From Thermoplasmatota archaeon (GTDB taxonomy: Archaea > Thermoplasmatota > Thermoplasmata > UBA10834): a stretch of 64,000 bases of DNA. Positions 1 to 64,000 of this stretch are shown here, piece after piece. The stretch spans positions 798 through 64,797 of the forward strand of contig JAHIZT010000053.1 of assembly GCA_018814355.1 (NCBI GenBank), given 5' to 3'. The notes under the pieces are model-generated. The model was not told where the DNA came from. It saw only the letters and a list, made by a program, of their open reading frames with translations, and made no database searches. Numbering within the stretch: position 1 is the first letter of the stretch; every line of letters begins with the position of its first letter. Both the position numbers and the translations under genes were made by a program.

Positions 1-35
1 TTTTCAGAATATCTTCCATATGTCCACTCTCTCCC

Positions 36-1196
36 CTAGATGCGAGGGGAAAAGAAAGAGGTTTGGGAGCTCAGGTCTTGATCTCCAAGCTGAGGCCTTT
101 CCTCTCGAGCGCGATCTTCAACAGCAGGAACTGGATAGAACTCTCTCCCGGTGTTGCCACGGTCTTGTTCACGAGGTCCTTCAGGTCGGTGATTCCCGAG
201 CCTATTTTTCACGACGATACCGCTGCCCTCGCTGTTCGCTTGTGCGATGATCGTAGTCCCGGCACCGTTGATAAGGTGCTGCAGTATTGCAGGAGGAGCT
301 CCCAGGTATCCGATGTCGACGCTCTTCGCGAGGAAGCCGGTCATCTCCGCACCCCCGTTGGCGAATGGCGCCCCAACAGCGTCTGTCACACTGAGGCCGT
401 ACTTCTGAAAGAGCGTCTTCGTTCCGCCAACGCTGAGATTCTGGGCGACCACCTGGGCCATCTGGTGCAGGTCCCCCAGGAGATATCCGAGACGGATTGG
501 CGACGACGGGTTGAGAATCGTCTCGCTTGGAAGAACACTCGAAGCAGCATCGAGCATCGAACCGTTCGCGTAATGGTCGACGAAATCCCCCTCAGACGTA
601 TAACCCTGTGCAGTCAGGTTCGCCATGTCGGTCTCGACATACATGTTCGTGAACTCTTCGAGGGCGGATCTGAAGCTCGAGCCCATCAGATAGCCGAACT
701 TGATGTGCTCGAACGCCGCCTCAACGACCGTCGAATTCCTAGAAGTGAATTTTACGGCCATATTGACAAGGAGCGTGTAGTTTGCACTGCTCTTGTTGTC
801 CATGGCCTCTAGCATCCACTGGGTCGCGTCGATGTGGGCTTTCACGAACCTCTTCGTGAGTTCGGCACCGTTCGGACCAGCCTGGAACTCGTTCCGGACC
901 ACGACCACACAGCACGGATGGTTCGACATGATCTCATTCGACCACATCATCACATCGCCAACCCCGCCAGCGACGGAATCTGAGACATATGGCTCCCAGG
1001 CGATGTACGCGTCCACCTGACCGGTTGACAGCGCAGCTTTCATGTCCTTGGGCGCGAGAGTGACATACTTCACGACACCGCCTTCAGACCTCTTGCTCAG
1101 CAGAAGGGCGGTCGACACTCCACCCACGACAACTACTGCAACCACGACAATGGCTATGATCATCCTCTTGTCCATGTTGGCTCCCCATTCCATCAT
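36..1196 (-). CDS. ABC transporter substrate-binding protein (NitT/TauT/SsuA-like, NMT1 fold) with N-terminal membrane anchor; C-terminal ~70 aa is low-complexity
   Basis: N-terminal hydrophobic anchor (IIAIVVVAVVVVGG). Motifs VKYVTLAPKDMKAALSTGQVDAYIAWEPY typical of nitrate/sulfonate/taurine-family SBPs. Likely true start at MDKRM (~1175). Confidence 0.55.
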   Translation of the reverse strand: MMEWGANMDKRMIIAIVVVAVVVVGGVSTALLLSKRSEGGVVKYVTLAPKDMKAALSTGQVDAYIAWEPYVSDSVAGGVGDVMMWSNEIMSNHPCCVVVVRNEFQAGPNGAELTKRFVKAHIDATQWMLEAMDNKSSANYTLLVNMAVKFTSRNSTVVEAAFEHIKFGYLMGSSFRSALEEFTNMYVETDMANLTAQGYTSEGDFVDHYANGSMLDAASSVLPSETILNPSSPIRLGYLLGDLHQMAQVVAQNLSVGGTKTLFQKYGLSVTDAVGAPFANGGAEMTGFLAKSVDIGYLGAPPAILQHLINGAGTTIIAQANSEGSGIVVKNRLGNHRPEGPREQDRGNTGREFYPVPAVEDRAREERPQLGDQDLSSQTSFFSPRI

Positions 1197-1292
1197 TGGC
1201 TGGTGCTTATTAAGCCTTTTCTACATATGTACGAAATAGAAGATACAATTGTATAAATATGTGGGCTACAATTAACACCTTCAGGATACAAC

Positions 1293-1814
1293 ATGGACAA
1301 AGCTAGGCATCTACTCTCTGCCGCAGCCGAATCCGATACCAAGTTCAGGGAGACTCTCCACGAAGTCCTGAAGGGGCTCGGCTGGACTGTTCAAGAGCTG
1401 TCCAAGAAGGCGGAAGTATCTCCCAGCACGCTTTACAAGATCATCAACGAAGACCGGTCTCCATCTATGGACGTCCTCAGGAAGATCCTCAGGGCTGTAC
1501 GGGAGGCTGAAGGACTGACAGCGGGGAGCTTCATCGCGCTGATTGTCACCAGGCGAGTCCTCGACGAGGTGGTCGAGAGATCCGTCCAGATAGGCGATGA
1601 GAAGGTCAAGATACGGGAATACCCTGCGGCGACGGTGGAGGACGCCATCGTCTCAGCCATCCGCGCCGAGAGAGATGGTGCTGTCGCGGTCGTATGTGCG
1701 CCGATCGTCAGTCCGACGATTGAGAAGATTCTCGACATCCCAATCGCAACAATCGTTCCCAAGGACAGCGTTACGGAAGCAATCAGACTGGCCGCCAGAA
1801 AAACGAGGGTCTAG
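1293..1814 (+). CDS. HTH (XRE-like) transcriptional regulator with C-terminal domain of unknown function
   Basis: N-terminal helix-turn-helix (LGWTVQELSKKAEVSPSTLYKIIN). Divergent from the SBP gene across an AT-rich promoter region. Confidence 0.5.
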   Translation: MDKARHLLSAAAESDTKFRETLHEVLKGLGWTVQELSKKAEVSPSTLYKIINEDRSPSMDVLRKILRAVREAEGLTAGSFIALIVTRRVLDEVVERSVQIGDEKVKIREYPAATVEDAIVSAIRAERDGAVAVVCAPIVSPTIEKILDIPIATIVPKDSVTEAIRLAARKTRV

Positions 1815-2539
1815 CGGATCATCTCGCGCCTCACTTTGAGATCGAGGCCCACGGACACGAGCTGCCCCTTCTTGACCTGGGAGGTCCTGGTCCTGTAGCC
1901 CAGGTACGTCTCCTGGAACAAAGATACATACGACCCGCATTTCGCGATTCTGAGGTCGTAGTACTCCGGCAGCTTGGTGTAGTCCCTGTATCCAAGCAGC
2001 ACTTTGCCATCGGAGACCAAGAGGGCTGCAGCTGAGAACTTGTGCTTCACGATGTCCTCCAAAATGACAGACTTCAGCGCGGTCTTGATATCGCCCTCCT
2101 CCGACATCCGATCCGCGAGGAGTAGAAGCAGTCTCTCGCTATCAGTGTCCCCCTTTGGCTTCCGGCTCGTCACTGGATGGAAGTCATGAATAGTGCCGTT
2201 GTGTCCGAGCACGATGCCGTCCACGACGAACGGATGGGTGTTCATCATGACCGCGCCGCCCTTCGAAGCCGCCCTGACATGCGCCACAACTATGTTGGGG
2301 ACATCGAGAGCTGGAATGTCCTCCAGCGCAGAATCGTACGACGGATCCAAGAACGCCTCTCGAGGGCTCCTGCCGATGTACCGTGGATCCCCTCCTCTGA
2401 AAGAGACTATCCCCCAGCCGTCCCTATGTCCGGGTTCCTTGGTCCCGGGGATTCTCCCGACCTGGGAAACGTGACGCAGGTCGACCAGGGCCCCCAGCGG
2501 GAAGTCGTCCCTGAAGACCACTCCGACCATCCTACACAT
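1811..2539 (-). CDS. Class II (Ntn-type) glutamine amidotransferase family protein
   Basis: Met-Cys N-terminus (MCRMVGVVF) with catalytic Cys2, and an HNGTI motif. The six-frame ORF extends 11 codons upstream to 2572, but MC at 2539 is the likely start. Confidence 0.6.
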   Translation of the reverse strand: MCRMVGVVFRDDFPLGALVDLRHVSQVGRIPGTKEPGHRDGWGIVSFRGGDPRYIGRSPREAFLDPSYDSALEDIPALDVPNIVVAHVRAASKGGAVMMNTHPFVVDGIVLGHNGTIHDFHPVTSRKPKGDTDSERLLLLLADRMSEEGDIKTALKSVILEDIVKHKFSAAALLVSDGKVLLGYRDYTKLPEYYDLRIAKCGSYVSLFQETYLGYRTRTSQVKKGQLVSVGLDLKVRREMIR

Positions 2540-2540
2540 G

Positions 2541-3092
2541 TCACAGCACCTTCGGGACGACCTCGAGCTCAAGGTCCATGGAGTTGGTAACGAGACACTT
2601 CCGCTTCGTGACGGAGATGGCCCTCTCCAGGTTGGACATCTTCGATCCAGAGGCGAACCGCATCTCCGGGTGCAGGGTTATCTTGACGAACTTCTTTGCG
2701 CCTTCCACCACTTCCAGGTCCCCTACTGCCTTGCACTTGTACTCGAGCAACTTCATTCCTAAGTCTCGGGAGACATGATCGAAGACGATCTGGAAGCACA
2801 TGTTGGCCGCACCGACGAATGCATCCTCCGGAGTGAGAGGGCCGTGCATTCCATCCAACTCCACGGGAGCGGAGTAGTCGATGACCTGCCCGTTCTGACA
2901 CTGGAGCTTTCCAGGGAACTTCTCGTTCCAGACAACAGTCGTCTCGAAATTCATTGGTCTCGACAGCTCAACGGGGTTATCGCGATTTATACTTTCCAGC
3001 GCACGTTCCAGCGCTTTCGCTGGCAATTCGAAAAAGAAGAAGATAATGGGGGCTGGATGAGTTGATCTTGAGCGATCTCTAGGCTCAACCAA
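2541..3092 (-). CDS. OsmC/Ohr family peroxiredoxin-like protein
   Basis: OsmC fold signature with two conserved Cys (NMCFQ, KCLVTNS). An alternative start at MNFETTVVW (~2954) gives the typical ~138 aa size. Confidence 0.6.
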   Translation of the reverse strand: MVEPRDRSRSTHPAPIIFFFFELPAKALERALESINRDNPVELSRPMNFETTVVWNEKFPGKLQCQNGQVIDYSAPVELDGMHGPLTPEDAFVGAANMCFQIVFDHVSRDLGMKLLEYKCKAVGDLEVVEGAKKFVKITLHPEMRFASGSKMSNLERAISVTKRKCLVTNSMDLELEVVPKVL

Positions 3093-3519
3093 GGGCCTTG
3101 TTGATATTTTGCTCTAGTATTGCCCTAGGCGCGGCGCCGATCATCTTGTCGACCAGCTGACCGTTCTTGAAGAAGAGAAGAGTCGGGATGCTCATGATCT
3201 TGTACTTGCCTGCTGTTGCGGAGTTTTCGTCCGTGTTTAGCTTGCCGTAGACGACCTTCCCCTGGTAATCCCTTGCCAAAGAATCGATCGTCGGTGAGAG
3301 CATCCTGCAAGGACCACACCAGGGCGCCCAACAGTCGACCACTACCTTCGGATACTTCTTGATGAATTCCTCGAAATCCGAATCCTTCACGGGAACTGGC
3401 GCTACTGGCCAACCGTTCCCACCCGATTTGCTGGCGGCTGCATTCTGCATCATCGCGGCCATCTTCTTCTTTCTTATCTCCTCGATTTCGCTTGACATAT
3501 TGTCCACCGGGTTATGCAC
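3085..3519 (-). CDS. trxA: Thioredoxin
   Basis: WCGPC active-site motif and the thioredoxin fold consensus (VVVDCWAPWCGPCRMLSP...SIPTLLFFKNG). Has an N-terminal extension. Confidence 0.8.
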   Translation of the reverse strand: MHNPVDNMSSEIEEIRKKKMAAMMQNAAASKSGGNGWPVAPVPVKDSDFEEFIKKYPKVVVDCWAPWCGPCRMLSPTIDSLARDYQGKVVYGKLNTDENSATAGKYKIMSIPTLLFFKNGQLVDKMIGAAPRAILEQNINKALG

Positions 3520-3654
3520 GCTTGTGCATCATCTATGCAATATCGAATGCGGACCCACTAGTTAACTATTGCGACGAATCAATGGGCACATCGGCACTCA
3601 AGACGTAGTCTTGAGACGGGCAGACCTTGGCTGGACAAGCTTTTTAAGCAACGG

Positions 3655-3969
3655 ATGGCGATACGGTCGCAGGGATGCAGGATGCTCGAGGAAGCTTCTG
3701 AACTGATTGGATTGCAGGTCTACACTAGCCAAGGCATTTTCTTGGGAAGCATAGGAAACCTTGTTGTGGATGTCGATGAGAACAAGGTGCAGGGACTGTT
3801 CGTGACCAGCACGAATCCGCTCCTCGTCGAGGGGTCGAAGTCCGTCAATGTCCCATACAGATGGATCTCATCGATCGGGGACATCGTCATTCTCAAGTAC
3901 TTCCCCAAGAGGGTCGCGGTCAAGAGGTCCTCGAAACCAAAGACTGAAAGGCCACCGGTCGAAGATTGA
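3655..3969 (+). CDS. PRC-barrel domain protein
   Basis: About 90 aa with a PRC-barrel-like pattern (LIGLQVYTSQGIFLGSIGNLVVDVDENKVQGLFV). Confidence 0.4.
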   Translation: MAIRSQGCRMLEEASELIGLQVYTSQGIFLGSIGNLVVDVDENKVQGLFVTSTNPLLVEGSKSVNVPYRWISSIGDIVILKYFPKRVAVKRSSKPKTERPPVED

Positions 3970-4008
3970 GGAAAAAGCATTTTATCGACCGCTCGCATTC
4001 TCGCGTCC

Positions 4009-4518
4009 GTGCCTGGACCCAAGATCGACCCATCGTGCTATGTCGCGCCAGAGGCCATCATCATCGGCGATGTCGTAATTGACAAGGGCTGCAGCATCTG
4101 GCCCTTTGCGGTCATCAGGGCGGACCTGTCCCAGGTGAGGATCGGAGAGGGTTCGAGCATACAAGAACATTGCCAGATACACGGCAACCCCGGCAGACCA
4201 ATCATCATAGGGAGGAACGTATCCGTTGGCCATGGCGCGATAGTTCACGCCGCGCAAATCGGGGATTATGTGATCGTGGGAATGAACTCGACCATACTCG
4301 ACGGAGCTGAGATAGGTAGTGGATCCATAGTTGGTGCCAACGCGTTGGTGAAGGAGGGCGTGAAAGTGCCGGAAGGGAGCCTGGTCGTCGGGGTTCCTGC
4401 GAAGATAGTCAAACAGGGGGACCCTTCCCTCAGAGAAGCGGCCAAGAGGAACGCTGAAGCGTACCACAAGCTCCGAGATGCGCACAAACGTGGCGAATTC
4501 GCCCGTTACAAGGCCTGA
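4009..4518 (+). CDS. Gamma-class carbonic anhydrase / hexapeptide-repeat (left-handed beta-helix) family protein
   Basis: Hexapeptide repeats and conserved His residues (QIHGN, VGHGAIVH) as in YrdA/PaaY/CamH. The antisense ORF 3982-4890 is rejected as spurious. Confidence 0.7.
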   Translation: MPGPKIDPSCYVAPEAIIIGDVVIDKGCSIWPFAVIRADLSQVRIGEGSSIQEHCQIHGNPGRPIIIGRNVSVGHGAIVHAAQIGDYVIVGMNSTILDGAEIGSGSIVGANALVKEGVKVPEGSLVVGVPAKIVKQGDPSLREAAKRNAEAYHKLRDAHKRGEFARYKA

Positions 4519-4554
4519 GCGCAGGCGCGCGGGGAAGAGTTCAAGACCATCCAT

Positions 4555-5124
4555 ATGATTCTGAGCCTCATGGAGGAAACGAACGGAACAACGGTCTGGG
4601 ACGCCATTGCCACCAGAAGGAGCGTTAGGAATTTCGAGGACATACCGGTTGAGGAAGAGAAGCTGACCAGATGCCTTGAGGCAGCCAGATTGGCGCCGTC
4701 GTGGGCGAACAAGCAGTGCTGGCACTTCATCGTGGTTCAGGGAAGGCAGAACGTCGAGAACCTTGGCATTGTGCCGATCAACATCAAGAACGCGCCCGCA
4801 CTGATCGTCGCTTGCGGTGACCCGGAGAAGAGCGGCAACATGGATGAGAAGCCCTATTTCATGGTGGATGTGGCGATTGCTGTTGAGCACATCATACTGG
4901 AGGCGTGGGAGCAGGGCCTAGGGACGGTCTGGGTCGGAGGGTTCAGGGAATCGAAGGTAAGGACAGCGCTCGGGATACCCGAGAACATCAAGGTCGTGGC
5001 TCTCGTCCCGATAGGTTATCCAGCCGGTAGGGACACCATCGGGATGGTGCTGGCCAAGAAGATAATGGGACTGGGAGGCAACAGGAAGGAGCTGAAGGAG
5101 ATCGTCCACTACGGCAAGTGGTAG
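4555..5124 (+). CDS. Nitroreductase family protein (NAD(P)H-flavin oxidoreductase)
   Basis: Nitroreductase signature (RRSVRNFEDIPVEEEKL...PSWANKQCWHFIVV...VALVPIGYPA). Confidence 0.7.
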   Translation: MILSLMEETNGTTVWDAIATRRSVRNFEDIPVEEEKLTRCLEAARLAPSWANKQCWHFIVVQGRQNVENLGIVPINIKNAPALIVACGDPEKSGNMDEKPYFMVDVAIAVEHIILEAWEQGLGTVWVGGFRESKVRTALGIPENIKVVALVPIGYPAGRDTIGMVLAKKIMGLGGNRKELKEIVHYGKW

Positions 5125-5130
5125 ACGCCC

Positions 5131-5604
5131 TCAGCGGATTTCGTCGATGTTGACCCCGCAAACCCTGGAGAGCTCCTCGTGAAGCCTCATGATCTTCAGC
5201 GCGGCCTCGTGCTCTCCATGTCTGGCCACGCTGGCCACCGCTTCTTCGATGTTTGTCCTTTTGGTTCCAGAAATCAGGTTGTCAGCATGGGCAACGATCT
5301 TCTCCTCTAGAGTACGAGGAGTGTAGTTCTTCCTGGGGAGACCCAACCGCTCCGCCGCCCTCGGCGTTATTCCAGCGCCTATGTGCCTTTCGATTATCTT
5401 CACTATTGAATCTGGCAATGCCAGCTCGGAGGCCAACTTTGCGCCTTCGATGGCGTGCGTCATGCTGTGACTCTTGCATCTTCCCAAATCATGGAGCAGC
5501 CCGCCCATCTTCACAAGTTCGACGTCGGCACGGCATCTCTTGGCAATCCTCACGGCGAGCTCCGACACGGCCTCAATGACTGATGACCTCCTGGTTGCAC
5601 GCAT
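5131..5604 (-). CDS. HD/HDIG-domain phosphohydrolase
   Basis: HD motif (LLHDLGR ... HADNL); size and pattern match the archaeal HDIG family. Confidence 0.6.
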   Translation of the reverse strand: MRATRRSSVIEAVSELAVRIAKRCRADVELVKMGGLLHDLGRCKSHSMTHAIEGAKLASELALPDSIVKIIERHIGAGITPRAAERLGLPRKNYTPRTLEEKIVAHADNLISGTKRTNIEEAVASVARHGEHEAALKIMRLHEELSRVCGVNIDEIR

Positions 5605-5630
5605 GTTCCCTGAGGATCCTCATGCACTCG

Positions 5631-6167
5631 TCACTGCTTGGTAGGTGAGCGCTCTTTGGTCTTGTTGCGGTCAACGACTGTCTTCCCCCTCGGGTTCGGG
5701 ACGATCCGTAGCCTGCCCTTGAAGGGCTTCTCAAGGGATTTCCCGCCCTTGTACCTATCCATGAATATTGCCAGAGCCGCGACCTCCGAGTGCGGCTGAT
5801 TACCGACGGAGATATTGCGGTCCGCGAGGTCGTAGACCTCGCGAGGGACCTTCTCCGCACCGACAACTATGAGCAGCTTATTCCCCTTGATCGTCGGCAG
5901 CGCCTTCGATAGGCTCTCGCCGTACATGGTAAGGTGGACCGATTCGCCATCCCATGCTTTGAGCGATTTGCGCCAATCTACTCCGGTCTTGATCTTGAAC
6001 TTGCCCCCGAAGCGAGCTACGACGCTCTCGACCGTCTTCTCAAGGACCGGATCCTCCGTGGAGACCCAAACCTCGTCGGCCCCAAGCGCCCTGGCTGTGA
6101 GCGCGACATGCGTGGTGACCCTCTGATCCCTGGTTGGTCGATGGCCGAGCCTTAGGACGACTATCAT
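5631..6167 (-). CDS. trm56: tRNA (cytidine56-2'-O)-methyltransferase (archaeal Trm56, SPOUT)
   Basis: [30 protein letters not shown] matches the aTrm56 N-terminus. The ATG at 6167 was verified on the reverse strand. The upstream ORF extension to 6392 is low-complexity Arg/Ser and is rejected. Confidence 0.75.
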
Positions 6168-6189
6168 CAGAATCACCCGGACCGCTAGG

Positions 6190-6687
6190 TCACTCCTTGA
6201 CCCGCTCGATCCTGTGGCCCCTATAATCCAGCTTCGTGCTCCTCTTGACCAGGCTCTTGAGCATTGTGAATGTGACGCCAAGTACCTCGGCGACGTCCCC
6301 AGCGAACTTGCCCTGGGCACCCACCATCTCGTAGATCTGCTTCTCGATCTTCTGGAACTCCTTCTCCTCCATGACCGCAGCTGCGAGGACATCGCTGATC
6401 TCGTAGACCGGCCATGAGGCGTTGATATGGAAGGAGGTGTAGTAGGTGTGGTATGCTTTCTCCGGCTGCTGCTCGGGAGAGGTCTGCCATCTTGTCTCGA
6501 CTAGTTTCATCTTCTCGAAGAACAGGAGAGCCTCCTTTCCCGCAGGCCCGAACTGCTTCTCAATGTCGCGGATCGTATGCCACTCGAGGGTCACTAGTTT
6601 CAGGACCTCACGCTTGACCTTGGTATCGACCGCCCGGAACATTGGAACCAGTTCCGCCGGCTCGGTGATAACCTTGATCCGCGTCAT
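6190..6687 (-). CDS. Putative winged-helix transcriptional regulator (ArsR-like) / hypothetical protein
   Basis: 165-aa soluble protein with an HTH-like segment. No strong family assignment. Confidence 0.3.
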
Positions 6688-6872
6688 GGACGGACCCTAT
6701 CCTTCTGGGGGCATATAAGCCTAATTGGAATCCTGAATGCACATTTTTGACCTACTGGCTAGTTCAAAAAAATGGTTGCGAAAGACAGAGCGGCACGTGG
6801 GATATCCGGCTTCCCGATGGGGAGAGATTTAAGTAGAGAAACACTCTACCGCAGAAAACAGAGCGTGCTGCA

Positions 6873-7166
6873 ATGATGGCCAAGGACTTGAAGGACAAGT
6901 CGAAAGTCGACGAAATAGTCCTCACAATCGTCGAGAAGAATGAGCCGAGGGAGTTCCAATCGAAGTGGAGCGGCTCCTCGGGCAGGGTCTGCGACGCGGT
7001 TGGACAGGACGAGAACGGCGACAGTGTCTCCCTGACACTATGGAACGAAGACATTGAGAAGGTCGAAATCAACTCGAAGATCAAGATAACGAACGGTTGG
7101 GCCTCGGCTTACAAGGACAAGCTGCAGGTCAGCGCAGGAAAATTCGGCAAGCTCGAGATCGTCTAG
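6873..7166 (+). CDS. OB-fold nucleic-acid-binding protein (SSB/RPA-like)
   Basis: About 95 aa with a beta-rich pattern typical of small archaeal OB-fold proteins. Confidence 0.4.
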   Translation: MMAKDLKDKSKVDEIVLTIVEKNEPREFQSKWSGSSGRVCDAVGQDENGDSVSLTLWNEDIEKVEINSKIKITNGWASAYKDKLQVSAGKFGKLEIV

Positions 7167-7198
7167 GCTCTCGGCGTGCTATTCGATTGTGACCATTC

Positions 7199-7774
7199 TC
7201 ATACCCACAGCCAGAGCGCTGTCATAGCGACGGCCGGCAGGACCGCCATCAGGAAGTCATCGTCGACGTACTTGATTTCGAGGTTTTCCGACGCGATGGC
7301 GATCGCCGCTCCTACAGAGGCCAGTGCTCCTGCGAACAAGAACGACATCTCGCTCGAGAGAAGGAGGGCGGAGATGCACAATACGAGGTAGACGCCGGAT
7401 GAGACCGGGACAGCTATTCTTGCATCGACCGAATTCCTCAGTTCGCCGATTAGAGGGTCCACGATAGCCATACCGATCAACGCTGCCGTGGCGATCTCGT
7501 GCGGAAACAACCACAACACCAAGGTTATCCCGGCCGCAGCCCAAGCGAAAGACGCTATCTGGTTCCTTTCGTGCGGTCTCAGGCCAAGGAAAGTGATGCC
7601 CTTCCAGAGCCTGATGGCTTCGAACATCGAGACCGCAGCAAAGAAGGCGATGAGCAGGACCCATCTCTGGAGGCCGACATACGGGAGGTCGACCGGGATG
7701 GAGTAGTACAGAGGCGCTAACGCAATGAGCACGTGGGTCAGGCGTCTCACGACGATATCGCTCTTCACCATCAT
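7199..7774 (-). CDS. Integral membrane protein (possibly dolichol kinase / CTP-transferase-like family)
   Basis: Six to seven predicted TM helices and a conserved acidic C-terminal patch (YVDDDF). Family is uncertain. Confidence 0.3.
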   Translation of the reverse strand: MMVKSDIVVRRLTHVLIALAPLYYSIPVDLPYVGLQRWVLLIAFFAAVSMFEAIRLWKGITFLGLRPHERNQIASFAWAAAGITLVLWLFPHEIATAALIGMAIVDPLIGELRNSVDARIAVPVSSGVYLVLCISALLLSSEMSFLFAGALASVGAAIAIASENLEIKYVDDDFLMAVLPAVAMTALWLWV

Positions 7775-7777
7775 ACC

Positions 7778-9223
7778 TCACACACTGAACGAAGTCCTAG
7801 CCCATTTCCCCTCGATTCCTCTGAACAGGATGAACGTGGCCGCGATGAGCGAACCGAGGACCAACGCGATCCCTGTCAGAGCAACCGACCAGTTGGATTG
7901 CAGGCTGAACGAAAGGATGGTCAAGCAGACATTTGGAAGGAAGGCCAATATGCTGAATTTCGACAGGACGCTCGTGTCGAACAGGAAGGTGTTGGTTTTC
8001 AGGCCGGTCAAGTAGGCCGTCATGACCACCATATAGAGGGATGTGACGAACATGACTATCAACGCCAGCCAGAGGAGGTTCGTCTCCCCGTTCAGGATCG
8101 AGATTGCCACCACGAAGAACGCGGATATTCCCATGGTCAGGAAGAGGAACACGCTTATCCTGATGCGGATCAACTGTGGCACCGTCACCGGAAGGAGAGA
8201 ATAGTATTCGGCCAGGTCGACGTTGTTCAGCCAGCTGTACATCATGACGCCTATGAACCCTACCATGGCAGCGTAGAATACCGCATTGAACCCAACGGGG
8301 ATCGAGAGCCCGTAGTTGACGTACCACGTGGTGAACGACAAGAACAAGAGCGGGAGTATGAATGAGAAGAACATCTTCGCGATGATGCCGCTCCTGCGAA
8401 GGTCGAGGAACTCCTTCGAGAGAAGGGATCTGTTGAGGCCTCTGAACATGCTCACCCGATCATAGTACTTCGGGAGCAGGTCGGCATGCGACTTCGATGA
8501 TATGTTTATGCGGACCTGGACAAGGTAATAGGCCAGGATAGCGAACACCGATGCCACCGCCGCAGAAGCTGCGGCATACATAGACGCCTCAGAGAGATTC
8601 ACGGCAAACGGTCGAACATCCATCTGAAACCCTAACGAAGGGAGGATGAACTCGAGGGAAGGGTATCCGAAGATCCCGTAACCGATGATGAGCAAGGCAA
8701 AGGCGGCCGTGAATGCTATGAACGCCTTCACGTTTCGGATGTAGATGACAGAAGCGAAGAAGCTGATCGACATGCCGATCATGAATGTCAGCAGCACTGC
8801 GACGAAGAACAAGCCTATGCTGCCTAGGTGAAAGCCCATGAACGGGGCGGCCGCCAATATGCCGAGCGTTCCGGGCATCAGGAGCAACAGAACATAGAAC
8901 ATGGCGTCACGCAGATAGATGCCCAGAAATGTGGTTCTGAAAGAAATCGGCAGGAGGTACGGCATCGCGACCAGGTAGTTGCTTGTCCCATGCCTCCTCT
9001 CCAGATACTCTCTACCCATGAGGCCGAACGCGCCGACGCTAAGACCATACAGGAACGCTGAAAGATGAGCGAACGTCGCTAGGCGATCAAGCGAGATCGT
9101 CTCTAGCATCTTGTCGATGGTCAGGCCGCTCGCGAACGAAAGTAGAAAGACGAACAACGGGAAGGTCAGAAACCTCTGCTTGCCGGAATATGATGTGTGC
9201 GTCCTGAACTCTTCCTTGAGCAT
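7778..9223 (-). CDS. ABC-2 type transporter permease
   Basis: About 12 TM segments. Lies immediately downstream of, and in operon with, the ABC ATPase at 9229-9975. Confidence 0.45.
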   Translation of the reverse strand: MLKEEFRTHTSYSGKQRFLTFPLFVFLLSFASGLTIDKMLETISLDRLATFAHLSAFLYGLSVGAFGLMGREYLERRHGTSNYLVAMPYLLPISFRTTFLGIYLRDAMFYVLLLLMPGTLGILAAAPFMGFHLGSIGLFFVAVLLTFMIGMSISFFASVIYIRNVKAFIAFTAAFALLIIGYGIFGYPSLEFILPSLGFQMDVRPFAVNLSEASMYAAASAAVASVFAILAYYLVQVRINISSKSHADLLPKYYDRVSMFRGLNRSLLSKEFLDLRRSGIIAKMFFSFILPLLFLSFTTWYVNYGLSIPVGFNAVFYAAMVGFIGVMMYSWLNNVDLAEYYSLLPVTVPQLIRIRISVFLFLTMGISAFFVVAISILNGETNLLWLALIVMFVTSLYMVVMTAYLTGLKTNTFLFDTSVLSKFSILAFLPNVCLTILSFSLQSNWSVALTGIALVLGSLIAATFILFRGIEGKWARTSFSV

Positions 9224-9228
9224 CAGCC

Positions 9229-9975
9229 TCAGGAGGTCTTTCGTCCCGGGTCACCCCCGATGCCGCGCACACCTACCGATCGGAGGAACAACTTCTCAAG
9301 GTTCTCTCCACCCTTGACCAGGTCGTCCAGCCTCCCCTGGGCGACGACCCTGCCAAGGTTCACGATCGAGAGCTTGTTGCACAGCCTCTCGGCGATCTCG
9401 AGGAGGTGGGAGGCCATGAACACGGTCCCGCCTTTGGAGATGTATTCAACTAGGTACTCTCTGAGCAGCCTCTGATAGATTGGGTCGAGGTTTATGAACG
9501 GTTCATCCAAGAACAAGAGCCTCGGTTCGTGGATTAAGGCTGATGCTAGCATCAGCTTCTGCCTCATGCCTTTGGACATGTCCTTGCAGATGGTGCCCTT
9601 CTTCTCATCGAGATCGAAGAACGAGAGCCATTTCTCGATTCTATCTTCGAGATTATCGAGCTTCCTAACCTTGCCGACGAAGTAAAGGTATTCGTACCCA
9701 GTAAGGTAGGTCGGAGGACTCTCAACCTCTGGCACGATCCCGATCAACTCCTTTACGTGTAACGGCTCTTTCAGCACATCTACTCCGAGCACGTTCACAG
9801 AGCCCGAGGTTGGTGCGAGCTGACCCGTGAGTATCCTGATGAGAGTGGTCTTGCCAGCGCCGTTCGGGCCGAAGAATCCGAAGAAGTCGCCCTTGTCGAC
9901 GGTGATGGAGACGTTGTCCAGGGCCTTCATGTTCCCGTAGTGCTTAACGATGTTGTGGCCCTCGATCACTGTCAT
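9229..9975 (-). CDS. ABC transporter ATP-binding protein
   Basis: Walker A GPNGAGKTT, ABC signature MSKGMRQKL and Walker B LLFLDEP. Confidence 0.8.
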   Translation of the reverse strand: MTVIEGHNIVKHYGNMKALDNVSITVDKGDFFGFFGPNGAGKTTLIRILTGQLAPTSGSVNVLGVDVLKEPLHVKELIGIVPEVESPPTYLTGYEYLYFVGKVRKLDNLEDRIEKWLSFFDLDEKKGTICKDMSKGMRQKLMLASALIHEPRLLFLDEPFINLDPIYQRLLREYLVEYISKGGTVFMASHLLEIAERLCNKLSIVNLGRVVAQGRLDDLVKGGENLEKLFLRSVGVRGIGGDPGRKTS

Positions 9976-10121
9976 TTCGAGCTACGCTATTTGTGAGACA
10001 TTATATCAAGCTTGGTCGGAGACAATGCTACCAACGCCCTTGTTCCCCCGTCGCCGTTCATATATTTCCTCGTGCTATCATGTAGCACGATACATCGACT
10101 TCGACACTCTCCGCACAGAAG

Positions 10122-10448
10122 GTGACTTGGATGAAAGGCAATGCTGGCAAATCCGTACTCACGAGCAAGATCGAAACCGAGATCGACCTACTTCAGAGAC
10201 ATGTGGCGATGCTGAAGGCGATCATGGACAATGAACCGATAGGGATCATCAGGCTCTCCGAGATGCTGAAACACCCGCAGCACAAGGTGAGGTATTCCCT
10301 GAGAATACTCGAGCAGGAAGGACTTATCGAACCTTCCCCTGACGGCGCGGTGACCACAGAGAGGATTCAGGACTTCCTCGACCACCTGAAGGACATACTC
10401 GAGACAATGAGCAATACGGTCAATGAGCTGCGGGAGTCAATCGAGTAA
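10122..10448 (+). CDS. Winged helix-turn-helix DNA-binding protein (TrmB/MarR-like)
   Basis: wHTH-like segment (IIRLSEMLKHPQHKVRYSLRILEQEGLI). Confidence 0.4.
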   Translation: MTWMKGNAGKSVLTSKIETEIDLLQRHVAMLKAIMDNEPIGIIRLSEMLKHPQHKVRYSLRILEQEGLIEPSPDGAVTTERIQDFLDHLKDILETMSNTVNELRESIE

Positions 10449-10544
10449 TCGTGCTCCCGCCCCATGGTTTTCCGATTCAAGGCCGAGAGGCAGCTGCAAA
10501 AGCTTATCTAACGGGTCACTTTAACTGCGCCTGCAACCACAAAA

Positions 10545-10618
10545 GCCGTCGTAGCTCAGCCTGGTAGAGCGTCCGCCTGTTAAGCGGAAGGTCAACGGTT
10601 CGAAACCGTTCGACGGCG
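10545..10618 (+). tRNA. tRNA-Asn (anticodon GTT)
   Basis: Hand-folded cloverleaf: acceptor GCCGTCG/CGACGGC, D stem GCTC/GAGC, anticodon stem TCCGC/GCGGA with loop CTGTTAA, T arm AACGG-TTCGAAA-CCGTT. No encoded CCA. Confidence 0.85.
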
Positions 10619-10621
10619 CTT

Positions 10622-11707
10622 TCATTTTGCTGCTAAGGGCGAGACCACGGTCTTCGCCTTCGAATCACCGAATATGAGTCGGCCAACCCTGAATATCATA
10701 GGTCTCTTGCCCCTCGACCATCTGGTCAGATCTATCACGAAGAGCGACGTCGCGAAAACGGGTATGATCATATCCAGCCAGCCGCCAAGGGTCAGTATTG
10801 CCCCCAGGAATATGAAGAAGATGAGAATGCCGGAGGCGAAACCAACTCTCTGTGGGAGATTGTCAACCATCCCAATGTGCTCCATGATGAGGACCACGAC
10901 GGCCGCTGCTATCACGAGCTCGATCACGATCGGAACCAGGAACGGCACCGGAGAGCCCACGAACATTCCGGACGCAAGGAAGCACAGGAGAAGGAACATG
11001 AACCCCAGAACGGCGAACATGCGAGGAGACCATGTTGGTGCAGCGTGGCTCGGCGCGAGCCAATCCTTCGGCAGGTGCTTCGCGAAATAGACTAGGCCGA
11101 AGACGGCACCGATGGACAAGAGGTACATCGGCACCAAGGGCACGTAGGGGTTCAGGAGCGCCGTGCAAACGAGGACGTCCAGGAATAGGATAACGAGAAC
11201 TGTCTCGAATCTCTTCCTCGTAAGAAATCTCTGCCCCTTCAGGTGGGGGTAGAGAATGGCAATCAGTAGGATAGGCAGAGTGATGCTGACAGCCGAGTGG
11301 AAGATCGTGAGCCAGACGGCCCAGATCCAGTTGGTGCCCAGGTACCGGCCGTACTCTCCAAGGCCTCCCAGGTCCATCCAGTTGGGGTCGAAGAAGCTCT
11401 TAATCGCGACCCCTTCCTCAAGTATGCCGTAGGCCGCGCCCATGACGATCACGCTGGCCCAACCCTTGTTCCAGATGACGGAGAGCTCCCGGACCACAAC
11501 AACGCCTCCGCCATACAGACCCAAGAGCAGCGCGAACGAGAACGGGTTGAAGAACTCGCGTGGAGGAGACGACCCCGACAGCATTTCCGCGATCATCGGC
11601 GAAAGAAGAGCCAAAATCCAGAGGGCTTTCCCCTTCTCCGTCATCATTGAAGGTTTCGCATTTCGGGGTATTAATCTGCCCGGAACCGTTATCAGATATG
11701 AGAACAC
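10622..11707 (-). CDS. Multi-pass integral membrane protein of unknown function
   Basis: About 10 TM helices. Likely start at MMTEKGK. Confidence 0.4.
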   Translation of the reverse strand: MFSYLITVPGRLIPRNAKPSMMTEKGKALWILALLSPMIAEMLSGSSPPREFFNPFSFALLLGLYGGGVVVVRELSVIWNKGWASVIVMGAAYGILEEGVAIKSFFDPNWMDLGGLGEYGRYLGTNWIWAVWLTIFHSAVSITLPILLIAILYPHLKGQRFLTRKRFETVLVILFLDVLVCTALLNPYVPLVPMYLLSIGAVFGLVYFAKHLPKDWLAPSHAAPTWSPRMFAVLGFMFLLLCFLASGMFVGSPVPFLVPIVIELVIAAAVVVLIMEHIGMVDNLPQRVGFASGILIFFIFLGAILTLGGWLDMIIPVFATSLFVIDLTRWSRGKRPMIFRVGRLIFGDSKAKTVVSPLAAK

Positions 11708-11725
11708 ACAGGCCAGTATCCTGAT

Positions 11726-12283
11726 TTGACGGACTCCCGTGAACGATTTGTCCGAGAAGATAAGGGACTAATGAAATATACGGACTTGGCGTTCGAAACG
11801 TCACTCAAGACGGAAGTTGCAGAAATGCCAAGAATCAATGTCGGAGACAACGCCCCGGATTTCGAGCTGGAGGACCAGAACGGCAAAAAGGTGAGATTGA
11901 GCCAGTACAGAGGCAAGAAGAACGTCCTGCTGGCGTTCTTCCCGTTCGCTTTCAGCCCCGTGTGCACGAACGAGCTCGGAGAACTGAAGGAGAAGGAGGA
12001 CTTGGTGCTGAAGCTCGACACGCAGATACTCGCTTCGAGCGTCGACAGTACATGGTCCGAGAAGGCATTCGCAAAGGAGCTCGGCGTGAAGTTCCCGATC
12101 CTTGGGGATTTCAAGAAGCAGGTTGCACCTCTCTACGGAGCGCTCTACGAGGACAAGGGTTTCGCGAAGAGGACCATATTCGTCATTGACAAGAAAGGAA
12201 AGGTCGCCTACAAGAGGGAATATGACCCTGGCACTCAGCCCAGCATCGATGAGGCACTCGAGGTCCTGAAGAAGCTGAGGTAG
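11726..12283 (+). CDS. Peroxiredoxin (AhpC/TSA / Bcp family)
   Basis: Peroxidatic Cys motif FPFAFSPVCTNEL. The track start is a TTG; the likely true ATG start is at ~11825 (MPRINVGDNAPDF). Confidence 0.8.
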   Translation: MTDSRERFVREDKGLMKYTDLAFETSLKTEVAEMPRINVGDNAPDFELEDQNGKKVRLSQYRGKKNVLLAFFPFAFSPVCTNELGELKEKEDLVLKLDTQILASSVDSTWSEKAFAKELGVKFPILGDFKKQVAPLYGALYEDKGFAKRTIFVIDKKGKVAYKREYDPGTQPSIDEALEVLKKLR

Positions 12284-12357
12284 TCACCGCGGCAGGACAA
12301 CAAGATTTATTAGACACTCTCAGACTAGCTCCCAGTCGGAAGACCATCCTAAGGTGA

Positions 12358-12921
12358 TTGGAGTTGGCGTGGATCAAGGCCCCAAACAAAGACAGCGTAC
12401 GCGGCAAGACAAAGAAGGTCTACGACAGGATAATGAAGGAGCGAGGGCACCTCGCGAACATATTCCTCGCTCAAGGAATGGACCCTGATGTTCTCGAAGA
12501 CCACTTTGACCTGTATGTCCATCTCATGATCGGTCCAGGTCCGCTATCCAGGGAGGAGCGGGAGATGATCGCTGTGGTCGTCTCTGCGGCGAATAGGTCG
12601 GCCTATGGAGCGATCCATCACTCGGAGGCTCTCGAGACGGTGGAGAAGGACCCTAAGGCGCTCTACAACTTACTCAAAGAGTTCGCATCGAAGCATGAGA
12701 CCCTCAGAAGTAAGGGACTCCTCGCATATGCGGCCAAGCTCACGCTGGACCCGAAAGACATAACGAAGGACGACATTGACGACCTGAGAGATGCTGGCCT
12801 GACCGACGAGGAGATACTGAGGGCGAACCTGATTGCGAGCTACTTCAACTTCTCGAACAGGATAGCGCTCGGTTTGGGCGTGGAGCTTGAGGAAGGCGAG
12901 GCCAGGACCTACAAGTACTAG
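12358..12921 (+). CDS. Carboxymuconolactone decarboxylase / AhpD-like peroxidase-related protein
   Basis: CMD/AhpD-like core (peroxidase-related enzyme family pattern). Confidence 0.6.
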   Translation: MELAWIKAPNKDSVRGKTKKVYDRIMKERGHLANIFLAQGMDPDVLEDHFDLYVHLMIGPGPLSREEREMIAVVVSAANRSAYGAIHHSEALETVEKDPKALYNLLKEFASKHETLRSKGLLAYAAKLTLDPKDITKDDIDDLRDAGLTDEEILRANLIASYFNFSNRIALGLGVELEEGEARTYKY

Positions 12922-12938
12922 TTTCTGAGCGTCTGCAC

Positions 12939-13769
12939 ATGGCATCTTTTGAGGAACAGGCACAGGCGCTCCCGAGAGGTACCGTCGTCGTGCTGGGTGT
13001 TCCGTCGGATGAGAATTCGTCCTTCCTGAGGGGCGCAGCGCTCGCTCCGAAGCACATACGAGAGGCGCTGCATTCGGGCTCGGCCAACATGATGACCGAG
13101 CTCGGCGTGGATCTGGGATCCTCGGCCGGCTGGGCCGAACTCGGGGACTTGCCACTGTCGACAGGCGACATAGCATTTGCGAAGATAGAAACGACGATCT
13201 CCCAACTGCTGGCATCAGGCGTGCGTGTCCTTGCCCTCGGGGGAGACCACTCAATCACTCATCCGATTGTGAGGGCCTATGCAAGGTCCTTCCAAGGGCT
13301 GACCGTCCTCCAGCTTGACGCTCATCCTGACACATATGACGAGTACGACGGGAACCGCCATTCGCATGCGTGCCCGTTCGCGCGGATCATGGAAGAAGGG
13401 CTTGGCGTACACCTGGTTCAATTGGGCGTAAGGACCATTAATCCGCACCAGCGGCAGCAGGCGGAACGATTCGGGCTGACGATGGTGGAGATGAAGGACT
13501 GGTCACCGGACAAGCTCCCGAGGCTCGAGGGGCCAATCTACCTATCGCTGGACTTGGACGCGTTGGACCCGGCATTCGCACCAGGAGTCTCTCACCACGA
13601 GCCAGGGGGATTCACCACGCGCGACGTACTGCGCATCATTCACGGCCTACCTCAACCAATCGTGGGCGCGGACATTGTGGAATTCAACCCGATGCGCGAC
13701 CCAGTCGGGGTCACAGCAATGCTCGCGGCGAAACTCTGCAAGGAGATCGTGGGTAGGATGCTGCTCTAG
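12939..13769 (+). CDS. speB: Agmatinase / ureohydrolase (arginase family)
   Basis: Mn-binding motifs GGDHSIT, DAHPD and SLDLDALDP. Confidence 0.75.
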   Translation: MASFEEQAQALPRGTVVVLGVPSDENSSFLRGAALAPKHIREALHSGSANMMTELGVDLGSSAGWAELGDLPLSTGDIAFAKIETTISQLLASGVRVLALGGDHSITHPIVRAYARSFQGLTVLQLDAHPDTYDEYDGNRHSHACPFARIMEEGLGVHLVQLGVRTINPHQRQQAERFGLTMVEMKDWSPDKLPRLEGPIYLSLDLDALDPAFAPGVSHHEPGGFTTRDVLRIIHGLPQPIVGADIVEFNPMRDPVGVTAMLAAKLCKEIVGRMLL

Positions 13770-13827
13770 GCGAGATTGGGCACCACAGAAACCCTAATAA
13801 GCCCAAGGGCATTATGACGGAATACAA

Positions 13828-13901
13828 GGGCCCGTAGCTTAGTCCGGCGGAGCGATTGGCTCATAACCAGTTGGTCATCGGTTCAAATCCGATCGGGCCC
13901 A
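13828..13901 (+). tRNA. tRNA-Met (anticodon CAT), elongator type (G1:C72)
   Basis: Hand fold: acceptor GGGCCCG/CGGGCCC, anticodon stem ATTGG/CCAGT with loop CTCATAA, T arm ATCGG-TTCAAAT-CCGAT. Confidence 0.85.
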
Positions 13902-14021
13902 CTGTACATCTTTCCTCGGCGAAATACCAGCGCTTTCGCTCAGAACAGGAAAATGAAAATTGCGACAAAAGCGAAAGGATTTGCGCTTAGGAACTGATAC
14001 CAAAAGTACTAGCAAAAGCAC

Positions 14022-14144
14022 TTAGAACCGGCGTGGCGGCCTGTGCTTCTGATAACAATCCTTGCAGTACACGGGCCTTCCGTCAGTTGGCTTGAACGGG
14101 ACCTGTGCATCAGCACCGCAGTCGGAACACTTCACAGTGTGCAT
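14022..14144 (-). CDS. Small zinc-ribbon protein (40 aa, CxxC...CxxC)
   Basis: Translation MHTVKCSDCGADAQVPFKPTDGRPVYCKDCYQKHRPPRRF. Below the ORF-track size cutoff; found by manual reverse-strand translation. Confidence 0.4.
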   Translation of the reverse strand: MHTVKCSDCGADAQVPFKPTDGRPVYCKDCYQKHRPPRRF

Positions 14145-14437
14145 CTCCCTTGGTCGGGAGCCGAAACCGCGATCGTCTCTGCGTGGTCTGTCGTTAATGA
14201 GGACTACCTCCTTCCAAATCTCACTCTACCCCTTGCGGAGCCGAATGGTAAACCCGCTATGTAACTGACCTGTATATTAAGGCGATGGCCTGAACCAGCG
14301 ATTCGGTGAAGGATTGGGGGGTCTGAGCAAAAACCCTCCGACATAGGAGATGACCGTGGGACACGAACGTCGGACTAGTTTGATGGATGAGGGACTAGAA
14401 GATGATTGTGCTCATTGAAAAAGAGTAAAGACGTCTG

Positions 14438-16243
14438 ATGTCATCGGGGGTGCGAGATGACCACATGAGAGAAACCAACATTGTCGCGCTGTTCTCAGCG
14501 ACGGACATCCAGGACCTTGACATCCATCCTGATGGACGCAAGGCGATCTGCTCGGTCAACAAAGGGGCCAACTGGGAGCTTGCAACGCTCGACCTGACCA
14601 AAGGGAGCCTGAAGAAGTTCTTGTCTGGGCCTCAGTCGCTCACGCACCCAACATTCTCCCCAAACGGAGACAGGATAGCATATCATGTCGACTTCGAAGG
14701 AGACGAGAACCATGACGTTGTCGTTATCCGATCCGATGGAAAAGGCGCAAAGAAGCTCACTGACGGGGTCGAGGACAACTTCGAGCCGCAGTTCTCCCCG
14801 GATGGAGAGACGGTTTCCTTCATCTCCAACCGCGTGAAGGACACCGAGAACCTCTACCTGATCGGTTCCAAGGGCGGGAGAATGAGGAGGCTCACAAACG
14901 AGCCACTCCCAGTGAGGCAGTATTCCTGGTCTCCGGACGGCAGATGGATAGCCTTCCTCACTGGGGTTGGGGACGAGGATTACATCTCGTTGGCCGACAC
15001 GAAGAAGATGAGAACCAAGAGAGTGCTGCACAAGAAGAATGTGGAGCATGGACTCGCAGGTGAATGGGGCGAGGCAGCCCCTTGGTCGCCTGATGGCATG
15101 AATCTCTTGTTCGTATCGAACGAGCACGATTCGCAGGACATCGGCCAATATGACATCAGGACTAAGAGGTTGAGATGGCTCGTGAGATCCAAGTACGACA
15201 AGCACCAGCCGATGTTGTCCTCGGACGGCAGCAGACTCGCATACCTGGAGGTCGACGACCCGAACATCGCGGTCAAGGTGAAGAGCGGAGGGGCGACAAG
15301 AGTGGTCTCGCCCAAGGACGGAACCTCCAGAGCACTCCACTGGCTTCCGGATGGTAAGGGGATGGTTTTCGTGAACGGCTCCGCTGTGAGACCGGAGGAG
15401 GTCTTCGTCGTCAGGGACCGTACCCCGAGAAGGCTCACGAAACTTATGAAGAAGCCGATGAAGACAAACGGGATGGCATATCCGAAACTGGTTAGATACA
15501 GGTCGTTCGACGGGCGCATGATACCGGCCATGCTCTACATCCCAAGGGACAAGTCCAGGAGAGCGGGAATAGTCCTGCCGCACGGCGGCCCTGATATGAT
15601 GGATACGAATCTCTGGGATCAGCTAACGATCATGCTCGTTGACAAAGGCTTAGCTGTGATCAAGCCCAACTACAGAGGATCGACCGGTTATGGCAGAATG
15701 TTTCAGCACCTGCACGACAAGGATTTGGGCGGTGGAGACTATCTCGACACTGTCTATGCTGGCAAGTATCTACTTGATGAAGGTCATGCAGACAGAGATC
15801 GGCTCGGTTACTGGGGTGCGAGTTACAGCGGATTCACTTGCATGATGGCGTTGACAAAACATCCGGACATGTGGGCCGCCGGCGTTTCAATCGTCGGCTT
15901 TTTCGACTGGATCACGGAGCACGAGAACGAGAGAGGGTACCTGAAGGCATATGACGAGAGCAAGATGGGAGACTTCTCAAAGAACCCAGATTTCTTCAGA
16001 GAGAGGTCTCCGATAAACTTCCTGCACCAGCTGAAGGCCCCTCTGCTCATGACAGCATCTGCGAGGGATGTCCGATGCCCTCCGACGGAGTCGAGGGCAG
16101 TGGTCGCGAAGCTGAAGGCGATGGGTAAGAGGTTCGAGTACCATGAATACCCCGACGAAGGGCACTGGCCGAGGAAGCGGAAGAACCTGAAGGACTTGTA
16201 CATGCGATCCACCAGGTTCCTGGACGAGAACATGCCGAAGTAG
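14438..16243 (+). CDS. S9 family serine peptidase (prolyl oligopeptidase / acylaminoacyl-peptidase-like) with N-terminal beta-propeller
   Basis: Repeated SPDG propeller motifs; catalytic GWGASYSG (GxSxG) plus Asp and His in the C-terminal alpha/beta hydrolase domain. Confidence 0.7.
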   Translation: MSSGVRDDHMRETNIVALFSATDIQDLDIHPDGRKAICSVNKGANWELATLDLTKGSLKKFLSGPQSLTHPTFSPNGDRIAYHVDFEGDENHDVVVIRSDGKGAKKLTDGVEDNFEPQFSPDGETVSFISNRVKDTENLYLIGSKGGRMRRLTNEPLPVRQYSWSPDGRWIAFLTGVGDEDYISLADTKKMRTKRVLHKKNVEHGLAGEWGEAAPWSPDGMNLLFVSNEHDSQDIGQYDIRTKRLRWLVRSKYDKHQPMLSSDGSRLAYLEVDDPNIAVKVKSGGATRVVSPKDGTSRALHWLPDGKGMVFVNGSAVRPEEVFVVRDRTPRRLTKLMKKPMKTNGMAYPKLVRYRSFDGRMIPAMLYIPRDKSRRAGIVLPHGGPDMMDTNLWDQLTIMLVDKGLAVIKPNYRGSTGYGRMFQHLHDKDLGGGDYLDTVYAGKYLLDEGHADRDRLGYWGASYSGFTCMMALTKHPDMWAAGVSIVGFFDWITEHENERGYLKAYDESKMGDFSKNPDFFRERSPINFLHQLKAPLLMTASARDVRCPPTESRAVVAKLKAMGKRFEYHEYPDEGHWPRKRKNLKDLYMRSTRFLDENMPK

Positions 16244-16247
16244 ACAA

Positions 16248-17216
16248 TCAGGGCAAGCGGCTGTAATAAGGGTTCATGAGGTCTTCGAAACATGCGAGCG
16301 CAGCGGCGGCTCCGCCGTGGACCGCGGCGACGACTTGTCTGATCCCTCCGGAGACGTCCCCAGCAGCGTAAACGAAGGGGACGTTGGTCCTAAACGATCG
16401 GTCGACCGTAACGAAGCCGCCAGGATCCATCTCCAGACCAAGTTCGGTAGCCAGTTGTGAGCTTGGTATCTCCCCCACAGCGACGAACACGCCGTTGATC
16501 GCGCGAGTCTCGGCGGCGCCGGTCTTGACGTTCCTCAGCTTTACCGCGGAGACCTCCTCCTTTCCCACTACCTCGTCCACAACCGTGTTCCACACAACAG
16601 GTATCTTGTGCCCCTTGACCGTGTCCTGCAGGTGTCTGTCAGCCCGGAACGAGTCGCGCCTGTGCACTATGGTCACCTTTGCCCCGATCGAGTGCAGATA
16701 GAGCGAATCCGTAAGAGCCGTGTTCCCTCCGCCGACGACGATGACTTCACGGCCCTTGTAGAAGAAGCCATCGCATGTAGCACAGTACGAGACCCCCTTG
16801 CCGATGAGGCCCTCCTCCCCAGGGACGTCCAGCTTCCTGTGAGAAGAGCCAGTCGCAAGGATGATAGCTTTGGCAGTGTACCTTCCAGACGTGGTTGATA
16901 TCTCGAATTTCTCAGCTGACCTGACTCTGAGGACTTCCTCGCCCTCCCTGATTTCGATGTACCTCCGGGCGTGATCGGCCATGATCTCCATCAGCTTCAT
17001 CCCGGGAATCTCCGGGAACCCCGGATAGTTCTCGATGTTTGGGCTGGTGAGGACCTGGCCGCCGGGGACCCCCTTCTCGAGTATGATGGCCTCCAGGCCA
17101 GACCTCCTCGCATAGATCCCCGCCGACAGGCCGGCCGGTCCAGCACCGACTATGACAGCGTCATAGTCGCCGAGGACGGACTCAGCAGGATCGGATGCTA
17201 CGCCTTCTATGGCCAT
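16248..17216 (-). CDS. trxB: Thioredoxin-disulfide reductase
   Basis: FAD motif GAGPAGLSAGIY, redox-active CATC and NAD(P) motif VVGGGNTA. Start placed at MAIEG (ATG verified at 17216); the ORF track extends to 17327. Confidence 0.8.
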   Translation of the reverse strand: MAIEGVASDPAESVLGDYDAVIVGAGPAGLSAGIYARRSGLEAIILEKGVPGGQVLTSPNIENYPGFPEIPGMKLMEIMADHARRYIEIREGEEVLRVRSAEKFEISTTSGRYTAKAIILATGSSHRKLDVPGEEGLIGKGVSYCATCDGFFYKGREVIVVGGGNTALTDSLYLHSIGAKVTIVHRRDSFRADRHLQDTVKGHKIPVVWNTVVDEVVGKEEVSAVKLRNVKTGAAETRAINGVFVAVGEIPSSQLATELGLEMDPGGFVTVDRSFRTNVPFVYAAGDVSGGIRQVVAAVHGGAAAALACFEDLMNPYYSRLP

Positions 17217-17339
17217 CGATCCTGTGAATCCACGAATGCCGTATAATATGTTGGCCCTTGAGAGGCTGGACTTCTCACGGACGGATAGCCAGTCCAATAT
17301 CATAAAATACAGTCTCCGGCCCTTCACAAGACGAGACTG

Positions 17340-18635
17340 ATGGAAGCCCAGACGATTACTGCGTTTCTTGCTATCGGCTCCATCATTTTCATTGGGTTCT
17401 TCGGAAGTCTGATTTTCACGAGATATCGAATTCCAGACGTTCTGATTCTAGTGGCTCTTGGCATGATCATCGGCCCGGAAGTCCTTGGAACGATGTCCCA
17501 CCTCGTAACGTATGGCACTCTGTCTGAAATCGAGCAATACCGAGACTTGTTCTTGTCGGCTGCGCTCGTGCTCATCCTATTCAACGGAGGTTTGAACCTA
17601 GGTTTGCGAGCCGTGATTCAGTCGATGAGGCTCGCGACGCTAACGACAATCCTCACGCTGATCTTGGAGATACTCCTGGTCGCCACCGCACTCCACTTCA
17701 TCATGGGTGTGGATTTCCTACTAGCATTGGTTGTCGGTTCCATCATAGGAGGTACGGGCGAGGCCGTCGTCATACCCATTGTGAAAAAGATGAGAATAGG
17801 CGAGCGGACGAAGGCCATGCTGATCATGGAGAGCGTAGTCACGGATGTTATCGTGATCGTGGTCGCCATCACGCTGATGTCTCTGATCGCCATCGGTGAT
17901 TTCAGTCTGATGGCCATAGCTAGACAATTGGCTGTCAAATTCGTGGTCGGCGGGCTCGTGGGTTTCACGGCCGGGATCGCCTGGCTCTTCGTGCTCCAGA
18001 GATTGCAGAATCAACCTCTCTCCTACATGATCACTGTCGGAGCGCTCTTCGTAGTCGCCGGCTTCGTGGAGATGTCACCAATAGGGAGCTCGTCGGCGGT
18101 GGCCGCGCTTGCCTTCGGCCTAGCGATCGGCAATAGGAGGTTCGTCAAGAGATGGCTGACTTCGGTGACTCTAAGGCTGTCATCGGACGAGCACATACAT
18201 GATTTCCACTCGGAAATCAGCTTCTTCGTGAGGACCTTCTTCTATGTCTATCTTGGACTCTTGTTCAGGTTCAAGACTTTCGAGCCCATCCATCTCGCCA
18301 TAGGCATCGGGATAATCGCAATCATCGTGATCGTCCGTAGGGTCACCTCACTTATGGCCTACAGGGTTGGCGATCTCGAGAAATCAGATGCTGACGCATT
18401 GTTCGCGATGATGCCGAGGGGCCTCGCCGCAGCAGTCCTGGCAACGATGCCCGCGACTCTTCTTGCGGGCACCAGTGTCTGGTCCCCTGAGTATGATCAA
18501 CTGTTCCTGAATGTTATCTTGATCGTCATCCTCGGAACTACCATGCTCGCAACCATCCTCAGCTTCTGGACCGAGAAAACGATCGACAAGAGGAACCGGC
18601 ACAGATTGAGGACAAGACTCGCAGAGGAGTCCTAG
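17340..18635 (+). CDS. Na+/H+ (cation:proton) antiporter, CPA1/NhaP-like
   Basis: About 12 TM helices. The N-terminus is similar to NhaP-type exchangers (RYRIPDVLILVALGMIIGP). Confidence 0.6.
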   Translation: MEAQTITAFLAIGSIIFIGFFGSLIFTRYRIPDVLILVALGMIIGPEVLGTMSHLVTYGTLSEIEQYRDLFLSAALVLILFNGGLNLGLRAVIQSMRLATLTTILTLILEILLVATALHFIMGVDFLLALVVGSIIGGTGEAVVIPIVKKMRIGERTKAMLIMESVVTDVIVIVVAITLMSLIAIGDFSLMAIARQLAVKFVVGGLVGFTAGIAWLFVLQRLQNQPLSYMITVGALFVVAGFVEMSPIGSSSAVAALAFGLAIGNRRFVKRWLTSVTLRLSSDEHIHDFHSEISFFVRTFFYVYLGLLFRFKTFEPIHLAIGIGIIAIIVIVRRVTSLMAYRVGDLEKSDADALFAMMPRGLAAAVLATMPATLLAGTSVWSPEYDQLFLNVILIVILGTTMLATILSFWTEKTIDKRNRHRLRTRLAEES

Positions 18636-18636
18636 A

Positions 18637-19812
<1,176 letters not shown>

Positions 19813-19831
19813 TCTTCCGTTCTCCTACATA

Positions 19832-20338
19832 CTATTCCAGCGCGAATCCGCCGTGCTTCTTCAGATGAGGAATCAAACCGCCGTCCTCAAGCAATACTTG
19901 CATCGTCCTCGGAATAGGAGACGTTCTGGCGGTCTGCCCCGTGCGTACGTTGATGACTTCTCCCTTGTCGAAGTCCACCATTATCTCATCGCCCTCGGCT
20001 ATCCAGCCAGTATCACATTCAATCAAGGGAAGGCCCACGTTGAACGAGCTCCTGTAGAATATGCGCGCGTACGACCCCGCAATCACCGCTGCAACTCCGG
20101 CGGCCTTCAGAGCACGCGGTGCCTGTTCCCTGCTTGAGCCGCACCCGAAGTTCCTGCCCGCGACCACAAAGTCGCCCTTCGTGACCTTTGAGAAGAACTC
20201 AGGATCGATATCCTCCATAACGTGCTTCGCAAGCTCGTTCATGTCATCGATCTTGAACTTGTACCTTCCTGAGATGATGTAATCCGTGTTGATGTCGTCG
20301 TTGGGGACGAACCTGTGCGCTTTCCCAGTCAATTTCAT
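19832..20338 (-). CDS. 3-isopropylmalate/homoaconitate dehydratase small subunit (LeuD family, archaeal type)
   Basis: LeuD/aconitase swivel-domain pattern ([14 protein letters not shown]). Confidence 0.7.
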
Positions 20339-20350
20339 CGCATCGCCCTC

Positions 20351-21604
20351 TCAGATCTCCCTCGGATCGGTGATCTCGCCCTTGATGGCCGAGGCAGCCA
20401 CGGTCTCCGGCGAGGCCAAGTATATCCCCACATCCTTGTTGTTCCCCATGCGTCCCTTGAAGTTCCTGTTGGCGGTCGAAATGACATTCTCGCCATCAGA
20501 TGGAATCCCCGCATGAGTTCCCACGCAAGGACCGCAGCCAGGCGTGACAATTGCTGCGCCAGCCTTCAGAAGCTGAGATATGATCCCACGATCCATCGCG
20601 CTGAGGAGTATGCTCCTTGACGCCGGGGCAACGATCATCCTCACACCTGTTCTTATCTGATGACCTTTCAATACTCTGGCAGCTGCCTCGAGGTCGCTGA
20701 TTCGTCCGTTGGTGCAGGTCCCAAGGAAGGCCTGTTGAATCGCTATGCCTCTGAGATCAGAGGCATCTACGACTTTGTCCACGGAGTGAGGCTTCGCCAC
20801 TTTTGGGACGAGGTCGGATGCATCGAACTCAAAAACCTTCTCGTAAGTGGCGCCGTCGTCACTCGAGACAGCATTATCGGCCCGAAGACCGCGTTGGGAG
20901 AGCCATTCCGCGGTCTTCGAGTCGAATCCAAAGGGACAGAACTTGGCCCCCATCTCGACGGCCATGTTTGCTATCGTGAATCTTCCATCCATGATGAGCG
21001 AATCGATCGCTTCTCCTGAGAACTCGACGGACCTGTATGTCGCCCCATCGGCAGTCAGAGAGCCAATGACCTTGAGCGCGAGGTCCTTCGCTCCTATGCG
21101 GTCCGCAAATCCTCCGGCGACCTTGATGGAGAAGCTCTCAGGGACCTTGAACCACAGCTTGCCTGTGAAAGCCGCAGCAGCCACATCCGCCGAGCCGAGT
21201 CCTGTCGAGCACGCGTTCAGAGCGCCGTATGTGCATGTGTGGGAATCTGCTCCGATTGCGAGGTCCCCTGGCAACACATAACCGCCCTCAGGCACGACTT
21301 GGTGGCAGACGCCGTCCCCCACATCGTGGATTGGGATGGACCTTGTCCGTGCGAAATCCCTGATCTTGAAGTGTATCTTGGCGACTTCGACCGATGGGCA
21401 CGGAGAGTTGTGGTCGATCACAACCGCCATGCCTCGCTTGGTCTTGGGAGCCGAGAAGCCCAGGCTCTCGAGCTCCCTGATCATCATGGTGGATGTGCCG
21501 TCCTGGGACATGCAGAAGTCGACCGAGGCGACCACAATGTCCCCGGCTCTGCACTCAGCTCCTGAGTGCACAGACAACACCTTCTCTGCAATCGTTTGAT
21601 CCAT
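20351..21604 (-). CDS. 3-isopropylmalate/homoaconitate dehydratase large subunit (LeuC family, archaeal type)
   Basis: Aconitase family with Fe-S Cys ligands (GTCTNGR, PGCGPCVG). Confidence 0.75.
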   Translation of the reverse strand: MDQTIAEKVLSVHSGAECRAGDIVVASVDFCMSQDGTSTMMIRELESLGFSAPKTKRGMAVVIDHNSPCPSVEVAKIHFKIRDFARTRSIPIHDVGDGVCHQVVPEGGYVLPGDLAIGADSHTCTYGALNACSTGLGSADVAAAAFTGKLWFKVPESFSIKVAGGFADRIGAKDLALKVIGSLTADGATYRSVEFSGEAIDSLIMDGRFTIANMAVEMGAKFCPFGFDSKTAEWLSQRGLRADNAVSSDDGATYEKVFEFDASDLVPKVAKPHSVDKVVDASDLRGIAIQQAFLGTCTNGRISDLEAAARVLKGHQIRTGVRMIVAPASRSILLSAMDRGIISQLLKAGAAIVTPGCGPCVGTHAGIPSDGENVISTANRNFKGRMGNNKDVGIYLASPETVAASAIKGEITDPREI

Positions 21605-21607
21605 CCG

Positions 21608-22903
21608 TCAACTCCTCTTGAAGCCATGACCTACGTTGGAATCCGTCGTTGCGACATTCCTTCCAGACGCCGCCTGGAAGATCGCCATGAACTCATCGTC
21701 CGTCAGGTTCCTCTTTTTTGTCTCCCCGATGCGGCAGACCTCCAGCCTCATAGTCTCCATTGCGTCAGGAGAAGCGGAGAGTCCCAGCTGGTCTAGCTTG
21801 TGCTTTATCGAGGCCTTCCCAGAGTGCTTACCAAGAACGATCTTCCTCGTGATCCCTAGCATGCCCGGGTCGAACGCCTCGTAAAGGCTCGGGTTCTTCA
21901 GTATGCCGTCGACATGGATGCCCGATTTGTGGGTGAACATGTTCTCCCCCACGATAGGGTGGTTGAGTGGAATGCCCAAGCCGGATGCCTTCTCAACATG
22001 TTTGCACAGCGGGAGTATGTGCTCTGCGTTGTACTTCTCGATCCCGTAGTGGCTGTGGAGATTCATCACGAACACTTCGAGGGATACGTTTCCCGCCCTC
22101 TCGCCGAGACCATTTACCGTGGTCGAGACCCAGAGCTTCCTGTCCTTGAACTCGGCTGCAGCCTCGCATGCTGCGAGTGCGTTCGCAATCGCCAGGCCGA
22201 AGTCGTTGTGCGCGTGAAACTCTACGTCGATGTCGACCGACGACATCACCGAGCGTATCAACCTCTTTGACTTCGCGGGCGTGAGGACTCCCACCGTGTC
22301 ACAAATCCTGAACCTGTCCCCGCCGGCCTTCTTTCCAACGGATGCGAACTCGATCAGGTAGTCTATCGATGTGCGCGTGGCGTCGCCTGCGTTGAAGCAG
22401 ACATAGACACCTTTGCCTTTCGCGAAGCTCACGCAATCTGCGAGCTTCTCAAGCTGTTGTGCGCGTGTGATCTTGAGCTTCTGCTCGAGGGCCATGTCAG
22501 AGGTGTCCGTGGATATGGAGACAGCGTCCACTCCGTGCGCGATGGAATCTGCAACATCGGCCTTGACCATCCTGTTCCATCCCATGATCGACATCCTGCT
22601 AGTGATTTCATTCAATAGTTCAGCAGTCTTCCTGTCGCTGTCGTTGTAGGTCGCAAACGTCTCGAGCTGCTCGATCCCCATCTGCTCAAGCTTCCTAGCG
22701 ATCTCCAGCTTCTCATCCATCGTGAACGAGATGCCAGGCATCTGCTCGCCATCACGGCAAGTCGTGTCAACAATGCAGATATCGCCGAGAATCGGATTGC
22801 GGGCCTCAGCATGAGCTGGGAAGATAGACCCTGCTGCTCCTTCGTCCACGCACGATCGAACGCCTTTCTCACATCCACTCTTAGTGCTCATCAACAACAC
22901 CAC
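21608..22903 (-). CDS. LeuA-family 2-oxoacid:acetyl-CoA C-acetyltransferase (2-isopropylmalate / citramalate / homocitrate / Re-citrate synthase family)
   Basis: DRE-TIM metallolyase motifs (DTTCRDGEQ, HAHNDFGLA). Substrate specificity cannot be assigned from sequence alone. Confidence 0.75.
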   Translation of the reverse strand: MVLLMSTKSGCEKGVRSCVDEGAAGSIFPAHAEARNPILGDICIVDTTCRDGEQMPGISFTMDEKLEIARKLEQMGIEQLETFATYNDSDRKTAELLNEITSRMSIMGWNRMVKADVADSIAHGVDAVSISTDTSDMALEQKLKITRAQQLEKLADCVSFAKGKGVYVCFNAGDATRTSIDYLIEFASVGKKAGGDRFRICDTVGVLTPAKSKRLIRSVMSSVDIDVEFHAHNDFGLAIANALAACEAAAEFKDRKLWVSTTVNGLGERAGNVSLEVFVMNLHSHYGIEKYNAEHILPLCKHVEKASGLGIPLNHPIVGENMFTHKSGIHVDGILKNPSLYEAFDPGMLGITRKIVLGKHSGKASIKHKLDQLGLSASPDAMETMRLEVCRIGETKKRNLTDDEFMAIFQAASGRNVATTDSNVGHGFKRS

Positions 22904-23131
22904 CTACAACCGCATCGGTCAACCCGACTTTCCTAGGCATCGGCCAGGTTGCTACCACGGTTCCCTATGCCCGAGATTCTGCAGGCCTCTCGAGCATGAA
23001 CTGCGAAGAGGAGATCGAGACGAACAAGAAGCGACTTTCAGAACAAATCCGGTTGCTTCTCGGAACGATGCCACGGGTTCTCCCTGCCTGTATGAGGGAG
23101 ATGAGGAAGTAGTATTATTACCATTGTGTCC

Positions 23132-23224
23132 ATTATTGGACGCTGAATTGACTACTTGTCGTATACTTGACTTTCTTCTTGGTCAATTGCCCAATAATAT
23201 CTTCAATATTGAGTCAAATGACTC
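23132..23224. repeat. Nested imperfect inverted repeat plus GAGTCA-aa-TGACTC palindrome in an AT-rich intergenic region upstream of the leuA-family operon
   Basis: ATTATTGG(23132-39)/CCAATAAT(23191-98) and AATTGAC(23146-52)/GTCAATT(23183-89) arms; GAGTCAAATGACTC at 23211-24. Confidence 0.4.
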
Positions 23225-23318
23225 CGACGATGGGGCAGGATAGCATGCAAAATCGGCAGTTGGCAAGCCCTCCAGACATCTCGTACTACTGGCCTGGTGG
23301 AAAACCTCTTTCGAAAAC

Positions 23319-27444
<4,126 letters not shown>

Positions 27445-27448
<4 letters not shown>

Positions 27449-28056
27449 CTGCGTCTTCCTCTGAAGTCCAGGCCGACCACATAGAGCTCCGAGCTCGTCG
27501 CCCTGGAAGCCTTCGGATGGTGCACATGCACCTCATCGAACTGTTTCTTGACGAGCTTCACGAACGCAGGACTCATGTCCCCGTAGAACATCTTCACAAC
27601 GAAGTTGCCCCCCTCCCTTAGGACCTTCATCGCGAACTTGAGCGCGTGCTCGCACAGCTCCACCGAACAAGCGTGGTCATAGGGGTAGTTCCCACTGATG
27701 TCCGGTGCCATGTCCGAGATCACCACATCCGCCCCGTCTGGGATGACCTCGAGCAGCCGAGCAACGATCTCGTCCTTTCTGATGTCCCCCCTGATGAACG
27801 CGACGCCCTCGATAGGCGTCATCCGGTCGATGTCCATTGCGATGACCTTCGATTCCGGCCCCGCGAGCTCCTTGGCCACCTGGGACCACCCGCCCGGGGA
27901 AGCGCCCAGGTCGACAATCGTATCCCCGGTCCTGATAAGATCGAACCTGAAATCGATCTGCTGCAGCTTGTAGGAGGACCTGCTCCTGTAGTGCTCCCGC
28001 TTTGCCTTTCTGTAGTATTTGTCCCTTCTGCGCTGGACCTGCCACTGTTTGCTCAC
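27445..28056 (-). CDS. rlmE: 23S rRNA (uridine-2'-O)-methyltransferase RlmE/FtsJ
   Basis: FtsJ motifs (RSRSSYKL, DLGASPGGWSQV, D...K...E catalytic tetrad). Confidence 0.8.
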
Positions 28057-28157
28057 GACCTCCGTGAAGCCTCTACCTGAAGATATGGTTTTCCCGTGTC
28101 AGGACGAAAAAGGTTTAGACTGAAGACGCAATCGCCCAGAAGCAGCGGGAGACACGC

Positions 28158-29180
28158 ATGCCCAAGAGGATGACTTACGCCCAAGCCGGCGTCGACATTG
28201 ACAAGAAATCCAGAAGCATCTCAGCTCTGGTCGAGCATCTGAAATTCAAGAGGGAGGGGCTCGGAGCCCCGATCGATCTGCCAGGCCATTTCACTGGCCT
28301 CATAGACTTCGGGGACTATGCCCTGACGCTTTGCACGGATGGCGTGGGGACGAAGCTACTGGTGGCAGACGCAATGCGCAAATGGGACACGATCGGCATC
28401 GACTGCATCGCAATGAACGTCAACGACACCATCTGCGTGGGCTCTGAACCGATAGGGTTCGTGGATTACATAGCGATCGAGAGGCCTGACAGGAAGGTCA
28501 CTTCCGAGGTGGGCAAGGGGCTGGAGCGCGGAGCCGAGATGTCGAACATGACCATCGTTGGCGGAGAGATCGCTGTCCTTCCGGAGCTCGTGAAGGGGTT
28601 CGACCTGGCAGGCACTTGCCTCGGGATGGTCAAGAAGGACGAAATCATCACAGGAGACGCAATCAAACCAGGCGATGCGTTGATCGGATTGCCGAGCTCG
28701 GGGATTCATTCCAACGGCCTGACCCTGGCGAGGAGGATATTCGAGAGCAACCATATCGGATACAAAGAGAATGTGAAGGGGCTCAAGAGATCCGTCGGAA
28801 TGGAACTCCTGGAGCCCACGACGATCTATGTGAGACAGGTCCTGAAGCTGATCGACAGGTTCGACGTCGAAGGCATGGCGAACATAACCGGCGGAGGCCT
28901 TAGGAATCTGATTCGGCTCAAGAAGGGCATCGGATTCGAGATCGAGGACCCCATGAGACCGAACCCGATATTCGATGTGATGCAGGAGCTCGGCAACGTC
29001 GCAGACAGTGAGATGTACCAGACATTCAACATGGGCATGGGTTACTGCATGGTCGTGCGTGAAAGGGAATCCTCAGATGTTGTCAAGGCTGCAGGCAAGG
29101 GAGCGAAGGTCGTCGGACATGCAGTCCGGTCGAACAGAGTTACTGTTCCTGGCCTCGGCCTCAAGTACTCCAAGTACTGA
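28158..29180 (+). CDS. purM: Phosphoribosylformylglycinamidine cyclo-ligase (AIR synthetase)
   Basis: PurM N- and C-domains (DIDKKSRSISALV, GLTLARR, GGGLRNL). Confidence 0.85.
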   Translation: MPKRMTYAQAGVDIDKKSRSISALVEHLKFKREGLGAPIDLPGHFTGLIDFGDYALTLCTDGVGTKLLVADAMRKWDTIGIDCIAMNVNDTICVGSEPIGFVDYIAIERPDRKVTSEVGKGLERGAEMSNMTIVGGEIAVLPELVKGFDLAGTCLGMVKKDEIITGDAIKPGDALIGLPSSGIHSNGLTLARRIFESNHIGYKENVKGLKRSVGMELLEPTTIYVRQVLKLIDRFDVEGMANITGGGLRNLIRLKKGIGFEIEDPMRPNPIFDVMQELGNVADSEMYQTFNMGMGYCMVVRERESSDVVKAAGKGAKVVGHAVRSNRVTVPGLGLKYSKY

Positions 29181-29202
29181 GGTTGGGGTCAAGAGCTGAG
29201 CA

Positions 29203-29475
29203 CTAGTCCTTCTTCAGCGTCCCGATCAGAGGATATCTCTCGACCACGCTCTCGTCGTGGGGCGCGTCGTCCATGGCGGATGTCAGATCCCGACCTGAGT
29301 TGTGAAGGTCCTGGTGGAACCCGCCCGTCCATGAATCGCTCCGGGATACGTCGTACACATTGCCGTTCACCGCGACAAGTATCGGTGCTCCGTTCTGACC
29401 GTTGGCCTTAGCTAGCTCGTCCCTTGTGTATTCACGCATCGCTACATCATCCTCTTGGGTGGAAGGACTCTTCAC
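29203..29475 (-). CDS. Cytochrome b5-like heme/steroid-binding domain protein
   Basis: About 80 aa with a cyt-b5-like core (YTRDELAKANGQNGAPILVAVNGNVYDVS...GG.H). Confidence 0.45.
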   Translation of the reverse strand: MKSPSTQEDDVAMREYTRDELAKANGQNGAPILVAVNGNVYDVSRSDSWTGGFHQDLHNSGRDLTSAMDDAPHDESVVERYPLIGTLKKD

Positions 29476-29759
29476 TTCTTCAGGGCGCTAAGGAACTCGT
29501 CGATTGGCAATGCAGACAACGTCATCGTCTCGAGCGTGCCCCTTGAGCCCAGCTCGACCATGACCTTCGCAATGGTCTTGTTGTCCGGAGCCTCCAGTAT
29601 GTTCAGGAAATCGTACTTACCCAGCAACGCGTACTGATGGAGCACTTTCGCCCCCATCTTCCCAATCTCCGCATTGACTTCCTTCAATCGGTCAGGCTTC
29701 TCCTTGAGAGTCTTCCTCCCCTCGTCCGTGAGTCTGGACAATACCACATACAAGCTCAT
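29472..29759 (-). CDS. GYD domain protein
   Basis: MSLYVVLSRLTDEGRKTLKEKPDRLKEVNAEIGKMGAKVL matches the GYD family. ATG verified at 29759. The ORF-track extension to 29873 is rejected. Confidence 0.5.
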   Translation of the reverse strand: MSLYVVLSRLTDEGRKTLKEKPDRLKEVNAEIGKMGAKVLHQYALLGKYDFLNILEAPDNKTIAKVMVELGSRGTLETMTLSALPIDEFLSALKK

Positions 29760-29841
29760 GCGATTCCTCCAGAACAAATGCAGGGCAGGCCCTTGGTTTA
29801 GTCTTTTCGGGGTCCCTGTCAGGGTGCGGCATCTCCGGGGG

Positions 29842-30372
29842 TCACTCGGCCATAAGGGAGCCGACCACTGCACCGAGAGCTGTGCAGGTCTCGAGCGACA
29901 ATCCGCGATTTGTCACATCGAGATGCTTCTGGCTAAGAACGAAAATCTCCTTCGGCAAACCGTGCGGGCCGAGGCCGAACAGTAGTAGGATCGATCTTCC
30001 TGACTTGAAGAGCGCTCTGGTGTCGGCTGTAGAGACCGCTCTGTCCTTAGCTGGCTTCCTCGTGGTGATGACGACCTCTCCGAGTTGCGGCGGGAAACCT
30101 TTCTTCGGGAAACCGAACGCGGAGAATCTCCCCTTTTGGGCGAGTTCGATCAGGTACTTGCCACTCTCGCCTATGCTCGTCGTGGTCGAGACCCAGTTCG
30201 CGATCTCGACGGGCGTGGATAACTCTTTGTCGTACGGAAAGCCGAAGGTCGCAAGGTTGCAGTCGAATGCCAGCGCGAGCGGCCCGGCTCTCGCCAGCGC
30301 TCTTCTGTGGGATTCGTGGAACTTGACCGGGTCGTAGGAATTGAAGAGACCGATCGTGACCCTACCAGGCAT
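29842..30372 (-). CDS. SPOUT-superfamily methyltransferase-like protein (DUF531-type)
   Basis: Archaea-specific ~175 aa protein with a SPOUT-like C-terminal knot region (LLLFGLGPHGLPKEI). Confidence 0.35.
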   Translation of the reverse strand: MPGRVTIGLFNSYDPVKFHESHRRALARAGPLALAFDCNLATFGFPYDKELSTPVEIANWVSTTTSIGESGKYLIELAQKGRFSAFGFPKKGFPPQLGEVVITTRKPAKDRAVSTADTRALFKSGRSILLLFGLGPHGLPKEIFVLSQKHLDVTNRGLSLETCTALGAVVGSLMAE

Positions 30373-30417
30373 GGAACTCTCGGTGGTGCAACAGCGTCGA
30401 TGCTCTTAGAACTCTGC

Positions 30418-30585
30418 CTAATCGGGAGCTTTCCTCACCCTGCCACAGATAGCGTACTGGTCGCCGTCGAAGAATACTTCCATGTCGGGGTTCTTGTTCT
30501 GTAGCTCCTTGATCTTCTCGAGTACCTCGCGCAGACTCAGCTCAGTGTTGTCCTTGTTAATCTTCACGAGCACTCGTTTTTCCAT
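30418..30585 (-). CDS. Small hypothetical protein (~55 aa) immediately downstream of hdrA
   Basis: ORF from MEKRVLVKINK. No recognisable family. Confidence 0.25.
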   Translation of the reverse strand: MEKRVLVKINKDNTELSLREVLEKIKELQNKNPDMEVFFDGDQYAICGRVRKAPD

Positions 30586-30693
30586 CTTCAATCCCTGTAT
30601 GTGCCAGACGCAAGATACCAATTCTTATTGAACCACTGAATATAAATACGTTTACACAAGGTCGGATTCATTGGCAGTACGCGCGCCCACGCG

Positions 30694-33141
30694 TCAATGA
30701 CCCGCGTGCGAGGACTGACCTGCCGAGTATGTTCCCTTGGGCCCGAAAACAGGGTTGACCTTGTGCGCAGAGGCTTCGAGGGCCTTCCTCCTTGCATCGG
30801 GAGGCACCTTCCCGAGCTGCCGGATCTTCTTGTCGAAGTTGTCGATGTGTTTCGGGAGCACTTTGTAGATCGGCAGAAGCATGGGCACGAATGTCACCCT
30901 GTCCTTGCCTATCCCCAGGGCGTCCAGTTCCGACGCGAGTCCCTTCAATCTCTCTTCAACGATGTGGGCGATCTCACCGCCCTCCTCGTCCGATAGGATG
31001 ACGCCGTCGGCTCCGTAGGCGAACGCTCGGAGGATCTCCCGCCTGCCCATCCTCGCAGCAGATGGGACCCTCATCATCCTGATCGAGGGCGGATACTCCA
31101 GTCTTGCAGTGCCTGCGCTGTCAGCCGCGACATAAGCCAGAGTGTCGCCAAAGAATCCGACTATCCTCAGATCTGGCGATGCCGCATCAAGCAGGCCGCT
31201 CATCTCAGAATCCACCTGTGAATCGGTGTAATGGGCAAGCTCGAACACGCGCTCGGGGCATTCGGAGACGCATGCCCCGCAACCTATGCAGGCGAACGTA
31301 TCGACTCTTGGTACCTCGTCGACCTGGATCGCCTTCGCCGGACAGATCGCCTCGCATGCTTTCCACTTCGTGCACTTCATCCCGTCCGCGACAATCGCCT
31401 TCACTGGGTCAACGAGCATCTTACCTGTGCCCAGGAACTCGACCACCTGTCCAGCAGTGCTCCTGCCATCTATGACGCTATCCCTCACATCCTTAGGCCC
31501 GAGGACAACACCGGCAGCGAATATTCCGGATCTATGGGTGGATACCGGGTCCAGCTTCGGATGCTTCTCAGACACGAACCCGTCCTCACCCAATGGCACC
31601 TTCATGAGCTTTGCCAGCTCGGCGGTCCCCTTGGAGGGCATCATCGCGGTGCAGAGCACTACCATGTCGAACTCATTCTCGATGATCTCGCCGAGGGTGA
31701 CATCCTCGGCCCTCACCATGATTCCGTTCGTGCCTTTCTGTATGTCCGAAACCTTGCCGTGGATGTACTTGACTCCGTAATCCTCCATCGACCTAACATA
31801 GAACTCCTCAAAGCCCCGACCGGCCGCCCTGATATCAATATAATACACGTAGACCTGCATGTAAGGGAAGGTCTTCCTGAGTATCACCGACTGCTTGATC
31901 GCGTAGTTGCAGCAGATCTTGCTGCAGTACGGCATGCCGACCTTCCGCGTTCTCGAACCCGCACAGAGGACGTACGCCACCTTCTTGACCCTGTTGCCGT
32001 CCGCTTTCCTTTTCAGGACCATGCCAGCGCCGCACTCGTTGATCATCAATCGCTCCATCTGAGTCGCAGTGATGACATCAGGCAGGGACGTGTCATACTC
32101 GTGGAGCTTCTTGACATCGAACATGTCGAAGCCTGTGGCGACGATCGCTGCTCCGACCTCGAACTCCTGGAACTGTTCCTTCTCCTCTAGGTCGATCGCG
32201 TGCACAGAGCAGACCTTGACGCACACACCGCACTTATTACACTTATCGAAATCCACAACGTACGATGCGGGCACCGCCTGTGGGAACGGCTTGTATATCG
32301 CCTTTCTCTCGTAGAGGCACTCCTCGAACTCGTTTAGGGTCTTAGCGGGACAAACCTTCTCGCACTTGGCGCATCCAATGCACTTCTTCGGGTCGACCCC
32401 CTTCGGGCCTATTCTGACCTTGACCTTGTAGCTACCCGGTGTTCCCGAGAACTCAACAACCTCCGTCCCAGTGTACAGTACGATATTCGGGTGAGTCCCT
32501 GCATCCACCATTCGTGGGCTCAGGATGCACGTGGCGCAGTCGAGCGTCGGGAAGGTCTTGCTAAGCTGGGCCATCCGGCCGCCGATGCTGGAGCTCTTCT
32601 CAACGAGATAGACCCTGTACCCCGAGTTTGCCAGCTGGAGCGAGGCAGATATTCCTGCGATCCCGCCCCCGATGACGAGCACCTCCTTGGACATCGTCAT
32701 CTCCTTCGGGAAGAGGGATTCGAGCCGAGCGGCTCTGAGAACGCCGCCCTTGACCAGGTCCTTTGCTTTCTTCGTGCCCTCGTTCTTGTCCTTGTGGACC
32801 CAGGAGCACTGCTCCCTGATGTTCACCATCTCTAGATTGTAGGGGTTGATACCGGCATCCTCGAGGGTCTTCCTGAAGGTCTTCTCGTGCATCTTGGGAG
32901 AACATGACGCTACGACGATCTTCGTCAGGCCATTCTTCTTGATGTCCTCGACGATCTGGTTCTGTCCGGGCTCGGAGCATGTGTAGACGTTGTCTCGGCT
33001 GATGACTACACCCTCAAGACCTTGAGCGTATTCGGAGACGGCCTTGCAGTCGACGGTCCCTGCGATGTTGCTTCCGCAGTGGCATACGTAGACCCCGATC
33101 CGTTCGTCCTTCTCCTCCTTCTTCTTCCCTTCGACAGCCAT
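30694..33141 (-). CDS. hdrA: Heterodisulfide reductase subunit A-like flavoprotein (HdrA) fused to a C-terminal MvhD-like domain lacking the usual Cys ligands
   Basis: N-terminal 4-Cys domain (VYVCHCGSNIAG), FAD motif VIGGGIAGISAS, and ferredoxin CxxCxxC motifs. The C-terminal RIVGFFGDTLAYVAADSAGTARLEYPPSIRMMRV...GADGVILS resembles MvhD with its Cys replaced. Confidence 0.8.
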   Translation of the reverse strand: MAVEGKKKEEKDERIGVYVCHCGSNIAGTVDCKAVSEYAQGLEGVVISRDNVYTCSEPGQNQIVEDIKKNGLTKIVVASCSPKMHEKTFRKTLEDAGINPYNLEMVNIREQCSWVHKDKNEGTKKAKDLVKGGVLRAARLESLFPKEMTMSKEVLVIGGGIAGISASLQLANSGYRVYLVEKSSSIGGRMAQLSKTFPTLDCATCILSPRMVDAGTHPNIVLYTGTEVVEFSGTPGSYKVKVRIGPKGVDPKKCIGCAKCEKVCPAKTLNEFEECLYERKAIYKPFPQAVPASYVVDFDKCNKCGVCVKVCSVHAIDLEEKEQFQEFEVGAAIVATGFDMFDVKKLHEYDTSLPDVITATQMERLMINECGAGMVLKRKADGNRVKKVAYVLCAGSRTRKVGMPYCSKICCNYAIKQSVILRKTFPYMQVYVYYIDIRAAGRGFEEFYVRSMEDYGVKYIHGKVSDIQKGTNGIMVRAEDVTLGEIIENEFDMVVLCTAMMPSKGTAELAKLMKVPLGEDGFVSEKHPKLDPVSTHRSGIFAAGVVLGPKDVRDSVIDGRSTAGQVVEFLGTGKMLVDPVKAIVADGMKCTKWKACEAICPAKAIQVDEVPRVDTFACIGCGACVSECPERVFELAHYTDSQVDSEMSGLLDAASPDLRIVGFFGDTLAYVAADSAGTARLEYPPSIRMMRVPSAARMGRREILRAFAYGADGVILSDEEGGEIAHIVEERLKGLASELDALGIGKDRVTFVPMLLPIYKVLPKHIDNFDKKIRQLGKVPPDARRKALEASAHKVNPVFGPKGTYSAGQSSHAGH

Positions 33142-33414
33142 ATGCGTGATAGTGGAGAATGCTCAACAGGGTAATTGTTCCTTTGGGCGGACTCAGTCCT
33201 GACCACAGTAAGCGGATGCGGGTTCTGGTTTATGGGATATCAACCCGCGCTGGACCCTACTGCCCAGAGCCGATTCCCGTTTGGGTAACTATAAATATTT
33301 CAATCTGACTATTTAGACCAGGACGGGACGTTACGGACATGAGTATGTGTTTGAAGCACAATCTGCTTATCCAAGTCCTGTGCTCCCCCCATCGAATCTG
33401 ACGGTCAAGGAGAG

Positions 33415-35838
33415 TTGATGCCAAACCCCGACGAGCCGGCCGAGAACTCCATTGCATGCCCCATATGCGGCTACCAGTCGCCAAAGGGTGCGACCAGGTG
33501 TGAACACTGCTACACTAGCCTACAGGCCGAAGAGAAGACAACGGGTGCTGGAGAGACCGAACCGGATCGCGGCCAGAACGAAGAGGGCCTTGAGGAACTC
33601 AGACTCGTTCCTGGAGTCGGCGAGGCGAAGGCCGAGACTCTGTATGAGGCTGGATACCGCTCGCTGAAGGACCTGCAGGAAGCTAGCGTCGACGAATTAT
33701 CAGCAGTGAAGGGCATCAGCGAGAAGCAGGCCGCCAAGATAATCAGGGGTGCAAACAGTCTTACGAACCCAAGCGGGGCCTCCCCGCTGGCAAACTGGCT
33801 TTCGGGAGAGGACGAGGGACTCTCCGAATGGCTTTCGGGGGAAGAGAGGGTCCAACCGGAGGCGACGGCAATGAAAGCCGACGCCCCACGGGATAATTCT
33901 CTGGCGAAATGGTTGGCTGGGGAAGAGGAGGATGTGAACGTCTGGCTTGAAGAGACCAGGGCACCTGAACCCGCTCCACAGACCATCGGACCTAACGAGG
34001 TCCTTGCAAGAGAAGCTGAATTGATCCAGCTGCGCGAGACCATGCGAGAGAAGCTTAGCCAGTTCGAATCAGGGGACTTCGACGCGCAGGCGACCATCGA
34101 AGAGCTCGCCAAGGCCAAGGGTGACCTCGAGATAGAGAGGGGCAAGGCTAGGCAGCTCGAAGAGGAACTCGAAAACGTCAAGCGTGGGAGCATTGCGGTC
34201 ATCAAGTTCATCAAGAACCAGCAGGGGTCTGAGATGGACCAGAGCACGCTCACTGACAAGCTGGCATCTGAGATGGCAAACCGGGAGAACCTCGAGCTCA
34301 AGATAATGCAGCTTGAAGAGGTCAATACGACCCTGAAGGAGGAAGTCGAGGCCGGGATTCAGGAGCTTCCTCCAGAGGCACAGGAGCTCAAGCGCAGGGA
34401 GACCGAGCTCGCGGAGATGAAGGCCCAGCTCGAAGCGATGAAGAAGCAGCTCCTGGCTAAGGAAGAGGCTCTGAGTCAGGGCATGCTGTCTGCACCCCCT
34501 GGGACTACGGTGATGATCGATGCAGGATCCGCGCAACGCGCAGAGGAGTCAGCCAGAAGGGAGCAGGAGCTGGCCGCGAGGATTCAGGAGATCGAGGGAA
34601 AGTTGGCCGAGGCGGATGTCCTGGTCAGACAGAAAGATGAGATGCTCAAGATCTCAGGCGGTTCTGCGAAGACCGTCGACAAGGAGGTCATGAGGAAGCT
34701 GGAAGACGCCCAGAGACTCGAGCGCACACTTGCGGTCAGGGATCAGGAGCTTCAGAGGGTAAGGGGGGATCTCAAGGTGAGCACGGAGGACCTCCAGAAA
34801 CTCAAGGAGCCGATGAAGTACAAGGAAGAGGAGATGCTCAGGCGTGAGGAGGACCTCATGTTCCGCGAGCGGCTGCTCCAGGAGGAGCTGAAGAAGGTCA
34901 CCCAGTCCAAGGCCGAGCTGACATCCCATGGCGAGATCGACCTTAAGAAACGCCTAGAAGTGCTCCAGGCAGAGGTCACGGCGAAGGAGGAGTCGATCAG
35001 GAACAAGGAGAAGTACCTGTCCGCCAAGGAGGAGGAGCTCAGGCTCAGGCAGCAGGGCGTGATATCCGACGAGATAGAAAAGCGCGAGCTGGACCGGATG
35101 CTCGAGGTCAAGCAGGAGAAGGTAAAGACGGGCACCGCCAGGCTCGACGACTTGCTGCTAGGTGGTATGCCGTTCGGTGCGAACGTGCTAGTCTACGGTC
35201 CTCCGTTCACTGGCAAGGAAGTGCTGCTCAACGTGTTCATCGCGGAGGGGCTCAAGAAGGGCATACCCGCGATCTGGATCCTGACAGAGAAGTCCCCAAA
35301 GGATGTTCGCGAGGAAATGACTTTCGTGGTCTCCGGATACGAAGAGTACGAGAAACTCGGGCTCGTGAGATATGTTGACGCGTATTCCAGGAGCATGGGA
35401 GATGACTCCCAGGACCCGTATGCAGAGTATGTTGAGTCTCCGACGGACTACGAATCAATCCAGAGAGCCGTGGAGACTGCCGCGAAACCGATGCGGGAGA
35501 AGCACCCGTATTATAGGGTCGGCTTCCGATCCATTTCCACGTTGATAGCGTACCTCGACCCTGGCACAGCGTTCAGGTTCCTGAGCCCTGTTGTAGGCAG
35601 GAGAAAGCGGGACAAGGCAGTTGCTATGTACACCATCGAAAAGGGCGTCCACGGTGAGCAGGAGATCCAGATGATAGGCTCACTGATGGATGGGATGATA
35701 GAGTTCAAGGTCGAGAACCTGAACACCTTCCTGGCGATCAGAGGCATCTGCGACGTTCAGTCGAGGTCTTTCATCAGATACTCCGCAACGAAGGTTGGCG
35801 TCACAATCGGTTCGTTCTCGCTGGACCACATCAGATAG
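33415..35838 (+). CDS. Multidomain protein: N-terminal zinc ribbon, (HhH)2, W-acidic repeats, ~400-aa coiled coil, C-terminal KaiC/RecA-like ATPase domain
   Basis: CPICGYQSPKGATRCEHC; HhH (LVPGVGEAKAETLYEAGY...VKGISEKQAAKII); three WL(S/A)GEE repeats; heptad-rich E/K/L region; C-terminal Walker A-like GPPFTGKE and KaiC-like fold. Confidence 0.6.
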   Translation: MMPNPDEPAENSIACPICGYQSPKGATRCEHCYTSLQAEEKTTGAGETEPDRGQNEEGLEELRLVPGVGEAKAETLYEAGYRSLKDLQEASVDELSAVKGISEKQAAKIIRGANSLTNPSGASPLANWLSGEDEGLSEWLSGEERVQPEATAMKADAPRDNSLAKWLAGEEEDVNVWLEETRAPEPAPQTIGPNEVLAREAELIQLRETMREKLSQFESGDFDAQATIEELAKAKGDLEIERGKARQLEEELENVKRGSIAVIKFIKNQQGSEMDQSTLTDKLASEMANRENLELKIMQLEEVNTTLKEEVEAGIQELPPEAQELKRRETELAEMKAQLEAMKKQLLAKEEALSQGMLSAPPGTTVMIDAGSAQRAEESARREQELAARIQEIEGKLAEADVLVRQKDEMLKISGGSAKTVDKEVMRKLEDAQRLERTLAVRDQELQRVRGDLKVSTEDLQKLKEPMKYKEEEMLRREEDLMFRERLLQEELKKVTQSKAELTSHGEIDLKKRLEVLQAEVTAKEESIRNKEKYLSAKEEELRLRQQGVISDEIEKRELDRMLEVKQEKVKTGTARLDDLLLGGMPFGANVLVYGPPFTGKEVLLNVFIAEGLKKGIPAIWILTEKSPKDVREEMTFVVSGYEEYEKLGLVRYVDAYSRSMGDDSQDPYAEYVESPTDYESIQRAVETAAKPMREKHPYYRVGFRSISTLIAYLDPGTAFRFLSPVVGRRKRDKAVAMYTIEKGVHGEQEIQMIGSLMDGMIEFKVENLNTFLAIRGICDVQSRSFIRYSATKVGVTIGSFSLDHIR

Positions 35839-35856
35839 ATCGGTTGCAGCCAGCTT

Positions 35857-36294
35857 TCACGCGACTTCCATCGAGCGCCCCTTGTCTTTGGCACCTGGCG
35901 CCTTCTGAGGAGGACCACCCTGAATCTGCGGCGGAGGAATAGGTGGCGGAAGTGCCAAGTCCCTGGCGCATATCACCGCGGAGGGCATGCAATTGGCATA
36001 GATGGCCGTCAGGACGGGATTGAACACCTCGCTCGGCAACACGTTCGTCTGAGACCACTGGCTGGCCAGTTGCTTGGCCTCGCCGTCCCAAACGACTCTG
36101 CCCTCGATCTTGATCATTCCAACGCCCATGTAGTTGACAGTGAATCTGAAATCGAATTGGGCATCTCTGTCCGAAATCGCACTAACGCTTGTCACGGCTG
36201 TGTTCTGATCAACCCTGAGATGAGGTATCCTCTCGCCTAGCTTGGAGTACCTCTTGGCATCTATGGAAACGAGTTCGAACGACTTGATGGGCAT
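35857..36294 (-). CDS. Hypothetical protein with Pro-rich C-terminus
   Basis: 145-aa ORF, beta-rich, followed by PPPIPPPQIQGGPPQKAPG. No family call. Confidence 0.3.
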   Translation of the reverse strand: MPIKSFELVSIDAKRYSKLGERIPHLRVDQNTAVTSVSAISDRDAQFDFRFTVNYMGVGMIKIEGRVVWDGEAKQLASQWSQTNVLPSEVFNPVLTAIYANCMPSAVICARDLALPPPIPPPQIQGGPPQKAPGAKDKGRSMEVA

Positions 36295-36409
36295 GAAGCA
36301 GAACCTCTGCGGTCAGCTCTAAGAGCATCTAGCCAATTTAAACTATCCCACGCACAGAAATGAGTGCAACGGGAACTCCTGAGCGACGAAATCATATGAG
36401 AGATCGAGG

Positions 36410-36482
36410 TGCCGTGGGCCGGACTCGAACCAGCGACTTCAAGATCTTCAGTCTTGCACTCTCCCAGCTGAGTTACCACGGC
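36410..36482 (-). tRNA. tRNA-Phe (anticodon GAA)
   Basis: Reverse-complement fold: acceptor GCCGTGG/CCACGGC, D stem ACTC/GAGT, anticodon stem CAAGA/TCTTG with loop CTGAAGA, T arm GCTGG-TTCGAGT-CCGGC. Confidence 0.85.
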
Positions 36483-36756
36483 ATCCGTGAGCAGATTGGC
36501 AGTTACGCACAACCCTATATTAAACCTTGGCGAGCGGCACTTCGTCACGGTCTGCCCGGGAGGGCTTGGCCCGAGCATTCATTGAGGCGGCAGTCTTCGA
36601 ACATTCGTCGCTGCGAGTAGTGTGCTCTCTCCGGGCGAAGTCTTCTGTCGTTTTCTCCACAATCCACATGCATTTTTGTGCGATACCAGAAACGACAGTT
36701 TTAAATATGTTCCAGTAGCTGATTAGGTTACTTCGAAACACCTGTTTGGTGGTCTG

Positions 36757-37767
36757 ATGAACTTGTCCCCCCAGCACGCGAGCTATTGTGCAGACTCGAC
36801 CGGCAACCGGATCAAGAAATCACCGCGGTGGGACAACGGCGAGGGCGTGGCCTCCACAATCGGAACAATCATGTCGCTCCTCGTTTTCTTGACGGCCTTT
36901 GGGATGTTCACGAACCAGTTCGTGCCCGTATGGATGAGCGACAACGAGAGCAGCCACATGTCAACGGTCATCCAGCAGTTCACGACGCTCAAGTCGTCCG
37001 TGGACATCAGCATCTCTTACAACTCAAACAGCAGGATAGCACCTACGCCAGTGTTCGTGCCGATCACTTTGAGCTCGGCAGGCATCCCCGTGTTTGCCGC
37101 CCCCACCGCGGGGATACTGCGATACATTCCCGAAGCGATCAATCAGAGGCCTATGTTCAACATCACCTATAGTTACATTTCCCCAACTGGCACGCCGAAC
37201 ACCTTGAGCTCGAGCAACGATGGGCACTCAGGCGGCTCGCTAGACCTCTACTGTCCCAACAGATACTTTGTCGAGCAGCACTTGGTCTACGAATCGGGCG
37301 CAGTGATCCTCAACCAAAGCGATGGTGAATTCATCATTGCCGGGCCGCAGTTCTCAGTCAGGAACGTTGGGACTGCCAGCTCCCCGGAGATTGTGGTAAT
37401 GTTGACCCAGATCTCGCTCCAGGGCCTGAACAAGACCATCGGAGGCACTGGCTCCAAGGGAGTCACTGCGGACCTGCTATATGCGGACACGACGGCATAC
37501 GAGAACAGTGCAGGATCTCAGGTTACCATCACAATCGTCTCGAACCACGGCTATGCATGGTATGAGTACTTCCTGAGCAGGCTGGACGGCACGGCCGACA
37601 TGACAATAGGTAACGGGTTCACCCTGACGAAGGCACTTCTCCCATTCCCCCCATCCCCCAACAGAATGAACAACTACTACGTGGTCACCCTGACAATAGA
37701 CAATGTACATATTCTGGACTACACGCATGCCATCGTGAAGCTCTCGATAGGGGAGCTCGGAGTATAG
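36757..37767 (+). CDS. Putative archaeal pilin-like / archaellum-accessory-like protein with class-III-type N-terminal hydrophobic segment, N-glycosylation-sequon rich
   Basis: Charged leader (NRIKKSPRWDNG) then hydrophobic helix EGVASTIGTIMSLLVFLTAFGMF; beta-rich with many N-x-S/T sequons. Lies directly upstream of the FlaI-family ATPase. Confidence 0.35.
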   Translation: MNLSPQHASYCADSTGNRIKKSPRWDNGEGVASTIGTIMSLLVFLTAFGMFTNQFVPVWMSDNESSHMSTVIQQFTTLKSSVDISISYNSNSRIAPTPVFVPITLSSAGIPVFAAPTAGILRYIPEAINQRPMFNITYSYISPTGTPNTLSSSNDGHSGGSLDLYCPNRYFVEQHLVYESGAVILNQSDGEFIIAGPQFSVRNVGTASSPEIVVMLTQISLQGLNKTIGGTGSKGVTADLLYADTTAYENSAGSQVTITIVSNHGYAWYEYFLSRLDGTADMTIGNGFTLTKALLPFPPSPNRMNNYYVVTLTIDNVHILDYTHAIVKLSIGELGV

Positions 37768-37777
37768 GAGTGATCTC

Positions 37778-39538
37778 ATGGCTGAAGCTCAACCAAAGGT
37801 AAAACACGAAATCGATGTCAAGGCCCCGCCGATGCCACTTGGCGCCAGGATATATCAGGGCTGGGTGGGAGCTGTGAGCAAACTGAAGTCGTCCCCTATC
37901 GAGATCAGGGCTCCGAGAGGCGCGGCCGCACGGAAACGCGACTGGAGCCACGGTAGGGGTTCAGTGTACACCAAGATACCGCCGATCACCGACACCGCCA
38001 TTCAAGAGATCGGGTTCTACAGCGTGGTCGAGCCGTTCAGTTACACAAGAGCGACATACAACAGCACGATCAGCGAGTACATCCTGACCAACATAGAGCC
38101 CACCCTGACCGAGGACGAGGAGGAGCTCCTCAAACTCATCAAGGAGACCCTTGAGAAGACCCTCGAGTACGAATGGGACAAGCTGGCCGTGATGGACAAC
38201 AAGACATTCCTGGAGAGGAGCGTGGACAGTTTCATCAAGTCCAGAGGCATGAGCATCGAGCCGATCTCCAAGGACAAGATCACGTACTTCATCTCGAGGG
38301 ACTTTGTGGGCTACGGGAAGATCGACGCCCTGATGAACGACAAGAACATCGAGGACGTTTCGTGCGATGGCGTGGGAATCCCGCTGTTCGTGTTCCACAA
38401 CAAGTTCGAATCCATCAAGACGAACGTGTCGTTCGAAGACGAGGACGACCTCAACTCGTTCGTGATAAACCTTGGCCAGAGATGCGGCAAACAGCTGTCC
38501 GTCTCGAACCCGATACTGGACGGCACGACACCCGAAGGGCATAGAGTCCAAGCGACATACGCAAGGGAGGTCACGACCAGGGGCGCGTCGTTCACGATAA
38601 GACGGTTCAAGGAGAAGCCCTTCACTCCCGTCGAGCTAATCAAATACGGAACGGCGTCACCCGAGATCGTTGCGTACTTGTGGCTCAGCGTTGAGCACGG
38701 CGAATCCGCAATAATATGTGGTGGGACTGCCAGCGGCAAGACGGCGACACTGAACGCAATGGCCCTATTCATACCGCCAGGCGCCAAGGTCGTCACCATG
38801 GAGGATACGAGGGAGATCAATCTGCCGCATGAGAACTGGATCCCCGGTACGACAAGGTCCGGCGTTGGTGAGCGTGGCCCGGACGGCAAGGCCGCAGGAG
38901 AGATCGACATGTACGACCTCGTCAGGGCGGCGTTGAGGCAGAGGCCAAACTACATCATCGTCGGTGAGGTCAGAGGCAAGGAGACATACACGATGTTCCA
39001 GGCGATGGCGACCGGGCACACGACGTTCTCCACGATGCACGCTGACAGCGTTAAAGGAATGGTCAACAGGCTCGAGAACCCGCCCATCAACTGTCCCAGG
39101 ATACTTCTCACGGCCCTAAGGAACGTCATCATCCAGACCCATGCGAGAGTCGGGATGGGCATGGTCAGGCGGATCAAGCAGCTCATTGAGATCGTCGGTT
39201 TCGAGCCCGAGACGAACGAGCTCATAAGCAACACCGTCTACGAGTGGGACCAGGCGTCTGACAAGTTCATATTCAAAGGCCACAGCTTCCTTTTCGACAA
39301 GATCATGGAGATGAAGAACCTGACCCACGAGGAGCTCACGCAGGAGTTCGAGCGCAGGGTCGACATCGTGAAGTACATGGTCGCGAAGGATATTGCGGAC
39401 CACCGCGAAATATGGGGTCTGATCAGGGAGTATTACAAAGACCCCAAGGCCACCGCGGAGATGGTCCGCAAGGAGCTCCACGGGGCGGCTCCCAGACCCG
39501 CGCAGGTAGTAGTTTCCGGAGGTGAGGCAACTGCCTGA
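37778..39538 (+). CDS. FlaI/ArlI-family type IV filament assembly ATPase (paralog 1)
   Basis: Strong similarity to the archaeal FlaI core: Walker A GGTASGKTATLNA, Walker B/Asp box IIVGEVRGKE, His box TFSTMHAD. Confidence 0.8.
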   Translation: MAEAQPKVKHEIDVKAPPMPLGARIYQGWVGAVSKLKSSPIEIRAPRGAAARKRDWSHGRGSVYTKIPPITDTAIQEIGFYSVVEPFSYTRATYNSTISEYILTNIEPTLTEDEEELLKLIKETLEKTLEYEWDKLAVMDNKTFLERSVDSFIKSRGMSIEPISKDKITYFISRDFVGYGKIDALMNDKNIEDVSCDGVGIPLFVFHNKFESIKTNVSFEDEDDLNSFVINLGQRCGKQLSVSNPILDGTTPEGHRVQATYAREVTTRGASFTIRRFKEKPFTPVELIKYGTASPEIVAYLWLSVEHGESAIICGGTASGKTATLNAMALFIPPGAKVVTMEDTREINLPHENWIPGTTRSGVGERGPDGKAAGEIDMYDLVRAALRQRPNYIIVGEVRGKETYTMFQAMATGHTTFSTMHADSVKGMVNRLENPPINCPRILLTALRNVIIQTHARVGMGMVRRIKQLIEIVGFEPETNELISNTVYEWDQASDKFIFKGHSFLFDKIMEMKNLTHEELTQEFERRVDIVKYMVAKDIADHREIWGLIREYYKDPKATAEMVRKELHGAAPRPAQVVVSGGEATA

Positions 39539-40559
39539 AATATCCGACGTCTTCAAGCAGGTCGAGGTCAAACCTTCTCAGTACCTCAAGACCTCGATCG
39601 CGCAGACGGGCGAGAGGCTCGGCCCGCATGCTGTAAGACTCACGAAGGGCGCTGTTCCCGAGTACATCAAACTCTCGCCGTTCCAAGACCTCGCGTGGAG
39701 GACGATGGGCAAGTACGCCAAGACGAGGACAGCCCAGCTGCAGCAGCTGGATGACTCGCTCCTGAAGGCCCACATGAAGATCAGGCCAGAGGAGTACCTG
39801 GCATATGTGTTGATGGGCACGCTCGTCTCAGCTATCATAGGCGTGGCAATCGGCATAGGCGTCGGTGTTGTCCTGTTCGGCCTCCTGGGCGTGAGCGTGG
39901 TTCTCAGAGTCGTGGTGGCGGCCCTCGCGATTGGCCTGCTACCGATAATGGCATACATGATGTTGCTCGGCTCCCCGCATTCGAAGGCGAAGAGACGCGG
40001 AAGAGACATAGAGAAGAGGATCGCCGCCGCCATGAGCTTCATCTCGGCGATGGCGTCGGCCGATGTCAACATCGATGTCATATTCAAGGAGCTGTCAAGG
40101 CAGAAGGTCTACGGAGAGATAAGCCAGGAGGCCGCGTGGATCACCAGGGACACCGAGCTGCTGGGGTCTGATATCCTTACGGCCATCAAGAAGGCTGCAA
40201 AGAGGTCCCCGTCCTCGAAGTTCCAGGACTTCCTTCAAGGCGTCATCACCACATCGACATCCGGCGGACAGCTGAAGCCGTATTTCCTGCTCAAGGCCGA
40301 GGAGTACCAGAAAGAGAACAAGCTTGCCCTCAAGTCCCAGATGGAGACCCTGGGTATGCTCGCGGAGTCGTTCGTGACCGTCGTCGTCGCGTTCCCCCTG
40401 TTCCTTGTGCTCATCCTGGCGATCATGGCCATCGTCGGCGGGGGAGACCCCCAATTCATGGTCATGATGCTCTATCTGATAGTGCTCGGGATGATCCCTG
40501 TGTCACAGTTCGGTTTCATATTCGTCATCTGGAACATGTCAAAGGAGAGTGCGATGTAG
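39522..40559 (+). CDS. TadC/FlaJ-like membrane protein, N-terminal T2SSF domain (ends at in-frame TAG)
   Basis: TM helices flank a cytoplasmic T2SSF-like domain. Ends at TAG 40557-40559, followed immediately in the same frame by ATG 40560. Confidence 0.6.
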   Translation: MRQLPEISDVFKQVEVKPSQYLKTSIAQTGERLGPHAVRLTKGAVPEYIKLSPFQDLAWRTMGKYAKTRTAQLQQLDDSLLKAHMKIRPEEYLAYVLMGTLVSAIIGVAIGIGVGVVLFGLLGVSVVLRVVVAALAIGLLPIMAYMMLLGSPHSKAKRRGRDIEKRIAAAMSFISAMASADVNIDVIFKELSRQKVYGEISQEAAWITRDTELLGSDILTAIKKAAKRSPSSKFQDFLQGVITTSTSGGQLKPYFLLKAEEYQKENKLALKSQMETLGMLAESFVTVVVAFPLFLVLILAIMAIVGGGDPQFMVMMLYLIVLGMIPVSQFGFIFVIWNMSKESAM

Positions 40560-41492
40560 ATGCCGCCTCAGAAAGCCATGAATGAGCAGGAGAGGGAGAA
40601 AGCCCTCAAACGGATACTGGCAACTGACAAGGTGGACCTGACGAAGACCCTCCTGGGCGCTTCGATGGGTGTGGCCGCGCTGTTCATATTCATGGCAATC
40701 GTGGACAACATGGGAAGCCTGAAACTCCCACTAGACCCGATCGACTGGATCATCTTCGCAATCGCGGCGATCATCGGCCCGTACGGATTCTACGCGACCA
40801 CCAGGGAGAAGCGCGTTAGGGAGATCGAGACGAGGCTGCCTGACTTCCTGAGAGATGTCGCAGAGGCCGGCAGATTCGGCATGACTCTCGCGAACGCAAT
40901 AGTCGTCGCATCGTCCGGAAGGTATGGTCGGCTGACACCAGAGATCACGAGGATGGCCGCGCAGATCGAGTGGGGCGTGCCCGCCTCCGAGGCCATCAGG
41001 CTTTTCTCCGAGAGGGTCAAGACGCCTCTGGTCACAAGAATGGCGTCCATCATCATGAAGGCCAACGACGCAGGCGGCAATGTCGCCGATGTGCTGAGCA
41101 TGGTCTCGCACGACGCAAAGGACACCATCCTGACACAGGAGGAGAGAGGCGTTACGATGCAGACCTACGTCCTGGTCGTATACATCGCCTTCTTCGTGTT
41201 CATCGCCACCATCCTGATCCTGCAGGGCCAGTTCCTTCCGAAGATGGAACAGGCAGGCAAGCAGGTCAGCGAGCAGGCGGAGAAGCAGGGCCTGGGGGAG
41301 ATACCGGGTGTGAGCATTCAGGTTGACATCATCCCTACGGTCTCGTTCATCTTCCTGCTGTCTGTGGTCGTACACGCGATAGGTGACGGTCTGCTGGCGG
41401 GAGTCATAGCGAATGGGAGCATACCGATAGGCATGAGGCACAGCTTCATAATGCTGATCGCAGGGTTCGTATCATTGAGGGTCATCGGGTGA
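40560..41492 (+). CDS. TadC/FlaJ-like membrane protein, C-terminal T2SSF domain
   Basis: Second T2SSF-like domain with TM helices. Same reading frame as 39522-40559. Confidence 0.6.
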   Translation: MPPQKAMNEQEREKALKRILATDKVDLTKTLLGASMGVAALFIFMAIVDNMGSLKLPLDPIDWIIFAIAAIIGPYGFYATTREKRVREIETRLPDFLRDVAEAGRFGMTLANAIVVASSGRYGRLTPEITRMAAQIEWGVPASEAIRLFSERVKTPLVTRMASIIMKANDAGGNVADVLSMVSHDAKDTILTQEERGVTMQTYVLVVYIAFFVFIATILILQGQFLPKMEQAGKQVSEQAEKQGLGEIPGVSIQVDIIPTVSFIFLLSVVVHAIGDGLLAGVIANGSIPIGMRHSFIMLIAGFVSLRVIG

Positions 41493-41498
41493 GTAAAG

Positions 41499-43208
41499 AT
41501 GACAGAGACTGAACAGCCCAAGATGCAAGTTGAACCTGGAACCGAGGAACCGAATGAGAAGAAGAAGGGCCCAGGCTTCATGTCGGCGTACTACAACTTC
41601 CTGCTGAAGATCAAACCGAAGCCCTTGATGATCGCCCTCCCCAAGAGCGAGACCGGCACGGACATGTCGAGGATAACGGACATCCCCAAGATTTCCGAGC
41701 CGAACGTGGACGAGGTGGAGCTACTTCCGATCAAACAGAACTACGTCTACGTGAGGATCAAGTATGACAACAAGTCCAACGAGTACCTTTACGAGGTCAT
41801 CGAGCCGAAGCTGTCCGAGGACGAACGGGATGTCCTGACGCTCCTGAAGGAGACCCTGGTCGCTTCTGTCGAGAAGATGACCGAGACGGTAGCCGAAGAG
41901 AAAGAGAAGTACCTCAGGAGGATAGTCGAGAGGCTCATGGTTCAGCTCGGGGTAACGCTCCACCCGATCTCGAAGGAGAGGGTGACTTACTACATCATCA
42001 GGGACTTCATCGGATACGGTGTGATCAACGCGATGATGTCAGACCCGAACGTGGAGGACTGCTCATGCGACGGCGTCGATGTCCCATTCTACATATACCA
42101 CAGGAAGTACGGCTCGATCAGGTCAAACCTGAGATTCGTCAAGGAGGTGGAGCTGGACGGATATGTCGTCTGGCTGGCCCAGAAGTGCGGCAAGCACATC
42201 TCTGTGGCGAGCCCGCTGCTCGATGCAACGATCCCGGACGGTTCCAGACTGCAGGCGACCCTCGGTAGGCACGTGACAAAGAGAGGATCCTCGTTCACCA
42301 TCAGGCGGTTCAAGGAGAACCCGTTCACGCCCCTCGACCTGCTCAAGTTCAAGACAATGAGCACGGAGATGATGGCGTATCTATGGATCTCGATCGAGCA
42401 CGGCCAGTCGATGCTCGTCTGCGGAGGCACTGCGAGCGGCAAGACTACTACCCTCAACGCGATCCTGCTTTTCATCCCGCCTCAGATGAAGATCGTCTCC
42501 ATCGAAGACACCAGGGAGCTCAACCTGCCCCACGAGAACTGGGTCCCGGGCCTCACGAGGGAAGGGTTCGGAGGCAAGAGCCACATCACTGGCAGGGCGT
42601 CAGGCGAGATAGACATGTTCGATCTCCTCACATCAGCCATGAGACAGAGGCCACAGTACCTGATGGTCGGTGAGGTCAGAGGCAAGGAGGCATACGTCGT
42701 CTTCCAGGCCATGGCCACCGGCAAGACCTGCTACTCAACCTTCCACGCGGAGGACGTCCAGGCGATGGTGCACAGGATGGAGAACGACCCGATCAACCTG
42801 CCAAGGGCGCTTATCACGGCACTGAACATCGTCCTACTCCAGGCACAGGTCAAGGTCGGCACCAAGATGACCAGGCGTGTGAAATCTCTTACTGAGATCG
42901 TTGGCATCGACCCTGAGACGAACGAGCTCATCACCAACTCGGTCTACACATGGAATCCCGCGGATGACAGCTTCAACTACAGCGGCCACAGCTACGTTTA
43001 CGAGAAGGTCAGGATGGCCAGGAACTGGGCCCCGAGAGAGATGGAGAGGGAGATCAAGAGGCGTGTGGACATCCTGGAGTACATGAAGAAGATCGGGATG
43101 GACAACCACAGGAAGGTCGCAACGATCATCTCTGCATATTACAAGGACCCCGAGAAGGTCATGAAGGAAGTGAGGGCAAAGCTGGCTGAGGGCGCGGAGA
43201 AGCTCTGA
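41499..43208 (+). CDS. FlaI/ArlI-family type IV filament assembly ATPase (paralog 2)
   Basis: Walker A GGTASGKTTTLNA, MVGEVRGKE, STFHAE. Roughly half identical to paralog 1 over the core. Confidence 0.8.
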   Translation: MTETEQPKMQVEPGTEEPNEKKKGPGFMSAYYNFLLKIKPKPLMIALPKSETGTDMSRITDIPKISEPNVDEVELLPIKQNYVYVRIKYDNKSNEYLYEVIEPKLSEDERDVLTLLKETLVASVEKMTETVAEEKEKYLRRIVERLMVQLGVTLHPISKERVTYYIIRDFIGYGVINAMMSDPNVEDCSCDGVDVPFYIYHRKYGSIRSNLRFVKEVELDGYVVWLAQKCGKHISVASPLLDATIPDGSRLQATLGRHVTKRGSSFTIRRFKENPFTPLDLLKFKTMSTEMMAYLWISIEHGQSMLVCGGTASGKTTTLNAILLFIPPQMKIVSIEDTRELNLPHENWVPGLTREGFGGKSHITGRASGEIDMFDLLTSAMRQRPQYLMVGEVRGKEAYVVFQAMATGKTCYSTFHAEDVQAMVHRMENDPINLPRALITALNIVLLQAQVKVGTKMTRRVKSLTEIVGIDPETNELITNSVYTWNPADDSFNYSGHSYVYEKVRMARNWAPREMEREIKRRVDILEYMKKIGMDNHRKVATIISAYYKDPEKVMKEVRAKLAEGAEKL

Positions 43209-43944
43209 GTTTGTTGATTCTGAGTATCTTCAAGACTGGGGGCGTAATCCGATTCGGGGCTATGCTCTTGTTCACGACCAGGATTTCCTGCCAGGGGACG
43301 ATGCTTCCCACCGCGCGCTCGAGCGACCAGTCTAATACTGACCGGCTGCATTCACCATCGCAGGCAGACTGGACGAAGGCCCACGTGGGCTCCTTTGGCT
43401 CTCTATTTGTTCTGGGGACCGCTCGTGATATGGGGCATTTTCGTTGCCGCCTTGATTCTGGTGGGATCTCCGATCCGGGTTAGGGTCAATGTGATGTGTG
43501 TTGCGGGGGCGGTACTCGGGATTGCTGCTGTGACTGCCGGATGGGACTTCAATACTAACACCACCTTGTGGGAGAGCTCCATGGGACTGTGGTACTTCAT
43601 CATAGCATCATAGCTCGCCTTGTTGACGCCTCTCTAGCCGGCCTAGGACGGGCGCTCAGCCTAGCAATCGATCTGAACTTCGCCCACCTGTACGGATATG
43701 ATATCTCAGGTGACGGGTATATGATCGCCTTCGTCTCCGCGGCGACAGTGATCCTCAGAATGGCGCTCCCGGTCTTTGTGGGACACCGGGGAGACTGGTT
43801 TCAGATGACGATTCGTGATCGACTGCTGACCGTTCGAGCGAGGGGGCTGCACCTGACCGGGAAGCCATCGACCTAGGGCCCTGCCAGAACAAAGGGAAAT
43901 GAAAAGCGTATAAGGGGTTTACTGGGTTTGGAGGCTCGAAAGGA

Positions 43945-46900
43945 CTACTGGTTCTCGTCCTCTTCGCCTGACCCGGTCTCTTTCTCCTCGCCGCTCACGG
44001 GCGTCTTGATGATCTTCTTGGGCACGACCTTTCGGTCTATCGGCCTTCTGATGACCATCCTGGGCGCCATTGCCGGAGGCACCTGCTGAGCCTGTGTGCC
44101 GCCTCTCTCCTCCGTCAGAGGCGCCCCCTCGACCGCCCTCTCCTCGGGCGGCGCCGCGGGTGGCAGGCCCTTCTTTGGCGGTGCTACTGCTGGCTTGACC
44201 GCCCCGAACACGGTGCCGCACTTGTGGCACACGTTCGCTTCCTTCGGGTTCAGCGTGCCACAGACCGGGCACGGGACCGGGCCCTCCTTCTTCTTCTCCT
44301 CTTCCCTGGCGAGCCAGTCGTCGAAGCTGATGTACCCAGGCTGCGCCATCCACCAGGCCTCGAATGCCTTCTCGCTGAACTTCTTGCCTAGCTCGGGCTT
44401 CGCGAGCTCGCGGTACTTGGAGACGATCTCATCGTACTCCTTCCTCATGCGCTCGAGGTAGTCGGCCTCCACTTCGGTCTCGCCCGCGAACTTCACGCCA
44501 CAGTTCGGGCACTCGGTCGATTCAGCAGGTATCCACGCGCCGCACTCGGAGCACTTCATCGTGCCAGCTTCGAACTCGACACCACACTTCGGGCATCTCT
44601 TGCTCGCGGCCGGTATGAACGCGCCGCACTCGCCGCACTCCACGAGTTTACCAAGACCATATATATAAGTGTACACGGTGAAGCCAGCAACAACGCCAAC
44701 AACAGCGACGATGATGAGTACCCAGACCCACCACGGGAACAATCCGCCCGAGACTTGTGCGCTCACATGGATCGTGGTCGCGCTGTCATAATCGGAGTCG
44801 AGGATCACGGCCCTGACGGTGTATGTACCAGTGTCAAGAGATGGCGGTATTCTCAGGAGGACGATTATGCTTCCGTCCAGGCTCGTCGTCTCAACGGTGC
44901 TGTTCGAGTCCGGCACAAGCTCGCCGGAAGAGTCGACCAGCCAGAACACAACTCCTGGCAGACTCTTGACAGGGTCACTCATGCCGGCGTAAGTCACCGT
45001 CGCACTGATGACCATCATATCGCCAGCATTGTATTCGGCGAAGTCACTAATGATCACCACATCGACTAGCAGCTGCGTTATGTTGAAGGGTGCTACAGCG
45101 AAGTTGTTGGCCTCGTTCGGCTCTGCTATCGATCCCGGCCCATCAAGCCAGACCCAGATCTCGTAAGCGCCTGGAGTTGTCAGGTTGATCGGCCACAGGA
45201 CCGTGACCAGGAGCGTGTTCTCCGTCGCGTTCGAGGAGATGTTGTAGTTCGCTTTCGTGTGGATGGTGTGGTTATAGCCTGCGCCCCTGACGCCGATCTC
45301 CACCTGGAAGGCATCTACCCGCCTTCCTCCAAGGTCCCTGACAAGGGCTCGGACGTTGACCTGGTGACCGAATACATCGCTCGTTACGTTGGTCGTGCCG
45401 CGCTGCACATAGATGTCCGAAGACACGATGGACAGGTCCGGCCTGACATCGGTCACGGCAATGATGATAGTCTGCTCATTGTTCATGTAGTTCGTTTCCA
45501 CTTGGTCATGGCCCTCGTTGACCCTCATCACTAGGGTCACATCAGTCCGAACCGTCACTGTCGGAGACGTGAAGGTCTGTGTCACCTCGAGAGATCCGCT
45601 AGCGGCCGAGAGAGACACGCCAGAGACATCCCAGGGTATCGGAGCTATCGACCCGCCGGCCCATGTGACATAGAGAACCAGGTTTGGATTGACGAACGGT
45701 GCTGCGTTCAGGTTCTGCAACTGCGCTCTTACCGTTACGGTCTCTCCTCCTGGCACAGCGATAGCTGGGGTCGTCTCGATTGAGGACAGCAGCAGATCTG
45801 GGTGGTCGTACACCATTATCTGGATGCTATCATGGTTGTTTAGAGGATCCATTTCCTCGTAACCGCCCATTAGAGTAGCCACAACCTCAATCGTGTGTTG
45901 CACTCCAGGATTCGCTGGATTCCATGGAACAGATGCCAATATGGATCCACCGGGCGTAATTCCCGTGATGTTGTCCGATCCGACGTACGCACCATCATCG
46001 AAGAAGTCGACCTGAACCAAGGTGCTCACGTTGTTTCCGTCATTGTAGATTCTCGCCTGTAGGTCGCACGCCGTCCCAACGATCACGAAGTCGATGGACG
46101 CCTTGATGGATGGATTGAGGGGTGATCCCGCACTGACCCTGATGTCCGGAAGGCTCTTGATGGTCAAGATGCCAGATGCGATCGCGGGCGTAGCATCATT
46201 TATCTCGCGGATCACGTTGAGCCTGTCTGCCACAACTAGGAATGTGTGACTGTTCGGGTCGACCTGCCCCGATGCGGTCCAGCTGGCACTCGCAACTCCG
46301 GACAAGCCTGCCATGATCACCGGTATGCTCGTCGTGGCGAACAGTTCGTTGTTATCTACATCTGGAATGCCATTCTTGTTGAAGTCGTCGAAGAACTCGA
46401 CAGCAACTTTGTAGGCGCTCGCAACACCAGTGTTGTTTATCCTTCCATATATCCAAACAGTCTCCCCCATCCTCAGGTGCGTGATGGAGACGCCTGTTGC
46501 GTTTAAAGCCCAAACAGGTGTGTAACCCTGGTTCACGCTGAGGTCGCATAGAGCGGCTGGAATCGTCATTGTGGCATAGGTTGCGTTCCTGCCGAGCGGC
46601 TTCTCATAGGGCTTGACGCTCAGGGAGATTTCCGAATCTCCCGAAGAATTGTCAGCATAGTATGGCTGTCCCGCAACTGCAGGATATGTGTACGTAGCAT
46701 TGACCCAGTAGTTCCCCACGAAGGTGGAACCGATGGAAGTCAGTCTCGTGCCAAGCGAATTGACCTTGGCAACTCCGAGTGATTCTGGCGCGGCGCTGCT
46801 CATCGCCCATCCGGCTGGGACCTGGCTGACATATGATCTTGTGGATACGTTCACGCCTGGCAGAGGCATTCCTGCCCCATCGAGGACAGTCACATGGATC

Positions 46901-49206
46901 CATCTGTAGATCAGTGCTACAGCGTCGTCAGTAACCTCGATTGCGGGTACACTCGTGTTCGTGAACCCTGCCTCAACACTACCGGAGAGTTCCGGTATCT
47001 GGCTAAGGTCAGAATCCTTGATGGAGATCTTCTTGGTCCATGAATCCCAGGCCGTCGTGATCTTGCCATCCATCACCACATTGGAGAACAATATGGTCGC
47101 GTTCTCTTCGATGACAATGTTCACGCCTTCCATAACGGAGTCAACGACCTCTAGTATCCCGTCTCCCCTGACAACAATGTTGATCGGATACTGGCTTGTG
47201 ACTCTTGATTTCTGGAACAGCAGTTTCGCAGGGGAGGCGGCGGTTCCGTCGACATAGATCGTCTTCGTGTATGAGCCAGGCGGTACCAGCTGGAATACCG
47301 AGTTCGTGAAACTCAGTGTGCCTCCAGCGGCGACAATGACATCTCCTGCATGGTAGTATGTCATGTTCTTGATGTCAAGAGATGGAGGGACGACCAACCA
47401 TCTGGAGGGATCAGGGCTGGGCGCAGAGAGACCTATTATCGAAACAGTGACATCGAAGCTCTGATCAGCGTGGGTCATGGCAGGGTAAGCGGGGAAGGAG
47501 AATGCCTCCGTAGATTTGAATGATCCATTTACTCCTGTGATGTCGTAGGAACCTACAAACCTCGAGTCCATTGATCCACTGCCTGTGATGATGTCGGTGA
47601 GATAGGGTATTGTGGCCTTTCCGTCACTCTTCGTCATCGAATAGGTCAAAGCCGTCTCACCCATATAGGCAAGAATCTCGGAAGGGGGCGTCGTTGACAC
47701 ACTCCTCGGAGCGTAGTATATTGCCTGCAGACCCTCTAACTCGGTCGCGCCAGTGAAGTTGGCTAAGACATTGGAGTTGGATGTGGGGACGCCGTATTCA
47801 TCACCGATTGTTGTATTGAGCCATCTGTAGATGAAGGCGTCAGCTCCAACAGTGAACATTATCCAGATACGATCGAATTCGACGAAGCCTGCTCCAGGCC
47901 CATTCACGAATCTCATGTTCATGTTTCTGACATCGCCAACAGTCGCTATCGTCGACAACGGGAGATTGTAAAGTCTCTCAGTGCCTGGTGGATCGGTGTT
48001 GACAGGTACAATCGACGTATCAGAATACGCACTACCTTGCCTTGCCCACTGAACATGCGCCGTTCCGCTGTAAGCTGGGGCGACGGCATATGTCGCCACA
48101 AGCGTGGCTGAGCTTACTGGAAGGGCATCAGAAAGACCGCTCACGTCCCATGTGTCGATTTCGAGGGTTTGTGTCGGCAAGACCTGAATAGTCCCTCCAT
48201 CCACAACCGCGAGGTTCGTCAAGGATCCCGAAGTACTATCAGCGAGCCCTCTCGTTAGGGGGACTGCTGGCGATGCACTAGCTCCAGATGCCATGATGGC
48301 TGGGGCTCTGTCGGCTAGGGCTCCCGTGTATGTCTGGAAACTAGCTCCGTAGAAGTATGCATGAGACATGTCGTTGATTACTATCGCATTATGCACATGC
48401 CAATCCGCCGCAACTCGAGTTGGTCCGAAATCGACGCTGATATAGCTGTTGACGGCCAGAAGCGTCGACTCACCGTTCAGGGTCAAATTGCTCGCGGACA
48501 CGAGGTCAGTAGCATACTCAGGAAGGTCGAATATGGACGAATCATAGAGCTCCAGGGTCGAGTCGTTCAGGGTGATTGCAGGACCGTCATCGGCCGAGTC
48601 GAAGGTTATCGCGCCGCTCGATCCGATCACATACTGTGCGACCAGCGTCGGCGGGAGCGCCATGATCTCAGTGTCCGTCAGGCTGACGTTCGCGTCCGTT
48701 CTCAGGATGATGTTCCCTGGGAACATGAGCAACGAGTTGTTGGTCGCAATGAGCTTACCGCCATCCTGGACAGTGATGTTCAGGAACGGCCATGGGTTGA
48801 TCTGGTCCAGGTAGGCAGTGATGGTACCATGGTCCAGGACGAGCTTGCCGCCCGCGAAGACAGTGATACTGTGCTTCAGGTTAGGATTGTTGTTGCTGAT
48901 GATGCTCATGGTCGCGTCCCTGATGATCAGCTCTCCGCCGACTCGAACTTCGACATTGCCGTCGATCGGCTGTTCGATGTTCTCTATGGTATACGTTCCG
49001 TTCTGAACGATCAGGTCGCCCGCGGCGGCTCTCGTGGGCGTCATATCGGCCATGAACAGAAGGCCCGCGAAGGCGGAAATCACAAGACACACGACGGCCA
49101 AAGCACTCAACGTTCTATTGGCAACTAGCTTGTCAGCTTTGCCTTTCATAAAGTTCACCCACCCAGGATGCTGGGTACTGCGGGAAGAAGTAAGCAGGTC
49201 AGCCAT
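43945..49206 (-). CDS. Giant (1753 aa) cell-surface protein: N-terminal signal anchor, beta-helix-like and CARDB-like repeat ectodomain, C-terminal TM helix and cytoplasmic tail with three zinc ribbons
   Basis: N-terminal hydrophobic segment; hundreds of N-x-S/T sequons; CARDB-like motifs (EPNEANNF, DPLNNHDS); TM LFPWWVWVLIIVAVVGVVAGFTVYTYIYG; tail CGECGAF...CPKCG, CSECG...CPNCG, CPVCG...CHKCG; Lys/Pro-rich end. Confidence 0.6.
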   Translation of the reverse strand: MADLLTSSRSTQHPGWVNFMKGKADKLVANRTLSALAVVCLVISAFAGLLFMADMTPTRAAAGDLIVQNGTYTIENIEQPIDGNVEVRVGGELIIRDATMSIISNNNPNLKHSITVFAGGKLVLDHGTITAYLDQINPWPFLNITVQDGGKLIATNNSLLMFPGNIILRTDANVSLTDTEIMALPPTLVAQYVIGSSGAITFDSADDGPAITLNDSTLELYDSSIFDLPEYATDLVSASNLTLNGESTLLAVNSYISVDFGPTRVAADWHVHNAIVINDMSHAYFYGASFQTYTGALADRAPAIMASGASASPAVPLTRGLADSTSGSLTNLAVVDGGTIQVLPTQTLEIDTWDVSGLSDALPVSSATLVATYAVAPAYSGTAHVQWARQGSAYSDTSIVPVNTDPPGTERLYNLPLSTIATVGDVRNMNMRFVNGPGAGFVEFDRIWIMFTVGADAFIYRWLNTTIGDEYGVPTSNSNVLANFTGATELEGLQAIYYAPRSVSTTPPSEILAYMGETALTYSMTKSDGKATIPYLTDIITGSGSMDSRFVGSYDITGVNGSFKSTEAFSFPAYPAMTHADQSFDVTVSIIGLSAPSPDPSRWLVVPPSLDIKNMTYYHAGDVIVAAGGTLSFTNSVFQLVPPGSYTKTIYVDGTAASPAKLLFQKSRVTSQYPINIVVRGDGILEVVDSVMEGVNIVIEENATILFSNVVMDGKITTAWDSWTKKISIKDSDLSQIPELSGSVEAGFTNTSVPAIEVTDDAVALIYRWIHVTVLDGAGMPLPGVNVSTRSYVSQVPAGWAMSSAAPESLGVAKVNSLGTRLTSIGSTFVGNYWVNATYTYPAVAGQPYYADNSSGDSEISLSVKPYEKPLGRNATYATMTIPAALCDLSVNQGYTPVWALNATGVSITHLRMGETVWIYGRINNTGVASAYKVAVEFFDDFNKNGIPDVDNNELFATTSIPVIMAGLSGVASASWTASGQVDPNSHTFLVVADRLNVIREINDATPAIASGILTIKSLPDIRVSAGSPLNPSIKASIDFVIVGTACDLQARIYNDGNNVSTLVQVDFFDDGAYVGSDNITGITPGGSILASVPWNPANPGVQHTIEVVATLMGGYEEMDPLNNHDSIQIMVYDHPDLLLSSIETTPAIAVPGGETVTVRAQLQNLNAAPFVNPNLVLYVTWAGGSIAPIPWDVSGVSLSAASGSLEVTQTFTSPTVTVRTDVTLVMRVNEGHDQVETNYMNNEQTIIIAVTDVRPDLSIVSSDIYVQRGTTNVTSDVFGHQVNVRALVRDLGGRRVDAFQVEIGVRGAGYNHTIHTKANYNISSNATENTLLVTVLWPINLTTPGAYEIWVWLDGPGSIAEPNEANNFAVAPFNITQLLVDVVIISDFAEYNAGDMMVISATVTYAGMSDPVKSLPGVVFWLVDSSGELVPDSNSTVETTSLDGSIIVLLRIPPSLDTGTYTVRAVILDSDYDSATTIHVSAQVSGGLFPWWVWVLIIVAVVGVVAGFTVYTYIYGLGKLVECGECGAFIPAASKRCPKCGVEFEAGTMKCSECGAWIPAESTECPNCGVKFAGETEVEADYLERMRKEYDEIVSKYRELAKPELGKKFSEKAFEAWWMAQPGYISFDDWLAREEEKKKEGPVPCPVCGTLNPKEANVCHKCGTVFGAVKPAVAPPKKGLPPAAPPEERAVEGAPLTEERGGTQAQQVPPAMAPRMVIRRPIDRKVVPKKIIKTPVSGEEKETGSGEEDENQ

Positions 49207-49262
49207 ATAAAAATGTATTTACCGCATTCTCATGTCGAGGAAGGGTTTTCCGGAGTGTCTGG

Positions 49263-50279
49263 CTAGACCACTTTCTTCTTCACGATTTTCTTGACGAAAA
49301 TCTGAGGTTTCCTGAGCAAGCCCGACTTCTCGCCTTCATCTGCTGACTCTATCTTCTCTTCCAACTTCGCGAGCGCGTCCTTGATGTTCGCGCCACAGGC
49401 GTAGCACATGAGCGCATCCGTGCTCACCATAGTCTTGCAGTTGGGGCACGCGATCTCGTCCTCGGATGCTTCCTCCTCGGGGACTGTCTCGGGCTGGGCG
49501 ACCTCCTCCTCCCTGATCTTCTGACCACAGGCGTAGCACATGACCGCGTCCTTGCTTATGACCGTCCTGCAGTTCGGGCACTGCATCTCGTCCTCGCTCA
49601 GGTTGGCAGGCGCCTCGGACTCTTCCGTCCTGACCGGCGGGACGAGGAAACCTTTCGCGAGCATATCCTTCTGCTTGTCCAGGAGCTTACGAGCGTCCTC
49701 TGACAGTTTCTCTCGGTCTCTCCTGATGGTCTCTTCCTCCTCAGCGAGAGACCTCTCTCTCGCAACGAGAGCGTCGCGTCGGGACGTTATCTGCTCGAGC
49801 AACCTCTGAGCCTCCTCCTCCGACTTCTTGAGGAGCTCTTCCCGGTCAAGGAGGCTCTTGCGCCTGTCGGAAAGCTCTGACTGATGCTTGCTGATGTCCG
49901 CCAGTTGGTCCTGGGCGTCCTTCTCCCTTGCCTCAGCCGCGTTCATGGTGGCCTTGGCGGTCGCTTCCAACTTGGACATCTCAGCGCTCTTCCCCTCGAC
50001 CTGTGATGCCTTCTCCTGAACGGCGGTCTCGCGCTTCTTCAGTTCTTCTGACTTCTGGTCGAGCGAGGATTCCTTCTGTCTCATGGAATCCTCCTTCTCT
50101 CTCAGACGCTGCTCGAGGGTGTCGAGCTCGGACTTCTGCTTCTGGACATCCTCAGTCTGGGCCTTCAGCTCGAGGTCCCTCTTTCTGACCTCTGCCTCCT
50201 GCGTCTTGAGCCTCTTGACGGCATCTTCTATGATGTCCGAGATAGTCGGGTCCTTCTGGTCCTTCTGGTCCTCTGGCAT
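49263..50279 (-). CDS. Coiled-coil protein with two C-terminal zinc ribbons
   Basis: About 230 aa E/K/L-rich heptad region, then CPNCRT...CYACG and CPNCKT...CYACG. Confidence 0.5.
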   Translation of the reverse strand: MPEDQKDQKDPTISDIIEDAVKRLKTQEAEVRKRDLELKAQTEDVQKQKSELDTLEQRLREKEDSMRQKESSLDQKSEELKKRETAVQEKASQVEGKSAEMSKLEATAKATMNAAEAREKDAQDQLADISKHQSELSDRRKSLLDREELLKKSEEEAQRLLEQITSRRDALVARERSLAEEEETIRRDREKLSEDARKLLDKQKDMLAKGFLVPPVRTEESEAPANLSEDEMQCPNCRTVISKDAVMCYACGQKIREEEVAQPETVPEEEASEDEIACPNCKTMVSTDALMCYACGANIKDALAKLEEKIESADEGEKSGLLRKPQIFVKKIVKKKVV

Positions 50280-50393
50280 GGTTCATCCCTTGGGGAGTCT
50301 CGACGCTGGTTCTCTAACGGGACTGCGGATTGCGAACGCACACATATAGGTTGTGTAATACTACAAAGTTTTGATTGGCTCAGGCCCTGACCC

Positions 50394-51110
50394 TCAGGGC
50401 GCGCTGAGCAATGGCCCGAGCACCTGAATGCCGTTCCTGCCCACCTCGATCGCGTGTCTCTCCATTGAGTGCTCCGCAGCCCGCATCTTCTCAACCTGGA
50501 GGAACCTCATGAGCTTTCCGCGCTGCCTGTCGAGTCCAAGGTGCATTATGCCGTCCGCCAGGAAACCCTCGTTGCCGAGCAGCTGCGACTCGCCAGTGAG
50601 CGAGCGCTCCATGATGATGAACGCAGTCAGGTTGTTGTCCCTGAGCATCTTGAAGAAATAGAACATCTTCTTCCTCATGTCCTGGACGTTCTCCATGAGG
50701 GAGTACAGAGCACCCAATGAGTCGAGCACGAATATCGAGAACTTGTCTCCGTGGGTCTTCCTGAACCTCTGGATCATCTTCTCGATGAACAGGACGTAGT
50801 CGGTCTGCGCATCCTGGCCTATGACCTCGTCGATCTGGTCGATCTCCCTAAGGTCCGTCAGGTCGGAGATCTGCATCTTCATGGAAAGCTTCGCCCCGAT
50901 GCTCTCCATGTTCTTCAGGTGGCTGTCGGCCGTCTCCTCGAGTGTGGCGTACAGCCCGAATTCGTTCTTGTCCCTCAGGTACTGGGACATGAGGGTGTAG
51001 CAGAAGGTTGTCTTCATCGATCCCGGAGGACCTGTGACGAGTATCACCTTGGGCCTGTCCACGTCGTTCTTGAAGACCTTTTCCAAGCCTGGTATAGAAT
51101 CCTTGAACAC
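50394..51110 (-). CDS. KaiC/RecA-superfamily ATPase, ArlH(FlaH)-like single-domain
   Basis: About 235 aa KaiC-like fold with an atypical Walker A (VTGPPGSMKTTF, Met in place of the second Gly) and Walker B FVLD. Confidence 0.6.
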   Translation of the reverse strand: MFKDSIPGLEKVFKNDVDRPKVILVTGPPGSMKTTFCYTLMSQYLRDKNEFGLYATLEETADSHLKNMESIGAKLSMKMQISDLTDLREIDQIDEVIGQDAQTDYVLFIEKMIQRFRKTHGDKFSIFVLDSLGALYSLMENVQDMRKKMFYFFKMLRDNNLTAFIIMERSLTGESQLLGNEGFLADGIMHLGLDRQRGKLMRFLQVEKMRAAEHSMERHAIEVGRNGIQVLGPLLSAP

Positions 51111-51235
51111 TAGTGAGCCCTCCTGAGCGACGGGGCTGTGGTCTGATGCTTGGGGTTTTCAATGCCATCTGGTCTATTAAATCTTTCCGGGCCGTTATCA
51201 GAATTGAAACGATGGCCAGTCAGTCGAGCTGGGGC

Positions 51236-53854
51236 TCATCCCTCGTCATTCCCGGAGTCATCATCTGACCCGTCTGACTCCTCGTCCTTCCCGTCGCCCT
51301 CGTCTTCGTCCCCGTTCTCGTCGACTATGTCTCCGTTCGGAGTGGGACAGCTCGTGAGCGTCCTGCTCGCGACCGCGCGCTCCTCCTCGCTGAGGCCTAT
51401 CAGGCGCGCGACCGCGCTGATCTTGTCCTTCTCTTTGAGCTTCATGACCCTCACGCCCATCGTGGCCCTCCCCTGCAGGCTGATGCCCTGCACTGGCATC
51501 CTGATGACCATGCCGTGGACGCTCGTTACAATCAGCTCGTTGTCATCCTCGACGGTCTTGACCGTGATGACGTCCCCGTTCCTGCCGCCGGTCTTGATCG
51601 TGATGACGCCCTTGCCACCCCTGTGGATCTTTCTGTAGTCCTCGACGAGCGACCGCTTTCCGTAGCCGTTCTCGGTGACGGTGAGAAGATGGTCCTTGGG
51701 ATCCACCACGGCCATGCTGACGACCTCGTCGCCCTTCCTGAGCCTTATCCCTCTGACGCCGTATGTTGCCCTGCCGGTCGGGCGCACATCCGTCTCCGCG
51801 AACCTCGCGGCCAGGCCCTTCCTCGTCGCCAGGATGACCTCCTTGGAGCCGTCGGTGATGGTCGTGTCGACGACCTCGTCGCCATCGTCGAGCTTGATCG
51901 CGATTATGCCGCTCTGCCTGACATGGGAGTATGCCGAGAGCCGCGTCTTCTTGATGGTTCCGTTCTTCGTCGCGAACACGAGGTAGTGGTCGTCCGTGAA
52001 CAGCTTGACGGGTATGGTGTTGACGACCTTCTCGCCGTCCTCGAGGTGCTCGAGCAGGTTCACGACCGGTTTGCCCTTGGCGTGTCTCCCGCCGACGGGT
52101 ATCTTGTAGGCCTTGAGCCAGTAGACCCTGCCGTGGTTCGTGATGTACATTACATAGTCGTGGGAACTTGTTATGAACAGGTCGACGACATAGTCCTCCT
52201 CCTTCGTCTCCATGCCCATCAGGCCTACGCCTCCGCGCTTCTGCGACTCGTATGTTTCCAGCGGCAGGCGTTTGATGTATCCAGTCTGGCTGATCGTGAC
52301 CACGACATCCTCGACTGGTATGAGGTCCTCGATGTCCAGGTCCAAGGCGTTCGCCTCGATGGTCGTCCGCCTCTCGTCCCCGAACTCCTCCTTGACTTCG
52401 GCCAACTCCGACTTGATGATCCCTAGGATCTTCTTCTCATCCTTCAAGATAGATTTGTACTCGTCTATGAGCTTCTTCGTCGCATTGGCCTCGTCCCGGA
52501 CAGCCTGCATCTCCATGCCCGTGAGCCTCTGGAGCTGCATCTCGAGTATGGCCTTGGTCTGTTCCTCGGACAGGAGGTACTTGGCAATGAGCGCGTTCCT
52601 GGCCTCCTCCCTCGTCTTCGCCTTGCGAATGATCCTGATGACCTCGTCCAGATGGTCCAGTGCTATCATGAGGCCGGCCAGGATGTGCGCTCTCTTCTCC
52701 GCCTCTCTGAGCATGTGCTCCGTCCGCCTCTTAACCACATCGAATCTGTGCTCGATGTAGTACTCGAGCATCTCTTTGAGCGAGAGCGTCTTGGGCTGGT
52801 TGTTCACCAGCGCGATGTTGATGATTCCGAAGGTCGTCTGGAGCTGGGAGTGAGCGAAGAGCTGGTTGAGCACTACCTCCTCGATCGCATCCCTCTTCAG
52901 CTCGATCACGACTCTGAGGCCTTCCTTGTCCGACTCGTCCCTCAGATCCGATATCCCCTCGATGGCCTTCGACTTGACCATCTCGGCGATCGCCTCGAGC
53001 AGCGAGGACTTGTTGACCATGTACGGTATCTCCGTAACGATCACAGTGGCCCTGCCGGTGTCCTCATCGTGCTCGACGGTGTACCTGGCCCTTACCCGAA
53101 TCCTGCCCTTTCCGGAGGCGTACGCCTCGTAGATGCCTTGGGCGCCGTAGATGATGCCTCCCGTCGGGAAGTCCGGGCCCTTGACGACCTCCATCAGGTC
53201 CTTGAGCTCGGTGTCCTCGCCCTTGATCTGCCGGTCTATCATGAGCGCGACAGCGTCCACGATCTCGTTCAGGTTGTGGGGCGGGATGTTCGTTGCCATG
53301 CCGACGGCGATCCCCTGGGAGCCGTTCACGAGTAGGTTCGGGAACTTCGCAGGAAGCACCAGAGGCTCCTTCAGAGTCCCGTCGAAGTTGGGAGCGAAGT
53401 CCACCGTCTCCTCGTCGACGTCCCTGAGCATCTCAGCAGCGATCGCCGAGAGCCTGCATTCCGTGTACCTCATCGCAGCTGCAGAGTCGCCGTCCACGCT
53501 GCCGAAGTTGCCCTGTCCGTCTATGAGCGGGTATCGCATCGAGAAGACCTGGGCCATGCGCACCAGGGTGTCGTAGATCGCGAGGTCGCCATGCGGATGG
53601 AACTTGCCCAGGACCTCTCCTACGACCCTTGCGGCCTTCTTGTGGCCCTTGTTGTGCGCGAGGCCCATCTCGTTCATGGCGAACAGAATGCGCCTGTGGA
53701 CAGGTTTCAGGCCGTCGCTGACATCGGGCAGAGCTCGACCAATGATGACGCTCATGGCGTAGTCGATGTACGACTTCTTCATCTCGGTCTCGATCGGCCG
53801 TATGATAAGTCTGGCGGCTATTGGTTGCTGTTCTCCCTCGGGTGCCTCTTCCAT
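51236..53854 (-). CDS. gyrA: DNA gyrase subunit A with acidic C-terminal tail
   Basis: GyrA N-terminal domain ([29 protein letters not shown]), active-site Tyr region, beta-pinwheel repeats, DE-rich tail. Confidence 0.9.
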
Positions 53855-53864
53855 CCACTACCAC

Positions 53865-55847
<1,983 letters not shown>

Positions 55848-56161
55848 TCAATTTCATCAACAGATTGCGTGTATATAAATGCTTTGAGAATACCGTCTGG
55901 CTGCATGCAGGAACCCCCCTTCGTTTCTACTGCAATTTTCCGTCGATTTCACTCCATGATTTCCATGAGAAATGTCGGCACTTGACGACAAGACGACTCT
56001 GGCCTGTTTGGCGACGGAGGGAAGGCATTGGAGACTGGTGAGACAAGTTCGTCACGGTGGTTGAAATAAGACGCGAACTCAGTCAGACTGGACCGACACA
56101 AATCATCACCGGTCAATGAAAGGATTTATACCGATGAGGCAATCTGTAGCTCCGAACCTGG

Positions 56162-57427
56162 ATGAAAGCTGGTCGAAAGAGCCCTTTTCCACAGGAAATG
56201 AAGGGGGTTTCGAAGAAAGAAGGAATCGAGCCAGACAAGTTGAAGGCCCTTGTCCGAGCAGGAAAGGTCGTAATCCCTTCGAACCCCGCTCATAAGAAGC
56301 TAGTCCCTTGCGCAATAGGCGAAGGTCTCAGGGTGAAGATCAACGCAAACATCGGCACCTCAAGGGACTACATAGATGTCGACGAGGAGCTCAGGAAGGT
56401 AAGGGTGGCCGTCAAATACGGTGCGGACGCGATCATGGACCTGAGCACAGGAGGCAAAATACGCCAGATAAGGAGAAAGATCATCGCGGCATCCACAGTG
56501 CCCGTTGGCACCGTACCTATCTACGAGGCGGTGTGCAAGACCTCAGGGAAGGGTGGCCCTGTCAACATGACTAGCGACGACCTCTTCAAGACGATAGAGG
56601 AGCACGCCAAGGATGGTGTGGACTTCATGACCGTCCACTGTGGAGTCACGAAGCTAACGGCCGGGTCGCTAGTGAAGCACAAACGAGTCACGGGGGTCGT
56701 GTCAAGAGGTGGAGCGCTACTAGTGGCCTGGATGCACCAGAACGGGAAGGAGAACCCGCTCTTCGAGGATTATGATTACCTGCTCGAGTTGGCCAAGGAG
56801 CACGAGTTCGCCCTGAGCCTCGGCGACGGCCTGAGGCCTGGGAGCATTGCCGATGCGACAGATGTCCCGCAACTCCACGAGCTCATCGTTCTTGGAAAAC
56901 TCGTGGAGCGGGCGAGAGAGGCAGGCGTCCAAGCGATGGTCGAGGGGCCAGGACATGTCCCTCTCAACCAGATCGAAGCGAATGTGAGGATCGAGAAGGC
57001 CGTGTGCAAGGGAGCACCGTTCTATGTTCTCGGACCTCTGGTGTGCGATGTCGGCGCAGGCTACGATCATATCACTGGAGCGATAGGAGGAGCGTTGGCA
57101 GCGTACTTCGGAGCCGACTTCCTGTGCTATGTCACGCCGTCTGAACACCTGTCTCTGCCAACCGTGGAAGATGTAAAGGAGGGTGTGATCGCAAGCAGGA
57201 TCGCGGCCCATGCGGCCGACCTGGCCAGAGGTCGAGACACTTCTTGGGATAGGGAGATGTCTGCTGCGAGGAAAGCCTTCGACTGGGAGAGGATGTTCGA
57301 ACTGTCTCTCGACCCTGAGAAGACCAAGGAACTCTGGATGAGGCGGAGATCGCACAGCCCGAAGGTTTGCTCCATGTGCGGAGACCTGTGCGCGATGAAG
57401 ATGGTCGACAAGCTGCTCGGCGAATGA
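56162..57427 (+). CDS. thiC: Phosphomethylpyrimidine synthase
   Basis: ThiC signature throughout (ANIGTSRDY..., CGDLCAMKM C-terminal Cys motif). Possible downstream start MKGVSKK at ~56198. Confidence 0.85.
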   Translation: MKAGRKSPFPQEMKGVSKKEGIEPDKLKALVRAGKVVIPSNPAHKKLVPCAIGEGLRVKINANIGTSRDYIDVDEELRKVRVAVKYGADAIMDLSTGGKIRQIRRKIIAASTVPVGTVPIYEAVCKTSGKGGPVNMTSDDLFKTIEEHAKDGVDFMTVHCGVTKLTAGSLVKHKRVTGVVSRGGALLVAWMHQNGKENPLFEDYDYLLELAKEHEFALSLGDGLRPGSIADATDVPQLHELIVLGKLVERAREAGVQAMVEGPGHVPLNQIEANVRIEKAVCKGAPFYVLGPLVCDVGAGYDHITGAIGGALAAYFGADFLCYVTPSEHLSLPTVEDVKEGVIASRIAAHAADLARGRDTSWDREMSAARKAFDWERMFELSLDPEKTKELWMRRRSHSPKVCSMCGDLCAMKMVDKLLGE

Positions 57428-57433
57428 GACTCG

Positions 57434-58342
57434 TCAGAAGAAGAGTCCCAGCGGCATTCGCATGACCATGCCGACCACCAGATAGATGATTCCAGCAGCA
57501 ATGGCTGCCAGAATGCAGGACATCGCGGCCTCGCCTGTCGATATGTCGTTCGCAACGCTGACTGCCTTGCTTGTGACCCAGAGCAGCCAGATCAGTCCGA
57601 TCAATGCTACCACGAGGAGCACCGCTCCTGCTGCGATTGCCTGGTTGAGCTCGTCACTCGTCCAATCCTGGACCCTGGTCAAGTCGAGACCCCTGAAGCC
57701 AGTCGTGAACAGCAAGAGGAGCACCATGCTGAGGAGGACATAGCCTGGATAGGCGTACCCAGTGAGCATCAGGGTGGCGCTACGCTCTCCCCTGCCACCG
57801 AAGACATCCTTCGCCACGAGCGCGGTTGTGACTCCGAAGATCAGGAATGCCAGCAATGACACCATCCAGCTGACGAATCCCTGGAACGCCAGCTCGAACG
57901 CGTCCCCCCTGCTGTAACCGAGCACCTGTTCCATATCTGCAGTCACCAGCAGGCTGATGACTGAGGAGATGATTGAGAACAGGACGACTATGACGAGCGC
58001 CCTCTGCAGGTTGGTAGATCGATATAAAGAGGAGAAGGCCTTTGTCGGAGAGAAGCTGATGCGCAATAGGTCCGAGAAATCCAACCTTGGCGCGTGCTTC
58101 GGCTGCATGTAGAGTCCTGGGTAGTGGCTCATATGAACATGCGGATGTATCGGGGATTGGAAGTCCGCCGGGGGGATCTGAGGAACAAAACGCTCCGGCA
58201 GCTGCTGCTTGATGCTCGTCCCGCATCTCGGGCAGATGGTCACGCCTGTGCCATCCCCCAACGCCTGCAAATATCCCGAAGACTGAAGGCCGCATGACGG
58301 ACACGACATACTGTGGACGTACACCACAGACTCGGGCATCAT
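57434..58342 (-). CDS. Yip1-like multi-pass membrane protein with N-terminal zinc ribbon
   Basis: CPSCG...CPRCG ribbon, then a 5-TM Yip1-domain-like region. Confidence 0.45.
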   Translation of the reverse strand: MMPESVVYVHSMSCPSCGLQSSGYLQALGDGTGVTICPRCGTSIKQQLPERFVPQIPPADFQSPIHPHVHMSHYPGLYMQPKHAPRLDFSDLLRISFSPTKAFSSLYRSTNLQRALVIVVLFSIISSVISLLVTADMEQVLGYSRGDAFELAFQGFVSWMVSLLAFLIFGVTTALVAKDVFGGRGERSATLMLTGYAYPGYVLLSMVLLLLFTTGFRGLDLTRVQDWTSDELNQAIAAGAVLLVVALIGLIWLLWVTSKAVSVANDISTGEAAMSCILAAIAAGIIYLVVGMVMRMPLGLFF

Positions 58343-58406
58343 AAGTAAGACGATAGCGTCCGAGGAATATTAGCATTGCCCAATCAGAGCCAGCTGATGG
58401 AGAAGA

Positions 58407-58510
58407 TGGAGCCACTGGAGGGTATCGAACCCCCGGCCTGCGGTTTACGAAACCGCCGCTCTTTAGCGGCAATTGCTGAACAGCAAATGCAACCGCTGAG
58501 CTACAGTGGC
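58407..58510 (-). tRNA. tRNA-Thr (anticodon CGT)-like gene with ~27-nt insertion in the D-loop region and genomically encoded CCA
   Basis: Reverse-complement fold: acceptor GCCACTG/CAGTGGC with T-CCA tail, D stem GCTC...GAGC separated by 36 nt, anticodon arm GCGGT-TTCGTAA-ACCGC, T arm GGGGG-TTCGATA-CCCTC. Confidence 0.6.
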
Positions 58511-58632
58511 AACAGGGATTGTTGGGAAGATTGTCTTGCTAGTTAAGGCTTTTGACCTCTCCCACATCGGGGTCCAGGCAGTCCAGATTGACGCCTTAAA
58601 GACGAGAGGCTTTTAAGGGTTCGACGGCATTC

Positions 58633-60813
58633 ATGCTGGGGACCCGCCAAATGGTCACCGACCTGCGCATACCCGAAGGAATCGTCGTCCGGACCGCCAA
58701 GGGCGGGTCGGACTCCCTCAAGGGGATTCTCGAGGACCTGAAACAGTACAGTTTCACGGGATATGTCAGGGTGACCCTTCAGAAAGAAATCATGAGCTCA
58801 ATCGGGTACCTGGTGGTCGAGCAGGGCGCGCCGGTGATGGCCGTCTACGAGTTCGAGAAATCGAAACCGAGGGAGCTCAAGAGGATCTACACGGGAGAGA
58901 AGTCGCTAAGGTTCATCCTGGAGGACTCGCAGGATAGGGGTTCCAACATCGAGCTACACAGCAGGGTACCGATAGAGGAGTTCGAGCGGAGGTTCCCTGA
59001 TGCCAGGATCGACGAGGCGCCAGTGCAGGCAAAGGCACCCATCTTGGAAGCCGGGCAGAAGATTGAGGAGGAGGCCGAGGAGGAAGAGACTGCCGATTCT
59101 CAGCGAGGAATAGTCGAGCTCTGGCGCAGGAAGGGATTCAAGGTGGACACTCTCGAGGAGGCGCTCAGGAAAGGCCCTGGGGCGCTCGCGAAGGAGCTCA
59201 CTCAGTTCGAACAGGACGCGCAGAGGCTGAAGCAGTTCGAGATCATGATGAACAACTTCCCAATCCTTGGTCACGAGCAAGAGATAGAGGAGATCAGGTC
59301 GAAGCTAGACGACAGGGCCAAGATCGCGGAGATCGAATCCGACATTGAATTCCTTCAAGAGAAGATCAAGCGCAAGATCCAAAAAAGGAAGACCGTTGAG
59401 GAATCGATCAAGCAGGAGATGGAGAAGAAGAAACGAGAGGAGAAGTCCGCGGACGTATACGATCTGATACTGAAGTACCAGACAGCTCCTGAGGAGGATG
59501 TCGCGAAGAAGTGCCCCAGGTGCGGAGGACCGGTGGATGAAGAGGGGAGATGCCCCAAGTGCAGCGCTGAGGGGGCAGCCGCCGCGGCTCCTGCTTTCGC
59601 GAAGCCCTTGAACACGGAGATGACCTTTGACAACTTCGTCGTGGGTCCTGGGTCGAAGTTCCCAGTGGCCGCGGCCAGTTCAGTGGCCAGCTCCCCGAGC
59701 AAGACCTACAATCCTCTGCTCGTCTTCGGCGGATCCGGCCTTGGAAAGACGCACCTCATTTTCGCCATAGGTAATCACATGAGGAGCAAATCGAAGAGCA
59801 TCAAGATCATGTATGTTCCTGCGGACAAGCTCGTCGAGGCGATCAACACCTCACAGGAGGAGGCGCTAAGAAAGAGGATGAAAGAAGACATGGAGAGCGT
59901 GGACCTGCTCCTCGTCGATGACATGCAGTTCCTCGCAACCAGCGAACGAGCACAGATAGATATCACCCATGTCATAGACCATCTGATCGATTCCAAGAAA
60001 CAGGTCGTTCTCGCGAGCGACCGGCTGCCTTCCCAGATTCCCGGTTTCAGCGACAGGCTGAGCTCCCGCATAATGCTGGGACTCACGACGGACCTGCAGC
60101 CTCCGGACCTGGATACAAGGGTCAAGATCCTGAAGCTCAAGGCACGGGAGAAGAATCTGAAGCTGAGCGACGATATCGTCACTTACATTGCTGAGCGCGT
60201 CACGACCAATGTCAGAGAGCTGGAGAGCACGCTCACGAAGATCGCGGCTTTCTCCACAATAATGAAACTGGACGTGGATCTCAACCTCGTCTCTGACATA
60301 CTCAAGCCGCTGGCACCTGTTCAGGAGACAAGGAAGGAGATCATGAAGGAGGTCAAAGCGAACCCCGGACACTGCTACCTGGTCGAGGAGGAGCGGCCGA
60401 TGTACAGCAACGTGCTCCTCAGCAGGAAGATGGACGAAGGTTATGCTGGCATGGTCATCACGCGCATGAACCCAAAGCGTATAAGGGACGAGTTCAAGGT
60501 GCCTCCCGAGATTCTCTGGCTCACGGACAAGGAGAGTTCTCAAGAGAAGACTGTCGCGCCCTCTCTGGAGATGCTGATCCATGTCATACAGGAGTTCATG
60601 GCGCAGGGGGAGAAGGGAATGATCGTCCTTGACGGAATCCAGTACCTCGTGAGCACGACCAACTTCGAGGCTGTGCTAAGGTTCGTCAGAAGCCTGATAG
60701 ACGAGATCTCCGAGTCGAGCGCCATTCTCGCCATATCCATGAGTCCCGAGACCATGAAGCCCCAGGAAGTCTCGATTCTGGAAAGAGAGATGGAAGTCCT
60801 GAACCTGACCTGA
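58633..60813 (+). CDS. Chimeric protein: N-terminal domain of unknown function, acidic coiled-coil segment, zinc ribbon, bacterial DnaA-type AAA+ domain, C-terminal RecA-like (DUF835-type) domain
   Basis: DnaA domain-III hallmarks in order: TFDNFVVGP, YNPLLVFGGSGLGKTHL, LLLVDDMQFL, VVLASDRLP, RLSSRIMLGL, LQPPDLDTRVKIL, NVRELE. Preceded by CPRCGG...CPKC. No DnaA domain IV. Confidence 0.65.
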   Translation: MLGTRQMVTDLRIPEGIVVRTAKGGSDSLKGILEDLKQYSFTGYVRVTLQKEIMSSIGYLVVEQGAPVMAVYEFEKSKPRELKRIYTGEKSLRFILEDSQDRGSNIELHSRVPIEEFERRFPDARIDEAPVQAKAPILEAGQKIEEEAEEEETADSQRGIVELWRRKGFKVDTLEEALRKGPGALAKELTQFEQDAQRLKQFEIMMNNFPILGHEQEIEEIRSKLDDRAKIAEIESDIEFLQEKIKRKIQKRKTVEESIKQEMEKKKREEKSADVYDLILKYQTAPEEDVAKKCPRCGGPVDEEGRCPKCSAEGAAAAAPAFAKPLNTEMTFDNFVVGPGSKFPVAAASSVASSPSKTYNPLLVFGGSGLGKTHLIFAIGNHMRSKSKSIKIMYVPADKLVEAINTSQEEALRKRMKEDMESVDLLLVDDMQFLATSERAQIDITHVIDHLIDSKKQVVLASDRLPSQIPGFSDRLSSRIMLGLTTDLQPPDLDTRVKILKLKAREKNLKLSDDIVTYIAERVTTNVRELESTLTKIAAFSTIMKLDVDLNLVSDILKPLAPVQETRKEIMKEVKANPGHCYLVEEERPMYSNVLLSRKMDEGYAGMVITRMNPKRIRDEFKVPPEILWLTDKESSQEKTVAPSLEMLIHVIQEFMAQGEKGMIVLDGIQYLVSTTNFEAVLRFVRSLIDEISESSAILAISMSPETMKPQEVSILEREMEVLNLT

Positions 60814-60829
60814 AGAAAGCACCCTCACT

Positions 60830-62500
60830 CTACGCGGGCTTCTTCATCATCTCTTTGAACTCACGCATCTCCTTGAGCGCCTGTGGGTATTCCTCCGATT
60901 TCATGAGGGAGGTCGCCGACTTCAGAACCGTCAGCATCGGCGTGATGTTCACATTCCTGACCTTGGCGTCGATAAGCTCGTCCCTCGCCTTGCGCATCTC
61001 CTCGTTCATGCGGCCTGGTATGGACTTGTTCAGGCTTTCGTTCGCCATCTTGATGCTGATGTCCATTCTGTCGAAGTCCTTGGCTTCCAGGGCCTTGGAC
61101 GCTTCCATCAGAAGCCTCCTAGCGTCCTTGGTGTCAACAATGAATATCTCGCAGTCTGCGATGTAGTTCTTGAGCTGCCCGATCTTCTTCTTCGACTCAT
61201 TGTACCTGCCAGTGATCGGCAGCAGTTCCTTGGCCACCTTCTCGGCATAGACATAAGCGGCCTCGATGTCGCCGGCAGCTCTTGCTCGTGCGACCTCTTG
61301 AATGTAAGTCGTCGGTCTGGATACGTCTCCGCCAAACTCACGAGCGATCTTGATCTCCTCGTTCAGCTTGGTGATTGCATCCGCGAGGTGGGAGTCAATC
61401 TTGCCCATGAGTGCGTTCTTCGACTTCTGCACGAGCTCCACGGCCCTCTCGATCTGCCGCTCCCTGCCAGCAGCCGCGGCCTCGTCTATGAGCTGCTTGC
61501 TCTCGCCTATATCGACTTCCTTCTCACGGGCCAATGCCAGGAGTGGTTTCATCTCGGCGACCATGCGCGCGAGATCTCTACCCTTGTCTTTCGCTGCTGG
61601 TGGAGCGGGAGCCTGTGCAGGGATCTCTTCCTCGTGCTTGATTTCGCGAACTCGGACCTCGGCATGTTTTGGAGCAGAAGACGCAGGGGCAGGCGATGGC
61701 TTCTCGGTCAGAGTCGGCGTCTCTGGACTTGTCTCGGGTTTCGGAGTGGGCTCTGACGCCTTCTTGCCCCATTTGAAGAAACTTTTGAAGCCCTTCTTGT
61801 CCTCGGCTTTCTCCTCTTTCTTCTCGGGCTCGACCGGCTTGGCAGGCTTCTTCGAAGGTGCCTTGACTTCAGCCATAGGCGGTTCGATGTCCTTCTTTGG
61901 GGCGATTGCAGGGGCCTCAGGCTCGACGAACACGGCGCCGCAGCCAGGACAGGATTTGGCGTCCACACTGACAAGAGTATTGCAGGCTGGGCACTGGAAC
62001 ATCTCCACGCCCTCCTCGGCGAACATCACCCCGCATTTGGGGCACTGGGTCGCGGTCGCTTCGATAGAAGTGCCGCACTGTGGGCACTCAAAGGACTCGA
62101 CCTCAGCCACGACTTCCTCATCTTGAATATCAGGAGCTGGTTCGACCTCTTGAATCGGCTCAGGCGTGGGCGCGGGCTTCGGTTCAGGGACAGTACTGAT
62201 GTCGGCGCCAGGGGCACGTGAGAATATCTGCTTCGGAGACTCCACACGGGACGGCGGGGCCGTTTCAGGAGTTCTTTGAACTGGCGGCTTCTCCGAGGGC
62301 TTGGACATCGAGAATATTTCGTCAACGCGCGATTCCACAGAGACCCTAGGCGGAGCTGCTTGCTCAGGAGCCTTCCTGGCGGGCTCGATATCTATGTCGA
62401 ATATGGAAAGATCCGTTCCGCAGAATCCGCACTTCCTAGAGCCAGGCTGAAGGGGCGAATCGCAGATCGGACAGAGTTTGTCCCCGCTAGAATTTGGCAA
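60830..62500 (-). CDS. Triple zinc-ribbon protein with Pro/Lys-rich linker and alpha-helical C-terminal domain
   Basis: CPICDS...CGFCG, CPQCG...CPKCG and CPACN...CPGCG, then a PK-rich low-complexity linker and a ~230 aa helical domain. Confidence 0.45.
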   Translation of the reverse strand: MPNSSGDKLCPICDSPLQPGSRKCGFCGTDLSIFDIDIEPARKAPEQAAPPRVSVESRVDEIFSMSKPSEKPPVQRTPETAPPSRVESPKQIFSRAPGADISTVPEPKPAPTPEPIQEVEPAPDIQDEEVVAEVESFECPQCGTSIEATATQCPKCGVMFAEEGVEMFQCPACNTLVSVDAKSCPGCGAVFVEPEAPAIAPKKDIEPPMAEVKAPSKKPAKPVEPEKKEEKAEDKKGFKSFFKWGKKASEPTPKPETSPETPTLTEKPSPAPASSAPKHAEVRVREIKHEEEIPAQAPAPPAAKDKGRDLARMVAEMKPLLALAREKEVDIGESKQLIDEAAAAGRERQIERAVELVQKSKNALMGKIDSHLADAITKLNEEIKIAREFGGDVSRPTTYIQEVARARAAGDIEAAYVYAEKVAKELLPITGRYNESKKKIGQLKNYIADCEIFIVDTKDARRLLMEASKALEAKDFDRMDISIKMANESLNKSIPGRMNEEMRKARDELIDAKVRNVNITPMLTVLKSATSLMKSEEYPQALKEMREFKEMMKKPA

Positions 62501-62675
62501 CGAGTATTGCCTCCATGAAACAGCGGTCTCACTTTACGATATGCCTGGATAAATAGTTAATCGTTTTGATTTCGCAAATTGATAGCTTATACGGCGGCAG
62601 CTGTGCGCCAGTGTACCTGGCAGGAGGAGAAACATATTTCCACATGGGCGTAGTTGTCAATGTCTGGGGATCCTC

Positions 62676-63158
62676 GTGGAGTTGAGGTCAGTAAGGTTGG
62701 AGTTTCCCGAAAACGCGAACGTGATAGTTGGTCAGACCCATTTCATCAAGACCGCTGAGGACCTGTACGAGGCGATAGTGAGCTCCGTCCCTCAGGCGAG
62801 GTTCGGAGTGGCATTCTGCGAGGCCTCAGGACCATGCCTTGTCAGGGTGGAGGGCAACGACGACAGGCTGAAGAAACTCGCCGCGGAGAATGCGAACAGG
62901 ATCGGAGCCGGGCACACTTTCGTAGTGATACTTGAGAACGCCTACCCAATCAACGTCTTGAACAGGATCAAGGAAGTCCAGGAGGTATGCACGATATTCT
63001 GCGCGACCGCTAACCCCGTCGACGTATTGGTCGCGGAGAACGAGCGCGGAAGGGGCATCGTGGGCGTGATCGACGGAGAGAAGCCCAAGGGGACAGAGTC
63101 GGCGAAGGACGCTGAGGACAGGAAAGCGTTCCTCAGAAAGATCGGCTACAAGAGATAG
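62676..63158 (+). CDS. Adenosine-specific kinase family protein (PF04008-like)
   Basis: About 160 aa archaeal family pattern ([15 protein letters not shown]...[10 protein letters not shown]). Assignment from memory of family motifs. Confidence 0.4.
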
Positions 63159-63168
63159 AAGCACAAGG

Positions 63169-64000
63169 ATGAATCGCAGAATGAGACTCGACATCAAAAT
63201 CAGCCCTCTGGACCTCAACCTTACATTGGGCTGTGGCCAGACCTTCAGATGGCGAAAGGCTCCAGGCGGCTTGTGGGAGGGGCCGCTCGGGAATCAGTTC
63301 ATCAGATTAGGACAGAAGGGTTCAATCGTCCACATAGAGGCGAGCCCTGGAGGGCGAGAGGTTGAAGGACTTGTCAGGACGCACCTGAGAGCTGATGACG
63401 ACGTCCGAGGAATCCAGAAGGCGCTCGCCGAAGATCCCGTGATGGCGGCTGGGATTTCCGAGCTGAAAGGTCTCAGGATAGTCAAGATCGATGAGTGGGA
63501 GTGCCTGATAAGTTTCATACTGGCGACCTATGCGAGCATTCCGCGGATAACGAAGATGATCGAGACTCTGTCGACCAGGTACGGCGAGAGGATCGTCGCT
63601 GGAGTAAACTCATTCCCCAGTCAGGACAGGCTCCGAAGGGCCCCTTTGTCAGAACTGGCGAAGTGCGGGTTTGGATATCGCGCGAAGTTCATCCACGAAG
63701 CGTGCAAGGTCCTGGACGATGATGCCCTGTCGGAGTTCCAGAGAATGTCCAACAAGGACCTCAGAGATGAGCTGAAGCAGCTTCCTGGAGTGGGAGACAA
63801 GGTGGCGGACTGCGTCTCGTTGTTCGGTTTTGGCAGGCTCGATGCGTTCCCTATCGATGTCTGGATCGAGAGGGCACTTGAGCGCCTGTACCATCGGAAA
63901 GGCTCATACAACAAGTTGATGGAGTTCGCTCTGGCGCGGTTCGGCCCATACGCGGGGTACGCGCAGGAGTATCTGTACTACAACGAGAGGTTGCGCGCGC
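63169..64000 (+). CDS. ogg: 8-oxoguanine DNA glycosylase (Ogg1-family, HhH-GPD), 3' end truncated by the window
   Basis: OGG1 N-domain motif LTLGCGQTFRW and the HhH-GPD motif LPGVGDKVADCV with catalytic Lys/Asp. No stop codon before the window end. Confidence 0.6.
   Translation, partial: MNRRMRLDIKISPLDLNLTLGCGQTFRWRKAPGGLWEGPLGNQFIRLGQKGSIVHIEASPGGREVEGLVRTHLRADDDVRGIQKALAEDPVMAAGISELKGLRIVKIDEWECLISFILATYASIPRITKMIETLSTRYGERIVAGVNSFPSQDRLRRAPLSELAKCGFGYRAKFIHEACKVLDDDALSEFQRMSNKDLRDELKQLPGVGDKVADCVSLFGFGRLDAFPIDVWIERALERLYHRKGSYNKLMEFALARFGPYAGYAQEYLYYNERLRA

Follow-up and report, generated by a model that had tools for sequence, protein, structure and literature searches.

A cysteine-free MvhD-like domain fused to an HdrA-type flavoprotein in an archaeon of the Thermoplasmata

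Introduction

In the accepted view MvhD acts as an electron wire, through which the bifurcating flavin of HdrA, a subunit of heterodisulfide reductase (Hdr), is connected to hydrogenase or formate dehydrogenase. In the solved complexes the cluster of MvhD or VhuD links the input module to FAD, and a helix of VhuD helps to dock input modules (PMC13518236; PMC9012536). HdrA proteins of type Ia carry MvhD as a C-terminal fusion with one [2Fe-2S] cluster (PMC12054007). The HdrA1B1C1 enzyme was proposed to use ferredoxin/F420 independently of a hydrogenase, and its HdrA1 subunit was described in the same review as being without an MvhD extension (PMC6019823). HdrA2B2C2 has been characterised in M. 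acetivorans. Buan and Metcalf are said to have found in 2010 that hdrA2 is unlinked from hdrB2C2 in this organism.

The gene described here lies in a window of 64,000 nucleotides, the whole stretch of DNA that was analysed, from a member of the lineage UBA10834. This lineage, Ca. Gimiplasmatales within the Thermoplasmata, is reported to be non-methanogenic, and mcr is absent from it according to published MAG analyses. Published MAG surveys of UBA10834, genus COMBO-56-21, reported HdrA-D and MvhAGD in the genomes.

Results

The gene is a single open reading frame on the minus strand with an ATG start, encoding 815 amino acids followed by a stop codon. Its layout is as follows.

30694 to 33141, minus strand: whole gene, HdrA-type flavoprotein with a cluster-less MvhD-like domain (ORF list, translation)
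32722 to 33108, minus strand: N-terminal Fe-S domain, aa 12-140 (alignment to 5ODC_A)
32407 to 32721, minus strand: FAD/thioredoxin-reductase-like domain, first part, aa 141-245 (Pfam Pyr_redox_2, FAD_oxidored, NAD_binding_8)
32179 to 32406, minus strand: inserted 2x[4Fe-4S] ferredoxin domain, aa 246-321 (Pfam Fer4, Fer4_7)
31426 to 32178, minus strand: FAD/thioredoxin-reductase-like domain, second part, aa 322-572 (alignment to 5ODC_A)
31222 to 31425, minus strand: C-terminal ferredoxin domain, aa 573-640 (Cys mapping to 5ODC_A)
31363 to 31365, minus strand: TGG codon for Trp593 (DNA read directly, alignment)
31168 to 31221, minus strand: variable linker, aa 641-658 (mean identity 0.51 and pN/pS 0.45, 18 genes)
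30811 to 31167, minus strand: Cys-free MvhD/FlpD-like domain, aa 659-777 (Pfam PF02662, PDB MvhD chains, AF2 with Foldseek)
30697 to 30810, minus strand: C-terminal tail, aa 778-815 (AF2)

An artefact or a pseudogene was ruled out by intact orthologues in 120 clusters (90% identity) and in 16 species genomes. Genes with 83-85% identity in RBG_19FT_COMBO_56_21 and OBJ2_061818_130_30 identified the lineage as UBA10834, genus COMBO-56-21.

HdrA core

Residues 12-651 could be aligned without a break in coverage to the HdrA chain of PDB 5ODC (E 2e-184, 46% identity), and 27 Cys in common with 5ODC_A are kept. Six Cys of the N-terminal domain (20, 22, 32, 55, 80 and 112) match Cys of 5ODC_A and are invariant in 119-120 of the 120 homologue clusters. 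The first part of the FAD domain has a VIGGGIAG motif, Pfam FAD-family matches from aa 153 on, and Cys202 and Cys205, which align to Cys of 5ODC_A (Cys205 to Cys197) and are conserved in 119-120 of 120 clusters. All eight Cys of the inserted ferredoxin domain are present (254/257/260/264 and 301/304/307/311). In the second part of the FAD domain, Glu363 and Lys416 correspond to Glu356 and Lys409 of 5ODC_A, whose role is taken from PMC12054007, and are invariant in 40 homologues; the cluster ligands Cys393, 406, 410 and 411 correspond to Cys386, 399, 403 and 404 and are kept in 119-120 of 120 clusters. As judged from these residues, the query has an intact FAD site with the residues linked to bifurcation, and the N-terminal cluster, the cluster towards HdrC and the ferredoxin-reducing inserted domain are likewise intact.

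NCBIfam models of HdrA matched over the whole length of the query, the best of them (HdrA2, NF040770) covering aa 14-778, and all scored below their curated whole-protein cutoffs: 823 bits for NF040770 (cutoff 1100), 642 for hdrA_Methbact, NF041891 (cutoff 1300), and 561 for hetero_SS_HdrA, NF041778 (cutoff 1400). On these scores the query is a relative of all three families and an equivalog of none.

C-terminal ferredoxin domain and tail

The original prediction ascribed the full HdrA cofactor architecture to this protein, and this holds for nearly all ligands but not for the C-terminal ferredoxin domain, where seven of the eight Cys are found. The second motif of this domain (Cys618/621/624/628) is intact. 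The first reads C590-x2-W593-x2-C596-x3-C600-P, with Trp593 in place of the cluster ligand Cys587 of 5ODC_A, the second Cys of the CxxCxxCxxxCP motif. One cluster of the domain is left with three predicted Cys ligands only. Position 593 is Trp in 66 of the 120 homologue clusters, which form the subclade of the query, and Cys in the 54 clusters of the sister subclade. The change from Cys to Trp was not mentioned in the original prediction. Possibly this branch, the C-terminal ferredoxin domain, is on its way to being lost as well, which, if true, would make the route of electron entry even less clear.

The tail was modelled by AF2 as a single helix followed by a low-confidence stretch up to the end, SHAGH, with pLDDT below 50 at the last residues. 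An extension ending in His was found in about 57 of the 66 sequences with Trp593 and in none of the 54 with Cys593.

MvhD-like domain

Residues 660-777 matched the Pfam FlpD/MvhD family PF02662 over the full profile (1-123 of 123; E 9.3e-22, 77.8 bits against a cutoff of 22.3), and the same region matched solved MvhD/VhuD chains in the PDB with E values of about 1e-12. Foldseek with a full-length model recovered HdrA chains only, and the domain was modelled alone. The AF2 model of aa 641-815 had a pLDDT of 82.6 and superimposed on 5odc_D with a TM score of 0.80 (target-normalised) and an rmsd of 2.9 Å over 137 columns; MvhD chains were the only matches in the PDB with E below 0.001. Among 18 genes, pN/pS was 0.20 in this domain, 0.16 in the FAD domain and 0.45 in the linker, and 58 positions of the domain are invariant in 20 aligned sequences. 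By profile, predicted fold and pN/pS the last ~160 aa of the protein are genuinely homologous to MvhD and under purifying selection. The parallel to MvhD had been proposed at about 30900-31200, close to where the domain was found.

All six conserved Cys columns of MvhD are replaced: FCCNWC by FFGDTL, VMCSGR by VPSAAR, and GGC..GDCHY by LSDEEGGEIAH. The last 186 residues (aa 630-815) are entirely devoid of Cys. The MvhD-like domain is also free of Cys in 115 of the 120 homologue clusters. Because it has no Cys, the extension cannot bind a [2Fe-2S] cluster. The loss of every cluster ligand was thus correctly predicted. The proposal of a docking module rather than an electron wire also appears reasonable, since a domain that is both conserved and Cys-free would be expected to have a structural or docking role.

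Gene neighbourhood and partners

A Pfam scan of ORFs of at least 150 aa across the 64-kb window found no hdrB, hdrC, mvhA, mvhG, fdh or mcr; the first five had already been said not to flank the gene. None of the inspected clade members has hdrB or hdrC within 10 kb of the gene, and in all seven clade loci with gene content inspected hdrA lies apart from hdrBC and keeps a stable set of housekeeping genes around it. The homocitrate-synthase/aconitase/dehydrogenase cluster at 18637-22903 was considered as an Aks (coenzyme B) pathway and rejected, with all methanogen Aks/Hac equivalog models below cutoff; its dehydrogenase resembles NADP isocitrate dehydrogenase.

Cluster-less relatives

The cluster-less MvhD-like domain was also found in Methanosarcina HdrA1, in Methanobacterium HdrA, and in Methanoperedens-like and Asgard MAG proteins, so that at least five archaeal lineages distant from one another have kept it. 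In the three lineages checked (Methanosarcina, Methanobacterium and Methanoperedens-like), hdrC and hdrB are directly beside the cluster-less hdrA. When the HdrB adjoining the P0435 homologue was used as query, all 120 matches listed were of Methanoperedens type. A neighbor-joining tree of the HdrA core, which carries no support values, placed the Cys-less proteins in two adjacent groups apart from the Cys-containing HdrA2. The long HdrA of Methanomassiliicoccales, a type with two FAD sites and with its gene beside mvhDGA (PMC4153887), was ruled out. The query is a member of an existing, little-discussed HdrA subfamily and not a new system. The trait specific to its clade is only the unlinking of hdrA from hdrBC.

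Discussion

We consider it probable, at about 0.6, that the protein is the HdrA1-type flavin-containing A subunit of a soluble Hdr-type complex, from a subfamily with a cluster-less fused MvhD-like domain. Such a complex would have a dimeric core from which one electron branch reaches ferredoxin and the other an HdrBC-like (CCG-domain) partner, whose genes would lie at another place in the genome. No electrons would pass through the MvhD-like domain, which may have a structural, docking or gating function beside the mobile C-terminal ferredoxin domain. Since this domain lacks the cluster, the third substrate could not enter through an MvhD cluster, unlike in the Mvh/Vhu/Fdh-Hdr complexes. It would have to react with the flavin directly or come in by way of the ferredoxin-type clusters, as has been proposed for the hydrogenase-independent HdrA1B1C1. 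CoM-S-S-CoB is probably not the disulfide that is reduced, because mcr is absent according to the published MAG analyses.

The inspected clade members all have hdrA apart from hdrBC and in a stable housekeeping neighbourhood, which would also fit an orphan HdrA that works independently of HdrBC and whose MvhD-like domain docks a non-classical partner, for example a GlcD-like or a sulfur-transfer protein. The classical substrate is probably absent as well, given that the host is reported to be non-methanogenic. The original prediction likewise took the orphan position as a hint of a partner other than HdrBC. We regard this as unlikely, however, and the hint did not hold up: homologues with the same domain are encoded in hdrC-hdrB-hdrA operons, the lineage is reported with HdrB, C and D alongside HdrA, and the ligands of the cluster towards HdrC are invariant. 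Moreover, hdrA and hdrBC are normally unlinked in several methanogen orders (PMC4153887).

The strong conservation of the domain might instead reflect a new ligand, with a hydride carrier (F420H2 or NAD(P)H) or a metal bound in the emptied pocket, or with the His tail replacing Cys593 as a ligand in the Trp593 subclade. An invariant acidic stretch, SDEEGGE, with D718, E719 and G722, occupies the former cluster site, and F420H2 is oxidised by MvhD-fused HdrA2, in which no F420 site can be recognised (PMC5296606; PMC12054007); the co-occurrence of Trp593 with the His-ending tail points the same way. However, no binding motif was detected, the acidic motif is absent from the Methanosarcina, Methanobacterium and Asgard members, the tail is predicted to be disordered, and the significant Foldseek matches were MvhD chains only, so that a new ligand seems improbable to us. 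With all cofactor ligands gone, the domain could finally be what is left of an MvhD fusion that has lost its function and is decaying. This is very hard to reconcile with a pN/pS near that of the catalytic domains and far under that of the linker, with a full-profile Pfam match and a retained fold, and with the persistence of the domain in so many distant lineages.

Returning to the HdrA1-type subunit, the conserved cluster-less MvhD fold in the Thermoplasmata clade, Methanosarcina HdrA1 and Methanobacterium suggests a second, structural role for MvhD, in docking, in gating or in holding the ferredoxin arm. As the fold is cluster-less, these enzymes must take the third substrate by another route. 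A broader reading can be offered only tentatively and is, as a whole, rather doubtful. The cluster-less domain would mark an undescribed functional class of HdrA (Gimiplasmatales, Asgard, Methanobacterium, Methanoperedens and Methanosarcina HdrA1); the docking or gating function of MvhD would have been split from its role as a wire, with the third substrate bypassing MvhD; the input branch in the subclade of the query would have been remodelled by the Cys593Trp change, which probably leaves a three-Cys or [3Fe-4S] cluster, and by a new tail with His as its usual last residue; and the acceptor in a non-methanogen would be some disulfide or polysulfide. Methanosarcina, being genetically tractable, would allow the role of the domain to be tested directly, and the finding refines the reading of Hdr in non-methanogenic relatives of Methanomassiliicoccales.

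Among known systems, Methanosarcina HdrA1 (of HdrA1B1C1) has the same domain order as the query and a C-terminus that Pfam recognises as FlpD/MvhD-like, without the MvhD Cys set. This degenerate domain seems to have been overlooked in the review cited above (PMC6019823). The model NF041778, named "ferredoxin:CoB-CoM heterodisulfide reductase subunit HdrA", is that of Methanosarcina HdrA1. HdrA1 is, however, less than 50% identical to the query, belonging to the 50%-identity cluster of representative P0243; it keeps all eight Cys of the C-terminal ferredoxin domain, its gene is in an hdrA-hdrC-hdrB operon and not unlinked, and the host of the query, unlike Methanosarcina, is reported to be non-methanogenic. 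HdrA2 of Methanosarcina and Methanothrix (type Ia, NF040770) is also an HdrA fused to an MvhD domain, but it keeps the MvhD Cys set, a [2Fe-2S] cluster is reported for it, and the query branches apart from it in the core tree. The query has the fusion architecture of type Ia and not the cluster ligands, and the published definition is silent on cluster-less fusions. The long HdrA of Methanobacterium (NF041891) resembles the query in its length of about 790 aa, its cluster-less MvhD-like domain and the RVPS and [VI]Y.P motifs, and differs in being 38% identical and encoded in an hdrC-hdrB-hdrA operon. The 794-797-aa HdrA homologues of Asgard archaea (Baldrarchaeia/Odinarchaeota MAG, P0122 cluster) share the architecture with the Cys-free MvhD-like domain, and P0122 is the closest 50%-cluster representative to do so (47% identity in one stretch, aa 11-789), but they come from a different phylum and their C-terminal ferredoxin Cys set is intact. 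The classical Mvh/Vhu/Fdh-HdrABC complexes (PDB 5ODC, 7BKB, 8RVU, 9SW2) have the HdrA core and the MvhD fold in common with the query; in them MvhD/VhuD is a separate subunit with a [2Fe-2S] cluster, whereas in the query it is fused and cluster-less.

Domain structure and lineage of the HdrA-type protein

The HdrA-type protein is encoded by a single ORF starting with ATG, in which the following domains were assigned by Pfam.

30694-33141 (-): ORF of 815 aa
aa 153: FAD Rossmann start
about aa 249-316: dicluster ferredoxin region 1
about aa 583-636: dicluster ferredoxin region 2
aa 660-777: FlpD/MvhD domain PF02662, full-length match, E 9.3e-22, 77.8 bits (gathering score 22.3)

The top NCBIfam models were HdrA2 (823 bits), Methanobacterium HdrA (642 bits) and Methanosarcina-type HdrA (561 bits), and the protein was below the curated cutoffs of all three, though each model spans nearly the whole protein. 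An identical protein is in the databases, its source being given as a 'Candidatus Thermoplasmatota archaeon' MAG. When species-representative genomes were scanned, 16 close orthologues came to light at 76-86% identity, every one in Thermoplasmata or Thermoplasmatota MAGs. The orthologues in RBG_19FT_COMBO_56_21 and OBJ2_061818_130_30 are 83% and 85% identical to the query; in published work these two MAGs are assigned to genus COMBO-56-21 of the GTDB order UBA10834 (Ca. Gimiplasmatales), and a GC content of 0.555 and a genome size of about 1.9 Mb are given. The GC content of the window is about 0.56. According to published MAG papers, the UBA10834 lineage is non-methanogenic and without mcr, and has HdrA-D, MvhAGD, acsA-E and a Wood-Ljungdahl pathway of the folate type. 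At one locus (L014, DYTN01000002.1) the orthologous gene is open for only 110 aa from the expected start and the deposited protein (P0099) has 732 aa, probably due to an assembly frameshift.

Cofactor ligands of the HdrA core

Residues 12-651 aligned end-to-end with HdrA of Methanothermococcus thermolithotrophicus (PDB 5ODC chain A; E 2e-184, 46% identity), and every Cys column of this alignment was mapped. The two proteins have 27 Cys in common. The N-terminal set, Cys202 and Cys205 (Cys197 of 5ODC_A), the Cys of both motifs of the inserted ferredoxin domain, all four at 393/406/410/411 and seven of the eight in the C-terminal ferredoxin domain are kept. Glu363 and Lys416 align with E356 and K409 of 5ODC_A, which PMC12054007 links to stabilising the bifurcating flavin. 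The full HdrA cofactor architecture of the original prediction was almost, but not entirely, right, because position 593 is Trp (TGG, 31363-31365) in place of Cys587 of 5ODC_A, the second Cys of the first CxxCxxCxxxCP motif. Trp593 is genuine and no sequencing error; of 120 homologue clusters, the 66 nearest the query all have Trp here and the remaining 54 have Cys. Ferredoxins that have lost this second Cys usually carry a [3Fe-4S] or other three-Cys cluster, and such a cluster is a candidate for the C-terminal ferredoxin domain here. Both the ferredoxin-reducing branch and the one leading to HdrC are demonstrably intact, as is the flavin.

The Trp593 subclade also has about 12 additional C-terminal residues (30697-30732 (-) in the query), mostly ending ...[HR]AGH. 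Of the 66 sequences with Trp593 about 57 have a terminal His, and of the 54 with Cys593 none has; the extra tail co-occurs with loss of the cluster ligand.

The MvhD-like domain without a cluster

MvhD homology of the C-terminus was borne out by the full-length PF02662 match and by the alignment of the last 176 aa to solved MvhD/VhuD chains (E about 1e-12). All six conserved MvhD Cys columns were replaced in these alignments, just as had been predicted, and no Cys occurs past residue 628.

Replacement of the MvhD Cys motifs in the query
MvhD FCCNWC: query FFGDTL
MvhD VMCSGR: query VPSAAR
MvhD GGC..GDCHY: query SDEEGGEIAH

Binding of any known type of Fe-S cluster is impossible in the absence of Cys. 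The MvhD fold is nevertheless retained in an AlphaFold2 model of aa 641-815 (pLDDT 82.6), which covered the whole 5ODC MvhD chain with a target-normalised TM-score of 0.80 and an rmsd of 2.9 A; its four PDB matches at E < 0.001 were all MvhD chains. For 18 orthologous genes, pN/pS was 0.20 in the MvhD-like domain, 0.16 in the FAD domain, 0.45 in the linker and 0.43 in the tail, figures that are rough as synonymous sites are close to saturation. There are 58 invariant positions in the domain among 20 aligned sequences, and Cys is absent from the tail in 115 of the 120 homologue clusters. As judged from these comparisons, the domain is not in decay.

Relatives lacking the MvhD Cys set

The family search covered about 15 billion proteins clustered at 50% identity, each cluster being represented by a single sequence, and Cys-less relatives were named from cluster names and a second profile search. 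It yielded further HdrA proteins with a single core and a length of 760-805 aa; their FlpD domain never has the MvhD ligand set, any Cys in it being scattered and no more than one or two in number. These were Baldrarchaeia/Odinarchaeota MAG proteins (the nearest at 47% identity), Methanobacterium HdrA, Methanoperedenaceae proteins and Methanosarcina HdrA1 (M. mazei, M. siciliae, M. thermophila; JGI label 'subunit A1'). In a domain alignment all of them lacked the six MvhD Cys columns and had derived motifs in common such as RVPS/RVPT; in contrast, Methanothrix HdrA2 retained the Cys set. When only the HdrA core was used for a neighbour-joining tree (no support values), the Cys-less proteins formed two neighbouring groups separate from HdrA2. 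In M. mazei (hdrA-hdrC-hdrB), Methanobacterium oryzae and a Methanoperedens-type contig (both hdrC-hdrB-hdrA), hdrA directly adjoins an hdrC of ferredoxin type and an hdrB with CCG domains. No hydrogenase or formate dehydrogenase gene was found beside hdrA at these three loci.

Gene neighbourhood

The predicted absence of hdrB/hdrC, mvhAG and fdh beside the gene was upheld: Pfam searches of ORFs of at least 150 aa found no hdrB, hdrC, mvhA/G, fdh or mcr in the 64-kb window. One flank carries a divergently transcribed KaiC/helix-hairpin-helix ATPase, and the other a conserved 55-aa ORF, DUF531, PurM, FtsJ, Lhr helicase and enolase. The order of these housekeeping neighbours persists across the clade to an identity as low as about 74%, so hdrA is stably separated from hdrBC in this clade. 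Such unlinking is normal in several methanogen orders (PMC4153887).

Other features of the window were as follows.

30418-30585 (-): 55-aa ORF (MEKRVLVKINKDNTELSLREVLEKIKELQNKNPDMEVFFDGDQYAICGRVRKAPD) immediately downstream of the HdrA gene
36757-43208 (+): type IV pilus or archaellum-like locus with tandem genes for two T2SSE ATPases and two T2SSF membrane proteins
58633-60813 (+): 726-aa protein, bacterial DnaA-type ATPase domain fused to DUF835
43945-49206 (-): 1753-aa CARDB-repeat protein with C-terminal zinc-ribbon/double-zinc-ribbon domains
49263-50279 (-) and 60830-62500 (-): proteins also having double-zinc-ribbon domains
18637-22903 (-): homocitrate/isopropylmalate-synthase-like, aconitase-family large and small subunit, and NADP isocitrate-dehydrogenase-like genes

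The 55-aa ORF had no match in Pfam, holds its position to about 74% HdrA identity (loci L001, L003, L023 and L024 of clade members) and may be co-transcribed with the HdrA gene. The pilus or archaellum-like locus adjoins the HdrA region in every relative inspected. The DnaA-type fusion (Bac_DnaA E 1.8e-48; TIGR00362 DnaA 287 bits, under cutoff) is unusual in an archaeon and lies close to gyrB/gyrA (51236-55793). Assignment of the gene cluster at 18637-22903 to coenzyme B (Aks) synthesis was rejected, the methanogen Aks/Hac models all being under cutoff.

Role of the domain and comparison with known systems

In solved complexes, electrons from hydrogenase or formate dehydrogenase travel to FAD via the MvhD/VhuD [2Fe-2S] cluster and the HdrA C-terminal ferredoxin domain, the VhuD cluster is the primary flavin link in one state, and the input module is docked by a VhuD helix and the HdrA termini (PMC9012536, PMC13518236). 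A conserved MvhD fold without a cluster can take the structural part of this role, electron relay being impossible. With the fold kept and the domain conserved, the docking role originally suggested is reasonable; the MvhD-like domain would then be structural. Trp593 further alters the input-side ferredoxin domain. Methanosarcina HdrA1B1C1 has been proposed to act with ferredoxin, F420 and heterodisulfide without hydrogenase (PMC6019823), which is consistent with a subfamily no longer needing the MvhD wire. Since the MvhD relay is lost and this proposal fits, the query is most likely an HdrA1-type subunit. By analogy with the relatives and the literature, its partner would be an HdrBC-like module encoded elsewhere. 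As the lineage is reported to lack mcr, its disulfide substrate is probably not CoM-S-S-CoB. The idea of a partner other than HdrBC is not supported, as relatives with the same domain adjoin hdrC/hdrB, the lineage is reported with HdrB-D and unlinked hdrA and hdrBC are common in several methanogen orders.

Fusions of HdrA with MvhD are familiar under the names HdrA2 and 'type Ia' and are described with a [2Fe-2S] cluster (PMC12054007, PMC5296606). The databases already flag the domain, with Pfam matches on Cys-less proteins and the JGI product name 'heterodisulfide reductase subunit A-like polyferredoxin/coenzyme F420-reducing hydrogenase delta subunit'. Because the fusions and these annotations are already known, the query belongs to an existing family. 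Cluster-less fusions are not mentioned in the accessible text of a 2025 survey of 1,152 HdrA sequences (PMC12054007), and the family-wide cluster loss appears under-described rather than unknown. Its main value is that it points to a separable structural role of MvhD, testable in Methanosarcina HdrA1. A 2018 review describes HdrA1B1C1, unlike HdrA2, as having no MvhD extension (PMC6019823), whereas in Methanosarcina HdrA1 Pfam here detects an MvhD-like domain that lacks the Cys set.

What the first reader, a model, noticed from the sequence alone, without database searches (positions are those of the whole stretch)
33415..62500. Recurrent zinc-ribbon / coiled-coil / KaiC-RecA-like architecture across at least six neighbouring genes
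Within ~29 kb, CxxC-(9-17)-CxxC ribbons occur in the protein at 33415 (also HhH, coiled coil and KaiC-like), the tail of the giant protein at 43945, the coiled-coil protein at 49263 (two ribbons), the Yip1 membrane protein at 57434, the DnaA-like chimera at 58633 (also DUF835-type RecA-like) and the triple-ribbon protein at 60830. A stand-alone KaiC-like ATPase sits at 50394. Shared Lys/Pro-rich linkers and W-acidic motifs suggest a family of interacting modular proteins. They could form a cytoskeletal, signalling or secretion-associated network built from double-zinc-ribbon and degenerate RecA/KaiC domains. This density is far above what chance would give.
Basis: inference. Interest (0 to 1): 0.7.

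Follow-up and report, generated by a model that had tools for sequence, protein, structure and literature searches.

The report
Zinc-ribbon, KaiC and pilus gene supercluster
In an uncultured Thermoplasmata archaeon, six zinc-ribbon proteins crowd around a pilus-type machine, a giant surface protein and KaiC/DnaA-type ATPases; this neighbourhood survives rearrangements, so it is probably one cell-surface control system, a new variant of known KaiC/pilus associations.

Summary
Six of 16 protein genes between 33.4 and 62.5 kb carry CPxCG-type C4 zinc ribbons, against about 2% of other ORF families sampled. The window comes from an uncultured Thermoplasmata lineage.

The genes fall into conserved modules:
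- An archaeal type IV pilus-like operon. On one side is a ribbon–HhH–coiled-coil protein with a degenerate KaiC domain. On the other is a giant CARDB surface protein with three ribbons in its cytoplasmic tail. This block is kept as far as Methanomassiliicoccales.
- An active single-domain KaiC next to a coiled-coil/double-ribbon protein.
- A DUF2226-like/coiled-coil/ribbon/DnaA-AAA+/DUF835 protein, convergent with a triple-ribbon helical protein.

The second and third modules stay adjacent in distant genomes that lack the intervening gyrBA and thiC, and despite an inversion. Elsewhere the triple-ribbon protein's helical domain is fused to DUF835. Two short motifs are shared only among these proteins.

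This argues against pure chance or a lineage habit. Physical interaction and function remain inferred. The likeliest function is a KaiC-centred cytoplasmic scaffold or switch controlling a pilus-type surface machine. KaiC, coiled-coil and zinc-ribbon proteins were already reported at archaeal pilus loci, so I rate it a new variant of a known kind, with moderate interest.

The parts
33415..35838 (+). 'ZHK' protein, 807 aa. Domain order: N-terminal C4 ribbon, HhH_5, four W-L-x-G-acidic repeats, a coiled coil of about 350 aa, and a degenerate KaiC-like domain (DUF7504-like). The true start is probably the ATG at 33418.
   Evidence: Pfam. The alignment A1 of 20 orthologues has invariant C15, C18, C29, C32 and W128, W139, W166, W177. 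78 loci were found in GTDB genomes.
33457..33510 (+). Single CPxCG zinc ribbon of ZHK (aa 15-32).
   Evidence: Sub-threshold DZR hit of 20.5 bits. Absent from Methanomassiliicoccales orthologues.
33787..33954 (+). Four 'WL-x-G-E/D' tryptophan-acidic repeats (aa 125-180).
   Evidence: Invariant in A1. Two copies are kept in Methanomassiliicoccales orthologues that lack the ribbon and HhH. The same motif occurs in the giant's tail.
35123..35838 (+). Degenerate KaiC/RecA-like domain of ZHK. It has GKE in place of Walker-A GKT, TE in place of the catalytic EE pair, and Arg705 at the Walker-B Asp position.
   Evidence: Pfam KaiC 66 bits and DUF7504 57 bits. hhalign against the active KaiC family. 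BLASTP 24% identity.
35857..36294 (-). Conserved 145-aa soluble protein of unknown fold, ending in ...MEVA. It lies next to ZHK in nearly every locus that extends past ZHK.
   Evidence: tblastn hits in nearly all loci that extend past ZHK, including most Methanomassiliicoccales at 39-46% identity. No Pfam or PDB sequence match.
36757..37767 (+). Pilin-like protein, 336 aa. It has one N-terminal TM helix preceded by ...NGEG|VASTIG, which resembles a class III signal peptide.
   Evidence: Weak DUF7289 hit. TM helix 30-48. Conserved in the synteny. The signal-peptide reading rests on my own knowledge.
37778..39538 (+). Secretion ATPase 1 (ArlI/PilB-like).
   Evidence: T2SSE 114.5 bits. NCBIfam archaellum FlaI model 420 bits, below its 550 cut-off.
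39522..40559 (+). Half-size TadC/ArlJ-like membrane protein 1.
   Evidence: T2SSF 51.6 bits.
40560..41492 (+). Half-size TadC/ArlJ-like membrane protein 2.
   Evidence: T2SSF 60.5 bits.
41499..43208 (+). Secretion ATPase 2 (PilB3-like).
   Evidence: T2SSE 112 bits and PilB3_C. FlaI model 432 bits, below 550.
43945..49206 (-). Giant surface protein, 1753 aa. It has an N-terminal TM helix, an ectodomain with three CARDB domains, a C-terminal TM helix (aa 1493-1511) and a cytoplasmic tail.
   Evidence: Pfam CARDB and DZR. TM prediction. Conserved convergent to the pilus operon in all long loci.
43948..44673 (-). Cytoplasmic tail of the giant protein. It contains a double ribbon plus a third ribbon (six CxxC with spacing 14, 14, 14, about 80, 14), the helical 'F-D-D-W-L-A-R-E-E-E' motif, a Pro-rich linker and the basic 'RKVVPKKIIK' end.
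   Evidence: Alignment of 16 tails. Ribbons, spacing and the WL motif are conserved as far as Methanomassiliicoccaceae and Methanomethylophilaceae. Also present in L171.
49263..50279 (-). 'CCDZR', 338 aa. It has a coiled coil of about 200 aa, two ribbons 'CPxC.T[VM][IV]S.DA[VL]MCYACG' and the C-terminal basic peptide 'PQIFVKKIVKKK'.
   Evidence: Pfam DZR 40.8 bits and Zn_ribbon_3 49.2 bits. Family alignment. Immediately downstream of KaiC in every locus that extends that far.
50394..51110 (-). Stand-alone single-domain KaiC-like ATPase, 238 aa. Walker A is GPPGSMKT, with the EE pair and the Walker-B Asp all invariant, so it is probably active.
   Evidence: Pfam KaiC 121.6 bits. Alignment A2. 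798 homologues found.
57434..58342 (-). N-terminal C4 ribbon plus a five-TM Yip1 membrane protein. Only loosely linked to the rest.
   Evidence: Yip1 46.9 bits. TM helices. No tblastn hit in several otherwise syntenic loci: L089, L134, L135, L137, L142, L151, L155, L161.
58633..60813 (+). 'DnaA835', 726 aa. Domain order: alpha/beta N-domain (weakly DUF2226-like), coiled coil, single ribbon (aa 294-310), intact DnaA-type AAA+ domain III with lid, and DUF835 (a published 'inactivated KaiC' domain). It has no DnaA domain IV. The start is probably Met7 (58651).
   Evidence: Pfam. TIGR00362 286.7 bits, below its 343.9 cut-off. AF2 model with pLDDT 74. Foldseek: B. subtilis DnaA domain III, TM 0.93, rmsd 1.9 Å, 40% identity. 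DUF835 = iKaiC (PMC5847659).
60830..62500 (-). '3ZnR', 556 aa. It has an N-terminal ribbon, a double ribbon, a long Pro/Lys-rich linker and an all-helical repeat domain of about 250 aa. It is convergent with DnaA835.
   Evidence: Pfam DZR 43.9 bits and Zn_ribbon_3 52.5 bits. AF2 model all helical, pLDDT 68. 131 representatives at E<=1e-10. The helical domain is fused to DUF835 in P0504 and P0463.

Best explanation
The flagged genes are parts of one conserved gene supercluster in a Thermoplasmata lineage. It encodes a cell-envelope machine and its cytoplasmic control and scaffold layer.

Shown:
1. An archaeal type IV pilus-like core is present: a pilin-like protein, two ArlI/PilB-like ATPases and a split TadC/ArlJ.
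2. A giant CARDB surface protein is anchored by a C-terminal TM helix, and its cytoplasmic tail carries three CPxCG ribbons.
3. Five soluble cytoplasmic proteins accompany them: ZHK (ribbon, HhH, WL repeats, coiled coil, dead KaiC domain), an apparently active single-domain KaiC, CCDZR (coiled coil plus two ribbons), DnaA835 (DnaA AAA+ plus DUF835, a dead KaiC domain) and 3ZnR (ribbons plus helical repeats).
4. KaiC–CCDZR and DnaA835–3ZnR are two tight gene pairs. They remain neighbours of each other, and usually of a giant CARDB protein, after rearrangement.

Inferred mechanism:
- The active KaiC-type ATPase works as a nucleotide- or phosphorylation-dependent switch. The two proteins carrying degenerate KaiC-like domains work with it. 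This is how ArlH works with ArlI in the archaellum, and how KaiC-like 'hubs' have been proposed to work in archaea.
- The coiled coils provide a dimeric or ring scaffold under the membrane.
- The CPxCG ribbons, the shared 'WLxGEE' peptides (ZHK and giant tail) and the shared basic 'KK[IV][VI]KKK' peptides (giant tail and CCDZR) are docking elements. They bring the surface protein's tail, the pilus ATPases and the switches together.
- The output would be control of assembly or activity of the pilus-like apparatus and its giant adhesin or envelope protein.
- The ribbons themselves are add-on adaptors. Their number varies between lineages on an otherwise constant protein set.
For: - Domain content.
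- Lineage: ZHK orthologues occur in 78 GTDB loci named Thermoplasmata, Thermoplasmatota or Methanomassiliicoccales.
- The block ZHK–s145–pilin-like–ATPase–TadC–TadC–ATPase–giant is kept in all long loci, as far as Methanomassiliicoccaceae and Methanomethylophilaceae. There the neighbouring hdrA is absent.
- The giant's tail ribbons, their spacing and the WL motif are conserved over the same range.
- The window clade has 3ZnR> <DnaA835 ... gyrB gyrA KaiC CCDZR giant <pilus operon.
- Distant genomes have DnaA835> <3ZnR KaiC> CCDZR> directly adjacent with no gyrBA or thiC. These are L090, L167, L168, L171 and L173, with GC 49-70%, KaiC 68-70% identity and DnaA835 32-35%.
  - In L171 the giant and the pilus ATPase/TadC follow.
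  - In L173 two giant CARDB proteins with archaeal Pilin_N signal peptides follow.
- L172 keeps only KaiC–CCDZR.
- Fusion evidence: P0504 and P0463 join the 3ZnR-type helical domain to DUF835.
- Motif exclusivity: among 306 ORF families, the WL-acidic motif occurs only in ZHK and the giant, and the basic tail only in the giant and CCDZR.
- KaiC has intact catalytic motifs. The ZHK domain is degenerate. DUF835 is published as an inactivated KaiC.
- Precedents: KaiC-family ATPases, S-layer-like C-terminally anchored proteins, Zn-ribbon proteins and a coiled-coil regulator are reported at archaeal T4P loci (PMC4858521). CPxCG ribbons act as protein- and membrane-tethering modules in CdpC (bioRxiv 10.64898/2026.07.16.738847).
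Against: - No direct evidence of any protein–protein contact, co-expression or phenotype.
- Housekeeping genes (lhr, ftsJ, AIRS, DUF531) are as syntenic as the system genes around ZHK. That part of the conservation could therefore be inertia.
- ZHK is separated from the pilus operon by an opposite-strand gene and a tRNA-Phe gene, so it is not co-transcribed with it.
- In L090 and L172 no giant protein or pilus genes lie near KaiC–CCDZR within the 10 kb seen.
- The short motifs were defined after seeing them.
- The background ribbon frequency comes from a limited, partly redundant sample, not from a whole genome.
- It is unknown whether Methanomassiliicoccales have the KaiC, CCDZR, DnaA835 and 3ZnR genes, because the fetched flanks end inside the giant gene.
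Confidence: 0.5

Rival explanations
1. Cell-division or cell-cycle/chromosome module. The KaiC–CCDZR and DnaA835–3ZnR quartet would be a cytoplasmic cell-cycle device. It would combine multi-zinc-ribbon tethers of the CdpC kind, an ATP-switch AAA+ of the DnaA type and a KaiC timer. On this view its adjacency to the pilus and giant-protein genes is secondary.
For: - CdpC of Haloferax uses two CPxCG ribbons to anchor FtsZ1 to the membrane. Remote multi-ribbon relatives are reported in all Thermoplasmatota classes.
- A PRC-barrel gene, the CdpB kind of domain, lies directly upstream of DnaA835 in L090 and L173.
- DnaA835 has an intact DnaA domain III, 40% identical to that of B. subtilis.
- gyrB and gyrA lie between the pairs in the window clade.
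- ZHK has a RadA-like HhH DNA-binding module.
- A Cdc6 gene lies 9 kb from KaiC in L172.
- The quartet or the pair occurs without pilus genes nearby in L090 and L172.
Against: - No Pfam DUF7093 (CdpC) hit in any of the window proteins at E<=0.01.
- No ftsZ, sepF or cdv gene was found among the window proteins scanned.
- The PRC neighbour appears in only two loci, whose shared upstream genes suggest they are related.
- gyrBA is absent between the pairs in five distant loci, so the gyrase link is not conserved.
- KaiC–CCDZR is followed by a giant CARDB surface protein in three different arrangements.
- DnaA835 lacks the DNA-binding domain IV.
Confidence: 0.2
2. Lineage habit plus inertia. CPxCG ribbons are promiscuous add-on domains that this lineage attaches to many proteins. 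On this view the local density is a coincidence, preserved only because the whole region is slow to rearrange, and there is no common function.
For: - The ribbons are clearly accessory. They are lost or gained on orthologues: ZHK 0-1, DnaA835 0-1, 3ZnR 2-3, CCDZR 1-2.
- Housekeeping neighbours are equally syntenic.
- Archaea are known to have many small CPxCG proteins.
- The Yip1 ribbon protein, thiC and gyrBA are evidently unrelated passengers.
- No whole-genome count was possible.
Against: - 6 of 16 genes against about 2% elsewhere, with P between 1e-5 and 1e-7.
- The pairs stay adjacent after an inversion and the loss or gain of 7 kb of intervening genes, at 23-35% protein identity.
- The 3ZnR-helical/DUF835 fusion exists.
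- The short motifs are exclusive to the set.
- The giant's triple-ribbon tail is invariant across an order-level or deeper divergence.
Confidence: 0.12
3. DNA uptake or transfer apparatus. The pilus-like machine and the giant surface protein would capture or export DNA. The cytoplasmic HhH/RecA-like (ZHK), DnaA-type AAA+ (ssDNA-binding fold) and ribbon proteins would handle the DNA inside the cell.
For: - The ZHK HhH region matches RadA N-terminal and ComEA-type HhH models.
- The combination of ribbon, HhH and RecA-superfamily domain recalls RadA/Sms proteins (my own knowledge).
- DnaA domain III binds ssDNA in solved structures that the model matches, such as 3r8f.
- Type IV pilus machines drive competence in bacteria (established knowledge).
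Against: - The HhH and the ribbon are missing from Methanomassiliicoccales ZHK orthologues, while the rest of the locus is kept.
- The ZHK RecA-like domain lacks catalytic residues.
- No ComEC-like channel, nuclease or helicase is found in the cluster.
- No PADLOC or mobile-element signal is present.
Confidence: 0.06

Closest known systems
KaiC-like ATPases as regulators of archaeal type IV pili and archaella (ArlH/FlaH with ArlI/ArlJ; KaiC arCOGs at T4P loci, Makarova, Koonin & Albers 2016; the 'KaiC-like signal transduction hubs' proposal of Makarova, Galperin & Koonin 2017)
   Same: - KaiC-superfamily proteins are encoded beside VirB11/ArlI-type ATPases and TadC/ArlJ-type membrane proteins.
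- There is a mix of an apparently active KaiC and inactivated KaiC-like domains (DUF835, DUF7504-like).
- Cytoplasmic coiled-coil and Zn-ribbon accessory proteins, and a large C-terminally anchored surface protein, lie at the same locus.
   Different: - There are no archaellins. The ATPases score below the archaellum FlaI cut-off (420-432 against 550).
- The locus has two ATPases and a split TadC.
- The KaiC-like domain next to the operon is catalytically dead and carries a long coiled coil, WL repeats, HhH and a ribbon.
- A second module (active KaiC, CCDZR, DnaA-AAA+/DUF835, 3ZnR) and a ribbon-bearing cytoplasmic tail on the giant protein appear in none of the text I could read.
- The 2016 census reported no secretion ATPases in the Methanomassiliicoccus genomes then available.
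CdpC (HVO_0399, DUF7093) of Haloferax volcanii, a dual CPxCG zinc-ribbon membrane anchor for FtsZ1
   Same: - Soluble archaeal proteins built from CPxCG-type ribbons separated by long disordered linkers.
- The ribbons serve protein-binding and membrane-tethering roles rather than DNA binding.
- Remote multi-ribbon relatives are reported in Thermoplasmatota.
   Different: - No DUF7093 match in any window protein.
- 3ZnR and CCDZR have a large helical-repeat domain or a coiled coil that CdpC lacks.
- The genomic context here is KaiC, DnaA-AAA+, pilus and giant-protein genes, not division genes.
Bacterial DnaA / Hda (AAA+ initiator clade)
   Same: - Domain III with its lid is intact: Walker A GLGKTHL, Walker B DD, box VII and sensor II.
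- It is 40% identical to B. subtilis DnaA domain III, with TM 0.93.
   Different: - It is archaeal, has no domain I/II or domain IV (HTH), and scores below the DnaA equivalog cut-off (286.7 against 343.9).
- It is flanked by a DUF2226-like N-domain, a coiled coil, a ribbon and a C-terminal DUF835.
- It is conserved next to a multi-ribbon protein and KaiC, so it is unlikely to be a replication initiator.
HP0958 (FlgZ) of Helicobacter pylori and the archaeal coiled-coil T4P protein arCOG07564
   Same: A cytoplasmic coiled coil combined with a Zn ribbon, as an accessory or regulatory subunit of a filament-assembly machine. The analogy was drawn in PMC4858521.
   Different: No sequence relationship was detected. 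CCDZR has two tandem CPxCG ribbons and a conserved basic C-terminal peptide, and it is paired with a KaiC ATPase.

Membership tests
KaiC family (Pfam PF06745), gene 50394 | Pfam model above the gathering score; Walker A Lys-Thr/Ser, catalytic Glu pair and Walker-B Asp present | tested here: met
   121.6 bits against 26.6. GPPGSMKT, TLEET and LDSLG are invariant in 12 orthologues.
Circadian KaiC (TIGR02655 / NF006799), gene 50394 | Double-domain (CI plus CII) protein of about 500 aa, above the equivalog cut-off | tested here: not met
   238 aa with a single domain. 46.6 bits against 546 and 86 bits against 408.
KaiC family, active ATPase: C-terminal domain of 33415 | Catalytic residues of the P-loop, Glu pair and Walker B | tested here: not met
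   The Pfam KaiC fold match is 66 bits. However, GKE replaces GKT, TE replaces EE and Arg705 replaces the Walker-B Asp, all invariant. I therefore file it as a degenerate KaiC-like domain.
DUF835 (Pfam PF05763; published as an inactivated KaiC domain): C-terminus of 58633 | Pfam model above the gathering score | tested here: met
   92.9 bits against 33.1. The iKaiC assignment comes from PMC5847659. Pairwise similarity to the 50394 KaiC was not detectable.
DnaA replication initiator (TIGR00362) | Equivalog score cut-off; domain III AAA+; domain IV DnaA-box-binding HTH | tested here: not met
   286.7 bits against 343.9, matching profile positions 74-348 of 437 only. Domain III is present (Bac_DnaA 165 bits; TM 0.93 to 8bv3_A). 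Domain IV is absent and replaced by DUF835.
Double zinc ribbon / zinc_ribbon (Pfam PF12773, PF13248, PF13240): giant tail, 49263, 60830 | Pfam model above the gathering score; C-x2-C ... C-x2-C | tested here: met
   DZR 35.2, 40.8 and 43.9 bits against 27.3. Zn_ribbon_3 reaches up to 52.5 bits against 27.
Double zinc ribbon / zinc_ribbon: 33415, 57434, 58633 | Pfam model above the gathering score | tested here: inconclusive
   The C4 motif is present and invariant. The best hits are sub-threshold: DZR 20.5 and 21.0 bits, and for 57434 Zn_Ribbon_TF 20.1 bits against a cut-off of 29. This is as expected for a single half-DZR.
Archaeal type IV pilus / Tad-like secretion system core | VirB11/T2SSE-family ATPase, TadC/T2SSF membrane protein and a pilin with a class III signal peptide | tested here: met
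   T2SSE 112-114 bits twice and T2SSF 52-60 bits twice. The pilin criterion is only partly met, by a weak DUF7289 hit, one N-terminal TM helix and an 'EG|VAST' motif. No major pilin was identified in the window.
Archaellum motor (ArlI/FlaI, NF058587) | Equivalog cut-off; presence of archaellins and ArlF/G/H | tested here: not met
   420 and 432 bits against 550. No archaellin or ArlF/G models hit in the window.
CdpC (DUF7093) | Match to the DUF7093 model; NTD ribbon with an amphipathic helix plus an FtsZ1-binding CTD ribbon | tested here: not met
   No DUF7093 hit among the Pfam results at E<=0.01 for the seven proteins. FtsZ binding is not testable here.
Yip1 (PF04893), gene 57434 | Pfam model above the gathering score; five TM helices | tested here: met
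   46.9 bits against 28.6. Five hydrophobic segments.
Known anti-phage defence systems (PADLOC) | Significant match to any PADLOC model | tested here: not met
   Only weak coiled-coil or P-loop noise at 20-26 bits.

The most novel reading that the evidence does not exclude
A deeply conserved Thermoplasmata envelope-to-cytoplasm complex that has not been described. In it, the zinc-ribbon tail of a giant surface protein, a pilus-type motor, and two nucleotide switches are wired together by CPxCG ribbons and two dedicated docking peptides (WLxGEE and PQIFVKKIVKKK). The switches are a KaiC ATPase and a bacterial-type DnaA AAA+ domain fused to a dead KaiC domain. The DnaA AAA+ domain would have been recruited to a non-replicative role as an oligomerising switch. 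The system might couple surface-structure assembly or adhesion to the cell cycle.
Probability: 0.22. Interest if true: 0.75.

Novelty: new variant of a known kind. Interest (0 to 1): 0.5.

Why it matters
If the inference holds, it defines a testable multi-protein system in a widespread but uncultured archaeal lineage, with parts in Methanomassiliicoccales, some of which are cultured.
- It gives candidate partners and outputs for archaeal KaiC-like 'hubs', whose targets are mostly unknown.
- It gives a concrete role for the abundant but enigmatic CPxCG zinc ribbons, as tethering adaptors on a transmembrane giant protein.
- It provides an example of a bacterial DnaA AAA+ module re-used outside replication.
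- The two short peptide motifs and the ribbon tail are specific handles for AF3 or pull-down experiments.

Tried and rejected
- The 2017 mBio 'KaiC hubs' paper (PMC5717392) is not held. I could not check whether the DnaA-DUF835 or ZHK architectures are listed there.
- The three KaiC-like domains are not recent paralogues. Similarity between 50394 and ZHK is only remote (24% over 88 aa; hhalign E = 0.005), and there is none to DUF835.
- The AF2 single-sequence model of the 3ZnR helical domain (pLDDT 68) found no significant fold match in Foldseek/PDB (best E = 0.5). Sequence searches of that domain against PDB found nothing.
- The 145-aa conserved neighbour had no Pfam or PDB sequence hit, even with a 15-sequence profile.
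- The afdb50 fold library was unavailable, so I have no taxonomic survey of DnaA-DUF835 architectures.
- The sigma-70 promoter and intrinsic-terminator scan is not applicable to archaea. A manual reading suggests a separate TATA-like box upstream of each of KaiC, CCDZR and the giant gene, which is unverified.
- Two look-ups meant to extend the control region leftwards found no exact protein.
- The metagenome scan returned mostly close relatives because only the 80 best loci are kept.
- The defence-system hypothesis is rejected.
- ORFs 36261-36578, 43211-43483 and 43568-43876 are rejected as genes. The first overlaps tRNA-Phe. The other two are not conserved beyond the same species.
- A literature search for an archaeal DnaA-like protein of this kind found nothing relevant.

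Full report
**What is in the sequence.** The region holds 16 credible protein genes and two tRNA genes. The genes, with Pfam and NCBIfam assignments, are:
- 33415-35838 (+), here called ZHK: a C4 ribbon, HhH_5, four tryptophan-acidic repeats, a long coiled coil and a KaiC/DUF7504-like domain.
- 35857-36294 (-): a 145-aa protein of unknown function.
- tRNA-Phe.
- 36757-43208 (+): a pilin-like protein, a T2SSE ATPase, two half-size T2SSF (TadC) proteins and a second T2SSE ATPase with PilB3_C.
- 43945-49206 (-): a 1753-aa protein with three CARDB domains, a C-terminal TM helix and a tail with DZR plus a third ribbon.
- 49263-50279 (-), CCDZR: a coiled coil plus two ribbons.
- 50394-51110 (-): a single-domain KaiC.
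- gyrA, gyrB and thiC.
- 57434-58342 (-): a ribbon plus Yip1.
- An intron-containing tRNA.
- 58633-60813 (+), DnaA835: Bac_DnaA AAA+, an Hda-type lid and DUF835, preceded by a ribbon, a coiled coil and an N-domain with a weak DUF2226 hit.
- 60830-62500 (-), 3ZnR: three ribbons, a Pro/Lys linker and a helical domain.

**Is it more than chance?**
- Ten of the 13 ribbons share the exact C-x2-C-x10-C-x2-C 'CPxCG' form.
- Six of the 16 genes carry one.
- The other 36 ORFs of the window are ordinary metabolic and housekeeping genes. They have one such motif, which is intrinsic to the Lhr helicase. Fisher p = 0.002.
- I clustered 1444 ORFs of at least 100 aa, from the window plus about 170 related loci, into 306 families. 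Thirteen are ribbon-positive. Seven of those are the flagged families, counting the divergent L090 copy of 3ZnR separately. One is Lhr and five are singletons.
- That gives a background near 2%, and P(at least 6 of 16) of about 4e-7.
- A paper reports 49 proteins with two CPXCG motifs in Haloferax volcanii. That is about 1% by my estimate of its proteome size, the same order.
- The caveat is that I could not count a whole genome of this lineage.

**Where it comes from.** ZHK orthologues (57-96% identical, all about 800 aa) are annotated only from uncultured Thermoplasmata, Thermoplasmatota or 'Euryarchaeota RBG' MAGs. A scan of GTDB species genomes found 78 loci. More distant copies (41-56% over the C-terminal part) occur in Methanomassiliicoccaceae, Methanomethylophilaceae and other Methanomassiliicoccales.

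**Conserved neighbourhood 1: the pilus block.**
- In every locus long enough to show it, the order is ZHK, the 145-aa gene, the pilin-like gene, ATPase, TadC, TadC, ATPase, then the convergent giant gene. This holds in Methanomassiliicoccales too.
- Upstream housekeeping genes are also syntenic, which weakens the inference. However, hdrA next to ZHK is present only in the window's clade.
- The giant's cytoplasmic tail is conserved in detail over the whole range. This covers six CxxC with unchanged spacing, a helical segment ending 'F-[ED]-x-W-L-x-[KR]-E-E' and a basic end.
- ZHK orthologues in Methanomassiliicoccales lack both the ribbon and the HhH. They keep two 'WLxG[ED]' repeats, the coiled coil and the KaiC-like domain. 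The ribbon is therefore an add-on and the WL repeats are core.

**Conserved neighbourhood 2: two gene pairs.** I anchored on the highly conserved KaiC (67-93% identity) and found several arrangements.
- The window's clade has 3ZnR> <DnaA835 (Yip1) <thiC gyrB> gyrA> KaiC> CCDZR> giant> <pilus operon.
- L090, L167, L168, L171 and L173 have GC of 49-70%. Their identities to the window proteins are 68-70% for KaiC, 32-35% for DnaA835, 23-32% for 3ZnR and about 28% for CCDZR. All have DnaA835> <3ZnR KaiC> CCDZR> directly adjacent, with no gyrase, thiC or Yip1, and with the DnaA835/3ZnR unit inverted relative to KaiC.
- In L171 the giant with its ribbon tail follows, then an MFS gene, then the pilus ATPase and TadC.
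- In L173 the pair is followed by 2323-aa and 1861-aa CARDB proteins that start with archaeal Pilin_N class III signal peptides and have no ribbon tail.
- L172 keeps only KaiC–CCDZR.
- Adjacency that survives an inversion and a 7-kb indel at this divergence is much stronger evidence than plain synteny.
- The Yip1 gene gives no match in several syntenic loci, so I treat it as a passenger.

**Further links between the proteins.**
- A full HMMER search with 3ZnR found 131 cluster representatives at E<=1e-10, and most of the top-scoring hits cover the C-terminal helical domain. Two of them, P0504 and P0463, fuse that helical domain to a C-terminal DUF835, which is the domain carried by its neighbour DnaA835. 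P0463 also has N-terminal ribbons. This is a classic fusion link.
- Among the 306 families, the motif W-[LI]-x-x-acidic3 occurs only in ZHK and the giant. The basic motif [RK][RK][IVL][IVL]..[RK][RK]..[IVL][IVL] occurs only in the giant ('RKVVPKKIIK') and at the CCDZR C-terminus ('PQIFVKKIVKKK', conserved through the family). I defined these motifs after seeing them, so they are suggestive rather than proof.

**State of the ATPase domains.**
- The stand-alone KaiC keeps GPPGSMKT, the Glu-Glu pair and the Walker-B Asp.
- The ZHK domain has GKE, TE and Arg at those positions, all invariant.
- DUF835 is published as an inactivated KaiC.
- The three domains are only remotely related to one another, so they are not recent duplicates.
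- DnaA835 has all the DnaA domain III motifs. Its AF2 model (pLDDT 74) superposes on B. subtilis DnaA domain III at TM 0.93, 1.9 Å and 40% identity. Domain IV is missing and the DnaA equivalog cut-off is not reached.

**Mechanism.**
- Shown: the domain inventory, the membrane topology, the conservation, the linkage, the fusion and the motif sharing.
- Inferred: a sub-membrane complex. In it the active KaiC and the two proteins with dead KaiC-like domains act as a nucleotide- or phosphorylation-dependent switch. Coiled coils supply the scaffold. Ribbons and the two peptide motifs dock the giant protein's tail, the scaffolds and probably the pilus ATPases. The output is assembly or activity of the pilus-type apparatus and its giant adhesin or envelope protein.
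- This follows how ArlH works with ArlI. It also follows the published association of KaiC ATPases, coiled-coil regulators, Zn-ribbon proteins and S-layer-like anchored proteins with archaeal T4P loci, and the demonstrated tethering role of CPxCG ribbons in CdpC.
- My confidence is about 0.5.

**Rivals.**
- A cell-division or cell-cycle role for the KaiC/CCDZR/DnaA835/3ZnR quartet. Points for: the CdpC precedent, a PRC-barrel neighbour in L090 and L173, the DnaA module, and gyrase adjacency in one clade. Points against: no DUF7093 match, no division genes nearby, non-conserved gyrase linkage, and repeated linkage to giant CARDB proteins.
- Lineage habit plus inertia. The accessory nature of the ribbons and the syntenic housekeeping genes favour it. 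The statistics, the rearrangement-proof linkage, the fusion and the exclusive motifs count against it.
- A DNA uptake or transfer machine. The HhH and DnaA ssDNA-binding folds favour it. Loss of the HhH in Methanomassiliicoccales and the absence of channel or nuclease genes count against it.
- Defence systems are excluded.

**Comparison with what is known, and novelty.**
- Each ingredient has a precedent. KaiC next to T4P, DUF835 as iKaiC, coiled-coil and Zn-ribbon accessory proteins, and C-terminally anchored large surface proteins are all reported.
- I found the following in none of the text I could search:
  - this particular supercluster;
  - a triple-ribbon cytoplasmic tail on the giant protein, conserved from this lineage to Methanomassiliicoccales;
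  - the KaiC–CCDZR and DnaA-AAA+/DUF835–3ZnR pairs;
  - the two shared peptides.
- The 2016 census states that the Methanomassiliicoccus genomes then available lacked secretion ATPases.
- The key 2017 KaiC paper could not be read, so part of this may already be catalogued as arCOGs.
- Verdict: new variant of a known kind, interest about 0.5.

Noticed in passing
window 58633-60813 with gyrB/gyrA at 51236-55793: An archaeal protein carries a bacterial-type DnaA domain III, 40% identical to that of B. subtilis. It lies about 3 kb from gyrB-gyrA, which recalls the bacterial dnaA...gyrB-gyrA origin region. In five distant loci the gyrase genes are not nearby, so the link is probably clade-specific. 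Co-acquisition from bacteria was not tested.
   Followed up: partly
window 58410-58510 (-): Rfam calls a 101-nt tRNA (56.5 bits) that ARAGORN misses. It is probably an intron-containing tRNA, lying between the Yip1 gene and DnaA835.
   Followed up: no
window 36408-36482 (-): tRNA-Phe lies between the 145-aa gene and the pilin-like gene. The 105-aa ORF at 36261-36578 is therefore spurious, and ZHK cannot be co-transcribed with the pilus operon.
   Followed up: yes
window 35857-36294 (-): A 145-aa soluble protein sits next to ZHK in nearly every locus that extends past ZHK, at 39-46% identity in most Methanomassiliicoccales. It has an invariant LPPPxPxP stretch and a C-terminal ...[MV]EVA. It has no Pfam or PDB relative and is likely a further component of the system.
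   Followed up: partly
L090 5383-5778 and L173 5542-5943: A stand-alone PRC-barrel gene lies directly upstream of, and divergent from, the DnaA-DUF835 gene. This is the domain of the archaeal division proteins CdpB1-3. It is preceded by an OB-fold Ssb-like gene.
   Followed up: partly
L173 12033-20723: Two giant CARDB proteins (2323 aa, and 1861 aa as called, the latter running off the locus end) have archaeal type IV pilin N-termini (KG|VSEIVGTILMLSITVV). They follow KaiC–CCDZR in place of the ribbon-tailed giant. These are very large pilin-like surface proteins.
   Followed up: partly
P0504 (806 aa), P0463 (740 aa): In another, Lys/Glu-rich lineage the 3ZnR-type helical repeat domain is fused to DUF835. 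P0463 also has two N-terminal ribbons.
   Followed up: partly
window 30694-33141 (-): An HdrA-like flavoprotein with Fe-S clusters is fused to an MvhD/FlpD domain, immediately upstream of ZHK. It is present at this position in the window's clade but not in the Methanomassiliicoccales loci.
   Followed up: no
window 43209-43944: A 737-bp gap lies between the convergent pilus ATPase and giant genes. Its two ORFs (90 and 102 aa) are conserved only within the same species. L171 has an MFS transporter gene at this position.
   Followed up: partly
L059-L080 (Methanomassiliicoccales MAGs): These MAGs carry the two-ATPase/two-TadC locus. The 2016 archaeal T4P census reported no secretion ATPases in the Methanomassiliicoccus genomes then available, so the order is heterogeneous for this system.
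   Followed up: no
window 49206-49220: A TATA-like 'TTTTTATA' overlaps the annotated ATG of the giant gene. The real start may be Met20, 57 nt downstream. Similar AT-rich boxes precede KaiC (about 51170) and CCDZR (about 50345), which suggests separate promoters.
   Followed up: no

Follow-up and report, generated by a model that had tools for sequence, protein, structure and literature searches.

The five tightly packed genes found at positions 36757-43208 of the window, as we call the whole 64-kb stretch of Thermoplasmatota DNA that was analysed, probably form one operon that encodes an assembly machine for type IV pili (type IV filaments), and their layout is that of two motor ATPases placed around a two-piece TadC/FlaJ membrane platform. 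The genes, PIL, A1, TN, TC and A2, all lie on the plus strand (Table 1), with intergenic gaps of 10, -17, 0 and 6 nt, and correspond in position and order to what an earlier sequence-only reading of this DNA had claimed. On the basis of sequence comparisons, the interpretation that we favour, with moderate confidence, is that the locus encodes an assembly machine of a type that Thermoplasmata as a class normally have, built like the CdiP pilus machinery, and that both ATPases would be working motors that divide the labour between them.

Table 1. Features of the pilus operon and of its neighbourhood (positions counted from the first nucleotide of the window).
Feature	Position	Strand	Length (aa)	Description and profile matches
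KaiC fusion	33415..35838	+	807	Zinc ribbon, helix-hairpin-helix, long coiled coil and KaiC-like (DUF7504) domain; Pfam KaiC, DUF7504, HHH_5
p145	35857..36294	-	145	Conserved protein; no match in Pfam or NCBIfam
Candidate archaeal TATA box (TTTAAATA)	36700..36707	+		Putative, read from the sequence; about 50 nt upstream of PIL
GGTGG Shine-Dalgarno-like motif	36748-36752			Read from the sequence
PIL	36757..37767	+	336	Pilin-like, class-III-type signal
A1	37778..39538	+	586	Secretion (T2SSE/VirB11-type) ATPase, paralogue 1; Pfam T2SSE
TN	39522..40559	+	345	N-terminal half of TadC/FlaJ/PilC-type platform; one T2SSF domain and TM segments
TC	40560..41492	+	310	C-terminal half of TadC/FlaJ/PilC-type platform; one T2SSF domain and TM segments
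A2	41499..43208	+	569	Secretion ATPase, paralogue 2; Pfam T2SSE
CARDB surface protein	43945..49206	-	1753	N-terminal signal/anchor, CARDB repeats, C-terminal TM segment, cytoplasmic zinc ribbons; Pfam CARDB, DZR
Zinc-ribbon protein	49263..50279	-	338	Coiled coil and double zinc ribbon; Pfam Zn_ribbon_3, DZR
Single-domain KaiC-like ATPase	50394..51110	-	238	Pfam KaiC, E = 4.4e-35

A survey of a genome collection yielded 80 species-level loci, all from Thermoplasmata or unclassified relatives, 60 of which carried enough flanking sequence. In 55 of these 60 the five genes all occur in order, Methanomassiliicoccales and Thermoplasmatales included, and across the species surveyed A1 and A2 co-occur strictly one-to-one in one operon. 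The layout has a published counterpart in the CdiP pilus machinery of Cuniculiplasma divulgatum (cdiPE1-cdiPFa-cdiPFb-cdiPE2), which combines two ATPases with a split platform (ISME J 2025, PMC12448462). In that paper the two-ATPase layout was termed unique, the structure of the CdiP pilus was reported and the cdiP operon was assigned to the pilus by homology (PMC12448462). Pili-like appendages have also been described on Methanomassiliicoccus luminyensis CZDD1. The description of the module as unusual in the sequence-only reading therefore does not hold, given the CdiP precedent and the breadth of conservation, and the counter-possibility raised there, that the locus is a fragment of a pilus operon already known from relatives, proved right in spirit.

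TN is 35% identical to the published CdiPFa and TC 29% identical to CdiPFb, in both cases over nearly the full length, and for the ATPases the comparison with CdiP was made through a stand-in, a Cuniculiplasma-like metagenome locus 88% identical to a CdiPFa sequence recovered by OCR. The order ATPase-TN-TC-ATPase was found in three Thermoplasmatales loci (Cuniculiplasma-like L084, Caldiplasma sukawensis L085, and L086) and in a taxonomically unassigned JGI metagenome contig (L088), and in all four the bit scores of the first ATPase favour A1 and those of the last favour A2. In a neighbour-joining tree, A1 grouped with the first ATPase of Thermoplasmatales in 70 of 100 bootstraps, and A2 with the second in just 26 of 100. 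TN, TC and A1 are likely to be orthologues of the two CdiP platform halves and of its first ATPase. Like the operon in the window, CdiP has two secretion ATPases in one operon and a platform encoded by separate N-half and C-half genes, and belongs to the class Thermoplasmata. It comes, however, from another order of the class, with ATPase identities of about 41-45% as measured on the Cuniculiplasma-like stand-in and the Thermoplasmatales loci; moreover, the operon in the window starts with PIL, which a search with the PIL HMM did not find beside the Thermoplasmatales operons, and additionally has a linked KaiC fusion gene and a giant CARDB neighbour.

The claim that the platform is split, with TN as the N half and TC as the C half of one TadC/FlaJ protein, is confirmed by profile alignments. 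Both proteins match Pfam T2SSF (E = 1.1e-13 for TN and 2e-16 for TC); in alignments with the ArlJ/FlaJ models, TN covers the N half (5-246 of 555) and TC the C half (193-450 of 465 and 263-536 of 555), and the two map in the same way onto the N and C halves of ArlJ, UpsF and AapF-type platforms. No similarity between TN and TC was detected by BLASTP. Hydrophobic segments are present in TN (91-152 and 276-339) and also in TC. A frameshifted platform gene was considered and rejected, given that the split is kept in about 80 species.

It is reasonable to suppose that TN and TC would form one heterodimeric platform in the membrane. One platform, rather than two, is suggested because the related single-ATPase systems of Thermoplasmata, whose ATPases share about 50% identity with A1 and with A2 alike, also each carry one TN-like and one TC-like gene. 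The mirror-like gene order, with an ATPase next to each half, might instead reflect two independent machines (A1 with TN, and TC with A2, on homodimeric half-platforms), or one of the ATPases might export some other substrate, for instance the giant CARDB protein, large adhesin-like genes being common beside such loci. This alternative is very improbable, given that TN and TC correspond to different halves, N and C, of one platform and are not two copies of one half, that the single-ATPase relatives carry both halves, that the partial rate correlation between TN and TC (0.48) exceeds that of either half with its own adjacent ATPase, and that the CARDB protein begins with an ordinary hydrophobic segment and not with a class III signal.

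The divergence of A1 and A2 is ancient, and both paralogues evolve equally slowly (mean pairwise distances of 0.452 and 0.444). Both match Pfam T2SSE (E = 5.6e-33 and 3.4e-32), are aligned end to end at full length with 47% identity over 571 residues, and have the same domain layout, in which the N-terminal domain is kept. Because orthologues from different species are far closer (58-96% identity for A1 and 60-90% for A2) than the paralogues are to each other, the duplication must be ancient and is not a recent tandem copy, the outcome that the earlier reading had named as fatal to its proposal. All 81 A1, 62 A2 and six Thermoplasmatales sequences compared retain an intact Walker A, Asp box, Walker B and His box. 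The best solved relative is Archaeoglobus fulgidus GspE (afGspE, PDB 2OAP; E = 4.6e-125), against 1.9e-81 for FlaI and 2.1e-41 for CpaF. Both ATPases fall far below the cut-off of the PilB family model, and for PilB3_C (cut-off 27 bits) A2 scores above the threshold (34.9 bits) and A1 just below it (24.6 bits).

FlaI is the best-scoring NCBIfam model for both ATPases, and relatives are annotated as 'flagellar protein FlaI' in their source records, which might suggest the remains of an archaellum operon. However, the scores against the FlaI equivalog NF058587 (420.4 bits for A1 and 432.4 bits for A2) are below its cut-off of 550, afGspE is the nearest solved protein, and Pfam and NCBIfam profile searches detected no archaellin or FlaC-G/ArlC-H genes within about 10 kb of the operon. 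A degraded archaellum operon was rejected on these grounds and, together with recent tandem duplication and a frameshifted platform, belongs to the trivial explanations of the locus, which we regard as refuted; the assignment of the module to type IV filaments other than the archaellum is upheld. The archaellum machinery ArlI/ArlJ/ArlH (FlaI/FlaJ/FlaH) shares the ATPase and platform superfamilies with the locus, but ArlJ is a single gene, and the KaiC-like neighbours of the operon fail the FlaH model.

Among other known systems, the Clade 2 or system 2 pili of Euryarchaeota (Haloferax volcanii PilB3-PilC3 and A. fulgidus GspE) have the same type of ATPase, afGspE being the closest and PilB3_C being recognised in A2. 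As in the window, Clade 2 loci often contain two tadC-like genes, KaiC neighbours (PMC4858521), large class-III-signal 'minor pilins' and adhesin-like genes. They have, however, one ATPase per locus, whereas the window has two, and according to a 2026 survey the platform of system 2 is encoded by one gene. The Epd pilus of Methanococcus maripaludis (system 1), compared by description, and the bacterial Tad system (TadB/TadC with CpaF/TadA) resemble the locus in having the platform in two half-size genes, but they possess a single ATPase and short Flp/Epd-type pilins, and CpaF is only distantly related to A1 and A2.

Of all the steps in our model, the way in which A1 and A2 share the work is the one of which we are least certain. 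The two ATPases would divide the labour, for example between initiation and elongation or between polymerisation and depolymerisation, docking in turn under the platform. We put forward only tentatively, as a possibility clearly short of probable, that they are a motor pair with differentiated functions, retained on a single split platform from a time before the orders of Thermoplasmata separated.

The partial rate correlation between A1 and A2 (0.73) is the highest of any gene pair. This strong co-variation fits equally well one mixed (e.g. 3+3) hexameric ring, and the paralogues may simply share lineage effects. A single heteromeric motor of this kind would also be consistent with their near-identical rates, with their strict co-occurrence in one operon, with their identical domain layout and intact motifs, and with the covalently fused tandem secretion ATPases found in the database (P0186, P0253 and P0297), because of which two or three copies per assembly can be considered physically possible in the superfamily. 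Nevertheless, the fusions with a named source (P0253 and P0297) are bacterial CpaF-type proteins that share just about 29-35% identity with A1, paralogues can co-vary in rate without touching each other, and the A1 and A2 genes are located at opposite ends of the operon and not next to each other. To our knowledge, a heteromeric ring has never been demonstrated for this secretion ATPase superfamily, and we consider a mixed ring of A1 and A2 rather unlikely.

More than one hexameric secretion ATPase per platform is found, by analogy, in bacterial type IVa pili (PilB/PilT, also PilU), and the sequence-only reading saw this logic in the locus. A1 and A2 would in that case be an independently evolved extension/retraction couple, the archaeal analogue of PilB/PilT, as would suit two distinct, anciently diverged motors with intact motifs on one platform; the analogy was also raised by the Cuniculiplasma authors (PMC12448462). 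Nothing specific was found in its favour, given that A1 and A2 score 49.4 and 43.2 bits against the PilT/PilU model TIGR01420 (cut-off 319), that no AIRNLIRE-like motif occurs in either, and that both keep the full N-terminal domain in one shared architecture, whereas PilT is without this domain and carries signature motifs. As a rule, pilT is not encoded together with pilB-pilC. A single ATPase suffices for retraction in Sulfolobus Aap pili and in bacterial Tad pili, the Tad enzyme being bifunctional in extension and retraction, which also counts against such a couple. The two cytoplasmic domains of bacterial PilC are said to have been linked, in work by Takhar and colleagues from 2013, to PilB and PilT respectively, and a platform split into two genes would fit this pairing; however, no rate-covariation signal pairs A1 with TN and A2 with TC. 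In addition, C. divulgatum showed no twitching under the conditions tested (PMC12448462). An extension/retraction couple is, in our judgement, improbable.

The first gene of the operon, PIL, was described as pilin-like and heavily sequon-decorated, and only the former description is supported. Its N terminus is of class III type (...DNGEG followed by VASTIGTIMSLLVFL) and strongly conserved in 70 orthologues, and the motif (...RWDNGEG followed by VASTIGTIMSLLVFLTAFGMF) combines the features of a type IV pilin, namely a charged leader, G/A at -1, about 20 hydrophobic residues and a globular head. Cleavage is predicted after G30, between EG and VASTIG, and would be carried out by a prepilin peptidase. 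A FlaFind-like scan detected no other class III signal in the whole window, and the protein has a single TM segment. In the AlphaFold (AF2) model (pLDDT 71) a 60-residue N-terminal helix (28-88) is followed by a beta-rich head, and the 70 orthologues share a conserved GVASTVGTIMALLVFL...YVPVWMxDNE motif. In contrast, the number of N-X-S/T sites is five, against 4.2 expected from composition.

No solved structural homologue of PIL was found, its match to Pfam DUF7289 is weak (21.5 bits, cut-off 27), and the PIL HMM also matches a Pilin_N protein that adjoins a related ATPase. By description only, PIL fits the large class-III-signal minor pilins of arCOG02911 (about 250-550 aa, FlaFind-type signal, beta-rich). 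A pilin-like protein with a class III signal belongs to the operon in most lineages, and PIL itself probably acts as a minor pilin or as a component associated with the platform.

The KaiC fusion (Walker A, GPPFTGKE) is located upstream of the operon in 27 of the 51 loci with at least 5 kb of upstream sequence, and directly downstream of A2 in three loci (L057, L058 and L061). In a related single-ATPase system, an adjacent 243-aa KaiC protein shares 40% identity with the C-terminal domain of the fusion, and an association of KaiC-family proteins with Clade 2 pilus loci has already been reported (PMC4858521). p145 is nearly always found together with the fusion (26 of the same 51 loci); its single-sequence AF2 model was unusable (pLDDT 53). 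Two KaiC-like proteins had been proposed as regulatory partners of the module, and of these the fusion is syntenically linked to the operon in many relatives. The 238-aa KaiC-like ATPase downstream is not 'ArlH-type' as had been claimed: the FlaH model gave 26 bits for it and 34 bits for the other KaiC-like protein, against a cut-off of 194, and its best solved relatives are KaiC and PH0186 and not FlaH. Its linkage to the module is weaker, with homologues in L011, L045, L046 and L074, where they lie next to the CARDB and zinc-ribbon genes.

Of the 33 loci in which at least 9 kb of sequence follow the operon, 26 carry a homologue of the CARDB protein, a candidate adhesin or envelope protein. 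In 15 related loci (e.g. L009, L012, L015, L021, L045, L046, L053 and L074), the gene for the 338-aa zinc-ribbon protein accompanies the CARDB gene in synteny.

Neither a small PilA/CdiPB-type major pilin gene nor a prepilin peptidase gene was found in the 64-kb window. In the assembly machine that we propose, prepilins encoded elsewhere in the genome would be processed and polymerised on the TN/TC platform into an adhesive pilus, to which PIL could contribute as a minor pilin or as a priming or anchoring subunit, and the linked KaiC-like fusion may modulate the process.

Descriptions of archaeal pili and archaella generally provide for a single motor, a picture that raises the general question of a dedicated second motor in archaea. 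Taken alone, this window contains a likely orthologue of a described system and not a new kind of system. The analysis shows that the two-motor layout, reported in 2025 as an oddity of one acidophile, is kept in most of the Thermoplasmata loci surveyed, including relatives of gut and soil methanogens, and that the motors are ancient paralogues that keep all catalytic motifs and whose rates co-vary. With these properties, the question shifts from the spare ATPase of one species to the function of a conserved two-motor design. If true, a differentiated pair, whether an extension/retraction couple or an obligate heteromeric ring, would be the first for archaeal type IV filaments, and the occurrence of the module in Methanomassiliicoccales and the culturable Cuniculiplasma makes direct testing possible.

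The five genes described by the sequence-only reading as a type IV filament module were identified correctly in essentials: a pilin-like gene (PIL), two secretion ATPase paralogues (A1 and A2) and the N and C halves of a membrane platform (TN and TC), in the order PIL-A1-TN-TC-A2. The intergenic gaps are 10, -17, 0 and 6 nt and, given this packing, the five genes are almost certainly transcribed as a single unit. A candidate promoter box and a GGTGG motif directly ahead of the first ATG of PIL were recognized by reading the sequence. The positions of these genes and of the neighbouring features are listed below.

Coordinates of the pilus operon and of other features of the window
Feature	Position	Strand	Description
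KaiC fusion	33415-35838	+	807 aa; zinc ribbon, helix-hairpin-helix, coiled coil, KaiC/DUF7504 domain
p145	35857-36294	-	145 aa
tRNA gene	36410-36482	-	between the p145 gene and the pilus operon
Candidate promoter	36700-36707		TTTAAATA box
PIL	36757-37767	+	336 aa ORF
A1	37778-39538	+	586 aa ORF
TN	39522-40559	+	345 aa ORF
TC	40560-41492	+	310 aa ORF
A2	41499-43208	+	569 aa ORF
ORF	43211-43483		between A2 and the CARDB gene
ORF	43568-43876		between A2 and the CARDB gene
Three-gene group	43945-51110	-	giant CARDB, coiled-coil double zinc-ribbon and single-domain KaiC-like genes
KaiC relative	50394-51110	-	238 aa
DnaA-domain protein	58633-60813	+	726 aa

TN and TC carry one Pfam T2SSF domain each (E 1.1e-13 and 2e-16, respectively), and in the NCBIfam ArlJ/FlaJ models the N half is covered by TN and the C half by TC. 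Because the two proteins match opposite halves of these models and show no resemblance to each other by BLASTP, they represent two halves of one platform rather than two copies; a frameshifted platform gene was considered and rejected. In related loci from the genome collection, some platform halves bear long additional N-terminal regions (L086, 10001-11617; L087, 11474-13369; L090, 10855-12609), which amount to about 250 aa in the N half of L086 and about 350 aa in the C halves of single-ATPase systems.

Both ATPases match Pfam T2SSE (E 5.6e-33 for A1 and 3.4e-32 for A2), and among solved structures the closest to them is Archaeoglobus fulgidus GspE (2OAP, E 4.6e-125), followed by Sulfolobus FlaI and bacterial CpaF; a PilB3_C domain is present in A2. 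Neither protein reaches the cut-off of the NCBIfam FlaI equivalog (420 and 432 bits versus 550), in agreement with the earlier statement that the locus is not an archaellum, and an archaellum remnant was likewise rejected. Scores against the PilT, PilB and GspE models fell far under the respective cut-offs, and a PilT homologue was discarded on this basis.

Over their full length A1 and A2 share 47% identity, and both possess a Walker A motif (GGTASGKT), an Asp box (EDTRE), a Walker B motif (VGEVRG) and a His box, all of which are intact in 81 A1 and 62 A2 sequences. Identity of orthologues to the copies in the window ranges from 58 to 96% for A1 and from 60 to 90% for A2, far above the value between the paralogues. 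Since orthologues are closer than paralogues and the motifs have been kept, sequence comparison indicates that the duplication is old and that strong purifying selection acts on both copies; a recent tandem duplication, which would have told against the first reading, is thereby rejected. In an NJ tree including 150 database representatives, with bootstraps computed with fast distances, A1 and A2 were sisters to the exclusion of the single-ATPase Thermoplasmata clade in just 11 out of 100 replicates. Among database representatives, many relatives of about 1000-1300 aa (within P0224-P0312) are interrupted at three recurring sites, near A1 residues 273, 320 and 412, a pattern expected for inteins. 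Most of the apparent ATPase-ATPase fusions, with two matched stretches, would be intein-interrupted proteins. P0186, P0253 and P0297 are genuine tandem fusions, with two or three copies of the ATPase, and the two with a source name are of the bacterial CpaF type. NCBI annotates P0177 (806 aa, Thermoplasmata), another relative of the pilus ATPases, as DnaA.

The nearest matches are proteins of uncultured Thermoplasmata, including a 100% identical NCBI entry labelled "Candidatus Thermoplasmatota archaeon", and RBG_19FT_COMBO_56_21 and UBA10834 are among the further relatives. When one genome was scanned for each species, 80 loci were recovered, all labelled Thermoplasmata, Thermoplasmatota, Methanomassiliicoccales, Methanomassiliicoccus, Methanomethylophilaceae or unclassified. 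In 60 loci the flanking sequence was long enough to be judged; an ORF and BLAST survey found the order PIL-A1-TN-TC-A2 in 55 of them, and the other five differed only in having no recognisable PIL.

In a 2025 study of surface filaments in Thermoplasmatales (PMC12448462), the operon for the CdiP pilus machinery of Cuniculiplasma divulgatum was described as having two ATPases (CdiPE1 and CdiPE2) and a split platform (CdiPFa, the N half, and CdiPFb, the C half). Its authors regarded this pair of ATPases as unique for an archaeal operon, noted the analogy with PilB/PilT and reported no twitching. Using the CdiPFa,b sequence recovered from the supplement of that paper, we found TN to be 35% identical to CdiPFa and TC 29% identical to CdiPFb. 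The order ATPase, N half, C half, ATPase also occurs in four extra loci (a Cuniculiplasma-like one, Caldiplasma sukawensis, another Thermoplasmatales genome and an unclassified hot-environment contig), and in all four the first ATPase scores better against A1 and the last against A2. In the NJ tree, A1 grouped with the Thermoplasmatales first ATPases in 70 out of 100 bootstraps, while the counterpart grouping for A2 was weak (26 out of 100). We conclude that the window operon is a more distant member of the CdiP system, belonging to a different order within the class.

Thermoplasmata also contain related single-ATPase systems: their one ATPase shares about 50% identity with each of A1 and A2, TN-like and TC-like genes come after it, and KaiC-like genes lie nearby. 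The split platform and the KaiC association must therefore either pre-date the two-ATPase arrangement or be shared with it, and the special feature of that arrangement is the extra motor. In one single-ATPase locus (L087, 1-13369, Thermoplasmata archaeon HGW-Thermoplasmata-1), three KaiC-like ATPase genes and a Roadblock/LC7 protein gene lie upstream; one of the KaiC-like genes runs off the locus end and another carries, as a fusion, a small GTPase domain of the Ras/Arf-like kind. By analogy, these upstream genes may be likened to an MglA/MglB-style polarity module, here beside a pilus machine.

In the mechanism that we propose, TN and TC would form one heterodimeric platform, both A1 and A2 would serve this single machine, and PIL would be a minor or priming subunit. 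Pilins encoded elsewhere would be polymerised into an adhesive pilus, as described in Cuniculiplasma (PMC12448462); pili-like appendages have been reported in Methanomassiliicoccus luminyensis. The relation between the two motors was addressed with a distance-correlation (mirror-tree) test across 48 species. A1 and A2 evolve at an equal rate (mean pairwise distances of 0.452 and 0.444) and show the strongest co-variation of any pair (partial correlation 0.73), followed by TN with TC (0.48), and no signal was obtained in these species for a specific pairing of A1 with TN and A2 with TC (A1 with TN, 0.05; A1 with TC, 0.27; A2 with TN, 0.18; A2 with TC, 0.26). The co-variation between A1 and A2 would fit a mixed ring of both proteins as well as two motors that take turns on one platform; the evidence is weak, since paralogues can co-vary in the absence of physical contact. 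An antagonism of the PilB/PilT type between A1 and A2 is possible, though it finds no specific support.

The N terminus of PIL is of the class-III type, with a basic leader followed by EG|VASTIGTIMSLLVFL..., and is conserved across 70 orthologues, as is, strongly, the stretch YVPVWMxDNE after the signal; no other class-III-type signal occurs within the 64-kb window. The AlphaFold model, built from a shallow alignment of 44 homologues from a protein search, consists of an N-terminal helix of 60 residues and a beta-rich head (mean pLDDT 71), and no solved structure resembling the head was found. Just two family signals emerged: DUF7289 is matched below threshold, and the PIL profile hits a Pilin_N protein encoded next to a related ATPase. 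PIL had been regarded as heavily decorated with sequons, which is not borne out: it has 5 N-X-S/T sites, and its composition alone would predict 4.2. In L088, a distant relative, a PIL homologue (12989-13837, hmmsearch E 7e-35) follows A2 instead of preceding A1, so PIL travels with the module although its place is not fixed.

Upstream sequence was sufficient in 51 loci; among these, the KaiC fusion precedes the operon in 27 and p145 in 26, the latter accompanying the fusion in nearly all fusion-bearing loci; these belong to Methanomassiliicoccales-like lineages. In three loci the KaiC fusion is relocated to directly after A2, and the fact that it stays beside the module argues for the functional link that the sequence-only reading had suggested. 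At residues ~585-592 of the fusion, the Walker A motif reads GPPFTGKE, where the lysine is followed by E instead of the customary T or S, and judging from this motif the KaiC-like domain may bind nucleotide without hydrolysing it. No family match was found for p145, whose single-sequence structure prediction was too poor (pLDDT 53).

Downstream, 26 of 33 loci encode a giant CARDB surface protein whose zinc ribbons are cytoplasmic; it is often joined by a coiled-coil zinc-ribbon protein and sometimes by a 238-aa KaiC-like ATPase. The three genes recur jointly by the operon in several lineages, and in L045 all of them lie upstream of PIL on the same strand; the CARDB protein has a C-terminal TM segment. 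The KaiC-like ATPase had been taken for ArlH, an identity that we reject, as it is a generic single-domain KaiC relative. Neither of the two small ORFs located between A2 and the CARDB gene matches a family or shows conservation in relatives. Past these neighbours there are gyrase and housekeeping genes. Also encoded in the window, in an archaeon, is a protein combining a DnaA ATPase domain of bacterial type (E 1.8e-48) with an Hda lid and, at its C terminus, DUF835 (E 1.9e-26).

Neither the 2016 archaeal pilus census (PMC4858521) nor a 2026 preprint survey of archaeal pili mentions a two-ATPase operon. According to the census, secretion ATPases were absent from the Methanomassiliicoccus genomes in the 2016 set (PMC4858521), which may explain why the pattern was overlooked, and host-associated lineages may have lost the operon. 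The full two-ATPase operon is present in L025 and L027, environmental MAGs labelled Methanomassiliicoccus sp. The initial claim that the module is unusual thus does not stand, given that its architecture has been published for CdiP and is the norm in the class; what the present work contributes is the breadth and the age of the two-motor design.

Follow-up and report, generated by a model that had tools for sequence, protein, structure and literature searches.

A TAG stop codon between two single-domain platform genes of a Thermoplasmata pilus locus as the probable boundary of an anciently split gene pair

A single in-frame TAG (40557-40559, + strand) divides what appears to be one two-domain TadC/FlaJ-like platform gene in a 64-kb stretch of Thermoplasmata DNA (hereafter the window, meaning the whole stretch analysed), and is directly followed by an ATG (40560-40562, + strand) with a 0-nt spacer. 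The question raised by this locus is whether the codon is a true stop. The initial annotation had considered, without favouring any one of them, a real division into TadB/TadC-like halves whose translation is coupled, programmed readthrough, a pseudogenising mutation, and an assembly or sequencing error. Our analysis of the junction, the encoded domains and the neighbouring genes led to the conclusion, held with high confidence, that the TAG is the true stop of an anciently split pair and that the platform is made as two proteins, likely a heterodimer, with probable reinitiation at the second gene. The Thermoplasmata pilus platform would then be encoded by two adjacent genes with one T2SSF domain each, contributing the N- and C-terminal halves. 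What looked like a broken gene, or like a candidate for recoding, becomes a conserved two-gene platform, and the value of the case is mostly that of a clean negative.

Two single-domain halves of a platform protein

Direct reading of positions 40551-40565 gave gcg atg TAG atg ccg, preceded by the codons tca, aag, gag and agt. Half 1 (ORF1; 39522-40559, + strand) encodes 345 amino acids as called, from a GTG start to the TAG, and half 2 (ORF2; 40560-41492, + strand) encodes 310 amino acids from the abutting ATG. The GTG at 39522 is an uncertain start for half 1, because it results in a 17-nt overlap with the upstream ATPase gene and because the homologous stretch of one relative (L018) has TAG as its third codon. 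The two ORFs share one frame with a single stop between them; by chance alone, same-frame placement of two adjacent ORFs is a 1-in-3 event.

Each half contained one T2SSF domain (PF00482), scoring 51.6 bits (1.1e-13) in half 1 and 60.5 bits (2e-16) in half 2 relative to a Pfam gathering score of 25.2, which places both within the family, and a crude hydropathy scan showed hydrophobic segments flanking the domain in each half. Sequence and Pfam results confirmed the initial description of a contiguous ATG-TAG-ATG between same-frame ORFs carrying one T2SSF domain each. T2SSE genes are located directly 5′ and 3′ of the pair.

Alignment to the NCBIfam ArlJ profiles placed half 1 at positions 5-246 and half 2 at positions 263-536 of a profile of 555 positions (half 2 also at 193-450 of a second profile, of 465 positions), such that the two halves in order run collinear with the complete profile, and a distant fused FlaJ-like protein (P0068, 504 aa) also aligned collinearly over both halves. 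Half 1 is therefore the counterpart of the N-terminal half, and half 2 of the C-terminal half, of the ArlJ/FlaJ/PilC two-domain protein. BLASTP found no significant similarity between the two halves, indicating that they are not the product of a recent duplication. The archaellum ArlJ/FlaJ protein is one polypeptide with two T2SSF domains, and its curated profiles score best for both window halves; the window platform differs in being split and in scoring far under the cutoffs of the ArlJ/FlaJ equivalogs (NF004703-NF004705), the best scores being 84.6 bits for half 1 (cutoff 550) and 70.2 bits for half 2 (cutoff 400). The best NCBIfam matches of the halves (ArlJ, UpsF and BasF) hint at a clade other than Tad/Epd. 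A sequence search against solved structures returned a chance match only for half 1 (E=0.28) and none at E<=1 for half 2.

Eight database proteins of 449-633 aa (P0001-P0008), which have the source label 'src' only and lack a contig, extend over parts of both halves and were considered as possible fused orthologues. They were rejected due to the missing contigs and to junction regions that were deleted, duplicated or frameshifted. In P0001, the best of these long proteins, SSSSSGTWNRR stands where relatives have FIFVIWNMEQE and corresponds to a +1-frame reading of the same codons, so that this protein looks like a frameshift or assembly artefact. Two further 'src'-only database proteins (P0014 and P0015), which combine T2SSE with T2SSF, were considered and rejected along with them. 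Our guess is that the 'src'-only long proteins derive from protein-level assembly.

Conservation of the stop codon among relatives

A lone in-frame stop in an apparent two-domain gene is what is usually seen when a gene that is normally fused has recently been turned into a pseudogene by a nonsense mutation, or has been wrongly sequenced or assembled. However, the TAG junction was the same in three other independent assemblies (99.9% identical, 3-7 SNPs from the window), and the exact half 2 protein was called as its own gene on three other contigs; the agreement of four independent assemblies led to rejection of the error option. Both halves are under purifying selection, with dN/dS of 0.08-0.13 for half 1 and 0.10-0.14 for half 2 in unsaturated comparisons (dS up to ~1 or more). 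The pseudogene option was discarded on the basis of these ratios (~0.1 in both halves) and of both halves being intact in ~80 species.

The junction was compared across 75 scoreable species-level loci of Thermoplasmata and Methanomassiliicoccales, in which the half 2 start was assigned by a nearest-ATG rule; eight further loci were left unscored as they had no assignable start, each having a stop and then an ATG a few bases on. A stop was present at the homologous codon in all 75 species loci (TAG in 37, TGA in 33 and TAA in 5), kept over more than one substitution per synonymous site, and half 1 orthologues of 361-364 aa terminated at the same residue. None of the orthologues had a sense codon at the TAG position, the 71 matches included no fused orthologue derived from a genome, and the halves strictly co-occur and adjoin in relatives. 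The comparison of orthologues that had been asked for earlier thus returned a split gene in 75 of 75 species-level loci and a fused gene in none, and a recent nonsense mutation or an error at this site is regarded as a practically negligible possibility.

Programmed readthrough of the TAG, by pyrrolysine or a suppressor tRNA, would produce a fused FlaJ-like protein and make the split apparent or partial. The single in-frame TAG between the ORFs of the window and of 27 other species is consistent with such a mechanism, as is the use of pyrrolysine by Methanomassiliicoccales, a related order. However, the half 2 start was located -4 to +13 nt from the stop in 74 of 75 species loci, and its frame relative to half 1 was the same in 40, +1 in 21 and +2 in 14. 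Half 2 was therefore out of frame with half 1 in 35 of the 75 species (TGATG, TAATG, TAG-N-ATG or ATGA junctions), where readthrough gives no fused protein. The TGA and TAA codons of many orthologues and the lack of a sense codon in any of them also argue against readthrough, and the option was rejected as highly improbable. Pyrrolysine recoding is likewise not supported by the sequence: ARAGORN detected tRNA-Asn, tRNA-Met and tRNA-Phe only, with no tRNA-Pyl in the 64-kb window, which is a small sample of the genome, and TAG terminates many of the long ORFs of the window. The stop codon counts among 46 long non-overlapping ORFs were TGA 26, TAG 19 and TAA 1, so TAG is not the commonest stop here, as had been claimed; it is nevertheless a common one, and the earlier judgement that pyrrolysine is unlikely holds. 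In annotation, the pair should neither be labelled a pseudogene nor joined into a single gene, and it should not be taken as support for stop-codon recoding.

The identical ATGTAGATG junction was present in the three other assemblies and in 27 other species. Junctions in the close clade comprised TAGATG (27 species), TGATG (7), TAATG (4) and TAG-N-ATG (5), the stop and start being 0 nt apart in the window and -1 to +1 nt apart in nearly all close-clade loci. One-base indels separate these four forms, all of which retain a stop and a start but which differ in relative frame, and orthologues at 83-86% identity already have TGATG or TAATG junctions with a shifted frame. The shared frame is a property of one clade's TAGATG junction and does not point to a fused protein. 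In the TAGATG clade (the window and at least 27 species) this shared frame could be taken to suggest minor readthrough to a full-length platform, giving two isoforms, which we consider very unlikely; if true, the pilus machine of this clade would have two platform isoforms. On the same basis, the TAGATG junction is possibly the scar of a fission by nonsense mutation, which may have occurred apart from the Tad/Epd fission.

The pilus operon and related split platforms

The first gene of the operon (36757-37767, + strand; 336 aa) is pilin-like and has a weak Pfam match to DUF7289 that is below the cutoff (E=1.9e-4). Its N-terminus, read from the sequence, carries an E-G-V-A motif and then a hydrophobic stretch, and resembles a class III (prepilin) signal peptide; in relatives this position is occupied by a similarly sized gene, with DUF7289 matches in some. 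A T2SSE/FlaI-like secretion ATPase follows (ATPase 1; 37778-39538, + strand; 586 aa; Pfam T2SSE 114.5 bits), syntenic across all relatives examined. The second secretion ATPase, encoded downstream of the platform pair (ATPase 2; 41499-43208, + strand; 569 aa; Pfam T2SSE 112 bits), is a paralogue of ATPase 1 (47% identical), and its placement is also syntenic in relatives. PilB3_C was matched above the cutoff in ATPase 2 and at 24.6 bits, below the cutoff of 27, in ATPase 1, while the ATPase counterparts in related loci matched PilB3_N too. Scores against the NCBIfam archaellum FlaI model were 420 bits for ATPase 1, below the 550 cutoff, and 432 bits for ATPase 2, compared with 141-147 bits for the TadA family.

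The order of pilin-like, T2SSE, T2SSF, T2SSF and T2SSE genes, with the T2SSF genes called separately, was common to every relative inspected. The operon contains neither archaellins nor the ArlC-H accessory genes, indicating that it does not encode an archaellum, and no TadZ/FlaH-type gene was found inside it. From its gene content, the locus is identified as a type IV pilus locus with a split platform. Convergent with the operon is a gene for a giant CARDB/zinc-ribbon protein (43945-49206, - strand; 1753 aa; Pfam CARDB and DZR), which may be a pilus-associated surface protein; a similar giant gene is in the same position in three related loci (L006, L010 and L011). The whole window is tightly packed, and many intergenic spacers are 3-10 nt long.

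A split platform is a known, ordinary arrangement, to which the window adds a Thermoplasmata example of platform fission. Two tadC-like genes have been reported for euryarchaeal type IV pilus loci of clade 1 and for many of those of clade 2 (PMC4858521), as well as for Epd-like and Tad systems (PMC6668835), where the split one-domain platform genes result from fission (Denise, Abby and Rocha 2019, PMC6668835). The premise of the initial annotation, that a single two-domain polypeptide is the norm for archaeal FlaJ/TadC, was therefore too general (PMC4858521, PMC6668835). The window pair has the features of a split platform, its genes being adjacent, on the same strand, separate in relatives, and matched to N- and C-terminal halves with one T2SSF domain each. 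TadB/TadC (CpaG/CpaH) and Epd-like systems likewise have two adjacent one-PF00482 genes beside an assembly ATPase, and the halves in these systems, like those of the window, match the two halves of a two-domain ancestor. In contrast to Tad, the window halves and ATPases score best on archaellum-type ArlJ/FlaI models and not on Tad models, and the window operon has a second ATPase and lacks an internal TadZ/FlaH-type gene. Clade 2 PilB3/PilB4-type loci also combine a pilin-like gene with FlaI/VirB11-family ATPase(s) and a pair of neighbouring TadC/FlaJ-like genes (PMC4858521), the clade 2 likeness of the window ATPases being one of domain matches (PilB3_C, above the cutoff only in ATPase 2). 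Two ATPases in one locus have been described in the Thermoplasmatota-related Aciduliprofundum boonei (Makarova, Koonin and Albers 2016, PMC4858521). Relative to the loci of that study, we found no description in the literature consulted of this uncultured Thermoplasmata lineage, of the ATPase - half 1 - half 2 - ATPase order, or of a zero-spacer in-frame TAGATG junction.

CpaG/CpaH have been modelled as a heterodimer that makes up one platform in a study of CpaF (PMC11300603). By analogy with TadB/TadC (CpaG/CpaH), and given the strict co-occurrence and adjacency of the halves, the two window products most likely form one heteromeric platform, a heterodimer doing the work of one two-domain platform protein. 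This heterodimer would dock on the FlaI-like ATPase(s) encoded on either side and deliver pilins to the filament.

Translation of half 2

The split into TadB/TadC-like halves proposed in the initial annotation was upheld by the 75 homologous stops and the 35 out-of-frame loci, whereas the coupling proposed with it is one that we infer from the geometry of the junction and its conservation. For termination-reinitiation, stop and start need to be about -8 to +6 nt apart, and gene pairs for subunits of heteromeric complexes are enriched for it (PMC10666635); studies of coupled pairs with ATGA, TGATG and TAATG junctions have used Haloferax volcanii and E. coli (PMC6728339, PMC10666635). The 0-nt distance of the window pair is within this range, as in those coupled pairs, and its products are presumably subunits of a single complex, the class enriched for coupled junctions; the 0-nt in-frame form is, however, rarer than -4 or -1. 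With the stop and start contiguous, ribosomes ending half 1 probably reinitiate immediately on half 2, and such termination-reinitiation coupling would give matched amounts of the two platform subunits. The one-base junction indels in this family of ~80 species offer a natural example of how selection keeps stop and start codons abutting between the subunits of one complex.

A Shine-Dalgarno (SD)-like purine stretch, AAG GAG AGT (Lys-Glu-Ser; 40542-40550, + strand), is located inside the 3′ end of half 1, and its SD-like AAGGAGAGT may aid reinitiation on half 2. Codon choice in this stretch was nearly invariant across 38 close species (AAG in 31 of 31 with Lys, GAG in 34 of 38, and AGT in 32 of 32 with Ser), so that its third-position entropy ranks in the bottom 3% of conserved 4/6-fold columns. 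The role of the GGAG is uncertain, because it starts at -16 and ends 12 nt 5′ of the half 2 ATG, while the window's other SD-like sites begin nearer their ATG, at -11 to -13.

These observations also bear on a further explanation, in which two separate proteins are made, half 2 is initiated independently at its own ribosome-binding site, and the contiguity of stop and start reflects genome compaction only. The nearly invariant codons of the SD-like element 5′ of the ATG fit this explanation, as do the 3-10 nt spacers common throughout the window and the junctions of Methanomassiliicoccales relatives, in which a good SD is present in the spacer (TGAGGTGA...ATG) and the ATG is 6-13 nt past the stop. 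The confinement of close-clade stop-start distances to -1 to +1 nt, the range of efficient reinitiation (PMC10666635), and the position of the GGAG farther upstream than at other window genes argue against it, and we consider initiation of half 2 by this route alone possible but rather doubtful, with reinitiation after half 1 the preferred explanation. Independent initiation and reinitiation are mutually compatible mechanisms.

The TAG junction as a sequence feature

ORF calls and Pfam matches agree with the initial annotation in that two same-frame plus-strand ORFs, each with one T2SSF (PF00482) domain, are separated by a lone TAG. Half 1 (39522-40559; 345 aa; T2SSF at 51.6 bits versus a Pfam cutoff of 25.2) ends with the TAG at 40557-40559, and half 2 (40560-41492; 310 aa; 60.5 bits versus the same cutoff of 25.2) begins with the ATG at 40560-40562, giving the junction 5′-tca aag gag agt gcg atg TAG ATG ccg-3′. 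TAG is a common stop in the window though second to TGA, and not the commonest as had been annotated (TGA 26, TAG 19 and TAA 1 among 46 long, non-overlapping ORFs). The GTG start called for half 1 overlaps the upstream ATPase gene by 17 nt (39522-39538). At the related locus L018 the third codon of the stretch homologous to the half 1 start is TAG, and the alignments of L025 and L054 to half 1 begin at residue 4, so that the true start may lie a few codons downstream of 39522 or be unconventional.

The exact 310-aa half 2 is called as its own gene on three further contigs (GCA_043817215.1, GCA_018824625.1 and the Logan assembly of SRR2544004), which are 99.9% identical to the window and differ from it by 3-7 SNPs, and are thus separate assemblies. 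All three have ATGTAGATGCC at the junction, and an assembly error at the TAG is not credible, as it would need to be repeated in four assemblies. Relative to eight relatives, dN/dS was 0.08-0.14 for both halves where dS was unsaturated, and the junction nonamer is identical while dS reaches about 1 or more; neither half is decaying. Sequencing error and pseudogenisation, both raised by the in-frame stop, were rejected since the junction is shared by four assemblies and both halves are under purifying selection. The TAG junction is genuine, and its explanation is an ordinary one.

Split orthologues and apparent fusions

A search using the concatenated halves recovered 71 homologues, and all those from genome or metagenome contigs are half-length. 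The 361-364-aa homologues cover residues 6-344 and stop at the last residue of half 1 (…WNMGKEAA-stop, …IWSISQE-stop), and homologues of 360-398 aa match the C-terminal ~250 residues of half 2. The inspected contigs of relatives show this operon again, its T2SSF genes called as two and joined by an overlapping ATGA (4 nt), a spacer of 4 nt or one of 10 nt, with the pair in different frames each time.

A scan limited to a single genome for each species yielded 80 loci; almost all bear MAG titles naming Thermoplasmata/Thermoplasmatota or Methanomassiliicoccales, and a few bear broader or other archaeal labels. From these and the loci on the contigs above, 75 distinct loci could be scored, and a stop was present at the homologous codon in 75/75 (TAG 37, TGA 33, TAA 5). 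The half 2 start lies -4 to +13 nt from this stop in 74/75, the exception being L031 (assigned -11), and the frame of half 2 relative to half 1 is identical at 40 loci, +1 at 21 and +2 at 14. At each of eight loci that the script left unscored, an ATG comes a few bases after a stop. Among species of the close clade (identity of 70% or more), the junction is ATG-TAG-ATG in 27 species, TGATG in seven, TAATG in four and TAG-N-ATG in five, such that one-base indels shift the relative frame while a stop and a start are retained in each form. The TGATG and TAATG species are no further from the window (83-86% identity) than the TAGATG species. At most Methanomassiliicoccales loci the stop is TGA, GGTG… comes next and an ATG lies 6-13 nt on. 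Pyrrolysine recoding and essential readthrough of the TAG were rejected; a readthrough product made in small amounts by species with the in-frame junction would be a bare possibility.

Eight hits of 449-633 aa (P0001-P0008) appear to be fused, but carry the source label 'src' only, with no contig record, and their alignments show deletions or duplications near the junction. The best of these, P0001, has QFGSSSSSGTWNRRAEM in place of the relatives' QFGFIFVIWNMEQEA, and the window codons for FGFIFVIWNM read in the +1 frame give SVSYSSSGT…, so P0001 is most readily seen as a sequence with a frameshift or assembly fault that slips into the half 2 frame. With frameshift-like, deleted or duplicated junction segments and no contig, the eight were not counted as fused orthologues. 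Two further 'src' proteins, P0014 and P0015, are long and apparently join an ATPase to a platform half; all ten are probably artefacts of protein building by that source.

Two complementary platform halves and their proposed coupling

On the 555-position profile of the archaellum platform protein ArlJ/FlaJ, half 1 covers positions 5-246 and half 2 positions 263-536, both far under the equivalog cutoffs. A distant fused FlaJ-like protein of 504 aa aligns collinearly over both halves, and no similarity between half 1 and half 2 was detectable by BLASTP. Together, these comparisons identify half 1 as the N repeat and half 2 as the complementary C repeat of a platform with two domains, the cut falling in a poorly conserved linker past the final hydrophobic segment of the N repeat. 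The genuine split into two platform halves, one reading in the initial annotation, is borne out by the stop at every scored locus and the low dN/dS: the two genes form a split platform pair that is conserved, under purifying selection and arranged so that stop and start codons abut.

In Tad and Epd-like systems the platform is encoded by two genes, each carrying a single PF00482 domain (Denise et al., PMC6668835). Makarova et al. (PMC4858521) describe two TadC components in clade 1, two tadC-like genes in many clade 2 euryarchaeal loci and an Aciduliprofundum locus with two ATPases, and the window locus, with two of each, fits this description. By profile score, its ATPases and platform halves are closer to the FlaI and ArlJ models than to Tad models.

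The two genes, each with its own stop and start, are always neighbours, and their products would pair as a heterodimer standing in for a single two-domain platform, an arrangement proposed for TadB/TadC; CpaG/CpaH have been modelled as such a heterodimer, back-to-back on the ATPase (PMC11300603). Half 2 would be translated by termination-reinitiation after the half 1 stop. In Haloferax volcanii and E. coli this process needs very short distances, being nearly abolished at ~20 nt; junctions of -8 to +6 nt permit it and are over-represented in gene pairs for heteromeric complex subunits (PMC10666635). The choice of the AAG-GAG-AGT codons at the end of half 1 (40542-40550) is invariant or nearly so in 38 species, unlike synonymous sites elsewhere, which are near saturation, and this indicates constraint at the nucleotide level immediately ahead of the stop codon, either Shine-Dalgarno (SD)-like or otherwise linked to reinitiation. 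The contribution of the SD-like GGAG to half 2 translation is uncertain because it starts at -16, whereas other SD-like sites in the window start at -11 to -13.

Operon surroundings and other genes in the window

Both halves belong to a tightly packed plus-strand operon that includes a pilin-like gene (36757-37767; weak DUF7289 match, with an EGVA motif then a hydrophobic stretch near the N-terminus) and two T2SSE ATPase genes, upstream of half 1 (37778-39538) and downstream of half 2 (41499-43208). The ATPases are paralogues (47% identical) that score 420-432 bits with the NCBIfam archaellum FlaI model, under its 550 cutoff, and only 141-147 bits with the TadA-family model; both match PilB3_C, above the Pfam cutoff for ATPase 2 only. 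A paralogous FlaI-like ATPase pair flanking the split platform genes is kept in all relatives inspected. The two might work as alternative motors, one for extension and the other for retraction for example, or as a hetero-assembly.

Convergent with the operon, a minus-strand gene (43945-49206) encodes a 1753-aa protein in which Pfam finds CARDB repeats and, at the C-terminus, double zinc ribbons. Similar giant genes occupy the equivalent position at the related loci L006, L010 and L011, which raises the possibility that this protein works with the pilus operon, for example as an adhesin or surface protein. Upstream of the operon, with a tRNA-Phe gene in between, lies a plus-strand gene (33415-35838) whose 807-aa product has a helix-hairpin-helix region at the N-terminus and a KaiC/RadA-like ATPase domain at the C-terminus, the latter including a weak FlaH-family match; ATPases of the KaiC family have been proposed to regulate type IV pili in archaea (PMC4858521).

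Elsewhere in the window, an HdrA-like flavoprotein fused with an MvhD/FlpD domain (30694-33141, minus strand) and a gyrB-gyrA pair (51236-55793, minus strand) are ordinary housekeeping or energy genes, consistent with a Thermoplasmata chromosome. A 726-aa protein (58633-60813, plus strand) joins a DnaA ATPase domain of the bacterial type (165 bits) to a DUF835 domain at its C-terminus, an unusual pairing for an archaeon.
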